Source: Eledone cirrhosa (lineage: Eukaryota). Taken from it: a DNA stretch of 64,000 bases. The DNA lies in assembly GCA_964016885.1 (NCBI GenBank), contig OZ024759.1, positions 2,418,001 to 2,482,000 on the forward strand, read 5' to 3'. Positions 1-64,000 of this stretch are shown here, piece by piece. Every line of letters begins with the position of its first letter. The first letter of the stretch is position 1. A program made the position numbers and the translations under genes. The notes under the pieces are model-generated. The model was not told where the DNA came from. It was given only the letters and a program-made list of their open reading frames with translations, and did not search any database.

Positions 1-3000
1 ATATTAGTAATATGACACAGTCTATATTAGTAGCATGACAAAGTCTATATTAGTAACATGACAAAGTCTATATTAGTAACATGACACAGTCTATATTAGT
101 AACATGACAAAGTCTATATTAGTAACATGACAAAGTCTATATTAGTAACATGACACAGTCTATATTAGTAACATGACAAAGTCTATATTAGTAACATGAC
201 AAAGTCTATATTAGTAACATGACAGTCTATATTAGTAACATGACACAGTCTATATTAGTAACATGACAAAGTCTATATTAGTAGCATGACACAGTCTATA
301 TTAGTAACATGACACTGTCTATATTGGTAACATGACAAAGTCTATATTAGTAGCATGACACTGTCTATATTAGTAACATGACACAGTCTATATTAGTAAC
401 ATGACACTGTCTATATTAGTAACATGACACAGTCTATATTAGTAACATGACACAGTCTATATTAGTAACATGACAAAGTCTATATTAGTAACATGACAAA
501 GTCTATATTAGTAACATGACAAAGTCTATATTAGTAACATGACAAAGTCAATATTAGTAACATGACAAAGTCTATATTAGTAACATGACAAAGTCTATAT
601 TAGTAACATGACAAAGTCTATATTAGTAACATGGCAAAGTCTATATTAGTAACATGACAAAGTCTATATTAGTAACATGACACAGTCTATATTAGTAGCA
701 TGACACAGTCTATATTAGTAACATGACACAGTCTATATTAGTAGCATGACAAAGTCTATATTAGTAACATGACAAAGTCTATGTTAGTAACATGACACAG
801 TCTATATTAGTAACATGACAAAGTCTATATTAGTAACATGACAAAGTCTATATTAGTAACATGACACAGTCTATATTAGTAACATGACAAAGTCTATATT
901 AGTAACATGACAAAGTCTATATTAGTAACATGACAGTCTATATTAGTAACATGACACAGTCTATATTAGTAACATGACAAAGTCTATATTAGTAGCATGA
1001 CACAGTCTATATTAGTAACATGACACAGTCTATATTAGTAACATGACACAGTCTATATTAGTAACATGGCAAAGTCTATATTAGTAACATGACAAAGTCT
1101 ATATTAGTAACATGACACAGTCTATATTAGTAACATGACACAGTCTATATTAGTAACATGACACAGTCTATATTAGTAACATGACACAGTCTATATTAGT
1201 AACATGACACAGTCTATATTAGTAACATGACACAGTCTATATTAGTAACATGACACAGTCTATATTAGTAACATGACACAGTCTATATTAGTAACATGAC
1301 AAAGTCTATATTAGTAACATGACACAGTCTATATTAGTAACATGACACAGTCTATATTAGTAACATGACACAGTCTATATTAGTAACATGACACAGTCTA
1401 TATTAGTAGCATGACAAAGTCTATATTAGTAACATGACACAGTCTATATTAGTAACATGACAAAGTCTATATTAGTAACATGACACAGTCTATATTAGTA
1501 ACATGACAAAGTCTATATTAGTAGCATGACAAAGTCTATATTAGTAGCATGACAAAGTCTATATTAGTAGCATGACAAAGTCTATATTAGTAACATGACA
1601 AAGTCTATATTAGTAACATGACAACGTCTATATTAGTAACATGACACAGTCTATATTAGTAACATGACACAGTCTATATTAGTAGCATGACAAAGTCTAT
1701 ATTAGTAACATGACACAGTCTATATTAGTAACATGACACAGTCTATATTAGTAACATGACACAGTCTATATTAATAGCATGACAAAGTCTATATTAGTAA
1801 CATGACACAGTCTATATTAGTAACATGACAAAGTCTATATTAGTAACATGACACAGTCTATATTAGTAACATGACAAAGTCTATATTTGTAGCATGACAA
1901 AGTCTATATTAGTAGCATGACAAAGTCTATATTAGTAGCATGACAAAGTCTATATTAGTAACATGACAAAGTCTATATTAGTAACATGACAAAGTCTATA
2001 TTAGTAACATGACACAGTCTATATTAGTAGCATGACACAGTCTATATTAGTAACATGACAAAGTCTATATTAGTAGCATGACAAAGTCTATATTAGTAAC
2101 ATGACACAGTCTATATTAGTAATATGACAAAGTCTATATTAGTAACATGACAAAGTCTATATTAGTAACATGACACAGTCTATATTAGTAACATGACAAT
2201 GTCTATATTAGTAACATGACAAAGTCTATATTAGTAACATGACACAGTCTATATTAGTAACATGACACAGTCTATATTAGTAACATGACACAGTCTATAT
2301 TAGTAACATGACACAGTCTATATTAGTAACATGACACAGTCTATATTTGTAACATGACAAAGTCTATATTAGTAACATGACAAAGTCTATATTAGTAACA
2401 TGACACAGTCTATATTAGTAACATGACACAGTCTATATTAGTAACATGACACAGTCTATATTAGTAACATGACACAGTCTATATTAGTAACATGACAAAG
2501 TCTATATTAGTAGCATGACAAAGTCTATATTAGTAGCATGACAAAGTCTATATTAGTAGCATGACAAAGTCTATATCAGTAACATGACAAAGTCTATATT
2601 AGTAACATGACAAAGTCTATATTAGTAACATGACACAGTCTATATTAGTAGCATGACAAAGTCTATATTAGTAACATGACACAGTCTATATTAGTAGCAT
2701 GACAAAGTCTATATTAGTAACATGACACAGTCTATATTAGTAACATGACACAGTCTATATTAGTAACATGACACAATCTATATTAGTAACATGACAAAGT
2801 CTATATTAGTAACATGACAAAGTCTATATTAGTAACATGACAAAGTCTATATTAGTAACATGACACAGTCTATATTAGTAACATGACACAGTCTATATTA
2901 GTAACATGACAAAGTCTATATTAGTAGCATGACAAAGTCTATATTAGTAACATGACACAGTCTATATTAGTAGCATGACAAAGTCTATATTACTAACATG

Positions 3001-6000
3001 ACTCAGTCTATATTAATAACATGACAAAGTCTATATTAGTAGCATGACAAAGTCTATATTAGTAACATGACACAGTCTATATTAGTAGCATGACAAAGTC
3101 TATATTAGTAACATGACAAAGTCTATATTAGTAACATGACACAGTCTATATTAGTAACATGACAAAGTCTATATTAGTAACATGACAAAGTCTATATTAG
3201 TAACATGACACAGTCTATATAAGTAACATGACAAAGTCTATATTAGTAACATGACAAAGTCTATATTAGTAACATGACAGTCTATATTAGTAACATGACA
3301 CAGTCTATATTAGTAACATGACAAAGTCTATATTAGTAGCATGACACAGTCTATATTAGTAACATGACACAGTCTATATTAGTAACATGACACAGTCTAT
3401 ATTAGTAACATGACACAGTCTATATTAGTAACATGACACTGTCTATATTAGTAACATGACAAAGTCTATATTAGTAGCATGACACAGTCTATATTAGTAA
3501 CATGACACAGTCTATATTAGTAGCATGACAAAGTCTATATTAGTAACATGACACAGTCTATATTAGTAACATGACACAGTCTATATTAGTAACATGACAC
3601 AGTCTATATTAGTAACATGACAAAGTCTATATTAGTAACATGACAAAGTCTATATTAGTAACATGACAAAGTCTATATTAGTAACATGACACAGTCTATA
3701 TTAGTAACATGACACAGTCTATATTAGTAACATGACAAAGTCTATATTAGTAGCATGACAAATTCTATATTAGTAATATGACACAGTCTATATTAGTAGC
3801 ATGACAAAGTCTATATTAGTAACATGACAAAGTCTATATTAGTAACATGACAAAGTCTATATTAGTAACATGACACAGTCTATATTAGTAACATGACACA
3901 GTCTATATTAGTAACATGACAAAGTCTATATTAGTAGCATGACAAATTCTATATTAGTAATATGACACAGTCTATATTAGTAGCATGACAAAGTCTATAT
4001 TAGTAACATGACAAAGTCTATATTAGTAACATGACACAGTCTATATTAGTAACATGACAAAGTCTATATTAGTAACATGACAAAGTCTATATTAGTAACA
4101 TGACAAAGTCTATATTAGTAACATGACAGTCTATATTAGTAACATGACACAGTCTATATTAGTAACATGACAAAGTCTATATTAGTAGCATGACACAGTC
4201 TATATTAGTAACATGACACTGTCTATATTGGTAACATGACAAAGTCTATATTAGTAGCATGACACAGTCTATATTAGTAACATGACACAGTCTATATTAG
4301 TAACATGACACTGTCTATATTAGTAACATGACACAGTCTATATTAGTAACATGACAAAGTCTATATTAGTAACATGACAAAGTCTATATTAGTAACATGA
4401 CAAAGTCTATATTAGTAACATGACAAAGTCTATATTAGTAACATGACAAAGTCTATATTAGTAACATGACAAAGTCTATATTAGTAACATGACAAAGTCT
4501 ATATTAGTAACATGGCAAAGTCTATATTAGTAACATGACAAAGTCTATATTAGTAACATGACACAGTCTATATTAGTAGCATGACACAGTCTATATTAGT
4601 AACATGACACAGTCTATATTAGTAGCATGACAAAGTCTATATTAGTAACATGACAAAGTCTATATTAGTAACATGACACAGTCTATATTAGTAACATGAC
4701 AAAGTCTATATTAGTAACATGACAAAGTCTATATTAGTAACATGACACAGTCTATATTAGTAACATGACAAAGTCTATATTAGTAACATGACAAAGTCTA
4801 TATTAGTAACATGACAGTCTATATTAGTAACATGACACAGTCTATATTAGTAACATGACAAAGTCTATATTAGTAGCATGACACAGTCTATATTAGTAAC
4901 ATGACACAGTCTATATTAGTAACATGACACAGTCTATATTAGTAACATGACACAGTCTATATTAGTAACATGACACTGTCTATATTAGTAACATGACAAA
5001 GTCTATATTAGTAGCATGACACAGTCTATATTAGTAACATGACACAGTCTATATTAGTAGCATGACAAAGTCTATATTAGTAACATGACACAGTCTATAT
5101 TAGTAACATGACACAGTCTATATTAGTAACATGACACAGTCTATATTAGTAACATGACAAAGTCTATATTAGTAACATGACAAAGTCTATATTAGTAACA
5201 TGACAAAGTCTATATTAGTAACATGACACAGTCTATATTAGTAACATGACACAGTCTATATTAGTAACATGACAAAGTCTATATTAGTAGCATGACAAAG
5301 TCTATATTAGTAACATGACACAGTCTATATTAGTAGCATGACAAAGTCTATATTAGTAACATGACAAAGTCTATATTAGTAACATGACACAGTCTATATT
5401 AGTAACATGACAAAGTCTATATTAGTAACATGACAAAGTCTATATTAGTAACATGACACAGTCTATATTAGTAACATGACAAAGTCTATATTAGTAACAT
5501 GACAAAGTCTATATTAGTAACATGACAGTCTATATTAGTAACATGACACAGTCTATATTAGTAACATGACAAAGTCTATATTAGTAGCATGACACAGTCT
5601 ATATTAGTAACATGACACAGTCTATATTAGTAACATGACACAGTCTATATTAGTAACATGACACAGTCTATATTAGTAACATGACACTGTCTATATTGGT
5701 AACATGACAAAGTCTATATTAGTAGCATGACACAGTCTATATTAGTAACATGACACAGTCTATATTAGTAACATGACACTGTCTATATTAGTAACATGAC
5801 ACAGTCTATATTAGTAACATGACACAGTCTATATTAGTAACATGACAAAGTCTATATTAGTAACATGACAAAGTCTATATTAGTAACATGACAAAGTCTA
5901 TATTAGTAACATGACAAAGTCTATATTAGTAACATGACAAAGTCTATATTAGTAACATGACAAAGTCTATATTAGTAACATGACAAAGTCTATATTAGTA

Positions 6001-9000
6001 ACATGGCAAAGTCTATATTAGTAACATGACAAAGTCTATATTAGTAACATGACAAAGTCTATATTAGTAACATGACAAAGTCTATATTAGTAACATGACA
6101 AAGTCTATATTAGTAACATGACAAAGTCTATATTAGTAACATGACAGTCTATATTAGTAACATTACAAAGTCTATATTAGTAGCATGACAAAGTCTATAT
6201 TAGTAACATGACAAAGTCTATATTAGTAACATGACAAAGTCTATATTAGTAACATGACAAAGTCTATATTAGTAACATGACAAAGTCTATATTAGTAACA
6301 TGACAAAGTCTATATTAGTAACATGACACAGTCTATATTAGTAGCATGACAAAGTCTATATTAGTAACATGACACAGTCTATATTAGTAACATGACAAAG
6401 TCTATATTAGTAACATGACACAGTCTATATTAGTAACATGACACAGTCTATATTAGTAACATGACACAGTCTATATTAGTAACATGACACAGTCTATATT
6501 AGTAGCATGACAAAGTCTATATTAGTAACATGACACAGTCTATATTAGTAACATGACAAAGTCTATATTAGTAACATGACACAGTCTATATTAGTAACAT
6601 GACAAAGTCTATATTAGTAGCATGACAAAGTCTATATTAGTAGCATGACAAAGTCTATATTAGTAGCATGACAAAGTCTATATTAGTAACATGACAAAGT
6701 CTATATTAGTAACATGACAACGTCTATATTAGTAACATGACACAGTCTATATTAGTAACATGACACAGTCTATATTAGTAGCATGACAAAGTCTATATTA
6801 GTAACATGACACAGTCTATATTAGTAACATGACACAGTCTATATTAGTAACATGACACAGTCTATATTAATAGTATGGCAAAGTCTATATTAGTAACATG
6901 ACACAGTCTATATTAGTAACATGACAAAGTCTATATTAGTAACATGACACAGTCTATATTAGTAACATGACAAAGTCTATATTTGTAGCATGACAAAGTC
7001 TATATTAGTAGCATGACAAAGTCTATATTAGTAGCATGACAAAGTCTATATTAGTAACATGACAAAGTCTATATTAGTAACATGACAAAGTCTATATTAG
7101 TAACATGACACAGTCTATATTAGTAGCATGACACAGTCTATATTAGTAACATGACAAAGTCTATATTAGTAGCATGACAAAGTCTATATTAGTAACATGA
7201 CACAGTCTATATTAGTAACATGACAAAGTCTATATTAGTAACATGACAAAGTCTATATTAGTAACATGACACAGTCTATATTAGTAACATGACAATGTCT
7301 ATATTAGTAACATGACAAAGTCTATATTAGTAACATGACACAGTCTATATTAGTAACATGACACAGTCTATATTAGTAACATGACACAGTCTATATTAGT
7401 AACATGACACAGTCTATATTAGTAACATGACACAGTCTATATTTGTAACATGACAAAGTCTATATTAGTAACATGACAAAGTCTATATTAGTAACATGAC
7501 AAAGTCTATATTAGTAACATGACACAGTCTATATTAGTAACATGACACAGTCTATATTAGTAACATGACACAGTCTATATTAGTAACATGACACAGTCTA
7601 TATTAATAACATGACAAAGTCTATATTAGTAGCATGACAAAGTCTATATTAGTAGCATGACAAAGTCTATATTAGTAGCATGACAAAGTCTATATTAGTA
7701 ACATGACAAAGTCTATATTAGTAACATGACAAAGTCTATATTAGTAACATGACACAGTCTATATTAGTAGCATGACAAAGTCTATATTAGTAACATGACA
7801 CAGTCTATATTAGTAGCATGACAAAGTCTATATTAGTAACATGACACAGTCTATATTAGTAACATGACACAGTCTATATTAGTAACATGACAAAGTCTAT
7901 ATTAGTAACATGACAAAGTCTATATTAGTAACATGACAGTCTATATTAGTAACATGACACAGTCTATATTAGTAACATGACAAAGTCTATATTAGTAGCA
8001 TGACACAGTCTATATTAGTAACATGACACAGTCTATATTAGTAACATGACACAGTCTATATTAGTAACATGACACAGTCTATATTAGTAACATGACACTG
8101 TCTATATTAGTAACATGACAAAGTCTATATTAGTAGCATGACACAGTCTATATTAGTAACATGACACAGTCTATATTAGTAGCATGACAAAGTCTATATT
8201 AGTAACATGACACAGTCTATATTAGTAACATGACACAGTCTATATTAGTAACATGACACAGTCTATATTAGTAACATGACAAAGTCTATATTAGTAACAT
8301 GACAAAGTCTATATTAGTAACATGACAAAGTCTATATTAGTAACATGACACAGTCTATATTAGTAACATGACACAGTCTATATTAGTAACATGACAAAGT
8401 CTATATTAGTAGCATGACAAAGTCTATATTAGTAACATGACACAGTCTATATTAGTAGCATGACAAAGTCTATATTACTAACATGACACAGTCTATATTA
8501 ATAACATGACAAAGTCTATATTAGTAGCATGACAAAGTCTATATTAGTAACATGACACAGTCTATATTAGTAGCATGACAAAGTCTATATTAGTAACATG
8601 ACAAAGTCTATATTAGTAACATGACACAGTCTATATTAGTAACATGACAAAGTCTATATTAGTAACATGACAAAGTCTATATTAATAACATGACACAGTC
8701 TATATTAGTAACATGACAAAGTCTATATTAGTAACATGACAAAGTCTATATTAGTAACATGACAGTCTATATTAGTAACATGACACAGTCTATATTAGTA
8801 ACATGACAACGTCTATATTAGTAGCATGACACAGTCTATATTAGTAACATGACACAGTCTATATTAGTAACATGACACAGTCTATATTAGTAACATGACA
8901 CAGTCTATATTAGTAACATGACACTGTCTATATTAGTAACATGACAAAGTCTATATTAGTAGCATGACACAGTCTATATTAGTAACATGACACAGTCTAT

Positions 9001-9950
9001 ATTAGTAACATGACACTGTCTATATTAGTAACATGACACAGTCTATATTAGTAACATGACAAAGTCTATATTAGTAACATGACAAAGTCTATATTAGTAA
9101 CATGACAAAGTCTATATTAGTAACATGACAAAGTCTATATTAGTAGCATGACAAAGTCTATATTAGTAACATGACAAAGTCTATATTAGTAACATGACAA
9201 AGTCTATATTAGTAACATGACAAAGTCTATATTAGTAACATGACAATGTCTATATTAGTAACATGACAAAGTCTATATTAGTAACATGACAAAGTCTATA
9301 TTAGTAACATGACAAAGTCTATATTAGTAACATGACAAAGTCTATATTAGTAACATGACAAAGTCTATATTAGTAACATGACAAAGTCTATATTAGTAAC
9401 ATGATACAGTCTATATTAGTAACATGACACAGTCTATATTAGTAACATGATACAGTCTATATTAGTAACATGACACAGTCTATATTAGTAACATGACAGT
9501 CTATATTAGTAACATGACACAGTCTATATTAGTAACATGGCACTGTCTATATTAGTAGCATGACACAGTCTATATTAGTAACATGACAAAGTCTATATTA
9601 GTAACATGACACAGTCTATATTAGTAACATGACAAAGTCTATATTAGTAGCATGACACAGTCTATATTAGTAACATGACAAAGTCTATATTAGTAGCATG
9701 ACACAGTCTATATTAGTAACATGACAAAGTCTATATTAGTAACATGACACAGTCTATATTAGTAACATGACAAAGTCTATATTAGTAACATGACAAAGTC
9801 TATATTAGTAACATGACAAAGTCTATATTAGTAACATGACACAGTCTATATTAGTAACATGACAAAGTCTATATTAGTATCATGGCAAGATCTATATTTT
9901 TAGCATAACAAAGTCGGTATTAGTAACATGAGAAAGTCTATACTAGTAGG
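1..9950. repeat. 23-bp satellite array, consensus GTCTATATTAGTA(A/G)CATGACA(A/C)A, ~430 copies, truncated by window start, intronic
   Basis: GTCTA recurs at 20, 43, etc. (period 23); occasional 21-bp deletion monomers; last units (9880-9950) are degenerate. Confidence 0.98.
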
Positions 9951-12718
9951 ATGCGTGACAGACGGGATGTGCAGTGGTACGCGCAAAAGTGAAACTAATC
10001 ACTAAACGTAAAATCCGGTCTCCTGGTGTTGCCCTGCCCAAAAGATTGAATGCTGCTCGTCTTAGGGATAAAAATGTGAAGAGGGCATTGAAAGAAGAGA
10101 TGCAGGTTGCAGATCTCGGTGAGGATTGGCCGACCCTTAAAAAGTCGATTTATGATGTAGGCAGGCGTGTTCTGGGATTGGTGCAGGAAAACATCAAGAC
10201 TGGTTTAACGAGAATGATGAACATATAGAAGACTTGTTGGCTGAGAAGAGGCGTGCTCTGTCACGCTACTTGACGGCAAAACCACAGGAGAAGAATATGT
10301 TGCATGAGGAACTCAAGGATGTAAAATCACGTGTTAGGCGAAGTCATCCTCAGATGAAGGATCAGTGGTGGAGTGAAAAGGCTGATGAGATACAAACTGC
10401 ATCAGATTCCAATAACACAAAGCTGTTGTACAGTCTCTTGCGTGAAGTTTATGGACCGTCTTCTTCTCTGGTGACACCGCTTCGCACCAAGGATGGCAAA
10501 GAACTTCTTCGTGACTCACAAGGAATGCTATGAAGCTGGCGAGAGCACTTTCATGAGCTTTTGAATCAGCCGTCTGTCGTCAATGAAGATTTCCTCAACC
10601 TCATTCCAGAAAGTCCTGTGAAAGTAGCTCTCGCAGAACCTCCGACGCTTGTGGAGGTTGCAATGGCTATCTCAAAGCTGAACAGTGGAAGGTCTCCAGG
10701 TATGGATGGCATACATGCAGAGCTCCTACAATATGATGGTGAGAGACTTCTGCAACATCTTCACTCTTTGTTTGGCAGGATATGGGCTAATGAATCCGTA
10801 CTTGAGGACTGGAGAGATGCAGTAATGGTGGTCTTGTACAAGGGAAAGGGTAACAGGAATGATTGTGGGAACTACAGAGGTATATCATTGCTTTCTGCCG
10901 TAGGGAAAGTTTTTTGTAGGGTGATGCTGGACCATCTGCTGACATACATTGCAGATTATATTCTTCCTGAAAGTCAATCTGGTTTTCGTGCTGGACGCGG
11001 CACTACTGATATGATCTTTGCAGCTAGACAGCTCCAGGAGAAGTGCATGGAACAAGGCTTGGATCTGTATCAGGTTTTTGTCGATCTGACAAAAGCTTTC
11101 GATACTGTTAACAGCAATGCATTATGGAAGGTTCTCCAGAAACTTGGTTGCCCTGATAAGTTCCTTGCTTTAGTTAGGTCTTTCCATGATGACATGAAGG
11201 CTTGGGTTAATGTCGGAGGTAACATGTCGGAGCCTATCTCAGTAAAAAAATGGAGTGAAACAGGGGGATATTCCAGCACCGACTCTGTTTGCCATGTAAT
11301 TTGCAATGGTTTTCTGCATTGCATTCAGGAATTGCGAGCATGGTGTTTACATCCGATATCGAACCTCAGGCAGCATATTTAACATCAGGCGCTTTGCTGC
11401 AAAAACAAAAGTATTTACATCAATCATAAGAGACCTCTTGTATGCAGATGATTGCGCACACAGAGAGTGATATGCAGCACATTTTGAATACATTTTCTGA
11501 TGCTTGCACTGTCGTCATGTACCAACCTGCCTCTGGTAAGCAGTACACTGAACCAAACATCTATGTGTATGGTAAACGACTTGGAGTGGTTGATCAGTTT
11601 GTCTACCTGGGAAGCACTGTTGATCGATACAGCAACCTTGATAATGAAATCCTACTCAGGATTAGGAAAGCAAGTGATGCTTTCAGAAAGCTAGAAAGGC
11701 GACTCTTGGGTCGGTGAGACATATGCAAGAAGACAAAGGTAAAGGTGTACAAGGCATGTGTGCTCTCTTCTCTTCTTTATGCCTGCGAGAACTGGGTCAC
11801 ATATCGACACCACCTTAAGCAATTGGAGCGTTTCCATCAGATGTGTCTCAGACGTTCCATGGCATTCACTGGAGGGACCACATCAGTGATGTCGAGATTT
11901 TGGAAAGCTCTATGTGTGACAGTATAGCAGCTCTTGTGCTTAAGCAAAGACTCCGTTGGAGTGGTCACCTTGCCAGGATGAAGAATTCTAGAATACCAAA
12001 ACAACTCTTTTATGGAGAGTTAGTTAAAGAAAAACGACCTCCACATAAACCAAAAAAGAGGTGTAAGGATTCCTTGAAAGCCTCTTTGAAAGACGCTAAC
12101 ATTTCTGCTGATACATGGAAAAATATTGCTGCTGATCGTAATAAATGGAGAAAGACTGTATATGAGGGGAAAGTTACTTTTGAGGCATCTTAATTCGCAT
12201 ACGAGAAAGTAAAGCGGGATGTGAGGAAAGGCATTGCTTTTGCATTTCCAGACGGCGAAGGTCCTCCTATGGCGCCGACATGCAGCGTCTGTGCGAGACT
12301 CTGCCTAAGTAAAGCTGGACTCAAAAGTCATCTTAAAGTGAGACCAGTGGTTGACTACCAGGCTGCTGTTGGAGATGCTACTCATCATGCTTGCCAAGCT
12401 TGTGGTAGAGAATGTAAATCAGCAGGAGGGCTCAAACGACATGCAAAAGTACATGAACTCCAACCGCAGCTGGCTATTCCCAGTGAATGTTTTGGTTGCC
12501 GACTCTGTGCAAGACATTTTAGATCATTGGCTGGGCTAAAAAGCCACATTCGATTGCAGCGCTGTTAATTGCTATCGTGTGTGCGTGTGTATATATATAT
12601 GTATATTATTATTGTTGTTGTCGTTATCATTGTTGTTATTATTATTATTATTGTTATTATTATGGGTTTTTTGTTTCTCATGGAATGGCCATACTCGATA
12701 ACGAGGGGGGCAGCCATC

Positions 12719-12720
<2 letters not shown>
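9940..12720 (+). mobile_element. 5'-truncated, decayed RTE-clade non-LTR retrotransposon (end of endonuclease, RT, three C-terminal C2H2 zinc fingers, 3' stem-loop tail)
   Basis: RT motifs KSPGMDGI-like (RSPGMDGIHAE), NYRGISLLS, PESQSGFRAGRGTTDMIF, FVDLTKAFDTV, LLYADDCA (~11436-11458), FVYLGS, RLRWSGHLARM, RIPKQLFYGEL; stops/frameshifts split it into ORFs 9974-12568; 3' hairpin ATGGC..CTCG-ATAA-CGAG..GCCAT then microsatellite, as in RTE tails. Confidence 0.93.
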
Positions 12721-12806
<86 letters not shown>

Positions 12807-12866
12807 ATATATATATATATGCATGTATATATGTATATATATATATGTATATGCATGTATATATAC
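12578..12866. repeat. Compound microsatellite: (GT/AT)n, (ATT/GTT)n and long (TA)n in/after the LINE 3' end
   Basis: Directly visible; (TA)n run at ~12724-12866. Confidence 0.95.
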
Positions 12867-12884
12867 AACATTATTGTTTATTAG

Positions 12885-13022
12885 GTTGCTGCACTACAGA
12901 AAAATATACCACCTCCCCGTGACTACCAACCTCCTCCTACACATGATGGACTGAACCAAGATTTAGCCAACCATCTGTCAAATGTCCTTCAGAGACTTAT
13001 ATTGGATGATAGTTGTCTTGAG
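12885..13022 (+). CDS. SPAG17: SPAG17/PF6-like internal exon A ([46 protein letters not shown]), phase 0/0
   Basis: ttattag acceptor, GAG|gtgagt donor, 138 nt open; resembles recalled vertebrate SPAG17 VVATEEDLVPP..DGLDHRIAAH segment. Confidence 0.85.
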
Positions 13023-13062
13023 GTGAGTTGTCTTTCCTTGTTCTCAACAAGAGTTACTTTAA

Positions 13063-13278
13063 CCCTTTAGCATTTAAACTGGCCATATCCAGTCAGAATT
13101 GTCTCACCTTTTTCTGTTTAAACCAGCCATAACTGGCCACTCATACTGATGTTAAGGTATTGTTATCAAAATAAATAATATCAAAATCTTATAGATAATT
13201 ATGTGAGGTAAAACATTTACCACAAAAATATAATAGTAAATATAATAATATAAATAGAGTAATGTAAATACTAAAGGG
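13063..13278. mobile_element. piggyBac-type MITE (216 bp)
   Basis: TTAA on both sides (13059-13062, 13279-13282); terminal inverted repeats CCCTTTAGCATTTA / TAAATACTAAAGGG (13/14 match). Confidence 0.8.
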
Positions 13279-13349
13279 TTAATATGAGGTGTCTTCCCTT
13301 ATTTTTGACAGAAGTGGTCTTGAGGTGAGTTGTCTTCCCTTGTGATAAC

Positions 13350-13572
13350 GGTGTTGGGCTCACAATTGTAATGTCGTGGGTTCAATTCCTGGACTGTGTG
13401 TTTTGTTCTTGAACAAAATACTACATTCTCCGTTTCTCCAGTATACTTAGCTAAAATTGGAGTTTAACCCTTTGATGGACTAGTGTCCTTTCCAGGAAGA
13501 AGTCTTGTACTCTCAGTCGATTAACACCAGATAAACACTGGCCTGCTGAGCCTCTAGACTCAAGACAGACTT
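13350..13572 (+). mobile_element. tRNA-derived SINE remnant
   Basis: Pol III B-box GGTTCAATTCC at 13379-13389, followed by TGTTCTTGAACAAAATACT and AACCCTTTGATGGACTAG, resembling invertebrate SINE core segments; boundaries approximate. Confidence 0.65.
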
Positions 13573-13630
13573 TAGAGGTAGTGTGGTATGAATAGGGCTA
13601 ACCATTAATTGTTTGCTTTGGTTTAGATAT

Positions 13631-13830
13631 GCGGTATATACTCGAAATATGTAACAAAAAAACTAAACGGTGGTGGTGGTGGTGTGGTGGGAATCGGCTT
13701 ATATACGAGGTCAATATCTTTTGACTATGTTCACCAACTTCAAATTCTACGTAAATAAGGTTTCGGTTTTTGCCCAAATCTCAGATATAAAATAGTAGGG
13801 TTGGTGTATATAAGATAATCACTTTAAAAT
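13631..13830. mobile_element. Possible Tc1/mariner (Tc2-like) MITE fragment
   Basis: CGGTATATACTCGAA-like terminus and GGCTTATATACGAG subterminal motif; similar motifs at 15937-16117; no clean TIR pair. Confidence 0.3.
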
Positions 13831-13859
13831 GAAGAGTTTATTGCTTAACTAGAGGTTGT

Positions 13860-14110
13860 ATCATCATCATTTTACTCTATTTTCCACGCTAGCATGGGTT
13901 AGATGGGTTGTCCTGTTGTGGGCAATGCCAGGTCAGGTGACCATGTCTTGTTCATACAGAACTGATTTTGGCTTGGTTTCTACAGCTCGATGCCCTTCCT
14001 AGCACCAACCTCATTGTGGACTGGGTGCTATTTGTTGTGACACCTACATGACTACTTTACAGTGTGGGCTGGGTACTTTTTTGTCATGACACCAAGATGA
14101 CCACTTTATA
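13860..14110 (-). mobile_element. SINE/RTE-tail-type interspersed repeat, copy 1
   Basis: (TCA)n tail then TTTCCACGCTAGCATGGGTT...ACAGAACTGATTTTGGCTTGGTTTCTACAGCTCGATGCCCTTCCTA; closely similar copy at 16340-16545. Confidence 0.75.
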
Positions 14111-14146
14111 GGTTTACTGATTAATTGGCTGGTTGGTTGATTTTAG

Positions 14147-14411
14147 GTGCTTAATAATAAACAGGAAGAGGAAGTTGTTGAGATAGAAACCCCTCTGAAG
14201 TTGATCAACTACCACGACAAAAGTGGTCGACGCTATCATCATTTGAAACCACTCCATGATTTTATACCACAAGCCGAGGATGAGAATATGTTGAACACGT
14301 TTTCTTGCTTCAAAGTTGAGAATTTCCCAATCACGACGACCAGGACTCATGTTGATGCTGAGGCTCAGTCATTTCTCCATTACTGCCTGAAGAGCCGTCT
14401 CCCACAAAGCG
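14147..14411 (+). CDS. SPAG17: SPAG17-like exon B (VLNNKQEEE..PLKLINYHDK..SFLHYCLKSRLPQS), phase 0/1
   Basis: ttttag acceptor, G|gtcagt donor, 265 nt open; PLKLINYHD matches recalled SPAG17 PLLLNYHD and LHYC matches MHFC. Confidence 0.85.
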
Positions 14412-14503
14412 GTCAGTTCTTTCATCTTTGTTTGGTCTTTCTACAACATTGCATTCCACATAACGTTGGGCTGTGTCCTTTAGTCTTTGTACAACCAATT
14501 TAG

Positions 14504-14710
14504 GGGGCGAATTGGCAGAGTCGTTAGAATGTCGGATATAATGCTTTATGGTATTCGTTTCGGCTTGCTACTCTCTGAGTTCAAAACCCTGCTGAAGTCA
14601 ACTTTATCTTTCATGTTTTTATGGTTGATAAAATAAAGTACCAGTCATATATTGATGTTGATATAATCGACTTCCCCTCCCCTTAAATTGCTGGCCTTGT
14701 GCCTAGTACT
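14504..14710 (+). mobile_element. tRNA-derived SINE (octopus-type, with TTTCAT..GGTTGATAAAATAAAGTACCAG core)
   Basis: A-box-like TGGCAGAGTCGTT, B-box-like GAGTTCAAAACC, core and GGCCTTGTGCCTA 3' end resembling abundant octopus SINEs (from recall). Confidence 0.75.
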
Positions 14711-15074
14711 AGGGTCGATGCTTCCTCTATATCTTTCTCACTTCCTTTCTCTCACTTTCTATCTCTCTCTGGAAGAAATCTGCTGTACTCAGGCCTGGAG
14801 AGAGATAGGCTCTGCCAGGCTTAAATTGCCCAAGAAATGCTGTACACCCCTACGACTCTATCGGGAGTTACGGGACCATACATACATTATGATATATTAC
14901 CATGGGTAATATATCTACCTACTGTAATATTGTGAACATGGCCAACACCTGCGTGTTTAACATCACAACTCCCCAATTACATTATTTTCATATTCGTGGT
15001 TAAAGTCTCACTAATCAAAGGTGTGTTATCATACAGTATATTAGTGTTTGGGTACATTTTTAGTTTCAGACAAG

Positions 15075-15428
15075 TACTCTGAGGTCCTAAATAATAGGAG
15101 GGGGGGGGGACTAATAAGCAGGGAGTTGGAATATGTGGAGTGTTGTCTCCGTTGAGTTTTATAAAAACCAGAATTAGTTTAGATATTGAGACCCCAACCC
15201 ATCCTATTTATTTTATAAAGTATACATTTCATGTATAATGTTTTTTAATATATAAAGAAAATTAATTATCACAGGAATGCTAGCAATTAAAATGAAATTT
15301 CACTGGAGATAGGTTAGCAAAATTTAATAAATGAGGATGGGGTGAGGTTGGAATAAGAGCAGGGGTGGGGGTGGAAAAATCCGAAAAATTAATAAGGGTG
15401 GGGGACAATTATTGGTGACCCAAGAATA
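15075..15428. mobile_element. Putative non-autonomous DNA transposon with imperfect TIRs and AATAAG-G-rich subterminal repeats
   Basis: TACTCTGAGGTCCTAAATAAT versus reverse complement of ATTATTGGTGACCCAAGAATA; repeated AATAAG/GGGG motifs near both ends. Confidence 0.45.
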
Positions 15429-15450
15429 TTAGCAATAATATAAACTTGAC

Positions 15451-15920
15451 TTAACCTCTTCAGTGCCACAGATGAGATAACTGATCCTAACATGTTTGAA
15501 CTCGTTTCCAACAGTTTATAACTTCAAAGTTATGAACTTGTTTCCAACAGTTTATAACTTCAAAGTTATGAACTTGTTTCCAACAGTTTATAACTTCAAA
15601 GTTATGAACTTGTTTCCAACAGTTCATAACTTCAAAGCTAGATGGAGTTACTAGTTTATTAATGTGATGTTTGTCAATCATTCAGATATGTGTTGTTAAT
15701 AAATGTTTGTTTTAAAAAATAGTCATTTTACTGAAAAAAAGTCCAGCACAGCAACTGTAGCTCTGTAAAGTATATATGGCAGTCAACAGGTTAAACAACA
15801 ACTTACCTGCCTTCCAAATGCCAATTTATCAAAACTGTCACTGCTGCTTGTGTTGGTGATGAAAAATCCCAGCACAGCAACTGTAGCTGTGTAAAATATA
15901 TGTAGCAGTCAACAGGTTAA
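15451..15920. mobile_element. TTAA-flanked MITE with duplicated right end
   Basis: Left TTAACCTCTTCAGTGCCA; right TGGCAGTCAACAGGTTAA (to 15794) and a second ~52-bp right-end copy ending 15920. Confidence 0.6.
15497..15637. repeat. 36-bp minisatellite (TGAACTTGTTTCCAACAGTTTATAACTTCAAAGTTA) x~4 inside the MITE
   Basis: Direct inspection; 12-aa period in ORF 15487-15681. Confidence 0.92.
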
Positions 15921-16139
15921 ATTTATGATGATTTTGTAACTGTATTATTTCTACGTGCAGGATGATAATTAGACCCACAAATGTTTACCTGTTATCCGTG
16001 AAATACTAGCGTCAACTTTTATATGAGGTCTCTGGAAAATTCCAGAATTTTTGGCAGCAAATAAGGGGAGGGGGTGACTTTTACACAAGATCAACTGTTA
16101 CCTAAGTTAATATGGTATTTATTTATTTGTTATAACCAG

Positions 16140-16319
16140 TGGTGAATTTTGCATTAAACCAGAACGTGTTTGAGACATTGACCCTGTTGAAGGTGGATGA
16201 CGAAGGCATAATTGAACCCCATCAACCTCGTCACACTAATCCATGGGATCACCCATTATTTGTGTTGGAACAACGTGTCTACCCAGAGTTTGATGGAACC
16301 AAGATCAACCATCCAATAA
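16140..16319 (+). CDS. SPAG17: SPAG17-like exon C (VVNFALNQNVFETLTLLKVDDEGII..NPWDHP..), phase 1/1
   Basis: aaccag acceptor, A|gtatgt donor, 180 nt; matches recalled FTFESLKLSEVDEKG..IPWDNP. Confidence 0.87.
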
Positions 16320-16339
16320 GTATGTCTGTTATCCACACA

Positions 16340-16545
16340 CCCATCATCATCTTTATTTTTTAATATCCATCTTCCATGCTGGCATGGGTGGGGCTGGCTG
16401 TCCTCTTGTGAGGGTCAGGGGAGGGGACCATCATTTCGTTCACACAGAACTGATTTTGGCTTGGTTTCTACAGCTGGAAGCCCTTCCTAATGCCAACCAC
16501 TTTACAGTGTGGACTGGGTACTGTTTGTTGTGACACCAGCGGGGT
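16340..16545 (-). mobile_element. SINE/RTE-tail-type interspersed repeat, copy 2
   Basis: Shares CCATGCTGGCATGGG and ACAGAACTGATTTTGGCTTGGTTTCTACAGCT..GCCCTTCCTA..TTTACAGTGTGG.CTGGGTAC with copy 1. Confidence 0.75.
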
Positions 16546-16840
16546 ATCCATTCAACCAACCATCCATCCATTCATTCATCCATCCATCCAACCATCCAAC
16601 AACCCTCCACCCACCATCCAACCAACCACCACCCACAACCCACCATCCAACCACCCACCACCCACCAGCCAACCAACCACCACCCACAACCCACCATCCA
16701 ACCACCCATCACCCACCATCCAACCACCTACCATCCACCAGCCACCCACCAGCCAACCAACCACCACCCAACCACCCACCATCCAACCCATCACCCACCA
16801 CCAACCAGCACCCGCCACCCACCACCCACCACCACCCATC
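16546..16840. repeat. C/A-rich low-complexity repeat (CCAT/CCAA/CCAC)n
   Basis: Direct inspection; ends ~25 nt before the exon D acceptor. Confidence 0.92.
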
Positions 16841-16864
16841 TATATGTCTGCTGTTTCCCCCCAG

Positions 16865-16975
16865 CTGAGAAGAAGTTCAGTAATGCTGGTTCCTGCTTCT
16901 CCGCTGACTCTACGTTAAGTGCCACCAAAGAACCCATTGTGAAAAGAAGCTCTTCACGCAGACGTATCTCAACAG
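16865..16975 (+). CDS. SPAG17: SPAG17-like exon D (TEKKFSNAGSCFSADSTLSATKEPIVKRSSSRRRIST), phase 1/1, poorly conserved linker
   Basis: tttccccccag acceptor, AG|gtaggt donor, 111 nt open, phase-compatible with both neighbours; no recognisable homology. Confidence 0.65.
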
Positions 16976-17039
16976 GTAGGTTCACTTCCTATCTACTTAC
17001 TCCTCATCAGGTAGGCCACACCCACCCATTGGTCCATCT

Positions 17040-17720
17040 CGCCCACCCTCACTAGTTTATCACCCCCACCCTCACTGGTCTATCTCCCCCACCTCACTGG
17101 TCTATCTCCCCCAGCCTCACTAGTTTATCACCCCCACCCCACTAGTCTATCTCCCCCACCCGCACTAGTCTATCCCCCCACCCTCACTAGTCTATCCCCC
17201 CACCCTCACTAGTCTACCCCCCACCCTCACTGGTCTATCTCCCCCACCCCATGGTCTGTCCCCCACCCTCACTAGTCTATCTCCCCACCCTCACTGGTCT
17301 ATCTCCCCCATCCCACTGGTCTATCCCCCCACTCTCACTAGTCTATCCCCCCACCCTCACTGGTCTATCTCCCCCACCCCATCGTCTAACCCCCCACCCT
17401 CACTAGTCTACCCCCACCCTCACTGGTCTATCTCCCCCACCCCATGGTCTACCCCCCACCCTCACTAGTCTATCCCCCCACCCTCACTGGTCTATCTCCC
17501 CCATCCCACTGGTCTATCCCCCCACTCTCACTAGTCTATCCCCCACCCTCACTGGTCTATCTCCCCCACCCCATGGTCTGTCCCCCACCCTCACTAGTCT
17601 ATCCCCCACCCTTACTGGTCTATCTCCCCCACCCCACAGGTCTATCCCCCCACCCTCACTGGTCTATCTCCCCCATCCCACTGGTCTATCTCCCCCATAT
17701 ATCTATCTCCCTCACCCCAC
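17040..17720. repeat. ~21-23-bp C-rich minisatellite (CCCCCACCCTCACT(A/G)GTCTAT(CT)C) filling most of intron D-E
   Basis: About 30 variable units visible. Confidence 0.93.
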
Positions 17721-17756
17721 ATGTCTATATATAATGTTTTACTGTGCTACCTTCAG

Positions 17757-17917
17757 ATGAGAAACAGGCAGTGTCAGAGGGCGTCACTACCAACTGTAAA
17801 GGAATAGAGATAGAACAGAAATGTGAAGAGTTAATTACAAAACTTGCTGATTGCAGGTACAGTTGTTTGAAGAACTGGAATTGCATAGAACACCTGACAA
17901 AGAAAGATTTTCAGCAG
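17757..17917 (+). CDS. SPAG17: SPAG17-like exon E (DEKQAVSEG..RYSCLKNWNCIEHLTKKDFQQ), phase 1/0
   Basis: cttcag acceptor, CAG|gtaaaa donor, 161 nt; matches recalled RSLMDWSFTEHFKPKVLLQ. Confidence 0.83.
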
Positions 17918-17941
17918 GTAAAAAACACTTTGTTGATGGCT

Positions 17942-20620
17942 GGTTGCAGATCTTGGTGGTAACACATATTCAAATGAGACTGAAACCTTCGAAGACCAGT
18001 GGTCAAACTCGGGTCAGTCAGTCTTAAGAAGGGTTCGGTGCCAACGCTGGTCAAGCATGGGTCAGTCAGTCTTAAGAAGGGTTCGGTGCCACCGCTGGTC
18101 AAACATGGGTCAGTCAGTCTTAAGAAGGGTTCGGTGCCAACGCTGGTCAAGCATGGGTCAGTCGGTCTTAAGAAGGGTTCGGTGCCACCGCTGCTCAAGC
18201 ATGGGTCAGTCAGTCTTAAGAAGGGTTCGGTGCCAACGCCGGTCAAACACGGGTCAGCCAGTCTTAAGAAGGGTTCAGTGCCAATGCTGGTCAAACACGG
18301 GTCAGTCAGTCTTAAGAAGGGTTCAGTGCCAACGCCGGTCAAACACGGGTCAGTCAGTCTTAAGAAGGGTTCAGTGCCAATGCTGGTCAAGCACGGGTCA
18401 GTCGGTCTTAAGAAGGGTTCGGTGCCAATGCTGGTCAAGCACGGGTCAGTCAGTCTTAAGAAGGGTTCAGTGCCAACGCTGGTCAAGCACGGGTCAGTCA
18501 GTCTTAAGGGTTCGGTGCCAACGCTGGTCAAGCATGGGCCAGTCAGTCTTAAGAAGGGTTCAGTGCCAATGCTGGTCAAGCACGGGTCAACCAGTCTTAA
18601 GAAGGGTTCGGTGCCAACGCTGGTCAAGCACGGGTCAGTCAGTCTTAAGGGTTCGGTGCCAACGCTGGTCAAGCATGGGTCAGTCAGTCTTAAGAAGGGT
18701 TCAGTGCCAATGCTGGTCAAGCACGGGTCAGTCGGTCTTAAGAAGGGTTCGGTGCCAATGCTGGTCAAACACGGGTCAGTCAGTCTTAAGAAGGGTTCGG
18801 TGCCAATGCTGGTCAAACACGGGCCAGTCAGTCTTAAGAAGGGTTCGGTGCCAATGCTGGTCAAACACGGGTCAGTCGGTCTTAAGAAGGGTTCTGTGCC
18901 AATGCTGGTCAAGCAAGGGCAGTCAGTCTTAAGAATGGTTTGGTGCCAACGCTGGTCAAACACGGGTCAGTTGGGTTTAAGGGTTCAGTGCCAATGCTGG
19001 TCAAGCACGGGTCAGTCGGTCTTAAGAAGGGTTCGGTGCCAATGCTGGTCAAACACGGGTCAGTCAGTCTTAAGAAGGGTTCAATGCCAATGCTGGTCAA
19101 GCACGGGTCAGTCAGTCTTAAGAAGGGTTCGGTGCCAACGCCGGTCAAACACGGGTCAGTCAGTCTTAAGAAGGGTTCAGTGCCAATGCTGGTCAAACAC
19201 GGGTCAGTCAGTCTTAAGAAGGGTTCAGTGCCAACGCCGGTCAAACACGGGTCAGTCAGTCTTAAGAAGGGTTCAGTGCCAATGCTGGTCAAGCACGGGT
19301 CAGTCGGTCTTAAAAAGGGTTCGGTGCCAATGCTGGTCAAACACGGGTCAGTCAGTCTTAAGAAGGGTTCAGTGCCAACGCTGGTCAAGCACGGGTCAGT
19401 CAGTCTTAAGGGTTCGGTGCCAACGCTGGTCAAGCATGGGTCAGTCAGTCTTAAGAAGGGTTCAGTGCCAATGCTGGTCAAGCACGGGTCAACCAGTCTT
19501 AAGAAGGGTTCGGTGCCAACGCTGGTCAAGCACGGGTCAGTCAGTCTTAAGGGTTCGGTGCCAACGCTGGTCAAGCATGGGTCAGTCAGTCTTAAGAAGG
19601 GTTCAGTGCCAATGCTGGTCAAGCACGGGTCAGTCAGTCTTAAGAAGGGTTCGGTGCCAATGCTGGTCAAACACGGGTCAGTCAGTCTTAAGAAGGGTTC
19701 GGTGCCAATGCTGGTCAAACACGGGTCAGTCGGTCTTAAGAAGGGTTCGGTGCCAATGCTGGTCAAGCAGGGGCAGTCAGTCTTAAGAAGGGTTTGGTGC
19801 CAACGCTGGTCAAACACGGGTCAGTTGGGTTTAAGAAGGGTTCAGTGCCAATGCTGGTCAAACAGGGTCAGTCGGTCTTAAGAAGGGTTCAGTGCCAATG
19901 CTGGTCAAACACGGGTCAGTCAGTCTTAAGAAGGGTTCAGTGCCAACACTGGTCAAACACGGGTCAGTCAGTCTTAAGAAGGGTTCAGTGCCAATGCTGG
20001 TCAAGCACGGGTCAGTCAGTCTTAAGAAGGGTTCAGTGCCAACGCTGGTCAAGCACGGGTCAGTCAGTCTTAAGGCTTCGGTGCCAACGCTGGTCAAGCA
20101 TGGGTCAGTCAGTCTTAAGAAGGGTTCAGTGCCAATGCTGGTCAAGCACGGGTCAGTCGGTCTTAAGAAGCGGGTGAAAGCTTTGTTGTGTATGTCGTTG
20201 TCAAAGCCGGCAGTCAGGCAAAGCAATGACACAACAAGGGAGCCTGGAGACGTTGCTGGGAGCCCTGGTAAGTGTTCTCTCTTCTTTGTAAAGGACCGCG
20301 TCTGTGGAATAGGCTTGTCCAGAGATACGGATAAGGTACCTGTAGAGCACGACATCTCGGGCAGCATCCGGTGCGTTCTCGGCGGCCCTGAAAATCTGGG
20401 TCTATAATGATTCGCAGCTTTTGAATTGGTCTGTAGCCTCTTGTCGATAACATCAATGTATGTAAGGGAAGTCGGCAAAATGGATCCATACCTTCAGAAG
20501 AAGGATTGGCACTGAAGACCGGGACGGTTGGACTGTGTGTGTCGTTGTCGTCAGCTAACCTTTTCTCAGGGCTGTTGGTAGTGTGGCACGACAGTATGTG
20601 AAGTGGTGAACTGGTACGGG
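17942..20620 (+). pseudogene. Diverged 28S (LSU) rRNA gene fragment (D7-D8 region) interrupted by an internal tandem amplification
   Basis: TGCAGATCTTGGTGGTA..ATATTCAAATGAGA (17945-17979); after the array GGAGACG..GGGAGCCCTGG..GTTCTCTCTTCTTTGT, CCGGTGCG..GGCCCTGAAAATC, CAATGTATGTAAGGGAAGTCGGCAAAATGGATCC..AAGGATTGGC (~20454-20510), GAACTGGTACGG (~20608): conserved LSU motifs in the correct order. Confidence 0.88.
17997..20168. repeat. 48-bp minisatellite (AAGGGTTCRGTGCCAAYGCTGGTCAARCAYGGGTCAGTCRGTCTTAAG), ~45 copies, derived from 28S rRNA
   Basis: 16-aa period in ORF track; 45- and 47-bp variants; gapless alignment to LSU AAGGGTTCCATGTGAACAGCAGTTGAACATGGGTCAGTCGGTCCT(A/G)AG. Confidence 0.95.
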
Positions 20621-20811
20621 GCTGTAGCATTAACGTCTGAGGGGCAGTCGGGAGATTGGTTGGCGTTCATTTGTTTCATTTTCTTTCACCTCTTTCAGTG
20701 GATGGTGGAGGGTTCATTGCTGTCTTCTTTTGATGAGAAGGGGTCAAAGTTCTTTTGTTACACATTTTTCTCTGACATTAGACACACACTAGTGATCAAA
20801 GATAGAATATG

Positions 20812-21108
20812 AATTAAGTCATCCAAATTTAAGTCATCCAGATTTAAGCCATCCAGATTTAAGCCATCCAAATTTAAGTCATCCAAATTTAAGCCATCCA
20901 GATTTAAGCCATCCAAATTTAAGTCATCTAGATTTAAGCCATCCAGATTTAAGCCATCCAGATTTAAGCCATCCAAATTTAAGTCATCCAGATTTAAGCC
21001 ATCCAGATTTAAGCCATCCAAATTTAAGTCATCCAGATTTAAGCCATCCAGATTTAAGCCATCCAAATTTAAACCATCCAAATTTAAACCATCCATATTT
21101 AAGCCATC
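20812..21108. repeat. 15-bp minisatellite (TTTAAG(C/T)CATCCA(G/A)A) x~20
   Basis: Direct inspection; ends ~18 nt before the exon F acceptor. Confidence 0.96.
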
Positions 21109-21126
21109 TGTATGTTTTCCTTTCAG

Positions 21127-21281
21127 GTGCTATTTGAGGCTATATATTACCAACCTCACTTTATACAGTATCACCACGTTAGAGATGACAGTTTATATTT
21201 AGTATTGGACAACCCCTACAATAGATATTTGTTCAACAAACAGACCTGGAACATCCAGTTACATTCCAATGTTGGATTTAG
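21127..21281 (+). CDS. SPAG17: SPAG17-like exon F (VLFEAIYYQPHFIQYHHVRDDSLYLVLDNPYNRYLFNKQTWNIQLHSNVGFR), phase 0/2
   Basis: ttttcctttcag acceptor, AG|gtgggt donor; WNIQLHSNVGFR and DDSLYLVLDNP match recalled SPAG17 WNIALHSNVGFR and DNSLLLVFHNP. Confidence 0.92.
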
Positions 21282-21496
21282 GTGGGTTTTATATCTCTTT
21301 CTTTCTCTATCTGTATGTGTTGTGTGTGTGATGTTGTGCAGGTAGTGAATTGACAGACTAGTTTATATATATGCAACCAGTGCTTTGAGAAAACAACACC
21401 AAACTTCAGCACTGAGCATATAAAAAAAAATCAAAATAACAGAGGGAAACTTTATTCAATCATTATGTTTTTCTGTTTTTTTCTATTCAAATTATA

Positions 21497-21555
21497 GCTG
21501 TCTGATGAGGTCATAGCTGTTGCATAATGGCTTTCACTGAAATATATATAACAGT
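21497..21555 (+). ncRNA. Degenerate minimal type I hammerhead ribozyme-like motif (Penelope/retrozyme type)
   Basis: GCTGT-CTGATGAG (21502-21509)..T-GAAA (21539-21542)-TATATA-TA-ACAGT: both core boxes, helix I GCTGT/ACAGT, palindromic helix III. Confidence 0.55.
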
Positions 21556-21758
21556 AAATATGGATAAACAAGGTTAATTTTAACTTACACTTCTCAACGC
21601 TCCCCACCACTAGGGGTGGTAGCACCCACTTTGAAAACCTCTGTGTTAAACAATGATGAGAATAAGTGTGGTTTTAATGGATGTTTGGTGGCTGTTTCTT
21701 GCAGATCAAGTAACTGTTGACAAAATTGTGGTCCTTTTCTTTTTCTCTTTTTTTACAG

Positions 21759-21964
21759 GAATTTCATGTTACATGTAGCTGAGAAAATCAATGACTGGTC
21801 CCAGGCAACAGACAAAAAAGAATTGGAGCAGCTAAGAGAAGACAAAGCTCTGAGGATATGGGAACAACAGTTAATTGCAAGTGAATTTTTAAAGGTTGAT
21901 CGAAATGAAAGAAAAATTATGATAGAAGAGGGTAAAAGAGCAATGAAGAAGAAAGAAATGTCGC
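21759..21964 (+). CDS. SPAG17: SPAG17-like exon G (RNFMLHVAEKINDWSQATDKKELEQLRE..KKKEMS), phase 2/1
   Basis: Long pyrimidine tract + acag acceptor, C|gtaagt donor, 206 nt; NFMLHVAEKINDW matches recalled NYLELVAKSIQDW. Confidence 0.9.
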
Positions 21965-22118
21965 GTAAGTTGTTTCTAGAATGTTCTCCAGTTTAATATC
22001 TTACTGCTTTCAACTCAGTGCTCTGGGATTCTAGTTCCAAGTTAGTGTGACTTCTGCTACACTAATGTCCCAGTACCAACAATATGTCTCTATATCCCAC
22101 AATCCCACCACCAACAAT

Positions 22119-25100
22119 ATGTTTCTACCTCCTCACTATTAGAGGTAACAAAGAGGTTAAAGTTCTGTTTCACCCTCCTCACTAGTTGAGGTAACAAAGA
22201 GGTTAAAGTTCTGTTTCACCCATGTTTCTACCTCCTCACTAGTTGAGGTAACAAAGAGGTTAGAGTTCTGTTTCACCCATGTTTCTCCCACCTTACTAGT
22301 TGAGGTAACAAAGAGGTTAAAGTTCTGTTTCACCCATGTTTCTCCCTCCTCACTAGTTGAGGTAACAAAGAGGTTAAAGTTCTGTTTCACCCATGTTTCT
22401 ACCTCCTCACTATTTGAGGTAACAAAGTGGTTAAAGTACTGTTTCACCCATGTTTCTCCCTCCTTACTAGTTGAGGTAACAAAGAGGTTAAAGTTCTGTT
22501 TCACCCATGTTTCTACCTCCTCACTATTTGAGGTAACAAAGAGGTTAAAGTTCTGTTTGCCCCATGTTTCTACCTCCTCATAGTTGAGGTAACAAAGAGG
22601 TTAAAGTTCTGTTTCACCCATGTTTCTACCTCCTCACTTGTTGAGGTAAAAAAGAGGTTAAAGTTCTGTTTCACCCATGTTTCTACCTCCTCACTATTTG
22701 AGGTAACAAAGAGGTTAAAGTTCTGTTTCACCCATGTTTCTACCTCCTCAGTAGTTGAGGTAACAAAGAGGTTAAAGTTCTGTTTCACCCATGTTTCTCC
22801 CTCCTCACTATTAGAGGTAACAAAGAGGTTAAAGTTCTGTTTCACCCATGTTTCTCCCTCCTCACTAGTTTAGGTAACAAAGAGGTTAAAGTTCTGTTTC
22901 ACCGATGTTTCTGCCTCCTCACTAGTTGAGATTACAAAGAGATTAAAGTTCTGTTTCACCCATGTTTCTCCCTCCTCACTAGTTGATGTAACAAAGAGGT
23001 TAAAGTTCTGTTTCACCGATGTTTCTGCCTCCTCACTAGTTGAGATTACAAAGAGGTTAAAGTTCTCTTTCACCCATTTTTCTCCCTCCTCACTAGTTGA
23101 GGTAACAAAGAGGTTAAAGTTCTGTTTCACCCATGTTTCTCCCTCCTCACTAGTTGAGGTAACAAAGATGTTAAAGTTCTGTTTCACCCATGTTTCTACC
23201 TCCTCACTAGTTGAGGTAACAAAGAGGTTAAAGTTCTGTTTCACCCATGTTTCTCCCTACTCAGTAGTTGAGGTAACAAAGAGGTTAAAGTTCTGTTTCA
23301 TCCATGTTTCTACCTCCTCACTAGTTGAGGTAACAAAGAGGTTAAAGTTCTGTTTCCGCCATGTTTCTCCCTCCTCACTGTTGAGGTAACAAAGAGGTTA
23401 GTGTTCTGTTTCACCCATGTTTCTACCTCCTCACTATTTGAGGTAACAAAGAGGTTAAAGTTCTGTTTCACCCATGTTTCTCCCTCCTCACTAGTTGAGG
23501 TAACAAAGAGGTTAGAGTTCTGTTTCACCCATGTTTCTCCCTCCTCACTAGTTGAGGTAACAAAGAGGTTAATGTTCTGTTTCACCCATGTTTCTCCCTC
23601 CTCACTAGTTGAGGTAACAAAGAGGTTAAAGTTCTGTTTCACCCATGTTTCTACCTCCACACTATTTGAGGTAACAAAGAGGTTAAAGTTCTGTTTCCCC
23701 ATGTTTCTACCTCCTCACTAGTTGAGGTAACAAAGAGGTTAAAGTTCTGTTTCCCCCATGTTTCTACCTCCTCATAGTTGAGGTAACAAAGAGGTTAAAG
23801 TTCTGTTTCACCCATTTTTCTACCTCCTCACTATTTGAGGTAACAAAGAGGTTAAAGTTCTGTTTCACCCATGTTTCTACCTCCTCAGTAGTTGAGGTAA
23901 CAAAGAGGTTAGAGTTCTGTTTCACCCATTATTCTACCTCCTCACTATTTGAGGTAACAAAGAGGTTAAAGTTCTATTTCACCCATGTTTCTCCCGCCTC
24001 ACTAGTTGAGGTAACAAAGACGTTAAAGTTCTGTTTCACCCATGTTTCTCCCTCCTCACTATTTGAGGTAACAAAGAGGTTAAAGTTCTGTTTCACCCAT
24101 GTTTCTCCCTCCTCACTAGTTGAGGTAACAAAGAGGTTAAAGTTCTGTTTCACCCATGTTTCTCCCTACTCAGTTGTTGATGTAACAAAGAGGTTAAAGT
24201 TCTGTTTCATCCATGTTTCTACCTCCTCACTAGTTGAGGTAACAAAGAGGTTAGTGTTCTGTTTCACCCATGTTTCTACCTCCTCACTATTTGAGGTAAC
24301 AAAGAGGTTAAAGTTCTGTTTCACCCATGTTTCTCCCTCCTCACTAGTTGAGGTAACAAAGAGGTTAAAGTTCTGTTTCACCCATGTTTCTCCCCACTCA
24401 CTAGTTGAGGTAACAAAGGGGTTAAAGTTCTGTTTCACCCATGTTCCCCCTCCTCACTAGTTGAGGTAACAAAGAGGTTAAAGTTCTGTTTCACCCATGT
24501 TTCTCCCCCCTCACTAGTTGAGGTAACAAAGAGGTTAAAGTTCTGTTTCACCCATGTTTCTCCCTCCTCACTATTGAGGTAACAAAGAGGTTAGAGTTCT
24601 GTTTCACCCATGTTTCTCCCTCCTCAGTAGTTGAGGTAACAAAGAGGTTAAAGTTCTGTTTCCCCCATGTTTCTACGTCCTCACTAGTTGAGGTAACAAA
24701 GAGGTTAAAGTTCTGTTTCCCCCATGGTTCTACCTCCTCATAAATGAGGTAACAAAGAGGTTAAAGTTCTGTTTCACCCATGTTTCTCCCTCCTCACTAG
24801 TTGAGGTAACAAAGAGGTTAAAGTTCTGTTTCACCCATGATCTCCCTCCTCACTATTTGAGGTAACAAAGAGGTTAAAGTTCTGTTTCACCCATGTTTCT
24901 CCCTCCTCACTATTAGAGGTAACAAAGAGGGTAAAGTTCTGTTTCACTCATGATTCTACCTCCTCACTAGTTGAGGTAACAAAGAGGTTAAAGTTCTATT
25001 TCACCCATGTTTCTCCCTCCTCACTAGTTGAGGTAACGAAGAGGTTAAAGTTCTGTTTCACCCATGTTTTTCCGTCCTCACTAGTTGAGGTAACAAAGAG

Positions 25101-28100
25101 GTTAAAGTTCTGTTTCACCCATGTTTCTCCCTCCTCATTAGTTGAGGTAACAAAGAGGTTAAAATTCTGTTTCACCCATGTTTATCCCTCCTTACTAGTT
25201 GAGGTAACAAAGAGGTTTAAGTTCTGTTTCACCCATGTTTCTTCCCCCTCACTAGTTGAGGTAACAAAGGGGTTAAAGTTATGTTTCACGCATGTTGCCC
25301 CTCCTAACTAGTTGAGGTAACAAAGAGGTTAAAGTTCTGTTTCACCCATGTATCTCCCCCCTCACTAGTTGAGGTAATAAAGGGGTTAAAGTTCTGTTTC
25401 ACCCATGTTCCCCCTCCTCACTAGTTGAGGTAACAAAGAGGTTAAAGTTCTGTTTCACACATGTTTCTCCCTCCTCACTAGTTGAGGTAACAAAGAGGTT
25501 AAAGTTCTGTTTCACCCATGTTTCTCCCTCCTCACTATTGAGGTAACAAAGAGGTTAGAGTTCTGTTTCACCCATGTTTCTCCCTCCTCAGTAGTTGAGG
25601 TAACAAAGAGGTTAAAGTTCTGTTTCCCACATGTTTCTACGTCCTCACTAGTTGAGGTAACAAAGAGGTTAAAGTTCTATTTCCCCCATGTTTCTACCTC
25701 CTCATAGTTGAGGTAACAAAGAGGTTAAAGTTCTGTTTCACCCATGTTTCTCCCTCCTCACTAGTTAAGTTAACAAAGAGGGTAAAGTTCTGTTTCACCC
25801 ATGTTTCTCCCTCCTCACTAGTTGAGGTAACAAAGAGGTTAAAGTTCTATTTCACCCATGTTTCTCCCTCATCACTAGTTGAGGTAACAAAGAGGTTAAG
25901 GTACTGTTTCACCCATGTTTCTCCCTCCTCACTATTTGAGGTAACAAAGACGTTAAAGTTCTGTTTCACCCATGTTTCTCCCTCCTCACTATTAGAGGTA
26001 ACAAAGAGGGTAAAGTTCTGTTTCACCCATGATTCTACTTCCTCACTAGTTGAGGTAACAAAGAGGTTAAAGTTCTATTTCACCCATGTTTCTCCCTCCC
26101 TCACTAGTTGAAGTAACAAAGAGGTTAAAGTTCTGTTTCACCCATGTTTCTCCCTCCTCACTAGTTGAAGTAACAAAGAGGTTAAAGTTCTGTTTCACCC
26201 ATGTATCTCCCCCCCTCACTAGTTGAGGTAACAAAGGGGTTAAAGTTCTGTTTCACCCATGTTTCTAAATCTCCTCACTAGTTGAGGTAACAAAGAGGTT
26301 AAATATCTGTTTCACCCATGTTTCTCCCTCCTCACTATTGAGGTAACAAAGAGGTTAGAGTTCTGTTTCATGCATGTTTCTCCCTCCTCAGTAGTTGAGG
26401 TAACAAAGAGGTTAAAGTTCTGTTTCCCCCATGTTTCTACCTCCTCACTAGTTGAGGTAACAAAGAGGTTAAAGTTCTGTTTCCCCCATGTTTCTAAATC
26501 TCCTCACTAGTTGAGGTAACAAAGAGGTTAAAGTTCTGTTTCACCCATGTTTCTAAATCTCCTCACTAGTTGAGGTAACAAAGAGGTTAAATATCTGTTT
26601 CACCCATGTTTCTCCCTCCTCACTATTGAGGTAACAAAGAGGTTAGAGTTCTGTTTCATGCATGTTTCTCCCTCCTCACTAGTTGAGGTAACAAAGAGGT
26701 TAAAGTTCTGTTTCCCCCATGTTTCTACCTCCTCACTAGTTGAGGTAACAAAGAGGTTAAAGTTCTGTTTCACCCATGTTTCTACCTCTTCACTATTTGA
26801 GGTAACAAAGAGGTTAAAGTTCTGTTTCCCCATGTTTCTACCTCCTCACTAGTTGAGGTAACAAAGAGGTTAAAGTTCTGTTTCCCCCATGTTTCTACCT
26901 CCTCATAGTTGAGGTAACAAAGAGGTTAAAGTTCTGTTGCACCCATGTTTCTACCTCCTCACTATTTGAGGTAACAAAGAGGTTAAAGTTCTGTTTCACC
27001 CATGTTTCTACCTCCTCAGTAGTTGAGGTAACAAAGAGGTTAGAGTTCTGTTTCACCCATTATTCTACCTCCTCACTATTTGAGGTAACAAAGAGGTTAA
27101 AGTTCTATTTCACCCATGTTTCTCCCGCCTCACTAGTTGAGGTAACAAAGACGTTAAAGTTCTGTTTCACCCATGTTTCTACCTCCTCACTAGTTGAGGT
27201 AACAAAGAGGTTAAAGTTCTGTTTCACCCATGTTTCTCCCTACTCAGTTGTTGATGTAACAAAGAGGTTAAAGTTCTGTTTGCCCCATGTTTCTACCTCC
27301 TCATAGTTGAGGTAACAAAGAGGTTAAAGTTCTGTTTCACCCATGTTTCTACCTCCTCACTTGTTGAGGTAAAAAAGAGGTTAAAGTTCTGTTTCACCCA
27401 TGTTTCTACCTCCTCACTATTTGAGGTAACAAAGAGGTTAAAGTTCTGTTTCACCCATGTTTCTACCTCCTCAGTAGTTGAGGTAACAAAGAGGTTAAAG
27501 TTCTGTTTCACCCATGTTTCTCCCTCCTCACTATTAGAGGTAACAAAGAGGTTAAAGTTCTGTTTCACCCATGTTTCTCCCTCCTCACTAGTTTAGGTAA
27601 CAAAGAGGTTAAAGTTCTGTTTCACCGATGTTTCTGCCTCCTCACTAGTTGAGATTACAAAGAGATTAAAGTTCTGTTTCACCCATGTTTCTCCCTCCTC
27701 ACTAGTTGATGTAACAAAGAGGTTAAAGTTCTGTTTCACCGATGTTTCTGCCTCCTCACTAGTTGAGATTACAAAGAGGTTAAAGTTCTCTTTCACCCAT
27801 TTTTCTCCCTCCTCACTAGTTGAGGTAACAAAGAGGTTAAAGTTCTGTTTCACCCATGTTTCTCCCTCCTCACTAGTTGAGGTAACAAAGATGTTAAAGT
27901 TCTGTTTCACCCATGTTTCTACCTCCTCACTAGTTGAGGTAACAAAGAGGTTAAAGTTCTGTTTCACCCATGTTTCTCCCTACTCAGTAGTTGAGGTAAC
28001 AAAGAGGTTAAAGTTCTGTTTCATCCATGTTTCTACCTCCTCACTAGTTGAGGTAACAAAGAGGTTAAAGTTCTGTTTCCGCCATGTTTCTCCCTCCTCA

Positions 28101-31100
28101 CTGTTGAGGTAACAAAGAGGTTAGTGTTCTGTTTCACCCATGTTTCTACCTCCTCACTATTTGAGGTAACAAAGAGGTTAAAGTTCTGTTTCACCCATGT
28201 TTCTCCCTCCTCACTAGTTGAGGTAACAAAGAGGTTAGAGTTCTGTTTCACCCATGTTTCTCCCTCCTCACTAGTTGAGGTAACAAAGAGGTTAATGTTC
28301 TGTTTCACCCATGTTTCTCCCTCCTCACTAGTTGAGGTAACAAAGAGGTTAAAGTTCTGTTTCACCCATGTTTCTACCTCCACACTATTTGAGGTAACAA
28401 AGAGGTTAAAGTTCTGTTTCCCCATGTTTCTACCTCCTCACTAGTTGAGGTAACAAAGAGGTTAAAGTTCTGTTTCCCCCATGTTTCTACCTCCTCATAG
28501 TTGAGGTAACAAAGAGGTTAAAGTTCTGTTTCACCCATTTTTCTACCTCCTCACTATTTGAGGTAACAAAGAGGTTAAAGTTCTGTTTCACCCATGTTTC
28601 TACCTCCTCAGTAGTTGAGGTAACAAAGAGGTTAGAGTTCTGTTTCACCCATTATTCTACCTCCTCACTATTTGAGGTAACAAAGAGGTTAAAGTTCTAT
28701 TTCACCCATGTTTCTCCCGCCTCACTAGTTGAGGTAACAAAGACGTTAAAGTTCTGTTTCACCCATGTTTCTCCCTCCTCACTATTTGAGGTAACAAAGA
28801 GGTTAAAGTTCTGTTTCACCCATGTTTCTCCCTCCTCACTAGTTGAGGTAACAAAGAGGTTAAAGTTCTGTTTCACCCATGTTTCTCCCTACTCAGTTGT
28901 TGATGTAACAAAGAGGTTAAAGTTCTGTTTCATCCATGTTTCTACCTCCTCACTAGTTGAGGTAACAAAGAGGTTAGTGTTCTGTTTCACCCATGTTTCT
29001 ACCTCCTCACTATTTGAGGTAACAAAGAGGTTAAAGTTCTGTTTCACCCATGTTTCTCCCTCCTCACTAGTTGAGGTAACAAAGAGGTTAAAGTTCTGTT
29101 TCACCCATGTTTCTCCCCACTCACTAGTTGAGGTAACAAAGGGGTTAAAGTTCTGTTTCACCCATGTTCCCCCTCCTCACTAGTTGAGGTAACAAAGAGG
29201 TTAAAGTTCTGTTTCACCCATGTTTCTCCCCCCTCACTAGTTGAGGTAACAAAGAGGTTAAAGTTCTGTTTCACCCATGTTTCTCCCTCCTCACTATTGA
29301 GGTAACAAAGAGGTTAGAGTTCTGTTTCACCCATGTTTCTCCCTCCTCAGTAGTTGAGGTAACAAAGAGGTTAAAGTTCTGTTTCCCCCATGTTTCTACG
29401 TCCTCACTAGTTGAGGTAACAAAGAGGTTAAAGTTCTGTTTCCCCCATGGTTCTACCTCCTCATAAATGAGGTAACAAAGAGGTTAAAGTTCTGTTTCAC
29501 CCATGTTTCTCCCTCCTCACTAGTTGAGGTAACAAAGAGGTTAAAGTTCTGTTTCACCCATGATCTCCCTCCTCACTATTTGAGGTAACAAAGAGGTTAA
29601 AGTTCTGTTTCACCCATGTTTCTCCCTCCTCACTATTAGAGGTAACAAAGAGGGTAAAGTTCTGTTTCACTCATGATTCTACCTCCTCACTAGTTGAGGT
29701 AACAAAGAGGTTAAAGTTCTATTTCACCCATGTTTCTCCCTCCTCACTAGTTGAGGTAACGAAGAGGTTAAAGTTCTGTTTCACCCATGTTTTTCCCTCC
29801 TCACTAGTTGAGGTAACAAAGAGGTTAAAGTTCTGTTTCACCCATGTTTCTCCCTCCTCATTAGTTGAGGTAACAAAGAGGTTAAAATTCTGTTTCACCC
29901 ATGTTTATCCCTCCTTACTAGTTGAGGTAACAAAGAGGTTTAAGTTCTGTTTCACCCATGTTTCTTCCCCCTCACTAGTTGAGGTAACAAAGGGGTTAAA
30001 GTTATGTTTCACGCATGTTGCCCCTCCTAACTAGTTGAGGTAACAAAGAGGTTAAAGTTCTGTTTCACCCATGTATCTCCCCCCTCACTAGTTGAGGTAA
30101 TAAAGGGGTTAAAGTTCTGTTTCACCCATGTTCCCCCTCCTCACTAGTTGAGGTAACAAAGAGGTTAAAGTTCTGTTTCACCCATGTTTCTCCCTCCTCA
30201 CTAGTTGAGGTAACAAAGAGGTTAAAGTTCTGTTTCACCCATGTTTCTCCCTCCTCACTATTGAGGTAACAAAGAGGTTAGAGTTCTGTTTCACCCATGT
30301 TTCTCCCTCCTTACTATTGAGGTAACAAAGAGGTTAAAGTTCTGTTTCACCCATGTTTCTCCCTCCTCACTATTGAGGTAACAAAGAGGTTAAAGTTCTG
30401 TTTCACCCATGTTTCTCCCTCCTCGCTAGTTGAGGTAACAAAGAGGTTAAAGTTCTGTTTCCCACATGTTTCTACGTCCTCACTAGTTGAGGTAACAAAG
30501 AGGTTAAAGTTCTATTTCCCCCATGTTTCTACCTCCTCATAGTTGAGGTAACAAAGAGGTTAAAGTTCTGTTTCACCCATGTTTCTCCCTCCTCACTAGT
30601 TAAGTTAACAAAGAGGGTAAAGTTCTGTTTCACCCATGTTTCTCCCTCCTCACTAGTTGAGGTAACAAAGAGGTTAAAGTTCTATTTCACCCATGTTTCT
30701 CCCTCATCACTAGTTGAGGTAACAAAGAGGTTAAGGTACTGTTTCACCCATGTTTCTCCCTCCTCACTATTTGAGGTAACAAAGACGTTAAAGTTCTGTT
30801 TCACCCATGTTTCTCCCTCCTCACTATTAGAGGTAACAAAGAGGGTAAAGTTCTGTTTCACCCATGATTCTACTTCCTCACTAGTTGAGGTAACAAAGAG
30901 GTTAAAGTTCTATTTCACCCATGTTTCTCCCTCCCTCACTAGTTGAAGTAACAAAGAGGTTAAAGTTCTGTTTCACCCATGTTTCTCCCTCCTCACTAGT
31001 TGAAGTAACAAAGAGGTTAAAGTTCTGTTTCACCCATGTATCTCCCCCCCTCACTAGTTGAGGTAACAAAGGGGTTAAAGTTCTGTTTCACCCATGTTTC

Positions 31101-34100
31101 TAAATCTCCTCACTAGTTGAGGTAACAAAGAGGTTAAATATCTGTTTCACCCATGTTTCTCCCTCCTCACTATTGAGGTAACAAAGAGGTTAGAGTTCTG
31201 TTTCATGCATGTTTCTCCCTCCTCAGTAGTTGAGGTAACAAAGAGGTTAAAGTTCTGTTTCCCCCATGTTTCTACCTCCTCACTAGTTGAGGTAACAAAG
31301 AGGTTAAAGTTCTGTTTCCCCCATGTTTCTAAATCTCCTCACTAGTTGAGGTAACAAAGAGGTTAAAGTTCTGTTTCACCCATGTTTCTAAATCTCCTCA
31401 CTAGTTGAGGTAACAAAGAGGTTAAATATCTGTTTCACCCATGTTTCTCCCTCCTCACTATTGAGGTAACAAAGAGGTTAGAGTTCTGTTTCATGCATGT
31501 TTCTCCCTCCTCACTAGTTGAGGTAACAAAGAGGTTAAAGTTCTGTTTCCCCCATGTTTCTACCTCCTCACTAGTTGAGGTAACAAAGAGGTTAAAGTTC
31601 TGTTTCACCCATGTTTCTACCTCTTCACTATTTGAGGTAACAAAGAGGTTAAAGTTCTGTTTCCCCATGTTTCTACCTCCTCACTAGTTGAGGTAACAAA
31701 GAGGTTAAAGTTCTGTTTCCCCCATGTTTCTACCTCCTCATAGTTGAGGTAACAAAGAGGTTAAAGTTCTGTTGCACCCATGTTTCTACCTCCTCACTAT
31801 TTGAGGTAACAAAGAGGTTAAAGTTCTGTTTCACCCATGTTTCTACCTCCTCAGTAGTTGAGGTAACAAAGAGGTTAGAGTTCTGTTTCACCCATTATTC
31901 TACCTCCTCACTATTTGAGGTAACAAAGAGGTTAAAGTTCTATTTCACCCATGTTTCTCCCGCCTCACTAGTTGAGGTAACAAAGACGTTAAAGTTCTGT
32001 TTCACCCATGTTTCTACCTCCTCACTAGTTGAGGTAACAAAGAGGTTAAAGTTCTGTTTCACCCATGTTTCTCCCTACTCAGTTGTTGATGTAACAAAGA
32101 GGTTAAAGTTCTGTTTCATCCATGTTTCTACCTCCTCACTAGTTGAGGTAACAAAGAGGTTAAAGTTCTGTTTCCGCCATGTTTTTCCCTCCTCACTAGT
32201 TGAGGTAACAAAGAGGTTAAAGTTCTGTTTCACCCATGTTTCTCCCTCCTCATTAGTTGAGGTAACAAAGAGGTTAAAATTCTGTTTCACCCATGTTTAT
32301 CCCTCCTTACTAGTTGAGGTAACAAAGAGGTTTAAGTTCTGTTTCACCCATGTTTCTTCCCCCTCACTAGTTGAGGTAACAAAGGGGTTAAAGTTATGTT
32401 TCACGCATGTTGCCCCTCCTCACTAGTTGAGGTAACAAAGAGGTTAAAGTTCTGTTTCACCCATGTTTCTCCCTCCTCACTATTGAGGTAACAAAGAGGT
32501 TAGAGTTCTGTTTCACCCATGTTTCTCCCTCCTCAGTAGTTGAGGTAACAAAGAGGTTAAAGTTCTGTTTCCCACATGTTTCTACGTCCTCACTAGTTGA
32601 GGTAACAAAGAGGTTAAAGTTCTATTTCCCCCATGTTTCTACCTCCTCATAGTTGAGGTAACAAAGAGGTTAAAGTTCTGTTTCACCCATGTTTCTCCCT
32701 CCTCACTAGTTAAGTTAACAAAGAGGGTAAAGTTCTGTTTCACCCATGTTTCTCCCTCCTCACTATTTGAGGTAACAAAGACGTTAAAGTTCTGTTTCAC
32801 CCATGTTTCTCCCTCCTCACTATTAGAGGTAACAAAGAGGGTAAAGTTCTGTTTCACCCATGATTCTACTTCCTCACTAGTTGAGGTAACAAAGAGGTTA
32901 AAGTTCTATTTCACCCATGTTTCTCCCTCCCTCACTAGTTGAAGTAACAAAGAGGTTAAAGTTCTGTTTCACCCATGTTTCTCCCTCCTCACTAGTTGAA
33001 GTAACAAAGAGGTTAAAGTTCTGTTTCACCCATGTATCTCCCCCCCTCACTAGTTGAGGTAACAAAGGGGTTAAAGTTCTGTTTCACCCATGTTTCTAAA
33101 TCTCCTCACTAGTTGAGTTAACAAAGAGGTTAAATATCTGTTTCACCCATGTTTCTCCCTCCTCACTATTGAGGTAACAAAGAGGTTAGAGTTCTGTTTC
33201 ATGCATGTTTCTCCCTCCTCAGTAGTTGAGGTAACAAAGAGGTTAAAGTTCTGTTTCCCCCATGTTTCTACCTCCTCACTAGTTGAGGTAACAAAGAGGT
33301 TAAAGTTCTGTTTCCCCCATGTTTCTAAATCTCCTCACTAGTTGAGGTAACAAAGAGGTTAAAGTTCTGTTTCACCCATGTTTCTAAATCTCCTCACTAG
33401 TTGAGGTAACAAAGAGGTTAAATATCTGTTTCACCCATGTTTCTCCCTCCTCACTATTGAGGTAACAAAGAGGTTAGAGTTCTGTTTCATGCATGTTTCT
33501 CCCTCCTCACTAGTTGAGGTAACAAAGAGGTTAAAGTTCTGTTTCCCCCATGTTTCTACCTCCTCACTAGTTGAGGTAACAAAGAGGTTAAAGTTCTGTT
33601 TCACCCATGTTTCTACCTCTTCACTATTTGAGGTAACAAAGAGGTTAAAGTTCTGTTTCCCCATGTTTCTACCTCCTCACTAGTTGAGGTAACAAAGAGG
33701 TTAAAGTTCTGTTTCCCCCATGTTTCTACCTCCTCATAGTTGAGGTAACAAAGAGGTTAAAGTTCTGTTTCACCCATGTTTCTACCTCCTCACTATTTGA
33801 GGTAACAAAGAGGTTAAAGTTCTGTTTCACCCATGTTTCTACCTCCTCAGTAGTTGAGGTAACAAAGAGGTTAGAGTTCTGTTTCACCCATTATTCTACC
33901 TCCTCACTATTTGAGGTAACAAAGAGGTTAAAGTTCTATTTCACCCATGTTTCTCCCGCCTCACTAGTTGAGGTAACAAAGACGTTAAAGTTCTGTTTCA
34001 CCCATGTTTCTACCTCCTCACTAGTTGAGGTAACAAAGAGGTTAAAGTTCTGTTTCACCCATGTTTCTCCCTACTCAGTTGTTGATGTAACAAAGAGGTT

Positions 34101-37100
34101 AAAGTTCTGTTTCATCCATGTTTCTACCTCCTCACTAGTTGAGGTAACAAAGAGGTTAAAGTTCTGTTTCCGCCATGTTTCTCCCTCCTCACTAGTTGAG
34201 GTAACAAAGAGGTTAGTGTTCTGTTTCACCCATGTTTCTACCTCCTCACTATTTGAGGTAACAAAGAGGTTAAAGTTCTGTTTCACCCATGTTTCTCCCT
34301 CCTCACTAGTTGAGGTAACAAAGAGGTTAAAGTTCTGTTTCACCCATGTTTCTCCCTCCTCACTAGTTGAGGTAACAAAGGGGTTAAAGTTCTGTTTCAC
34401 CCATGTTCCCCCTCCTCACTAGTTGAGGTAACAAAGAGGTTAAAGTTCTGTTTCACCCATGTTTCTCCCCCCTCACTAGTTGAGGTAACAAAGAGGTTAA
34501 AGTTCTGTTTCACCCATGTTTCTCCCTCCTCACTATTGAGGTAACAAAGAGGTTAAAGTTCTGTTTCACCCATGTTTCTCCCCCCTCACTAGTTGAGGTA
34601 ACAAAGAGGTGAAAGTTCTGTTTCACCCATGTTTCTCCCTCCTCACTATTGAGGTAACAAAGAGGTTAAAGTTCTGTTTCACCCATGTTTCTACCTCCTC
34701 ACTAGTTGAGGTAACAAAGAGGTTAAAGTTCTGTTTCACCCATGTTTCTACCTCCTCACTATTTGAGGTAACAAAGAGGTTAAAGTTCTGTTTCCCCATG
34801 TTTCTACCTCCTCACTAGTTGAGGTAACAAAGAGGTTAAAGTTCTGTTTCCCCCATGTTTCTACCTCCTCATAGTTGAGGTAACAAAGAGGTTAAAGTTC
34901 TGTTTCACCCATGTTTCTACCTCCTCACTAGTTGAGGTAACAAAGAGGTTAAAGTTCTGTTTCACACATGTTTCTCCCTCCTCACTAGTTGAGGTAACAA
35001 AGAGGTTAAAGTTCTGTTTCACCCATGTTTCTCCCTCCTCACTATTGAGGTAACAAAGAGGTTAGAGTTCTGTTTCACCCATGTTTCTCCCTCCTCAGTA
35101 GTTGAGGTAACAAAGAGGTTAAAGTTCTGTTTCCCACATGTTTCTACGTCCTCACTAGTTGAGGTAACAAAGAGGTTAAAGTTCTGTTTCCCCCATGTTT
35201 CTACCTCCTCATAGTTGAGGTAACAAAGAGGTTAAAGTTCTGTTTCACCCATGTTTCTCCCTCCTCACTAGTTAAGTTAACAAAGAGGGTAAAGTTCTGT
35301 TTCACCCATGTTTCTCCCTCCTCACTAGTTGAGGTAACAAAGAGGTTAAAGTTCTATTTCACCCATGTTTCTCCCTCATCACTAGTTGAGGTAACAAAGA
35401 GGTTAAAGTACTGTTTCACCCATGTTTCTCCCTCCTCACTATTTGAGGTAACAAAGACGTTAAAGTTCTGTTTCACCCATGTTTCTCCCTCCTCACTATT
35501 AGAGGTAACAAAGAGGGTAAAGTTCTGTTTCACCCATGATTCTACTTCCTCACTAGTTGAGGTAACAAAGAGGTTAAAGTTCTGTTTCACCCATGTTTCT
35601 CCCTCCTCACTAGTTGAGGTAACAAAGAGGTTAAAGTTCTGTTTCACCCATGTTTCTCCCCCCTCACTAGTTGAGGTAACAAAGGGGTTAAAGTTCTGTT
35701 TCACCCAGTTTCCCCCTCCTAACTAGTTGAGGTAACAAAGAGGTTAGAGTTCTGTTTCACCCATGTTTCTCGCCCCTCACTAGTTGAGGTAACAAAGAGG
35801 TTAAAGTTCTGTTTCACCCATGTTTCTAAATCTCCTCACTAGTTGAGGTAACAAAGAGGTTAAATATCTGTTTCATCCATGTTTCTCCCCCCCTAACTAG
35901 TTGAGGTAACAAAGAGGTTAGAGTTCTGTTTCATGCATGTTTCTCCCTCCTCAGTAGTTGAGGTAACAAAGAGGTTAAAGTTCTGTTTCCCCCATGTTTC
36001 TACCTCCTCACTAGTTGAGGTAACAAAGAGGTTAAAGTTCTGTTTCACCCATGTTTCTACCTCCTCACTAGTTGAGGTAACAAAGAGGTTAAAGTTCTGT
36101 TTCACCCATGTTTCTACCTCCTCACTATTTGAGGTAACAAAGAGGTTAAAGTTCTGTTTCCCCATGTTTCTACCTCCTCACTAGTTGAGGTAACAAAGAG
36201 GTTAAAGTTCTGTTTCCCCCATGTTTCTACCTCCTCATAGTTGAGGTAACAAAGAGGTTAAAGTTCTGTTTCACCCATGTTTCTACCTCCTCACTATTTG
36301 AGGTAACAAAGAGGTTAAAGTTCTGTTTCACCCATGTTTCTACCTCCTCAGTAGTTGAGGTAACAAAGAGGTTAGAGTTCTGTTTCACCCATTATTCTAC
36401 CTCCTCACTATTTGAGGTAACAAAGAGGTTAAAGTTCTATTTCACCCATGTTTCTCCCGCCTCACTAGTTGAGGTAACAAAGAGGTTAAAGTTCTGTTTC
36501 ACACATGTTTCTCCCTCCTCACTAGTTGAGGTAACAAAGAGGTTAAAGTTCTGTTTCATCCATGTTTCTCCCTCCTCACTATTGAGGTAACAAAGAGGTT
36601 AGAGTTCTGTTTCACCCATGTTTCTCCCTCCTCAGTAGTTGAGGTAACAAAGAGGTTAAAGTTCTCTTTCCCACATGTTTCTACGTCCTCACTAGTTGAG
36701 GTAACAAAGAGGTTAAAGTTCTGTTTCCCCCATGTTTCTACCTCCTCATACTCCTCATAGGTGAGGTAACAAAGAGGTTAAAGTTCTGTTTCACCCATGT
36801 TTCTCCCTCCTCACTAGTTAAGTTAACAAAGAGGGTAAAGTTCTGTTTCACCCATGTTTCTCCCTCCTCACTAGTTGAGGTAACAAAGAGGTTAAAGTTC
36901 TATTTCACCCATGTTTCTCCCTCATCACTAGTTGAGGTAACAAAGAGGTTAAGGTACTGTTTCACCCATGTTTCTCCCTCCTCACTATTTGAGGTAACAA
37001 AGACGTTAAAGTTCTGTTTCACCCATGTTTCTCCCTCCTCACTATTAGAGGTAACAAAGAGGGTAAAGTTCTGTTTCACCCATGATTCTACTTCCTCACT

Positions 37101-40100
37101 AGTTGAGGTAACAAAGAGGTTAAAGTTCTATTTCACCCATGTTTCTCCCTCCTCACTAGTTGAAGTAACAAAGAGGTTAAAGTTCTGTTTCACCCATGTT
37201 TCTCCCTCCTCACTAGTTGAGGAAACAAAGAGGTTAAAGTTCTGTTTCATCCATGTTTCTCCCCCCTAACTAGTTGAGGTAACAAAGAGGTTAGAGTTCT
37301 GTTTCACCCATGTTTCTCGCCCCTCACTAGTTGAGGTAACAAAGAGGTTAAAGTTCTGTTTCACCCATGTTTCTAAATCTCCTCACTAGTTGAGGTAACA
37401 AATAGGTTAAATATCTGTTTCACCCATGTTTCTCCCTCCTCACTAGTTGAGGTAACAAAGAGGTTAGAGTTCTGTTTCATGCATGTTTCTCCCTCCTCAG
37501 TAGTTGAGGTAACAAAGAGGTTAAAGTTCTGTTTCCCCCATGTTTCTACCTCCTCACTAGTTGAGGTAACAAAGAGGTTAAAGTTCTGTTTCACCCATGT
37601 TTCTACCTCCTCACTATTTGAGGTAACAAAGAGGTTAAAGTTCTGTTTCCCCATGTTTCTACCTCCTCACTAGTTGAGGTAACAAAGAGGTTAAAGTTCT
37701 GTTTCCCCCATGTTTCTACCTCCTCATAGTTGAGGTAACAAAGAGGTTAAAGTTCTGTTTCACCCATGTTTCTACCTCCTCACTATTTGAGGTAACAAAG
37801 AGGTTAAAGTTCTGTTTCACCCATGTTTCTACCTCCTCAGTAGTTGAGGTAACAAAGAGGTTAGAGTTCTGTTTTACCCATTATTCTACCTCCTCACTAT
37901 TTGAGGTAACAAAGAGGTTAAAGTTCTATTTCAGCCATGTTTCTCCCGCCTCACTAGTTGAGGTAACAAAGACGTTAAAGTTCTGTTTCACCCATGTTTC
38001 TCCCTACTCAGTTGTTGATGTAACAAAGAGGTTAAAGTTCTGTTTCCGCCATGTTTCTCCCTCCTCACTAGTTGAGGTAACAAAGAGGTTAGTGTTCTGT
38101 TTCACCCATGTTTCTACCTCCTCACTATTTGAGGTAACAAAGAGGTTAAAGTTCTGTTTCACCCATGTTTCTCCCTCCTCACTAGTTGAGGTAACAAAGA
38201 GGTTAAAGTTCTGTTTCACCCATGTTTCTCCCCCCTCACTAGTTGAGGTAACAAAGGGGTTAAAGTTCTGTTTCACCCATGTTCCCCCTCCTCACTAGTT
38301 GAGGTAACAAAGAGGTTAAAGTTCTGTTTCACCCATGTTTCTCCCCCCTCACTAGTTGAGGTAACAAAGAGGTTAAAGTTCTGTTTCACCCATGTTTCTC
38401 CCTCCTCACTATTGAGGTAACAAAGAGGTTAGAGTTCTGTGTCACCCATGTTTCTACCTCCTCAGTAGTTGAGGTAACAAAGAGGTTAAAGTTCTGTTTC
38501 CCCCATGTTTCTACGTCCTCACTAGTTGAGGTAACAAAGAGGTTAAAGTTCTGTTTCCCCCATGTTTCTACGTCCTCACTATTTGAGGTAACAAAGAGGT
38601 TAAAGTTCTGTTTCCCCCATGGTTCTACCTCCTCATAAATGAGGTAACAAAGAGGTTAAAGTTCTGTTTCACCCATGTTTCTCCCTCCTCACTAGTTGAG
38701 GTAACAAAGAGGTTAAAGTTCTGTTTCACCCATGATCTCCCTCCTCACTATTTGAGGTAACAAAGAGGTTAAAGTTCTGTTTCACCCATGTTTCTCCCTC
38801 CTCACTATTAGAGGTAACAAAGAGGGTAAAGTTCTGTTTCACTCATGATTCTACCTCCTCACTAGTTGAGGTAACAAAGAGGTTAAAGTTCTATTTCACC
38901 CATGTTTCTCCCTCCTCACTAGTTGAGGTAACGAAGAGGTTAAAGTTCTGTTTCACCCATGTTTTTCCCTCCTCACTAGTTGAGGTAACAAAGAGGTTAA
39001 AGTTCTGTTTCACCCATGTTTCTCCCTCCTCATTAGTTGAGGTAACAAAGAGGTTAAAATTCTGTTTCACCCATGTTTATCCCCCCTTACTAGTTGAGGT
39101 AACAAAGAGGTTTAAGTTCTGTTTCACCCATGTTTCTACCTCCTCACTATTTGAGGTAACAAAGAGGTTAAAGTACTGTTTCACCCATGTTTCTCCCTCC
39201 TTACTAGTTGAGGTAACAAAGAGGTTAAAGTACTGTTTCACCCATGTTTCTCCCTCCTTACTATTTGAGGTAACAAAGAGGTTAAAGTTCTGTTTCACAC
39301 ATGTTTCTCCCCCCTCAGTAGTTGAGGTAACAAAGCGGTTAAAGTTCTGTTTCACCCATGTTCCCCCTCCTCACTAGTTGAGGTAACAAAGAGGTTTAAG
39401 TTCTGTTTCACCCATGTTTCTCCCTCCTCACTATTGAGGTAACAAAGAGGTTAGAGTTCTGTTTCACGCATGTTTCTCCCTCCTCAGTAGTTGAGGTAAC
39501 AAAGAGGTTTAAGTTCTGTTTCACCCATGTTTCTACCTCCTCACTATTGAGGTAACAAAGAGGTTAGAGTTCTGTTTCACGCATGTTTCTCCCTCCTCAG
39601 TAGTTGAGGTAACAAAGAGGTTAAAGTTCTGTTTCACCCATGTTTCTCCCACCTCACTATTGAGGTAACAAAGAGGTTAGAGTTCTGTTTCACGCATGTT
39701 TCTCCCTCCTCAGTAGTTGAGGTAACAAAGAGGTTTAAGTTCTGTTTCACCCATGTTTCTACCTCCTCACTATTGAGGTAACAAAGAGGTTAGAGTTCTG
39801 TTTCACGCATGTTTCTCCCTCCTCAGTAGTTGAGGTAACAAAGAGGTTAAAGTTCTGTTTCACCCATGTTTCTCCCACCTCACTATTGAGGTAACAAAGA
39901 GGTTAGAGTTCTGTTTCACCCATGTTTCTCCCTCCTCACTATTGAGGTAACAAAGAGGTTTAAGTTCTGTTTCACCCATGTTTCTCCCTCCTCACTATTG
40001 AGGTAACAAAGAGGTTTAAGTTCTGTTTCACCCATGTTTCTCCCACCTCACTATTGAGGTAACAAAGAGGTTTAAGTTCTGTTTCACCCATGTTTCTCCC

Positions 40101-43100
40101 ACCTCACTATTGAGGTAACAAAGAGGTTAGAGTTCTGTTTCACCCATGTTTCTCCCTCCTCACTATTGAGGTAACAAAGAGGTTTAAGTTCTGTTTCACC
40201 CATGTTTCTCCCTCCTCACTATTGAGGTAACAAAGAGGTTTAAGTTCTGTTTCACCCATGTTTCTCCCACCTCACTATTGAGGTAACAAAGAGGTTAGAG
40301 TTCTGTTTCACGCATGTTTCTCCCTCCTCAGTAGATGAGGTAACAAAGAGGTTAAAGTTCTGTTTCCCCGATGTTTCTACCTCCTCACTAATTGAGGTAA
40401 TAAAAGAGGTTAAAGTTCTGTTTCCCCCATGTTTCTACCTCCTCACTTGTTGAGGTAAAAAAGAGGTTAAAGTTCTGTTTCACCCATGTTTCTACCTCCT
40501 CATATTTGAGGTAACAAAGAGGTTAAAGTTCTGTTTCACCCATGTTTCTACCGCCTCACTAGTTGAGGTAACAAAGAGGTTAGAGTTCTGTTTCCCCCAT
40601 GTTTCTACCTCCTCACTATTTGAGGTAACAAAGAGGTTAAAGTTCTGTTTCACCCATGTTTCTCCCTCCTCATTAGTGAGGTAACAAAGAGGTTAAAATT
40701 CTGTTTCACCCATGTTTCTACCTCCTCAGTTATGAGGTAACAAAGAGGTTAAAATTCTGTTTCACCCATGTTTCTACCTCCTCACTAATTGAGGCAGCAA
40801 AGAGGTTAAAGTTCTGTTTCACCCATGTTTCTCCCCCCTTACTAGCTGAGGTAACAAAGAGGTTAAAGTTCTGTTTCACCCATGTTTCTCCCCCCTTACT
40901 AGTTGAGGTAACAAAGAAGTTAAAGTACTGTTTCACCCAAGTTTCTCCCTCCTTACTAGTTGAGGTAACAAAGAGGTTAAAATTCTGTTTCACCCATGTT
41001 TATCCCTCCTTACTAGTTGAGGTAACAAAGAGGTTTAAGTTCTGTTTCACCCATGTTTCTACCTCCTCACAATTTGAGGTAACAAAGAGGTTAAAGTACT
41101 GTTTCACCCATGTTTCTCCCTCCTTACTAGTTGAGGTAACAAAGAGGTTAAAATTCTGTTTCACCCATGTTTCTACCTCCTCACTATTTGAGGTAACAAA
41201 GAGGTTAAAGTTCTGTTTCACCCATCTTTCTACTTTCTCAATATTTGAGGTTAGAAAGAGGTTAAAGTTCTGTTTCACCCATGTTTCTACCTCCTGACAA
41301 CTGAGGCAACAAAGAGGTTAAAGTTCTGTTTCACCCATGTTTCTACCTCCTCATAGGTTGAGGTAACAAAGAGGTTAAAGTTCTGTTTCCCTCATGTTTC
41401 TACCTCCTCACTATTTGAGGTAACGAAGAGCTTAAAGTTCTGTTTCACCCATGTTTTTCCCTCCTCACTAGTTGAGGTAACAAAGAGGTTAAAGTTCTGT
41501 TTCACCCATGTTTCTCCCTCCTTACTAGTTGAGGTAACAAAGAGGTGAAAGTTCTGTTTCACCCATGTTTCTACCTCCTCACTAGTTGAGGTAACAAAGA
41601 GGTTAAAGTTCTGTTTCACCCATGTTTCTCCCTCCTCACTAGTTGAGGTAACAAAGAGGTTAAAGTTCTGTTTCACCCATGTTTCTACCTCCTCACAGGT
41701 TGAGGTAACAAAGAGGTTAAAGTTCTGTTTCCCCCATGTTTCTACCTCCTCACTATTTGAGGTAACAAATAGGTTAAAGTTCTGTTTCCCCCATGTTTCT
41801 CCCTCCTCACTAGTTGAGGTAACAAAGAGGTTAAAGTTCTGTTTCACCCATGTTTCTCTCTCCTCACTATTTGAGGTAACAAAGAGGTTAAAGTTCTGTT
41901 TCACCCATGTTTCTCCCTCCTCACTATTAGAGGTAACAAAGAGGTTAAAATTCTGTGTCACCCATGTTTCTACCTCCTCACTAGTTGAGGTAACAAAGAG
42001 GTTAAAGTTCTGTTTCCCCCATGTTTCTACCTCCTCACTAGTTGAGGTAACAAAGAGGTTAAAGTTCTGTTTCACCCATGTTTCTCCATCCTCACTAGTT
42101 GAGGTAACAAAGAGGTTAAAGTTCTATTTCACCCATGTTTCTCCTTCCTTACTATTTGAGGTAACAAAGAGGTTAAAGTTCTGTTTCACCCATGTTTCTC
42201 CCCCCTCACTAGTTGAGGTAACAAAAAGGTTAAAGTTCTGTTTCACCCATTTTACTACCTCCTCACTAGTTGAGGTAACAAAGAGGTTAGAGTTCTGTTT
42301 CACCCATGTTTCTACCTCCTCATAAGTTGAGGTAACAAAGAGGTTAAAGTTCTGTTTCCCCCATGTTTCTCCCTCCTCACTAGTTGAGGTAACAAAGAGG
42401 TTAAAGTTCTGTTTCACCCATGTTTCTCCCTCCATACTAGTTGAGGTAACAGAGAGGTTAAAGTTCTGTTTCACCCATGTTTCTCCCTCCTCACTATTTG
42501 AGGTAACAAAGAGGTTAAAGTTCTGTTTCACCCATGTTTCTCCCTCCTCAGTAGTTGAGGTAACAAAGAGGTTAAAGTTCTGTCTCACCCATGTTTCTCC
42601 CTCCTCACTAGTTGATGTAACAAAGAGGTTAAAGTTCTGTTTCACCCATGTTTCTACCTCCTCACTAGTTGAGGTAACAAGGAGGTTAAAATTCTGTTTC
42701 ACCCATGTTTCTCCCTCCTCACTATTGAGGTAACAAAGAGGTTAGTGTTCTGTTTCACCCATGTTTCTACCTCCTCACTATTTGAGGTAACAAAGAGGTT
42801 AAAGTTCTGTTTCACCCATGTTTCTCCCTCCTCACTAGTTGAGGTAACAAAGAGGTTAAAGTTCAGTTTCACACATGTTTCTCCCTCCTCAGTAGTTGAG
42901 GTAACAAAGACGTTAAAGTTCTGTTTCACTCATGTTTCTCCCCCCTCACTATTGAGGTAACAAAGACGTTAAAGTTCTGTTTCACTCATGTTTCTCCCCC
43001 CTCACTAGTTGAGGTAACAAAGAGGTTAAAGTTCTGTTTCACCCATGTTTCTCACTCCTCACTAGTTGAGGTAACAAAGACGTTAAAGTTCTGTTTCACT

Positions 43101-46100
43101 CATGTTTCTCCCCCCTCACTATTGAGGTAACAAAGAGGTTAAAGTTCTGTTTCACACATGTTTCTCCCTCCTTACTAGTTGAGGTAACAATGAGGTTAAA
43201 GTTCTGTTTCACCCATGTTTCTACCCCTTACTAGTTGAGGTAACAAAGAGGTTAAAGTTCTGTTTCACCCATGTTTCTACCTCCTCACTAGTTGAGGTAA
43301 CAAAGAGGTTAAAGTTCTGTTTCCCCCATGTTTCTCCCTCCTCATTATTTGAGGTAACAAATAGGTTAAAGTTCTGTTTCACCCATGTTTCTCCCCCCTA
43401 ACTAGTTGAGGTAACAAAGAGGTTAAAGTTCTGTTTCACCCATGTTTCTAAATCTCCTCACTAGTTGAGGTAACAAAGAGGTTTAAGTTCTGTTTCACCC
43501 ATGTTTCTCCCTCCTCACTAGTTGAAGTAACAAAGAGGTTAAAGTTCTGTTTCACCCATGTTTCTCCCTCCTCACTAGTTGAGGAAACAAAGAGGTTAAA
43601 GTTCTGTTTCATCCATGTTTCTCCCCCCTAACTAGTTGAGGTAACAAAGAGGTTAGAGTTCTGTTTCACCCATGTTTCTCGCCCCTCACTAGTTGAGGTA
43701 ACAAAGAGGTTAAAGTTCTGTTTCACCCATGTTTCTAAATCTCCTCACTAGTTGAGGTAACAAATAGGTTAAATATCTGTTTCACCCATGTTTCTCCCTC
43801 CTCACTAGTTGAGGTAACAAAGAGGTTAGAGTTCTGTTTCATGCATGTTTCTCCCTCCTCAGTAGTTGAGGTAACAAAGAGGTTAAAGTTCTGTTTCCCC
43901 CATGTTTCTACCTCCTCACTAGTTGAGGTAACAAAGAGGTTAAAGTTCTGTTTCACCCATGTTTCTACCTCCTCACTATTTGAGGTAACAAAGAGGTTAA
44001 AGTTCTGTTTCCCCATGTTTCTACCTCCTCACTAGTTGAGGTAACAAAGAGGTTAAAGTTCTGTTTCCCCCATGTTTCTACCTCCTCATAGTTGAGGTAA
44101 CAAAGAGGTTAAAGTTCTGTTTCACCCATGTTTCTACCTCCTCACTATTTGAGGTAACAAAGAGGTTAAAGTTCTGTTTCACCCATGTTTCTACCTCCTC
44201 AGTAGTTGAGGTAACAAAGAGGTTAGAGTTCTGTTTTACCCATTATTCTACCTCCTCACTATTTGAGGTAACAAAGAGGTTAAAGTTCTATTTCAGCCAT
44301 GTTTCTCCCGCCTCACTAGTTGAGGTAACAAAGACGTTAAAGTTCTGTTTCACCCATGTTTCTCCCTACTCAGTTGTTGATGTAACAAAGAGGTTAAAGT
44401 TCTGTTTCCGCCATGTTTCTCCCTCCTCACTAGTTGAGGTAACAAAGAGGTTAGTGTTCTGTTTCACCCATGTTTCTACCTCCTCACTATTTGAGGTAAC
44501 AAAGAGGTTAAAGTTCTGTTTCACCCATGTTTCTCCCTCCTCACTAGTTGAGGTAACAAAGAGGTTAAAGTTCTGTTTCACCCATGTTTCTCCCCCCTCA
44601 CTAGTTGAGGTAACAAAGGGGTTAAAGTTCTGTTTCACCCATGTTCCCCCTCCTCACTAGTTGAGGTAACAAAGAGGTTAAAGTTCTGTTTCACCCATGT
44701 TTCTCCCCCCTCACTAGTTGAGGTAACAAAGAGGTTAAAGTTCTGTTTCACCCATGTTTCTCCCTCCTCACTATTGAGGTAACAAAGAGGTTAGAGTTCT
44801 GTGTCACCCATGTTTCTACCTCCTCAGTAGTTGAGGTAACAAAGAGGTTAAAGTTCTGTTTCCCCCATGTTTCTACGTCCTCACTAGTTGAGGTAACAAA
44901 GAGGTTAAAGTTCTGTTTCCCCCATGTTTCTACGTCCTCACTATTTGAGGTAACAAAGAGGTTAAAGTTCTGTTTCCCCCATGGTTCTACCTCCTCATAA
45001 ATGAGGTAACAAAGAGGTTAAAGTTCTGTTTCACCCATGTTTCTCCCTCCTCACTAGTTGAGGTAACAAAGAGGTTAAAGTTCTGTTTCACCCATGATCT
45101 CCCTCCTCACTATTTGAGGTAACAAAGAGGTTAAAGTTCTGTTTCACCCATGTTTCTCCCTCCTCACTATTAGAGGTAACAAAGAGGGTAAAGTTCTGTT
45201 TCACTCATGATTCTACCTCCTCACTAGTTGAGGTAACAAAGAGGTTAAAGTTCTATTTCACCCATGTTTCTCCCTCCTCACTAGTTGAGGTAACGAAGAG
45301 GTTAAAGTTCTGTTTCACCCATGTTTTTCCCTCCTCACTAGTTGAGGTAACAAAGAGGTTAAAGTTCTGTTTCACCCATGTTTCTCCCTCCTCATTAGTT
45401 GAGGTAACAAAGAGGTTAAAATTCTGTTTCACCCATGTTTATCCCCCCTTACTAGTTGAGGTAACAAAGAGGTTTAAGTTCTGTTTCACCCATGTTTCTA
45501 CCTCCTCACTATTTGAGGTAACAAAGAGGTTAAAGTACTGTTTCACCCATGTTTCTCCCTCCTTACTAGTTGAGGTAACAAAGAGGTTAAAGTACTGTTT
45601 CACCCATGTTTCTCCCTCCTTACTATTTGAGGTAACAAAGAGGTTAAAGTTCTGTTTCACACATGTTTCTCCCCCCTCAGTAGTTGAGGTAACAAAGCGG
45701 TTAAAGTTCTGTTTCACCCATGTTCCCCCTCCTCACTAGTTGAGGTAACAAAGAGGTTTAAGTTCTGTTTCACCCATGTTTCTCCCTCCTCACTATTGAG
45801 GTAACAAAGAGGTTAGAGTTCTGTTTCACGCATGTTTCTCCCTCCTCAGTAGTTGAGGTAACAAAGAGGTTTAAGTTCTGTTTCACCCATGTTTCTACCT
45901 CCTCACTATTGAGGTAACAAAGAGGTTAGAGTTCTGTTTCACGCATGTTTCTCCCTCCTCAGTAGTTGAGGTAACAAAGAGGTTAAAGTTCTGTTTCACC
46001 CATGTTTCTCCCACCTCACTATTGAGGTAACAAAGAGGTTAGAGTTCTGTTTCACGCATGTTTCTCCCTCCTCAGTAGTTGAGGTAACAAAGAGGTTTAA

Positions 46101-49100
46101 GTTCTGTTTCACCCATGTTTCTACCTCCTCACTATTGAGGTAACAAAGAGGTTAGAGTTCTGTTTCACGCATGTTTCTCCCTCCTCAGTAGTTGAGGTAA
46201 CAAAGAGGTTAAAGTTCTGTTTCACCCATGTTTCTCCCACCTCACTATTGAGGTAACAAAGAGGTTAGAGTTCTGTTTCACCCATGTTTCTCCCTCCTCA
46301 CTATTGAGGTAACAAAGAGGTTTAAGTTCTGTTTCACCCATGTTTCTCCCTCCTCACTATTGAGGTAACAAAGAGGTTTAAGTTCTGTTTCACCCATGTT
46401 TCTCCCACCTCACTATTGAGGTAACAAAGAGGTTTAAGTTCTGTTTCACCCATGTTTCTCCCACCTCACTATTGAGGTAACAAAGAGGTTAGAGTTCTGT
46501 TTCACCCATGTTTCTCCCTCCTCACTATTGAGGTAACAAAGAGGTTTAAGTTCTGTTTCACCCATGTTTCTCCCTCCTCACTATTGAGGTAACAAAGAGG
46601 TTTAAGTTCTGTTTCACCCATGTTTCTCCCACCTCACTATTGAGGTAACAAAGAGGTTAGAGTTCTGTTTCACGCATGTTTCTCCCTCCTCAGTAGATGA
46701 GGTAACAAAGAGGTTAAAGTTCTGTTTCCCCGATGTTTCTACCTCCTCACTAATTGAGGTAATAAAAGAGGTTAAAGTTCTGTTTCCCCCATGTTTCTAC
46801 CTCCTCACTTGTTGAGGTAAAAAAGAGGTTAAAGTTCTGTTTCACCCATGTTTCTACCTCCTCATATTTGAGGTAACAAAGAGGTTAAAGTTCTGTTTCA
46901 CCCATGTTTCTACCGCCTCACTAGTTGAGGTAACAAAGAGGTTAGAGTTCTGTTTCCCCCATGTTTCTACCTCCTCACTATTTGAGGTAACAAAGAGGTT
47001 AAAGTTCTGTTTCACCCATGTTTCTCCCTCCTCATTAGTGAGGTAACAAAGAGGTTAAAATTCTGTTTCACCCATGTTTCTACCTCCTCAGTTATGAGGT
47101 AACAAAGAGGTTAAAATTCTGTTTCACCCATGTTTCTACCTCCTCACTAATTGAGGCAGCAAAGAGGTTAAAGTTCTGTTTCACCCATGTTTCTCCCCCC
47201 TTACTAGCTGAGGTAACAAAGAGGTTAAAGTTCTGTTTCACCCATGTTTCTCCCCCCTTACTAGTTGAGGTAACAAAGAAGTTAAAGTACTGTTTCACCC
47301 AAGTTTCTCCCTCCTTACTAGTTGAGGTAACAAAGAGGTTAAAATTCTGTTTCACCCATGTTTATCCCTCCTTACTAGTTGAGGTAACAAAGAGGTTTAA
47401 GTTCTGTTTCACCCATGTTTCTACCTCCTCACAATTTGAGGTAACAAAGAGGTTAAAGTACTGTTTCACCCATGTTTCTCCCTCCTTACTAGTTGAGGTA
47501 ACAAAGAGGTTAAAATTCTGTTTCACCCATGTTTCTACCTCCTCACTATTTGAGGTAACAAAGAGGTTAAAGTTCTGTTTCACCCATCTTTCTACTTTCT
47601 CAATATTTGAGGTTAGAAAGAGGTTAAAGTTCTGTTTCACCCATGTTTCTACCTCCTGACAACTGAGGCAACAAAGAGGTTAAAGTTCTGTTTCACCCAT
47701 GTTTCTACCTCCTCATAGGTTGAGGTAACAAAGAGGTTAAAGTTCTGTTTCCCTCATGTTTCTACCTCCTCACTATTTGAGGTAACGAAGAGCTTAAAGT
47801 TCTGTTTCACCCATGTTTTTCCCTCCTCACTAGTTGAGGTAACAAAGAGGTTAAAGTTCTGTTTCACCCATGTTTCTCCCTCCTTACTAGTTGAGGTAAC
47901 AAAGAGGTGAAAGTTCTGTTTCACCCATGTTTCTACCTCCTCACTAGTTGAGGTAACAAAGAGGTTAAAGTTCTGTTTCACCCATGTTTCTCCCTCCTCA
48001 CTAGTTGAGGTAACAAAGAGGTTAAAGTTCTGTTTCACCCATGTTTCTACCTCCTCACAGGTTGAGGTAACAAAGAGGTTAAAGTTCTGTTTCCCCCATG
48101 TTTCTACCTCCTCACTATTTGAGGTAACAAATAGGTTAAAGTTCTGTTTCCCCCATGTTTCTCCCTCCTCACTAGTTGAGGTAACAAAGAGGTTAAAGTT
48201 CTGTTTCACCCATGTTTCTCTCTCCTCACTATTTGAGGTAACAAAGAGGTTAAAGTTCTGTTTCACCCATGTTTCTCCCTCCTCACTATTAGAGGTAACA
48301 AAGAGGTTAAAATTCTGTGTCACCCATGTTTCTACCTCCTCACTAGTTGAGGTAACAAAGAGGTTAAAGTTCTGTTTCCCCCATGTTTCTACCTCCTCAC
48401 TAGTTGAGGTAACAAAGAGGTTAAAGTTCTGTTTCACCCATGTTTCTCCATCCTCACTAGTTGAGGTAACAAAGAGGTTAAAGTTCTATTTCACCCATGT
48501 TTCTCCTTCCTTACTATTTGAGGTAACAAAGAGGTTAAAGTTCTGTTTCACCCATGTTTCTCCCCCCTCACTAGTTGAGGTAACAAAAAGGTTAAAGTTC
48601 TGTTTCACCCATTTTACTACCTCCTCACTAGTTGAGGTAACAAAGAGGTTAGAGTTCTGTTTCACCCATGTTTCTACCTCCTCATAAGTTGAGGTAACAA
48701 AGAGGTTAAAGTTCTGTTTCCCCCATGTTTCTCCCTCCTCACTAGTTGAGGTAACAAAGAGGTTAAAGTTCTGTTTCACCCATGTTTCTCCCTCCATACT
48801 AGTTGAGGTAACAGAGAGGTTAAAGTTCTGTTTCACCCATGTTTCTCCCTCCTCACTATTTGAGGTAACAAAGAGGTTAAAGTTCTGTTTCACCCATGTT
48901 TCTCCCTCCTCAGTAGTTGAGGTAACAAAGAGGTTAAAGTTCTGTCTCACCCATGTTTCTCCCTCCTCACTAGTTGATGTAACAAAGAGGTTAAAGTTCT
49001 GTTTCACCCATGTTTCTACCTCCTCACTAGTTGAGGTAACAAGGAGGTTAAAATTCTGTTTCACCCATGTTTCTCCCTCCTCACTATTGAGGTAACAAAG

Positions 49101-52100
49101 AGGTTAGTGTTCTGTTTCACCCATGTTTCTACCTCCTCACTATTTGAGGTAACAAAGAGGTTAAAGTTCTGTTTCACCCATGTTTCTCCCTCCTCACTAG
49201 TTGAGGTAACAAAGAGGTTAAAGTTCAGTTTCACACATGTTTCTCCCTCCTCAGTAGTTGAGGTAACAAAGACGTTAAAGTTCTGTTTCACTCATGTTTC
49301 TCCCCCCTCACTATTGAGGTAACAAAGACGTTAAAGTTCTGTTTCACTCATGTTTCTCCCCCCTCACTAGTTGAGGTAACAAAGAGGTTAAAGTTCTGTT
49401 TCACCCATGTTTCTCACTCCTCACTAGTTGAGGTAACAAAGACGTTAAAGTTCTGTTTCACTCATGTTTCTCCCCCCTCACTATTGAGGTAACAAAGAGG
49501 TTAAAGTTCTGTTTCACACATGTTTCTCCCTCCTTACTAGTTGAGGTAACAATGAGGTTAAAGTTCTGTTTCACCCATGTTTCTACCCCTTACTAGTTGA
49601 GGTAACAAAGAGGTTAAAGTTCTGTTTCACCCATGTTTCTACCTCCTCACTAGTTGAGGTAACAAAGAGGTTAAAGTTCTGTTTCCCCCATGTTTCTCCC
49701 TCCTCATTATTTGAGGTAACAAATAGGTTAAAGTTCTGTTTCACCCATGTTTCTCCCCCCTAACTAGTTGAGGTAACAAAGAGGTTAAAGTTCTGTTTCA
49801 CCCATGTTTCTAAATCTCCTCACTAGTTGAGGTAACAAAGAGGTTTAAGTTCTGTTTCACCCATGTTTCTCCCTCCTCACTAGTTGAGGTAACAAAGAGG
49901 TTAAAGTTCTGTTTCACACATGTTTCTCCCTCCTCACTAGTTGAGGTAACAAAGAGGTTGAAGTTGTGTTTCACCCATGTTTCTACCTTCCTCACTATTT
50001 GAGGTAACAAAGAGGTTAAAGTTCTTTTTCACCCATGTTTCTCTCTCGTCACTAGTTGAGGTAACAAAGAGGTTAGAGTTCTGTTTCACCCATGTTGCTA
50101 CCTCCTCATTATTTGAGGTAACAAAAAGGTTAAAGTTCTGTTTCACCCATGTTTCTCTCTCCTCACTATTTGAGGTAACAAAGAGGTTAAAGTTCTGTTT
50201 CACCCATGTTTCTCCCTCCTCACTATTAGAGGTAACAAAGAGGTTAAAATTCTGTTTCACCCATGTTTCTACCTCCTCACTAGTTGAGGTAACAAAGAGG
50301 TTAAAGTTCTGTTTCCCCCATGTTTCTACCTCCTCACTAGTTGAGGTAACAAAGAGGTTAAAGTTCTGTTTCACCCATGTTTCTCCATCCTCACTAGTTG
50401 AGGTAACAAAGAGGTTAAAGTTCTATTTCACCCATGTTTCTCCTTCCTTACTATTTGAGGTAACAAAGAGGTTAAAGTTCTGTTTCACCCATGTTTCTCC
50501 CTCCTCACTATTTGAGGTAACAAAGAGGTTAAAGTTCTGTTTCACCCATGTTTCTCCCTCCTCAGTAGTTGAGGTAACAAAGAGGTTAAAGTTCTGTCTC
50601 ACCCATGTTTCTCCCTCCTCACTAGTTGATGTAACAAAGAGGTTAAAGTTCTGTTTCACCCATGTTTCTACCTCCTCACTAGTTGAGGTAACAAGGAGGT
50701 TAAAATTCTGTTTCACCCATGTTTCTCCCTCCTCACTATTGAGGTAACAAAGAGGTTAGTGTTCTGTTTCACCCATGTTTCTACCTCCTCACTATTTGAG
50801 GTAACAAAGAGGTTAAAGTTCTGTTTCACCCATGTTTCTCCCTCCTCACTAGTTGAGGTAACAAAGAGGTTAAAGTTCAGTTTCACACATGTTTCTCCCT
50901 CCTCAGTAGTTGAGGTAACAAAGACGTTAAAGTTCTGTTTCACTCATGTTTCTCCCCCCTCACTATTGAGGTAACAAAGACGTTAAAGTTCTGTTTCACT
51001 CATGTTTCTCCCCCCTCACTAGTTGAGGTAACAAAGAGGTTAAAGTTCTGTTTCACCCATGTTTCTCACTCCTCACTAGTTGAGGTAACAAAGACGTTAA
51101 AGTTCTGTTTCACTCATGTTTCTCCCCCCTCACTATTGAGGTAACAAAGAGGTTAAAGTTCTGTTTCACACATGTTTCTCCCTCCTTACTAGTTGAGGTA
51201 ACAATGAGGTTAAAGTTCTGTTTCACCCATGTTTCTACCCCTTACTAGTTGAGGTAACAAAGAGGTTAAAGTTCTGTTTCACCCATGTTTCTACCTCCTC
51301 ACTAGTTGAGGTAACAAAGAGGTTAAAGTTCTGTTTCCCCCATGTTTCTCCCTCCTCATTATTTGAGGTAACAAATAGGTTAAAGTTCTGTTTCACCCAT
51401 GTTTCTCCCCCCTAACTAGTTGAGGTAACAAAGAGGTTAAAGTTCTGTTTCACCCATGTTTCTAAATCTCCTCACTAGTTGAGGTAACAAAGAGGTTTAA
51501 GTTCTGTTTCACCCATGTTTCTCCCTCCTCACTAGTTGAGGTAACAAAGAGGTTAAAGTTCTGTTTCACACATGTTTCTCCCTCCTCACTAGTTGAGGTA
51601 ACAAAGAGGTTGAAGTTGTGTTTCACCCATGTTTCTACCTTCCTCACTATTTGAGGTAACAAAGAGGTTAAAGTTCTTTTTCACCCATGTTTCTCCCTCC
51701 TCACTAGTTGAGGTAACAAAGAGGTTAAAGTTCTGTTTCACCCATGTTTCTCCCTCGTCACTAGTTGAGGTAACAAAGAGGTTAGAGTTCTGTTTCACCC
51801 ATGTTGCTACCTCCTCACTATTTGAGGTAACAAAAAGGTTAAAGTTCTGTTTCACCCATGTTTCTCTCTCCTCACTATTTGAGGTAACAAAGAGGTTAAA
51901 GTTCTGTTTCACCCATGTTTCTCCCTCCTCACTATTAGAGGTAACAAAGAGGTTAAAATTCTGTTTCACCCATGTTTCTACCTCCTCACTAGTTGAGGTA
52001 ACAAAGAGGTTAAAGTTCTGTTTCCCCCATGTTTCTACCTCCTCACTAGTTGAGGTAACAAAGAGGTTAAAGTTCTGTTTCACCCATGTTTCTCCATCCT

Positions 52101-55100
52101 CACTAGTTGAGGTAACAAAGAGGTTAAAGTTCTATTTCACCCATGTTTCTCCTTCCTTACTATTTGAGGTAACAAAGAGGTTAAAGTTCTGTTTCACCCA
52201 TGTTTCTCCCCCCTCACTAGTTGAGGTAACAAAAAGGTTAAAGTTCTGTTTCACCCATTTTACTACCTCCTCACTAGTTGAGGTAACAAAGAGGTTAAAG
52301 TTCTGTTTCACCCATGTTTCTACCTCCTCATAAGTTGAGGTAACAAAGAGGTTAAAGTTCTGTTTCACCCATGTTCCTCCTCCTAACTAGTTGAGGTAAC
52401 AAAGAGGTTAAAGTTCTGTTTCACCCATGTTTCTCTCTCATCATTAGTTGAGGTAACAAAGAGGTTAAAGTTCTGTTTCACCCATGTTTCTCCCTCCTCA
52501 CTAGTTGAGGTAACAAAGAGGTTAAATTTCTGTTTCACACATGTTTCTCCCTCCTCACTAGTTGAGGTAACAAAGAGGTTAAAGTTCTGTTTCACACATG
52601 TTTCTCCCTCCTCACTAGTTGAGGTAACAAAGTGGTTAAAGTTCTGTTTCACCCATGTTTCTCCCTCCTCACTAGTTGAGGTAACAAAGAGGTTAAAGTT
52701 CTGTTTCACACATGTTTCTCCATCCTCACTAGTTGAGGTAACAAAGAGGTTAAAGTTCTATTTCACCCATGTTTCTACCTCCTCACTAGTTGAGGTAACA
52801 AAGACGTTAAAGTTCTGTTTCACTCATGTTTCTCCCCCCTCACTATTGAGGTAACAAGAGGTTAAAGTTCTGTTTCACACATGTTTCTCCATCCTTACTA
52901 GTTGAGGTAACAATGAGGTTAAAGTTCTGGTTCACCCATGTTTCTACCCCTTACTAGTTGAGGTAACAAAGAGGTTAAAGTTCTGTTTCACCCATGTTTC
53001 TACCTCCTCACTAGTTGAGGTAACAAAGAGGTTAAAGTTCTGTTTCCCCCATGTTTCTCCCTCCTCACTATTTGAGGTAACAAATAGGTTAAAGTTCTGT
53101 TTCAGCCATGTTTCTCCCCCCTCACTAGTTTAGGTAACAAAGAGGTTAAAGTTCTGTTTCACCCATATTTCTCCCTCCTCACTAGTTGAGGTAACAAATA
53201 GGTTGAAGTTCTGTTTCACCCATGTTTCTACTTTCCTCACTATTTGAGGTAACAAAGAGGTTAAAGTTCTGTTTGACCCATGTTTCTCCCTCCTCACTAG
53301 TTGAGGTAACAAAGAAGTTAAAGTTCTGTTTCACTCATGTTTCTCCCTCCTCACTAGTTGAGGTAACAAAGAGGTTAAAGTTCTGTTTCACCCATGTTTC
53401 TCCCTCCTCACTAGTTGAGGTAACAAAGACGTCAAAGTTCTGTTTCACCCATGTTTCTCCTTCCTTACCATTTGAGGTAACAAAGAGGTTAAAGTTCTAT
53501 TTCACCCATGTTCTCCCTCCTCACTAGTTGAGGTAACAAAGAGGTTACAGTTCTGTTTCACCCATGTTTCTACCTCCTCACTATTTGAGGTAACAAAAAG
53601 GTTAAAGTTCTGTTTCACCCATGTTTCTCTCTCCTCACTATTTGAGGTAACAAAGAGGTTAAAGTTCTGTTTCACCCATGTTTCTCCCTCCTCACTATTA
53701 GAGGTAAAAAAGAGGTTAAAGTTCTGTTTTACCCATGTTTCTACCTCCTCACTAGTTGAGGTAACAAAGAGGTTAAAGTTCTGTTTCACTCATGTTTCTA
53801 CCTCCTCACCGGTTGAGGTAACAAAGAGGTTAAAGTTCTGTTTCACCCATGTTTCTACCTCCTCACTATTTGAGGTAACAAAGAAGTTAAAGTTCTGTTT
53901 CACCCATGTTTCTCCCTCCTCACTAGTTGAGGTAACAAAGAGGTTAAAGTTCTGTTTCACCCATGTTTCTCCCTCCTCACTAGTTGAGGTAACAAAGAGG
54001 TCAAAATTCTGTTTCACCCATGTTTCTCCTTCCTTACCATTTGAGGTAACAAAGAGGTTAAAGTTCTGTTTCACCCATGTTCTCCCTCCTCACTAGTTGA
54101 GGTAACAAAGAGGTTACAGTTCTGTTTCACCCATGTTTCTACCTCCTCACTAGTTGAGGTAACAAAGAGGTTAAAGTTCTGTTTCACCCATGTTTCTTCC
54201 TCCTCACTAGTTGAGGTAACAAAGAGGTTAAAGTTCTGTTTCACACATGTTTCTCCCTCCTCACTAGTTGAGGTAACAAAGAGGTTAAAGTTCTGTTTCA
54301 CCCATGTTTCTACCTCCTCACTAGTTGAGGTAACAAAGAGGTTAAAGTTCTGTTTCACCCATGTTTCTCACTCCTTACTAGTTGAGGTAACAATGAGGTT
54401 AAAGTTCTGTTTCACCCATGTTTCTACCCCTTACTAATGAGGTAACAAAGAGCTTAAAGTTCTGTTTCACCCATGTTTCTACCTCCTCACTTGTTGAGGT
54501 AACAAATAGGTTAAAGTTCTGTTTCAGCCATGTTTCTCCCCTCCTCACTAGTTGAGGTAACAAAGAGGTTGAAGTTCTGTTTCACCCATGTTTCTACCTC
54601 CTCACTAGTTGAGGTAACAATGAGGTTAAAGTTCTGTTTCACCCATGTTTCTCCCTCCTCACTATTGAGGTAACAAAGAGGTTAAAGTTCTGTTTCACAC
54701 ATGTTCTCCCTCCTTACTAGTTGAGGTAAAAATGAGGTTAAAGTTCTGTTTCACCCATGTTTCTACCCCTTACTAGTTGATGTAACAAAGAGGATAAAGT
54801 TCTGTTTCACCCATGTTTCTACCTCCTCACTAGTTGAGGTAACAAAGAGGTTAAAGTTCTGTTTCCCCCATGTTTCTCCCTCCTCACTATTTGAGGTAAC
54901 AAGTAGGTTAAAGTTCTGTTTCAGCCATGTTTCTCCCCCCTCACTAGTTTAGGTAACAAAGAGGTTAAAGTTCTGTTTCACCCATGTTTCTCCCTCCTCA
55001 CTAGTTGAGGTAACAAAGAGGTTGAAGTTCTGTTTCACCCATGTTTCTACCTTCCTCACTATTTGAGGTAACAAAGAGGTTAAAGTTCTGTTTCACCCAT

Positions 55101-58100
55101 GTTTCTACCTCCTCACTAGTTGAGGTAACAAAGAGGTTAAAGTTCTGTTTCACCCATGTTTCTCCCTCCTCACTAGTTGAGGTAACAAAGAGGTTAAAGT
55201 TCTGTTTCACCCATGTTTCTCCCTCCTCACTAGTTGAGGTAACAAAGAGGTTAAAGTTCTGTTTCACCCATGTTTCTCCCTCCTCACTAGTTGAGGTAAC
55301 AAAGAGGTCGAAGTTCTGTTTCACCCATGTTTCTCCTTCCTTACCATTTGAGGTAACAAAGAGGTTAAAGTTCTGTTTCACCCATGTTCTCCCTCCTCAC
55401 TAGTTGAGGTAACAAAGAGGTTAGAGTTCTGTTTCACCCATGTTGCTACCTCCTCACTATTTGAGGTAACAAAGAGGTTAAAGTTCTGTTTCACCCATGT
55501 TTCTCTCTCCTCACTATTTGAGGTAACAAAGAGGTTAAAGTTCTGTTTCACCCATGTTTCTCCCGCCTCATTAGTTGAGGTAACACAGAGGTTAAAGTTC
55601 TGTTTCACCCATGTTTCTCCCTCCTCAGTAGTTGAGGTAACAAAGAGGTTAAAGTTCTGTTTCACCCATGTTTCTCCCTCCTCAGTAGTTGAGGTAACAA
55701 AGAGGTTAAAGTTTTGTTTCACCCATGTTTCTACCTCCTCACTATTTGTGGTAACAAAGAGGTTAAAGTTATTTTCACCCATGTTTCTCCCTCCTCATTA
55801 GTTGAGGTAACAAAGAGGTTAAAGTTCTGTTTCACCCATGTTTCTCCCTCCTCAGTAGTTGAGGTAACAAAGAGGTTAAAGTTCTGTTTCACACATGTTT
55901 CTCCCTCCTCATTAGTTGAGGTAACAAAGAGGTTAAAGTTCTGTTTCACCCATGTTTCTCCCTCCTCACTAGTTGAGGTAACAAAGAGGTTAAAGTTCTG
56001 TTTCACACATGTTTCTCCTTCCTTACTAGTTGAGGTAACAATGAGGTTAAAGTTCTGTTTCACCCATGTTTCTACCCCTTACTAGTTGAGGTAACAAGAG
56101 GTTGAAGTTCTGTTTCACCCATGTTTCTACCTCCTCACTAGTTGAGGTAACAAAGAGGTTAAAGTTTTGTTTCCCCCATGTTTCTCCCTCCTCACTATTT
56201 GAGGTAACAAATAGGTTAAAGTTCTGTTTCAGCCATGTTTCTCCCCCCTCACTAGTTTAGGTAACAAAGAGGTTAAAGTTCTGTTTCACCCATGTTTCTC
56301 CCTCCTCACTAGTTGAGGTAACAAAGAGGTTAGTGTTCTGTTTCACCCATGTTTCTACCTCCTCACTATTTGAGGTAACAAAGAGGTTAAAGTTCTGTTT
56401 CACCCATGTTTCTCCCTCTTAACTAGTTGAGGTAACAAAGAGGTTAAAGTTCTGTTTCACCCATGTTTCTCCCTCCTCATTAGTTGAGGTAACAAAGAGG
56501 TTGAAGTTCTGTTTCACCCATGTATCTCCCCCCTCACTAGTTGAGGTAACCAAGGGAATAAAGTTCTGTTTCACCAATGTTCCCCCACCTAACTAGTTGA
56601 GGTAACAAAGAGGTTAAAGTTCTGTTTCACCCATGTATCTCCCCCCTCACTAGTTGAGGTAACAAAGAGGTTAAAGTTCTGTTTCACCCATGTTTCTCCC
56701 CCCTCACTAGTTGAGGTAACAAAGAGGTTAAAGTTCTGTTTCACCCATGTTTCTACCTCCACACTAGTTGAGGTAACAAAGAGGTCAAAGTTCTGTTTCA
56801 CCCATGTTTCTCCCTCCTCATTAGTTGAGGTAACAAAGAGGTTGAATTTCTGTTTCACCCATGTTTCTCCCTCCTCACCAGTTGAGGTAACAAAGAGGTT
56901 AAAGCTCTGTTTCACCCAGGTTTCTCCCTCCTCACTAGTTTAGGTTACAAAGAGGTTAAAGTTTGGTTTCACCCATGTTTCTACCTCCTCACTAGTTGAG
57001 GTAACAAAGAGGTTAAAGTTCTGTTTCCCCCATGTTTCTCCCTCCTCATTAGTTGAGGTAACAAAGACGTTAAAGTTCTGTTTCACACATGTTTCTCCCT
57101 CCTTACTAGTTGAGGTAACAATGAGGTTAAAGTTCTGTTTCACCCATGTTTCTACCCCTTACTAGTTGAGGTAACAAAGAGGTTAAAGTTCTGTTTCACC
57201 CATGTTTCTCCCTCCTCACTAGTTGAGGTAACAAAGAGGTTAAAGTTCTGTTTCACCCATGTTTCTCCCTCCTCACTAGTTGAGGTAACAAAGAGGTTAA
57301 AGTTCTGTTTCACCAATGTTTCTCCCTCCTCACTAGTTGAGGTAACAAAGAGGTCAAAGTTCTGTTTCACCCATGTTTCTCCTTCCTTACCATTTGAGGT
57401 AACAAAGAGGTTAAAGTTCTGTTTCACCCATGTTCTCCCTCCTCACTAGTTGAGGTAACAAAGAGGTTAGAGTTCTGTTTCACCCATGTTGCTACCTCCT
57501 CACTATTTGAGGTAACGAAAAGGTTAAAGTTCTGTTTCACCCATGTTTCTCTCTCCTCACTATTTGAGGTAAAAAAGAGGTTAAAGTTCTGTTTCACCCA
57601 TGTTTCTCCCTCCTCACTATTAGAGGTAACAAAGAGGTTAAAGTTCTGTTTCACCCATGTTTCTACCTCCTCACTAGTTGAGGTAACACAGAGGTTAAAG
57701 TTCTGTTTCACCCATGTTTCTCCCTCCTCATTAGTTGAGGTAACAAAGAGGTTAAAGTTCTGTTTCACCCATGTTTCTCCCTCCTCACTAGTTGAGGTAA
57801 CAAAGAGGTTAAAGTTCTGTTTCACACATGTTTCTCCCTCCTTACTAGTTGAGGTAACAAAGAGGTTGAAGTTACGTTTCACCCATGTTTCTCACTCCTC
57901 ACTAGTTGAGGTAACAAGGAGGTTAAAGCTCTGTTTCACCCAGGTTTCTCCCTCCTCACTAGTTTAGGTAACAAAGAGGTTAAAGTTCGGTTTCACCCAT
58001 GTTTCTACCTCCTCACTAGTTGAGGTAACAAAGAGATTAAAGTTCTGTTTCCCCCATGTTTCTCCCTCCTCATTAGTTGAGGTAACAAAGACGTTAAAGT

Positions 58101-61100
58101 TCGGTTTCACACATGTTTCTCCCTCCTTACTAGTTGAGGTAACAATGAGGTTAAAGTTCTGTTTCACCCATGTTTCTCCCCCCTCACTAGTTTAGGTAAC
58201 AAAGAGGTTAAAGTTCTGTTTCACCCATGTTTCTCCCTCCTCACTAGTTGAGGTAACAAAGAGGTTGAAGTTCTCTTTCACCCATGTTTCTACCTTCCTC
58301 ACTATTTGAGGTAACAAAGAGGTTAAAGTTCTGTTTCACCCATGTTTCTACCTCCTCACTAGTTGAGGTAACAAAGAGGTTAAAGTTATATTTCACCCAT
58401 GTATCTCCCTCCTCACTAGGTGAGGTAACCAATGGATTAAAGTTCTGTTTCACCAATGTTCCCCCTTTTAACTAGTTGAGGTAACAAAGAGGTTAAAGTT
58501 CTGTTTCACCCATGTTTCTCCCCCCTCACTAGTTGAGGTAACAAAGAGGTTAAATTTCTGTTTCACCCATGTTTCTACCTCCTCACTAGTTGAGGTAACA
58601 AAGAGGTTAAAGTTCTGTTTCACCCACGTTTCTCCCTCCTCATTAGTTGAGGTAACAAAGAGGTTGAAGTTCTGTTTCACACATGTTTCTCCCTCCTCAC
58701 TAGTTGAGGTAACAAAGAGGTTAAAGTTCTGTTTCACACATGTTTCTCCCTCTTACTAGTTGAGGTAACAATGAGGTTAAAGCTCTGTTTCACCCAGGTT
58801 TCTCCCTCCTCACTAGTTGAGGTAACAAAGAGGTTAAAGTTTGGTTTCACCCATGTTTCTACCTCCTCACTAGTTGAGGTAACAAAGAGGTTAAAGTTCT
58901 GTTTCCCCCATGTTTCTCCCTCCTCATTAGTTGAGGTAACAAAGACGTTAAAGTTCTGTTTCACACATGTTTCTCCCTCCTTACTAGTTGAGGTAACAAT
59001 GAGGTTAAAGTTCTGTTTCACCCATGTTTCTACCCCTTACTAGTTGAGGTAACAAAGAGGTTAAAGTTCTGTTTCACCCATGTTTCTACCTCCTCACTAG
59101 TTGAGGTAACAAAGAGGTTAAAGTTCTGTTTCCCCCATGTTTCTACCCCTTACTAGTTGAGGTAACAAAGAGGTTAAAGTTCTGTTTCACCCATGTTTCT
59201 ACCTCCTCAGTAGTTGAGGTAACAAAGAGGTTAAAGTTCTGTTTCACCCATGTTTCTCCCTCCTCACTAGTTGAGGTAACAAAGAGGTTAAAGTTCTGTT
59301 TCACCCATGTTTCTCCCTCCTCACTAGTTGAGGTAACAAAGAGGTTAAAGTTCTGTTTCACCCATGTTTCTCCCTCCTCACTAGTTGAGGTAACAAAGAG
59401 GTCAAAGTTCTGTTTCACCCATGTTTCTCCTTCCTTACCATTTGAGGTAACAAAGAGGTTAAAGTTCTGTTTCACCCATGTTCTCCCTCCTCACTAGTTG
59501 AGGTAACAAAGAGGTTAGAGTTCTGTTTCACCCATGTTACTACCTCCTCACTATTTGAGGTAACGAAAAGGTTAAAGTTCTGTTTCACCCATGTTTCTCT
59601 CTCCTCACTATTTGAGGTAACAAAGAGGTTAAAGTTCGGTTTCACCCATGTTTTCCCTCCTCACTATTAGAGGTAACAAAGAGGTTAAAGTTCTGTTTCA
59701 CCCATGTTTCTACCTCCTCACTAGTTGAGGTAACAAAGAGGTTAAAGTTCTGTTTCACCCATGTTTCTACCTCCTCACTAGTTGAGGTAACACAGAGGTT
59801 AAAGTTCTGTTTCACCCATGTTTCTCCCTCCTCATTAGTTGAGGTAACAAAGAGGTTAAAGTTCTGTTTCACCCATGTTTCTCCCTCCTCATTAGTTGAG
59901 GTAACAAAGACGTTAAAGTTCTGTTTCACACATGTTTCTCCCTCCTTACTAGTTGAGGTAACAATGAGGTTAAAGTTCTGTTTCACCCATGTTTCTACCC
60001 CTCACTAGTTGAGGTAACAAAGAGGTTAAAGTTCTGTTTCCCCCATGTTTCTCCCTCCTCACTATTTGAGGTAACAAATAGGTTAAAGTTCTGTTTCAGC
60101 CATGTTTCTCCCCCCTCACTAGTTTAGGTAACAAAGAGGTTAAAGTTCTGTTTCACCCATATTTCTCCCTCCTCACTAGTTGAGGTAACAAAGAGGTTGA
60201 AGTTCTGTTTCACCCATGTTTCTACCTTCCTCACTATTTGAGGTAACAAAGAGGTTAAAGTTCTGTTTCACCCATGTTTCTACCTCCTCAGTAGTTGAGG
60301 TAACAAAGAGGTTAAAGTTCTGTTTCACCCATGTTTCTCCCTACTCACTAGTTGAGGTAACAAAAAGGTTAAAGTTCTGTTTCACCCATGTTTCTCCCTC
60401 CTCACTAGTTGAGGTAACAAAGAGGTTAAAGTTCTGTTTCACCCATGTTTCTCCCTCCTCACTAGTTGAGGTAACAAAGAGGTCAAAGTTCTGTTTCACC
60501 CATGTTTCTCCTTCCTTACCATTTGAGGTAACAAAGAGGTTAAAGTTCTGTTGCACCCATGTTCTCCCTCCTCACTAGTTGAGGTAACAAAGAGGTTAGA
60601 GTTCTGTTTCACCCATGTTGCTACCTCCTCACTATTTGAGGTAACGAAAAGGTTAATGTTCTGTTTCACCCATGTTTCTCTCTCCTCACTATTTGAGGTA
60701 ACAAAGAGGTTAAAGTTCTGTTTCAGCCATGTTTCTCCCCCCTCACTAGTTTAGGTAACAAAGAGGTTAAAGTTCTGTTTCACCCATGTTTCTCCCTCCT
60801 CAGTAGTTGAGGTAACAAAGAGGTTAAAGTTCTGTTTCACACATGTTTCTCCCTCCTTACTAGTTGAGGTAACAATGAGGTTAAAGTTCTGTTTCACCCA
60901 TGTTTCTACCCCTTACTAATGAGGTAACAAAGAGCTTAAAGTTCTGTTTCACCCATGTTTCTACCTCCTCACTAGTTGAAGTAACAAAGAGGTTAAAGTT
61001 CTGTTTACCCCATGTTTCTACCTCCTCACTATTTGATGTAACAAATAGGTTAAAGTTCTGTTTCCCCCATGTTTCTGCCTCCGCACTATTTGAGGTAACA

Positions 61101-64000
61101 AATAGGTTAGAGTTCTGTTTCACCCATGTTTCTCCCCCCTCACTAGTTGAGGTAACAAAGAGGTTAAAGTTCTGTTTCACCCATGTTTCTACCTCCTCAC
61201 TAGTTGAGGTAACAAAGAGGTTAAAGTTCTGTTTCACCCATGTTTCTCCCTCCTCATTAGTTGAGGTAACAAAGAGGTTAAAGTTCTGTTTCACACATGT
61301 TCTCCCTCCTTACTAGTTGAGGTAAAAATGAGGTTAAAGTTCTGTTTCACCCATGTTTCTACCCCTTACTAGTTGATGTAACAAAGAGGTTAAAGTTCTG
61401 TTTCACCCATGTTTCTACCTCCTCACTAGTTGAGGTAACAAAGAGGTTAAAGTTCTGTTTCCCCCATGTTTCTCCCTCCTCACTATTTGAGGTAACAAAT
61501 AGGTTAAACTTCTGTTTCAGCCATGTTTCTCCCCCCTCACTAGTTTGGGTAACAAAGAGGTTAAAGTTCTGTTTCACCCATGTTTCTCCCTCCTCACTAG
61601 TTGAGGTAACAAAGAGGTTGAAGTTCTGTTTCACCCATGTTCTACCTCCTCACTAGTTGAGGTAACAAAGAGGTTAAAGTTCGGTTTCACCCATGTTTCT
61701 ACCTCCTCACTAGTTGAGGTAACAAAGAGGTTAAAGTTCTGTTTCACCCATGTTTCTCCCTCCTCATTAGTTGAGGTAACAAAGACGTTAAAGTTCTGTT
61801 TCACACATGTTTCTCCCTCCTTACTAGTTGAGGTAACAATGAGGTTAAAGTTCTGTTTCACCCATGTTTCTACCCCTTACTAGATGAGGTAACAAAGAGG
61901 TTAAAGTTCTGTTTCACCCATGTTTCTACCTCCTCACTAGTTGAGGTAACAAAGAGGTTAAAGTTCTGTTTCCCCCATGTTTCTACCCCTTACTAGTTGA
62001 GGTAACAAAGAGGTTAAAGTTCTGTTTCACCCATGTTTCTACCTCCTCACTAGTGAGGTAACAAAGAGGTTAAAGTTCTGTTTCCCCCATGTTTCTCCCT
62101 CCTCACTATTTGAGGTAACAAATAGGTTAAAGTTCTGTTTCAGCCATGTTTCTCCCCCCTCACTAGTTTAGGTAACAAAGAGGTTAACGTTCTGTTTCAC
62201 CCATATTTCTCCCTCCTCACTAGTTGAGGTAACAAAGAGGTTGAAGTTCTGTTTCACCCATGTTTCTACCTTCCTCACTATTTGAGGTAACAAAGAGGTT
62301 AAAGTTCTGTTTCACCCATGTTTCTACCTCCTCAGTAGTTGAGGTAACAAAGAGGTTAAAGTTCTGTTTCACCCATGTTTCTCCCTCCTCACTAGTTGAG
62401 GTAACAAAGAGGTTAAAGTTCTGTTTCACCCATGTTTCTCCCTCCTCACTAGTTGAGGTAACAAAGAGATTAGAGTTCTGTTTCACCCATGTTGCTACCT
62501 CCTCACTATTTGAGGTAACGAAAAGGTTAAAGTTCTGTTTCACCCATGTTTCTCTCTCCTCACTATTTGAGGTAACAAAGAGGTTAAAGTTCTGTTTCAG
62601 CCATGTTTCTCCCCCCTCACTAGTTTAGGTAACAAAGAGGTTAAAGTTCTGTTTCACCCATGTTTCTCCCTCCTCACTAGTTGAGGTAACAAAGAGGTTA
62701 AAGTTCTGTTTCACACATGTTTCTCCCTCCTTACTAGTTGAGGAAACAATGAGGTTAAAGTTCTGTTTCACCCATGTTCCTACCCCTTACTAATGAGGTA
62801 ACAAAGAGCTTAAAGTTCTGTTTCACCCATGTTTCTACCTCCTCACTAGTTGAGGTAACAAAGAGGTTAAAGTTCTGTTTACCCCATGTTTCTCCCTCCT
62901 CACTATTTGATGTAACAAATAGGTTAAAGTTCTATTTCCCCCATGTTTCTGCCTCCTCACTATTTGAGGTAACAAATAGGTTAGAGTTCTGTTTCACCCA
63001 TGTTTCTCCCCCCTCACTAGTTGAGGTAACAAAGAGGTTAAAGTTCTGTTTCACCCATGTTTCTACCTCCTCACTAGTTGAGGTAACAAAGAGGTTAAAG
63101 TTCTGTTTCACCCATGTTTCTCCCTCCTCATTAGTTGAGGTAACAAAGAGGTTAAAGTTCTGTTTCACACATGTTCTCCCTCCTTACTAGTTGAGGTAAA
63201 AATGAGGTTAAAGTTCTGTTTCACCCATGTTTCTACCCCTTACTAGTTGATGTAACAAATAGGTTAAAGTTCTGTTTCAGCCATGTTTCTCCCCCCTCAC
63301 TAGTTTGGGTAACAAAGAGGTTAAAGTTCTGTTTCAACCATGTTTCTCCCTCCTCACTAGTTGAGGTAACAAAGAGGTTGAAGTTCTGTTTCACCCATGT
63401 TCTACCTCCTCACTAGTTGAGGTAACAAAGAGGTTAAAGTTCTGTTTCATTCATGTTTCTCCCTCCTCACTATTGAGGTAACAAAGAGGTTAAAGTTCTG
63501 TTTCACACATGTTCTCCCTCCTTACTAGTTGAGGTAAAAATGAGGTTAAAGTTCTGTTTCACCCATGTTTCTACCCCTTACTAGTTGATGTAACAAAGAG
63601 GTTAAAGTTCTGTTTCACCCATGTTTCTACCTCCTTACTAGTTGAGGTAACAAAGAGGTTAAAGTTCTGTTTCCCCCATGTTTCTCCCTCCTCACTATTT
63701 GAGGTAACAAATAGGTTAAATTTCTGTTTCAGCCATGTTTCTCCCCCCTCACTAGTTTAGGTAACAAAGAGGTTAAAGTTCTGTTTCACCCATGTTTCTC
63801 CCTCCTCACTAGTTGAGGTAACAAAGAGGTTGAAGTTCTGTTTCACCCATGTTTCTACCTTCCTCACTATTTGAGGTAACAAAGAGGTTAAAGTTCTGTT
63901 TCACCCATGTTTCTACCTCCTCAGTAGTTGAGGTAACAAAGAGGTTAAAGTTCTGTTTCACCCATGTTTCTCCCTCCTCACTAGTTGAGGTAACAAAGAG
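22119..64000. repeat. 57-bp satellite array, consensus ACTAGTTGAGGTAACAAAGAGGTTAAAGTTCTGTTTCACCCATGTTTCT(A/C)CCTCCTC, >730 copies, single orientation, runs off window end
   Basis: 19-aa period in ORF track; 56/58-bp indel variants; no interrupting unique sequence seen over ~42 kb. Confidence 0.98.

Follow-up and report, generated by a model that had tools for sequence, protein, structure and literature searches.

The window that we analysed, a 64,000-nt stretch of Eledone cirrhosa DNA (contig OZ024759.1 of assembly GCA_964016885.1, positions 2,418,001-2,482,000, forward strand), contains seven + strand exons of a SPAG17 gene located between 12885 and 21964. Small repeat arrays occupy several of the introns between these exons, and a large tandem array stands on either side of them. 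The features, in window coordinates, are as follows.

1-9948, no strand: 23-bp tandem array, 433 copies (TRF, 95% matches), cut by the left edge of the window
9960-12570 (edges approximate), + strand: decayed LINE retrotransposon, RVT_1 at 10534-11379 (E 7.7e-15), with stops and frameshifts
12885-13022, + strand: SPAG17 exon a, 138 nt, 33/46 residues identical to Octopus vulgaris SPAG17 (P0029), begins at an acceptor without a start codon
14147-14411, + strand: SPAG17 exon b, 265 nt, 38/88 identical, tblastn E 3e-19 from 14147
16140-16319, + strand: SPAG17 exon c, 180 nt, 29/60 identical, tblastn E 8e-15
16546-16838, no strand: CCAA/CCAC-rich micro/minisatellite, 54% of intron 3
16865-16975, + strand: SPAG17 exon d (least certain of the seven), 111 nt, frame kept, strong acceptor and donor, 9/35 identical in the alignment
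17030-17697, no strand: 22-bp minisatellite, ~31 copies, 86% of intron 4
17757-17917, + strand: SPAG17 exon e, 161 nt, 18/52 identical, tblastn E 1.4e-4
18000-20170, no strand: 48-bp minisatellite, ~46 copies (TRF), unit matching ~48 nt of 28S rRNA
20124-20640 (right edge approximate), + strand: decayed piece of 28S rRNA lying within intron 5; Rfam RF02543 scores 20124-20416 at 79 bits (E 1.6e-17)
20814-21108, no strand: 15-bp minisatellite, ~20 copies, its last base 19 nt upstream of exon f
21127-21281, + strand: SPAG17 exon f, 155 nt, matches residues 810-847 of mouse SPAG17 (PDB 9ijj), E 8.5e-6
21759-21964, + strand: SPAG17 exon g, 206 nt, matched in tblastn by residues 747-814 of O. sinensis P0028 (E 1e-17)
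22121-64000, no strand: 57-bp tandem array, ~736 copies, detected by TRF from 22166 with a degenerate start near 22121, cut by the right edge of the window

The seven exons sum to exactly 1,216 nt and, when joined, give 405 codons with no stops, with all six inner introns exhibiting GT..AG boundaries. At the local base composition, a run of 405 codons would be free of stops with a probability of ~2e-12, a value calculated for exon edges that were picked by eye. As references we used the SPAG17 proteins of O. vulgaris (CAI9738926.1), O. sinensis (XP_036368107.1) and O. bimaculoides (XP_014768400.1), as well as the mouse chain from PDB 9ijj. The joined exons are colinear with residues 416 to ~815 of the O. 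vulgaris protein, with 190 of 388 residues identical, and identity over the 405 residues is 50-51% relative to the three Octopus proteins. A tblastn search with O. vulgaris SPAG17 (P0029) independently recovers six of the seven exons, and exon f has O. vulgaris SPAG17 as its top match among 26 (67%, E 5e-17). The weakest call is exon d, which has no tblastn match of its own. Exon b also has an alternative possible acceptor at 14165 that would reduce it to 247 nt, and exon g has its 3' end at a GTAAGT donor without a stop codon. Exons b, c and g retrieved no SPAG17 chain from the PDB, and a Pfam search with the seven exons named no domain. Regarding protein searches, exon b compared against proteins of 145-2,000 aa had nine candidates, none of which scored; residues 416-815 of the O. 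vulgaris protein compared against proteins of 1,093-3,481 aa matched 3 of 5,301 candidates, none from Eledone cirrhosa; and the O. bimaculoides region compared against proteins of up to 1,104 aa scored with 0 of 8,000.

In a tree of nine rows, which does not include squid or cuttlefish, the E. cirrhosa stretch groups with the three Octopus SPAG17 proteins with 100/100 support; note that the long branches of this tree were flagged as meeting at the root. The E. cirrhosa branch has a length of 0.53 versus ~0.50 for the Octopus side. Given the open 405-codon frame, the ~50% identity and a branch length like that of the Octopus side, there is no sign of SPAG17 decay. The initial annotation, which had called a SPAG17-like gene with 1,216 nt of intact coding sequence, is confirmed on both counts by the colinear homology, the tree and the uninterrupted, properly bordered frame. 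About a fifth of the protein, which would have ~2,000 residues at full length, falls within the window; the PF14874 domain that homologues have at their C-terminus falls outside. Contigs from one sample, which is possibly the assembly's own, cover exon f in three of three runs and exon g in two of three runs with zero differences and no variant letters listed. These contigs also showed no second copy of exons f and g at 90-99% identity, a result that in contigs does not prove absence. Exon g is uncovered in run X3, which proves nothing. A separate observation is that the annotation of O. sinensis splits SPAG17 in two, one part matching O. vulgaris residues 1-1250 and the other 1704-1976, whatever the cause.

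The six inner introns, at 477-3,209 bp, are unremarkable in length, and tandem repeats make up 47% of them (3,735 of 7,864 nt) and more than half of three of the six. These arrays are 0.1-2.2 kb long and each has a different unit, with blastn among six array units giving no match of one to another. The 48-bp array in intron 5 is particularly informative. Specifically, its last units align to positions ~1502-1548 of the RF02543 consensus and the alignment then continues into the non-repeated 28S rRNA fragment, which scores 103.5 bits in a wider Rfam RF02543 search. This shows that the 48-bp array evidently grew from a 28S rRNA fragment inserted at that spot. By eye, the sequence near 17943 resembles the Rfam consensus as an upstream end of the fragment; a separate Rfam search of 17920-18110 detected no 28S there.

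The two large arrays together occupy ~81% of the window and both extend past its edges. Upstream, the 23-bp units diverge from the majority unit by a mean of 3.2%, and the LINE that follows them has a C2H2 zinc finger in its tail (zf-C2H2_4, E 3.3e-8 at 12194-12565) with broken ORFs. Downstream, the 57-bp array begins 157 nt past the last SPAG17 donor and has a mean divergence of 3.8%. A 631-bp contig joins exon g to the start of this array in two of three runs. Within the array are exact duplicated blocks of 6,395, 2,541, 1,690 and 1,229 bp, which could reflect recent amplification or assembly duplication; ~30 kb of array remains when these four largest exact duplicates are removed. Summed contig depth, which is not a copy number, is ~3,700-42,000 on the first 57-bp units versus 2-10 on the exons. 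This very high depth hints at further copies of the 57-bp family beyond those in the window, whether because the array is much longer or because the family also occurs elsewhere.

Motifs resembling splice acceptors and donors also occur hundreds of times on the sense strand of the 57-bp array, with an AG five bases before a GT retained in 480 of 703 units. Both motifs co-occur in 0.09% of shuffled units, a frequency to be read with the motifs having been chosen post hoc after several arrays and both strands were inspected. We rejected the idea that the units form a chain of micro-exons separated by 52-nt introns because the acceptor is not conserved: its G is 77% conserved and is the second most variable of the 57 columns (308 full-length monomers of 546 parsed).

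Relative to the Octopus proteins, ~415 SPAG17 residues are missing from the window upstream of exon a and ~1,170-1,200 downstream of exon g. Since residues are missing on both sides, and since exon a starts at an acceptor and exon g ends at a donor, both flanks (at least 12.9 kb upstream and at least 42 kb downstream) are likely introns if the gene is whole, with the 23-bp array likely sitting inside the upstream intron and the 57-bp array likely sitting inside the downstream one. No SPAG17 exon lies beyond either array within the 64-kb window, and tblastn gave no significant match to exons hidden in the large arrays. A low-repeat patch at 58399-58488, considered as a hidden exon, was rejected as a diverged monomer of the 57-bp array. 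The initial annotation had described the flanks as introns made mostly of pure satellite. The intron assignment is probable, with good though indirect support, and the composition is as described downstream, where the 57-bp array makes up 99.6% of the flank, but not upstream, where 77% satellite is accompanied by 20% decayed LINE.

We consider it somewhat better than an even bet that these exons are the middle fifth of a cephalopod SPAG17 gene that is likely whole and working, and that the arrays likely arose in place and expanded in introns regardless of any role of the gene in sperm. Frequent local birth of repeats is suggested by three of the six inner introns being mostly tandem repeat with their own units, and by the derivation of the 48-bp array from a 28S fragment. 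Under such a mechanism, short local duplications would arise often in introns of the E. cirrhosa genome and most intronic arrays would stay at tens of copies, as in the inner introns. A few would run away to hundreds of copies through unequal exchange or slippage, leaving exact 1-6 kb blocks. Selection would purge only those changes that harm exons or splice sites, while polymerase would read through the arrays and the spliceosome would pair the true sites by exon definition. A point that counts against this explanation is that the large arrays (at least 10 and at least 42 kb) far exceed the inner arrays in length, which leads us to suspect that they may have an extra licence to grow, either from position or from expression confined to slow-dividing cells. 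Two further points against it are that the window shows no flanking exon and that the contig depth hints at more 57-bp copies than are visible.

Comparable behavior is described in other molluscs. Simple repeats are given as 14.7% of the O. minor genome, with repeat-rich introns enlarged to a mean of 5.4 kb (PMC6279123), and oyster satellites are dispersed genome-wide (PMC8268682), so that these cases resemble the SPAG17 locus in having many unrelated arrays outside of classical heterochromatin. However, the oyster arrays are described there as relatively short and mostly Helitron-linked (PMC8268682), whereas the 57-bp array is at least 42 kb. New satellites of 5.5-26 kb on the Drosophila Y (PMC8794474) are likewise homogeneous multi-kb arrays with a unit traceable to flanking sequence; the difference is that at the SPAG17 locus the source of one unit is a 28S rRNA fragment, and it lies in an intron of a gene that codes for protein.

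An unlikely alternative is that the gene occupies or borders a satellite domain near a centromere or telomere, so that regional heterochromatin, rather than repeat birth or gene class, permits array growth. The ~81% of the window taken up by two arrays that run off its edges fits such a position, the depth on the 57-bp unit points weakly in the same direction, and there is a precedent in the pericentromeric heterochromatin of chicken dot chromosomes, which expands with satellite and testis-expressed genes (PMC9974502). However, the two large arrays are unrelated and have no regular higher-order period, telomere-type repeats are absent from the window (four motifs, zero matches), and the inner introns are ordinary in size.

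It is quite unlikely that the seven exons are an orphan, whether a partial duplicate, a gene that the arrays have recently disrupted or an assembly mis-join, in which case the arrays would not be introns of a working gene. The window does lack flanking exons, the hundreds of sense-strand splice-like motifs in the 57-bp array could disturb splicing, the 6,395-bp exact tandem duplication may have been created during assembly, and duplicated exons are described as common around Drosophila Y genes (PMC8794474). Set against this are 405 codons free of stops and frameshifts on a branch that is not lengthened, the lack of any listed near-identical sister of exons f and g, the contig link from exon g into the array in two of three runs, and the ~30 kb of array that outlasts removal of the duplicates.

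A further rival, which we regard as about equally unlikely, is the proposal of the initial annotation that spermatocyte-expressed axonemal genes specifically tolerate or use satellite-filled giant introns, looped and served by dedicated RNA-binding proteins, in convergence with the Drosophila genes kl-3 and kl-5. SPAG17 (PF6) is indeed an axonemal protein of the C1a projection (central pair) that is required in mouse spermatogenesis, but the motile cilia of the mouse airway need it as well and it has effects on primary cilia, so that it acts in somatic cilia too (PMC7999657). The likeness to the Y-loop genes kl-3, kl-5 and ORY (PMC6508621, PMC11207136, PMC8794474) is that an axonemal gene has tandem repeats likely filling its long introns and differing between introns. 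Those genes, however, lie on a male-limited, heterochromatic Y, have Mb introns filled with simple satellites of 5-bp unit and are transcribed as loops that need Blanks and Heph, whereas the SPAG17 locus has 23- and 57-bp units in arrays that reach at least 10 kb and at least 42 kb, respectively, encodes a central-pair protein and not a dynein, and has no known Y. Regarding size, gigantic introns are described in PMC11207136 as >1,000x typical, from hundreds of kb to Mb, and in favor of the proposal the Drosophila genes and dystrophin are said there to conserve intron size and not sequence. With 2,467 bp, the median for O. vulgaris introns, as a yardstick, the visible flanks are 5x (at least 12.9 kb) and 17x (at least 42 kb), far below that range, with both values being lower bounds only as the arrays run past the window. 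Octopus males are ZZ. As no W chromosome has been found in octopus (PMC10925132), no male-limited non-recombining chromosome is known there; SPAG17 goes unnamed in the text and supplement of the cephalopod Z paper, whose list covers only 19 conserved Z genes. Loops also track Y linkage and not the gene, with autosomal kl-3/kl-5 homologues of D. pseudoobscura thought not to form them (PMC6508621), and Drosophila loop genes turn over within ~2 My (PMC8794474). The convergence is therefore not borne out, given the small visible sizes, the Y-linkage rule, the non-dynein protein and the presence of arrays in the inner introns as well, and a trend across a class is not demonstrable from one gene. 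More speculative still, and highly improbable, is that SPAG17 and perhaps other axonemal genes have satellite introns of hundreds of kb that are looped in spermatocytes without a Y, with several hundred 57-bp decoy splice sites being skipped.

The locus is thus most likely one more instance of tandem arrays growing in introns of a repeat-rich genome, and is of modest importance as such. It offers a view of a satellite newly born out of an rRNA fragment, and intronic arrays of this kind break gene models. Cephalopod satellites seem to be little described, and a literature search with subscription journals mostly outside its coverage found no paper on satellite-filled cephalopod introns. If a genome-wide enrichment of such introns in axonemal or testis genes were true, it would bear on whether gigantic introns function or just reflect the location of the gene, and looped SPAG17 introns of hundreds of kb without a Y would mean that gigantism goes with gene class and does not depend on Y linkage. 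Finally, in regards to coding potential in the arrays, all six frames of the 23-bp array are closed within 28 codons, and the 48-bp and 57-bp arrays have open frames because their unit lengths are divisible by three, with the frames breaking at indels.

We analyzed the seven SPAG17 exons of the window together with the repeats on either side of them. These exons lie within a 9-kb stretch between a decayed LINE and a 57-bp array, and are listed with their flanking features below.

Features of the SPAG17 region (window positions)
1-9948: 23-bp array, 433 copies (Tandem Repeats Finder), runs off the window
~9960-12570: decayed LINE (RVT_1, E 7.7e-15, plus C2H2 fingers)
12885-13022, + strand: exon a, starts at an acceptor
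14147-14411, + strand: exon b, own tblastn match
16140-16319, + strand: exon c, own tblastn match
16865-16975, + strand: exon d, 9/35 identical, frame and splice sites as sole support
17757-17917, + strand: exon e, own tblastn match
21127-21281, + strand: exon f, matches mouse and O. vulgaris SPAG17
21759-21964, + strand: exon g, ends at a GTAAGT donor
22166-64000: 57-bp array, 736 copies (Tandem Repeats Finder), degenerate start near 22121, runs off the window

The exons sum to 1,216 nt, or 405 codons with no stops, and all six inner introns (477-3,209 bp) are GT..AG. Six of the seven exons have tblastn matches of their own, exon d being the exception. Exon f by itself matches mouse SPAG17 (PDB 9ijj, E 8.5e-6), and of its 26 matches in a representative library the top one is to SPAG17 of O. 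vulgaris (67%, E 5e-17). The spliced frame is colinear with the O. vulgaris protein P0029 from residue 416, with 190/388 residues identical, and shows 50-51% identity to three Octopus SPAG17 proteins. In a tree of nine rows, none of them decapod, the predicted protein is sister to the O. vulgaris, O. sinensis and O. bimaculoides proteins (support 100/100), with an end branch of 0.53 versus ~0.50 on the Octopus side. This colinear homology, the grouping with Octopus and the comparable branch length indicate that the predicted protein is a cephalopod SPAG17 with no signs of decay. Thus, both the intact 1216 nt of coding sequence and the SPAG17 identity claimed by the initial annotation hold. The organism's own SPAG17 was not among the matches of the protein database searches. 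Interspersed repeats in these introns, presumably octopus-type, suggest that the gene is from an octopod and not a squid. Two further observations concern gene structure. A near copy of the exon a 3' end and donor, with an acceptor-like site ahead, occurs at 13312-13324 and the following bases; it is potentially a 13-nt pseudo-exon whose use would shift the frame. The O. sinensis annotation splits SPAG17 between two gene models of the same chromosome (P0028 and P0032, which correspond to residues 1-1250 and 1704-1976 of O. vulgaris SPAG17), and the break between them falls at neither array-bearing intron of the window.

The first exon opens at an acceptor and the last closes at a GTAAGT donor, and Octopus SPAG17 proteins extend 415 residues before and ~1,170-1,200 residues after the aligned part. 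No significant tblastn match to these outer residues occurs anywhere in the window, and within the 57-bp array the sole patch low in repeat is a diverged monomer. In a whole gene, the introns on either side of these exons would thus span at least 12,884 and at least 42,036 bp, both lower bounds as the arrays run off the window. The arrays are probably intronic, in line with the introns of >12.8 kb and >42 kb proposed initially. That these flanks are mostly pure satellite is true downstream (99.6% array) but less so upstream, which is 77% array plus 20% LINE. The LINE, with its C2H2 zinc-finger tail, directly abuts the 23-bp array. Exons f and g and the downstream edge were compared with contigs of three runs from a single sample, which may be the source of the assembly; they match exon f in 3/3 runs and exon g in 2/3, with 0 differences and no variant letters given, and in 2/3 they link exon g with the beginning of the array. 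This lowers the likelihood of a mis-join at that edge and of a recent duplicate that has diverged.

Units diverge from their majority sequence by 3.2% (23-bp) and 3.8% (57-bp). The 57-bp array contains exact duplicated blocks of 6,395, 2,541, 1,690 and 1,229 bp, which point either to very recent unequal exchange or to duplication in the assembly, and ~30 kb is left without them; the largest is a tandem duplicate at 37131-49887 (offset 6,362). Summed contig depth over the first 57-bp units is ~3,700-42,000 versus 2-10 on exons and, since such depth is no copy number, is only a hint of further copies of the family beyond those in the window. Short high-copy interspersed repeats also stand out, as spikes of depth with loose ends, at 21327-21668, 20757-20813 and 22068-22124, the last of which sits at the 57-bp array start and might be its seed.

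The inner introns are the most informative on mechanism. Tandem repeats make up 3,735/7,864 nt of them (12%, 10%, 54%, 86%, 77% and 0% of introns 1-6), and none of the six array units compared matches another. Intron 5 carries a decayed 28S rRNA fragment (RF02543, E 1.6e-17), and the unit of an adjoining 48-bp minisatellite (~46 copies; array and fragment together at 18000-20640) is a piece of it, aligning to consensus ~1502-1548 and continuing directly into the unrepeated rRNA part. Judged by this alignment, the array is a satellite that originated on the spot out of rRNA-derived sequence. Array edges lie 19-157 nt from an exon edge in 5/7 arrays checked (16546-22121), a closeness that may be chance as the introns are short.

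The simplest account is that local duplications would arise frequently in introns where only splice sites are guarded, and that some would occasionally run away into long arrays. Background from species other than the host fits it: O. minor is reported to have 14.7% simple repeats and enlarged introns (PMC6279123), and oyster satellites to be dispersed genome-wide (PMC8268682). For Sepia, simple repeats are given as 5.83% and SINEs as nearly absent (PMC13218726). Counting against local growth, the two large arrays exceed the longest inner array 5-20 times in length. Were regional heterochromatin instead to have let the arrays grow, chicken dot-chromosome heterochromatin, described as expanding with satellite and testis-expressed genes (PMC9974502), would be the nearer vertebrate parallel, although that case involves amplicons whereas the window arrays are probably intronic.

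Overall the evidence favours ordinary local repeat growth over the convergence with Drosophila Y-loop genes that had been claimed, which is possible but less probable. Gigantic introns are described as >1,000 times typical, at hundreds of kb to Mb (PMC11207136), whereas the visible flanks are 5 and 17 times the median intron reported for O. vulgaris, 2,467 bp (PMC10700109), both lower bounds. In D. pseudoobscura, Y-linked genes are believed to form the loops and the autosomal kl-3/kl-5 homologues are not (PMC6508621), while turnover of loop genes and of their repeats reportedly takes no more than ~2 My (PMC8794474), so the known system, as these sources describe it, tracks chromosome more closely than class of gene. 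SPAG17 is a C1a central-pair protein described as needed in mouse respiratory cilia and spermatogenesis (PMC7999657). No W or Y is reported from cephalopods (PMC10925132); the text and supplement of that paper, whose list covers only 19 conserved Z genes, do not name SPAG17. In the literature, most subscription journals aside, we found no paper on cephalopod satellite-filled introns or on kl-like genes in organisms other than flies. It is quite improbable that SPAG17 introns reach hundreds of kb and are transcribed as spermatocyte loops without a Y.

Finally, the 57-bp unit has on its sense strand a pyrimidine tract with AG, followed after five bases by a donor-like GT resembling the real donor of exon e. 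The strict pattern occurs in 408 units and the AG is kept in 480/703. A micro-exon reading was rejected because the acceptor G, at 77%, is among the least conserved columns, and we read these motifs as decoys. Hundreds of such sites occur across 22121-64000 (+ strand), conserved not beyond background, and the frame past the first is open for 131 codons. If SPAG17 is expressed, splicing must skip these decoys.

Follow-up and report, generated by a model that had tools for sequence, protein, structure and literature searches.

A 48-bp minisatellite derived from a 28S rRNA gene fragment, probably born in place, in an intron of the octopod sperm-tail gene SPAG17

The SPAG17 gene and its satellite-filled introns

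The window, that is, the whole 64,000-nt stretch of DNA analysed here, corresponds to positions 2,418,001–2,482,000 of contig C20 in an octopod genome of 3.0 Gb. Seven exons located in the window splice in frame into a 405-aa sequence without a stop, and this chain is 49.6% identical to the SPAG17 proteins of Octopus vulgaris and O. sinensis, so that the source is likely an octopod distinct from these two. Two of these exons, both on the forward strand, border the intron of interest. The upstream one (17757..17917, in frame with the six others) matched residues 660–697 of Octopus SPAG17 in tblastn; the downstream one (21127..21281) is 70% identical to the Octopus protein and matched the SPAG17 of PDB entry 9ijj in phmmer (E = 8.5e-6). 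By homology, the host is the octopod gene for the sperm-tail protein SPAG17. A Pfam scan of the seven exons gave no informative family, a word-based homologue search with one exon gave no homologue, PDB searches with two other exons returned nothing relevant, and one match (P0002) was informative among the five obtained in a profile-free library search. The intron enclosed by the two exons (17918..21126, forward strand, 3,209 nt, GT..AG and phase-consistent, with its donor GT at 17918) contains a fragment of 28S rDNA, the 48-bp array carried by that fragment and a separate 15-bp array.

Between C20:111,745 and C20:2,993,776, the SPAG17 exons succeed one another as they do in the protein, so that the gene spans approximately 2.9 Mb near the start of the contig. 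The intron ahead of window position 12885 is 2,285,260 nt long (C20:145,625–2,430,884), with matching splice phase and a protein that continues across it. It is filled with a 23-bp satellite, the right end of which occupies positions 1..9948 of the window (forward strand). All of the 22 three-kb samples taken between 160 kb and 2.30 Mb, as well as 90 kb read continuously, consisted of this one satellite and contained no N; this intron was sampled rather than read whole, and its length depends on the assembly. By length, the array would comprise approximately 99,000 copies. A 23-mer word of the satellite matched the genome 33,119 times in the forward and 592 times in the reverse orientation, against about 30,600 matches expected. 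The listed reverse matches fall in a small second array on the minus strand, from C1:437,826,325 onward, which holds up to 592 exact matches and is either genuine or a fragment put in the wrong place.

The intron after position 21964 consists of approximately 244.5 kb of a 57-bp satellite (about 4,300 copies), whose left part lies at 22166..64000 of the window (forward strand) and which continues to C20:2,684,482. Every 57-mer contains a pyrimidine tract and TAG, with a GT 5 nt further on, and the end of the final copy is the real splice acceptor of the next exon. A 37-nt word of this unit matched 1529 times, on one strand throughout, where some 1315 matches would be expected if this array were their sole source. 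From these counts we infer that the 23- and 57-bp satellites are near locus-specific, with places known for the first 100 matches listed for each.

Smaller arrays are also present in this gene. Samples of other SPAG17 introns, at 2.80, 2.83, 2.89, 2.92 and 0.115 Mb of C20, contained unrelated arrays with units of 48, 35, 29, 31 and 15 bp, respectively, and 22-, 15-, 36- and 4–7-bp arrays were located in neighbouring introns at 17030..17697, 20814..21108, 15497..15637 and 16546..16838; three of these last four end approximately 20–60 nt from a splice acceptor. The stretch that separates the 23-bp array from the next exon (approximately 9950–12570, forward strand) resembles by eye what we take to be a decayed LINE retroelement. 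SPAG17 is thus an axonemal gene with megabase-scale, satellite-filled giant introns, and a hotspot for such array growth, its other introns carrying unrelated, near locus-specific arrays.

The 28S rDNA fragment and its 48-bp array

A cmscan search detected a eukaryotic LSU rRNA match at 20124..20416 on the forward strand (79 bits, E = 8e-17, model positions 1506–1846), which takes in the last repeat unit and the right flank of the array. For alignment, a near-intact 28S copy from the same genome, designated L002 (LSU score of 1129 bits), served as the yardstick in place of the ancestral 28S. Homology to it begins 24 nt past the donor at 17918, close to the distance of about 25 nt given by the first-pass annotation. 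The left flank (17942..18002, forward strand, aligned to L002 1175–1234) ends in TGG and differs from L002 by 6 substitutions at 55 aligned sites. The right flank (20171..20700, forward strand, from cmscan and alignments) corresponds to L002 1288 to approximately 2080, and its right end is uncertain past approximately 20640, where the homology is weak when taken alone (local score of 28, reached by 2 of 200 shuffles). Its long block is 81.5% identical to L002 over ungapped columns, and the flank lacks 180–195 nt or so (L002 approximately 1301–1495) as well as about 31 nt near 20432. Used as a query against the genome, the right flank recovered its own locus plus 33 further matches, L002 among them, of which the best was at 74%; no further 28S match was found in the 224 kb around the locus.

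On this sequence comparison, the interval from 17942 to approximately 20700 was confirmed as a decayed piece, about 900 nt long, of the octopod's own 28S rDNA within the SPAG17 intron, some 18% diverged from real rDNA. Its collinear homology to the 28S gene outside an rDNA unit, together with the unconstrained decay and the loss of conserved base pairs described below, is what is expected of an rRNA pseudogene. The fragment lies in sense relative to SPAG17; judged from position and strand, the 28S piece and its array would be transcribed solely within the SPAG17 pre-mRNA and removed by splicing.

The array itself was delimited by TRF at 18000–20170 (45.7 copies). It comprises 45 full units (18032..20170, forward strand) of 27 types, 36 of them 48 nt, six 45 nt and three 47 nt long, for which the seed is L002 1240–1287; a partial first unit of 29 nt (18003..18031, forward strand, unit columns 20–48) precedes them, in agreement with the approximately 45-fold amplification proposed earlier. 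The 24 nt ahead of this partial unit were likely deleted between two TGG, and each of the six 45-nt units has one AAG missing. The array also carries a higher-order duplication (18224..19695, forward strand), in which units 5–16 (18224–18793) recur as units 24–35 (19126–19695) at a lag of 19 units, with 5 differences over the 12 unit pairs; a lag distance as low was reached in 36 of 5000 permutations. Being head-to-tail, built of units of tens of bp, a few kb long and confined to one locus, the array is a minisatellite; a satellite DNA family would have long or multiple arrays, and here there is one array of 2.2 kb.

The first-pass annotation had described the monomer and both flanks as collinear with LSU rRNA, and both cmscan and the alignment to the genome's own 28S bore this out. 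The alignment had been called gapless, which stands in so far as 36 of the 45 units match the seed without insertions, but not for the fragment as a whole, with its three missing stretches. Likewise, seed, flanks and product are all present as stated, but not intact, deletions having affected the first copy and the right flank.

In the 28S gene, the seed is bounded by the pentanucleotide AGAAG, located at L002 1235 and 1283, i.e., exactly 48 nt apart. A junction repeat of at least 5 nt occurs at this spacing at 32 of 3039 28S positions, and over spacings of 20–100 nt in 2449 of 245187 cases, or about 1%, a figure that describes a single observation judged post hoc. The unit is therefore bounded in its parent by a short direct repeat of the 5–10-bp class considered by Haber and Louis. 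The earlier proposal that microhomology bounds the segment was right as to a short repeat, but the repeat is AGAAG; AAG was ruled out as the founding microhomology, and its loss accounts for the 45-nt units only. Hairpin-driven slippage was likewise rejected, the seed folding no better than its shuffles (z of 0.82 and −0.67). As a DNA hairpin the seed is thus of ordinary stability, which does not account for the choice of this 48-nt segment over others.

The pattern of decay is dominated by CpG sites. Of the 109 CpG sites in the better-aligned flanks, 38 had changed (34 of them by deamination), compared with 22 of 306 other sites, and GC>AT changes numbered 50 against 4 AT>GC changes; the poorly aligned last segment, with 20/52 CpG and 20/109 other sites changed, was omitted from these totals. 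The units showed the same level, with means of 4.5 of 12 CpG and 2.9 of 36 other sites changed. Units and flanks are equally decayed and therefore share one insertion age. Among the 17 dispersed 28S loci with enough overlap for this comparison, two alone exceed the fragment in CpG decay.

Four columns differ from the 28S sequence in all 45 units, and the units are on average 15.5% distant from the seed (approximately 7.4 differences per unit) and 7.3% distant from one another. In the simplest reading, the seed had been decaying for about half of its existence when the common ancestor of the present units arose, a loose estimate that rests on four events; four fixed changes could also result if the array was homogenised at a later time. 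The deletion of the first copy's 5′ end has removed one dating anchor. Moreover, none of the 45 units retains all six pairs of the rRNA helix formed by the seed, and no compensatory change is present. Thus, as judged from these sequences, there is nothing in support of a function for the rRNA-sense transcript.

Origin of the array and alternative explanations

The array appears at a single place in the genome. A 24-nt pattern spanning the unit junction had 30 exact genome matches, all 30 inside the array, with none on the other strand and none for the control. A DNA search with three units gave 19 matches in the array and 23 single-copy matches elsewhere; these DNA searches score the best candidates only, and 20 dispersed loci were fetched out of the 34 and 42 matches listed. 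TRF found no 48-nt period in any of 27 other rDNA-containing loci (7 near-intact and 20 dispersed). The seed could be read in 13 rDNA loci and was present in one copy in every case, and a fourteenth, L015, was missed by the motif and has no 48-nt period. Neither a widespread satellite nor a repeated birth in other 28S fragments was therefore seen by the junction pattern, the DNA search or TRF. Genome-wide search of the monomer had been suggested beforehand, and neither of the outcomes named as contrary, lack of collinearity with LSU rRNA or a widespread satellite without rDNA flanks, occurred.

Elsewhere in the genome, near-intact 28S copies are found on at least seven large contigs (C1, C2, C3, C4, C6, C12 and C25), together with many short fragments. 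Three dispersed 28S fragments of about 100 nt (L002 approximately 1208–1324) end near the hidden-break region and are possibly retrocopies that derive from the first half of the 28S, at its 3′ end; this sample is biased, since the fragments were found with the monomer as query.

Taken together, the collinearity of seed, flanks and product, the unique junction and the equal decay argue for the birth in place that had been proposed for this array: very probably, a piece of 28S rDNA came to lie in the SPAG17 intron and one 48-nt segment of it was repeated 45 times there, likely by slippage between the AGAAG repeats and likely as a neutral process. Neutrality of the array is the most likely condition, as suggested by its decay. 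In this scheme, the fragment would have been inserted most simply as DNA or as unprocessed pre-rRNA, because both sides of the hidden break are in order and there is no tail and no clear target duplication. The inserted fragment would then have decayed, chiefly by CpG deamination, before the two AGAAG gave rise to a dimer through slippage or unequal exchange. The same two processes may have continued until 45 units were present, with the duplication of one 19-unit block on the way and with AAG and TGG, other short repeats, as sites of small deletions.

As to the mode of insertion, the 28S fragment has no 3′ A-tail, and the longest words common to its two ends are 6 nt, about one of which is expected by chance. 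Single-copy and without an A-tail or a clear target duplication, it does not resemble a 28S-derived SINE or a processed retrocopy. The seed starts at the first hidden-break marker of 28S, and the large deletion takes out the second. An RNA-templated insertion that switched across the hidden break was considered, since this deletion and the interval separating the two marker 20-mers (given in the available part of PMC6925239) overlap. It was set aside as less simple than a later deletion, the second marker and about 60 nt of conserved sequence beyond it also being gone. The placement of the hidden break allows an RNA intermediate without requiring one.

The decay of the seed also bears on whether the duplication, or even the whole array, arose in a variant rDNA unit and entered the intron ready-made. 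rDNA undergoes slippage and unequal exchange, the genome's own 28S copies contain small tandem duplications elsewhere (periods of 15–19), and a first dimer formed in the donor would give the same junction; however, no such dimer is present at the seed of the rDNA loci read, L015 included as regards periodicity, the unit junction is absent elsewhere in the genome, and the four helix-breaking changes fixed in all units fit decay before the units' common ancestor. An origin inside rDNA is accordingly unlikely. Still more improbable is a selected RNA element, such as an rRNA-like decoy, a small-RNA source or a protein-binding scaffold, acting in testis pre-mRNA. The helix broken in every unit and units that decayed as fast as the flanks speak against selection, a sense transcript is unable to pair with rRNA, and the DNA fold of two units gave z values of −1.6 and −0.9; on the other side stand the sense orientation inside an intron of a sperm-tail gene and the account in PMC6508621 of Drosophila fertility genes with satellite introns that undergo transcription and to which dedicated proteins bind.

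It is hardly credible that the locus is an assembly artefact, whether through the joining of rDNA reads to the gene or through false expansion of a repeat. The divergence of the fragment from real rDNA and the 27 unit types with their ordered higher-order structure are not what such errors would give, and short-read contigs of run X1 span 20141–20810 (the last unit, the flank and unique intron sequence) with 0 differences and connect the left flank to the first units. The region is, however, repeat-rich, and run X1 may come from the assembly's own sample, so that it argues against mis-assembly without representing an independent animal; contig depth at the locus gives no copy number. RAD-seq runs X4–X6, from other samples, were without coverage of the locus, the reads at 20779–20809 being from another place. 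Birth of the array in place within the inserted 28S fragment is the reading retained below.

Relation to known systems

Minisatellite birth has been described as the duplication of a motif flanked by a 5–10-bp direct repeat, followed by amplification through slippage, conversion or unequal crossing-over (Haber and Louis 1998, as cited in the available text of PMC6947457), and the same source reports this route for Alu- and LTR-derived minisatellites. The SPAG17 array would have followed the same route, the substrate here being a 28S core segment. Fixed and variable changes are separable in it because the ancestral 28S sequence is known base by base. Tandem repeats have usually lost their parent sequence, but the parent of this one survives in the genome as a slowly evolving gene. 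The junction repeat can therefore be read off directly, as can the block duplication and the changes that preceded and followed amplification. The array cleanly illustrates a mechanism that had already been described and does not represent a new one.

Other tandem repeats have been seeded by ribosomal DNA, including IGS-derived families (described in part of PMC5615363) and the 5S rDNA-derived PcP190 of frogs and PLsatB of Plantago (excerpts of PMC11202950). Unlike those satellite families of spacer or 5S origin, the present array is built from conserved 28S core, measures 2.2 kb at one locus and has both parental flanks attached. Dispersed rRNA pseudogenes (PMC5381670, in part), which are degraded 28S pieces off the rDNA arrays, are many in this genome, and none of the 20 others fetched contains a 48-nt array. 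SINE28 elements have also been described (portions of PMC10946416; see also PMC4994717); the SPAG17 fragment, with no tail, no clear target duplication and no dispersed family, is not SINE-like. Among the literature matches listed, with subscription papers outside the scope, there was no report of an in-place 28S-core minisatellite and none of giant satellite introns in cephalopods.

Large-subunit rRNA sequence would also be the source of the tandem repeat 'rally' of Drosophila hydei, which is transcribed in a fertility gene with mega-introns that forms a lampbrush loop on the Y; the available part of PMC9031259 does not name this repeat. 'rally' has a longer unit and much larger arrays than the 28S array and lies on the Y chromosome; if this account is right, 'rally' is the nearest precedent and lowers the novelty of the octopod array.

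Drosophila kl-3 and kl-5 are sperm genes with megabase introns of satellite DNA, and satellite-filled giant introns of this kind were called obscure in function in the available part of PMC6508621. By analogy, SPAG17, with satellite introns of 2.285 Mb and 244 kb known here from genomic sequence, resembles the intron gigantism of the Drosophila Y loops; unlike kl-3 and kl-5, it is an octopod gene, its units are of 23 to 57 bp, and the satellite differs from intron to intron. It is tentatively proposed, as a possibility falling somewhat short of an even chance, that octopods independently evolved satellite giant introns of the Drosophila style, with the satellites born in place, out of whatever sequence each intron happened to contain, and not imported from heterochromatin. 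If so, the 28S array, at 45 copies, would represent an early stage of the process behind the 57- and 23-bp arrays and the only case in which the seed has an external reference for comparison, and the 57-bp array would have been built on the intron's own splice acceptor. SPAG17 can thus be placed beside the Drosophila genes as a non-insect giant-intron gene whose introns each hold their own near locus-specific satellite, one of them with a known seed.
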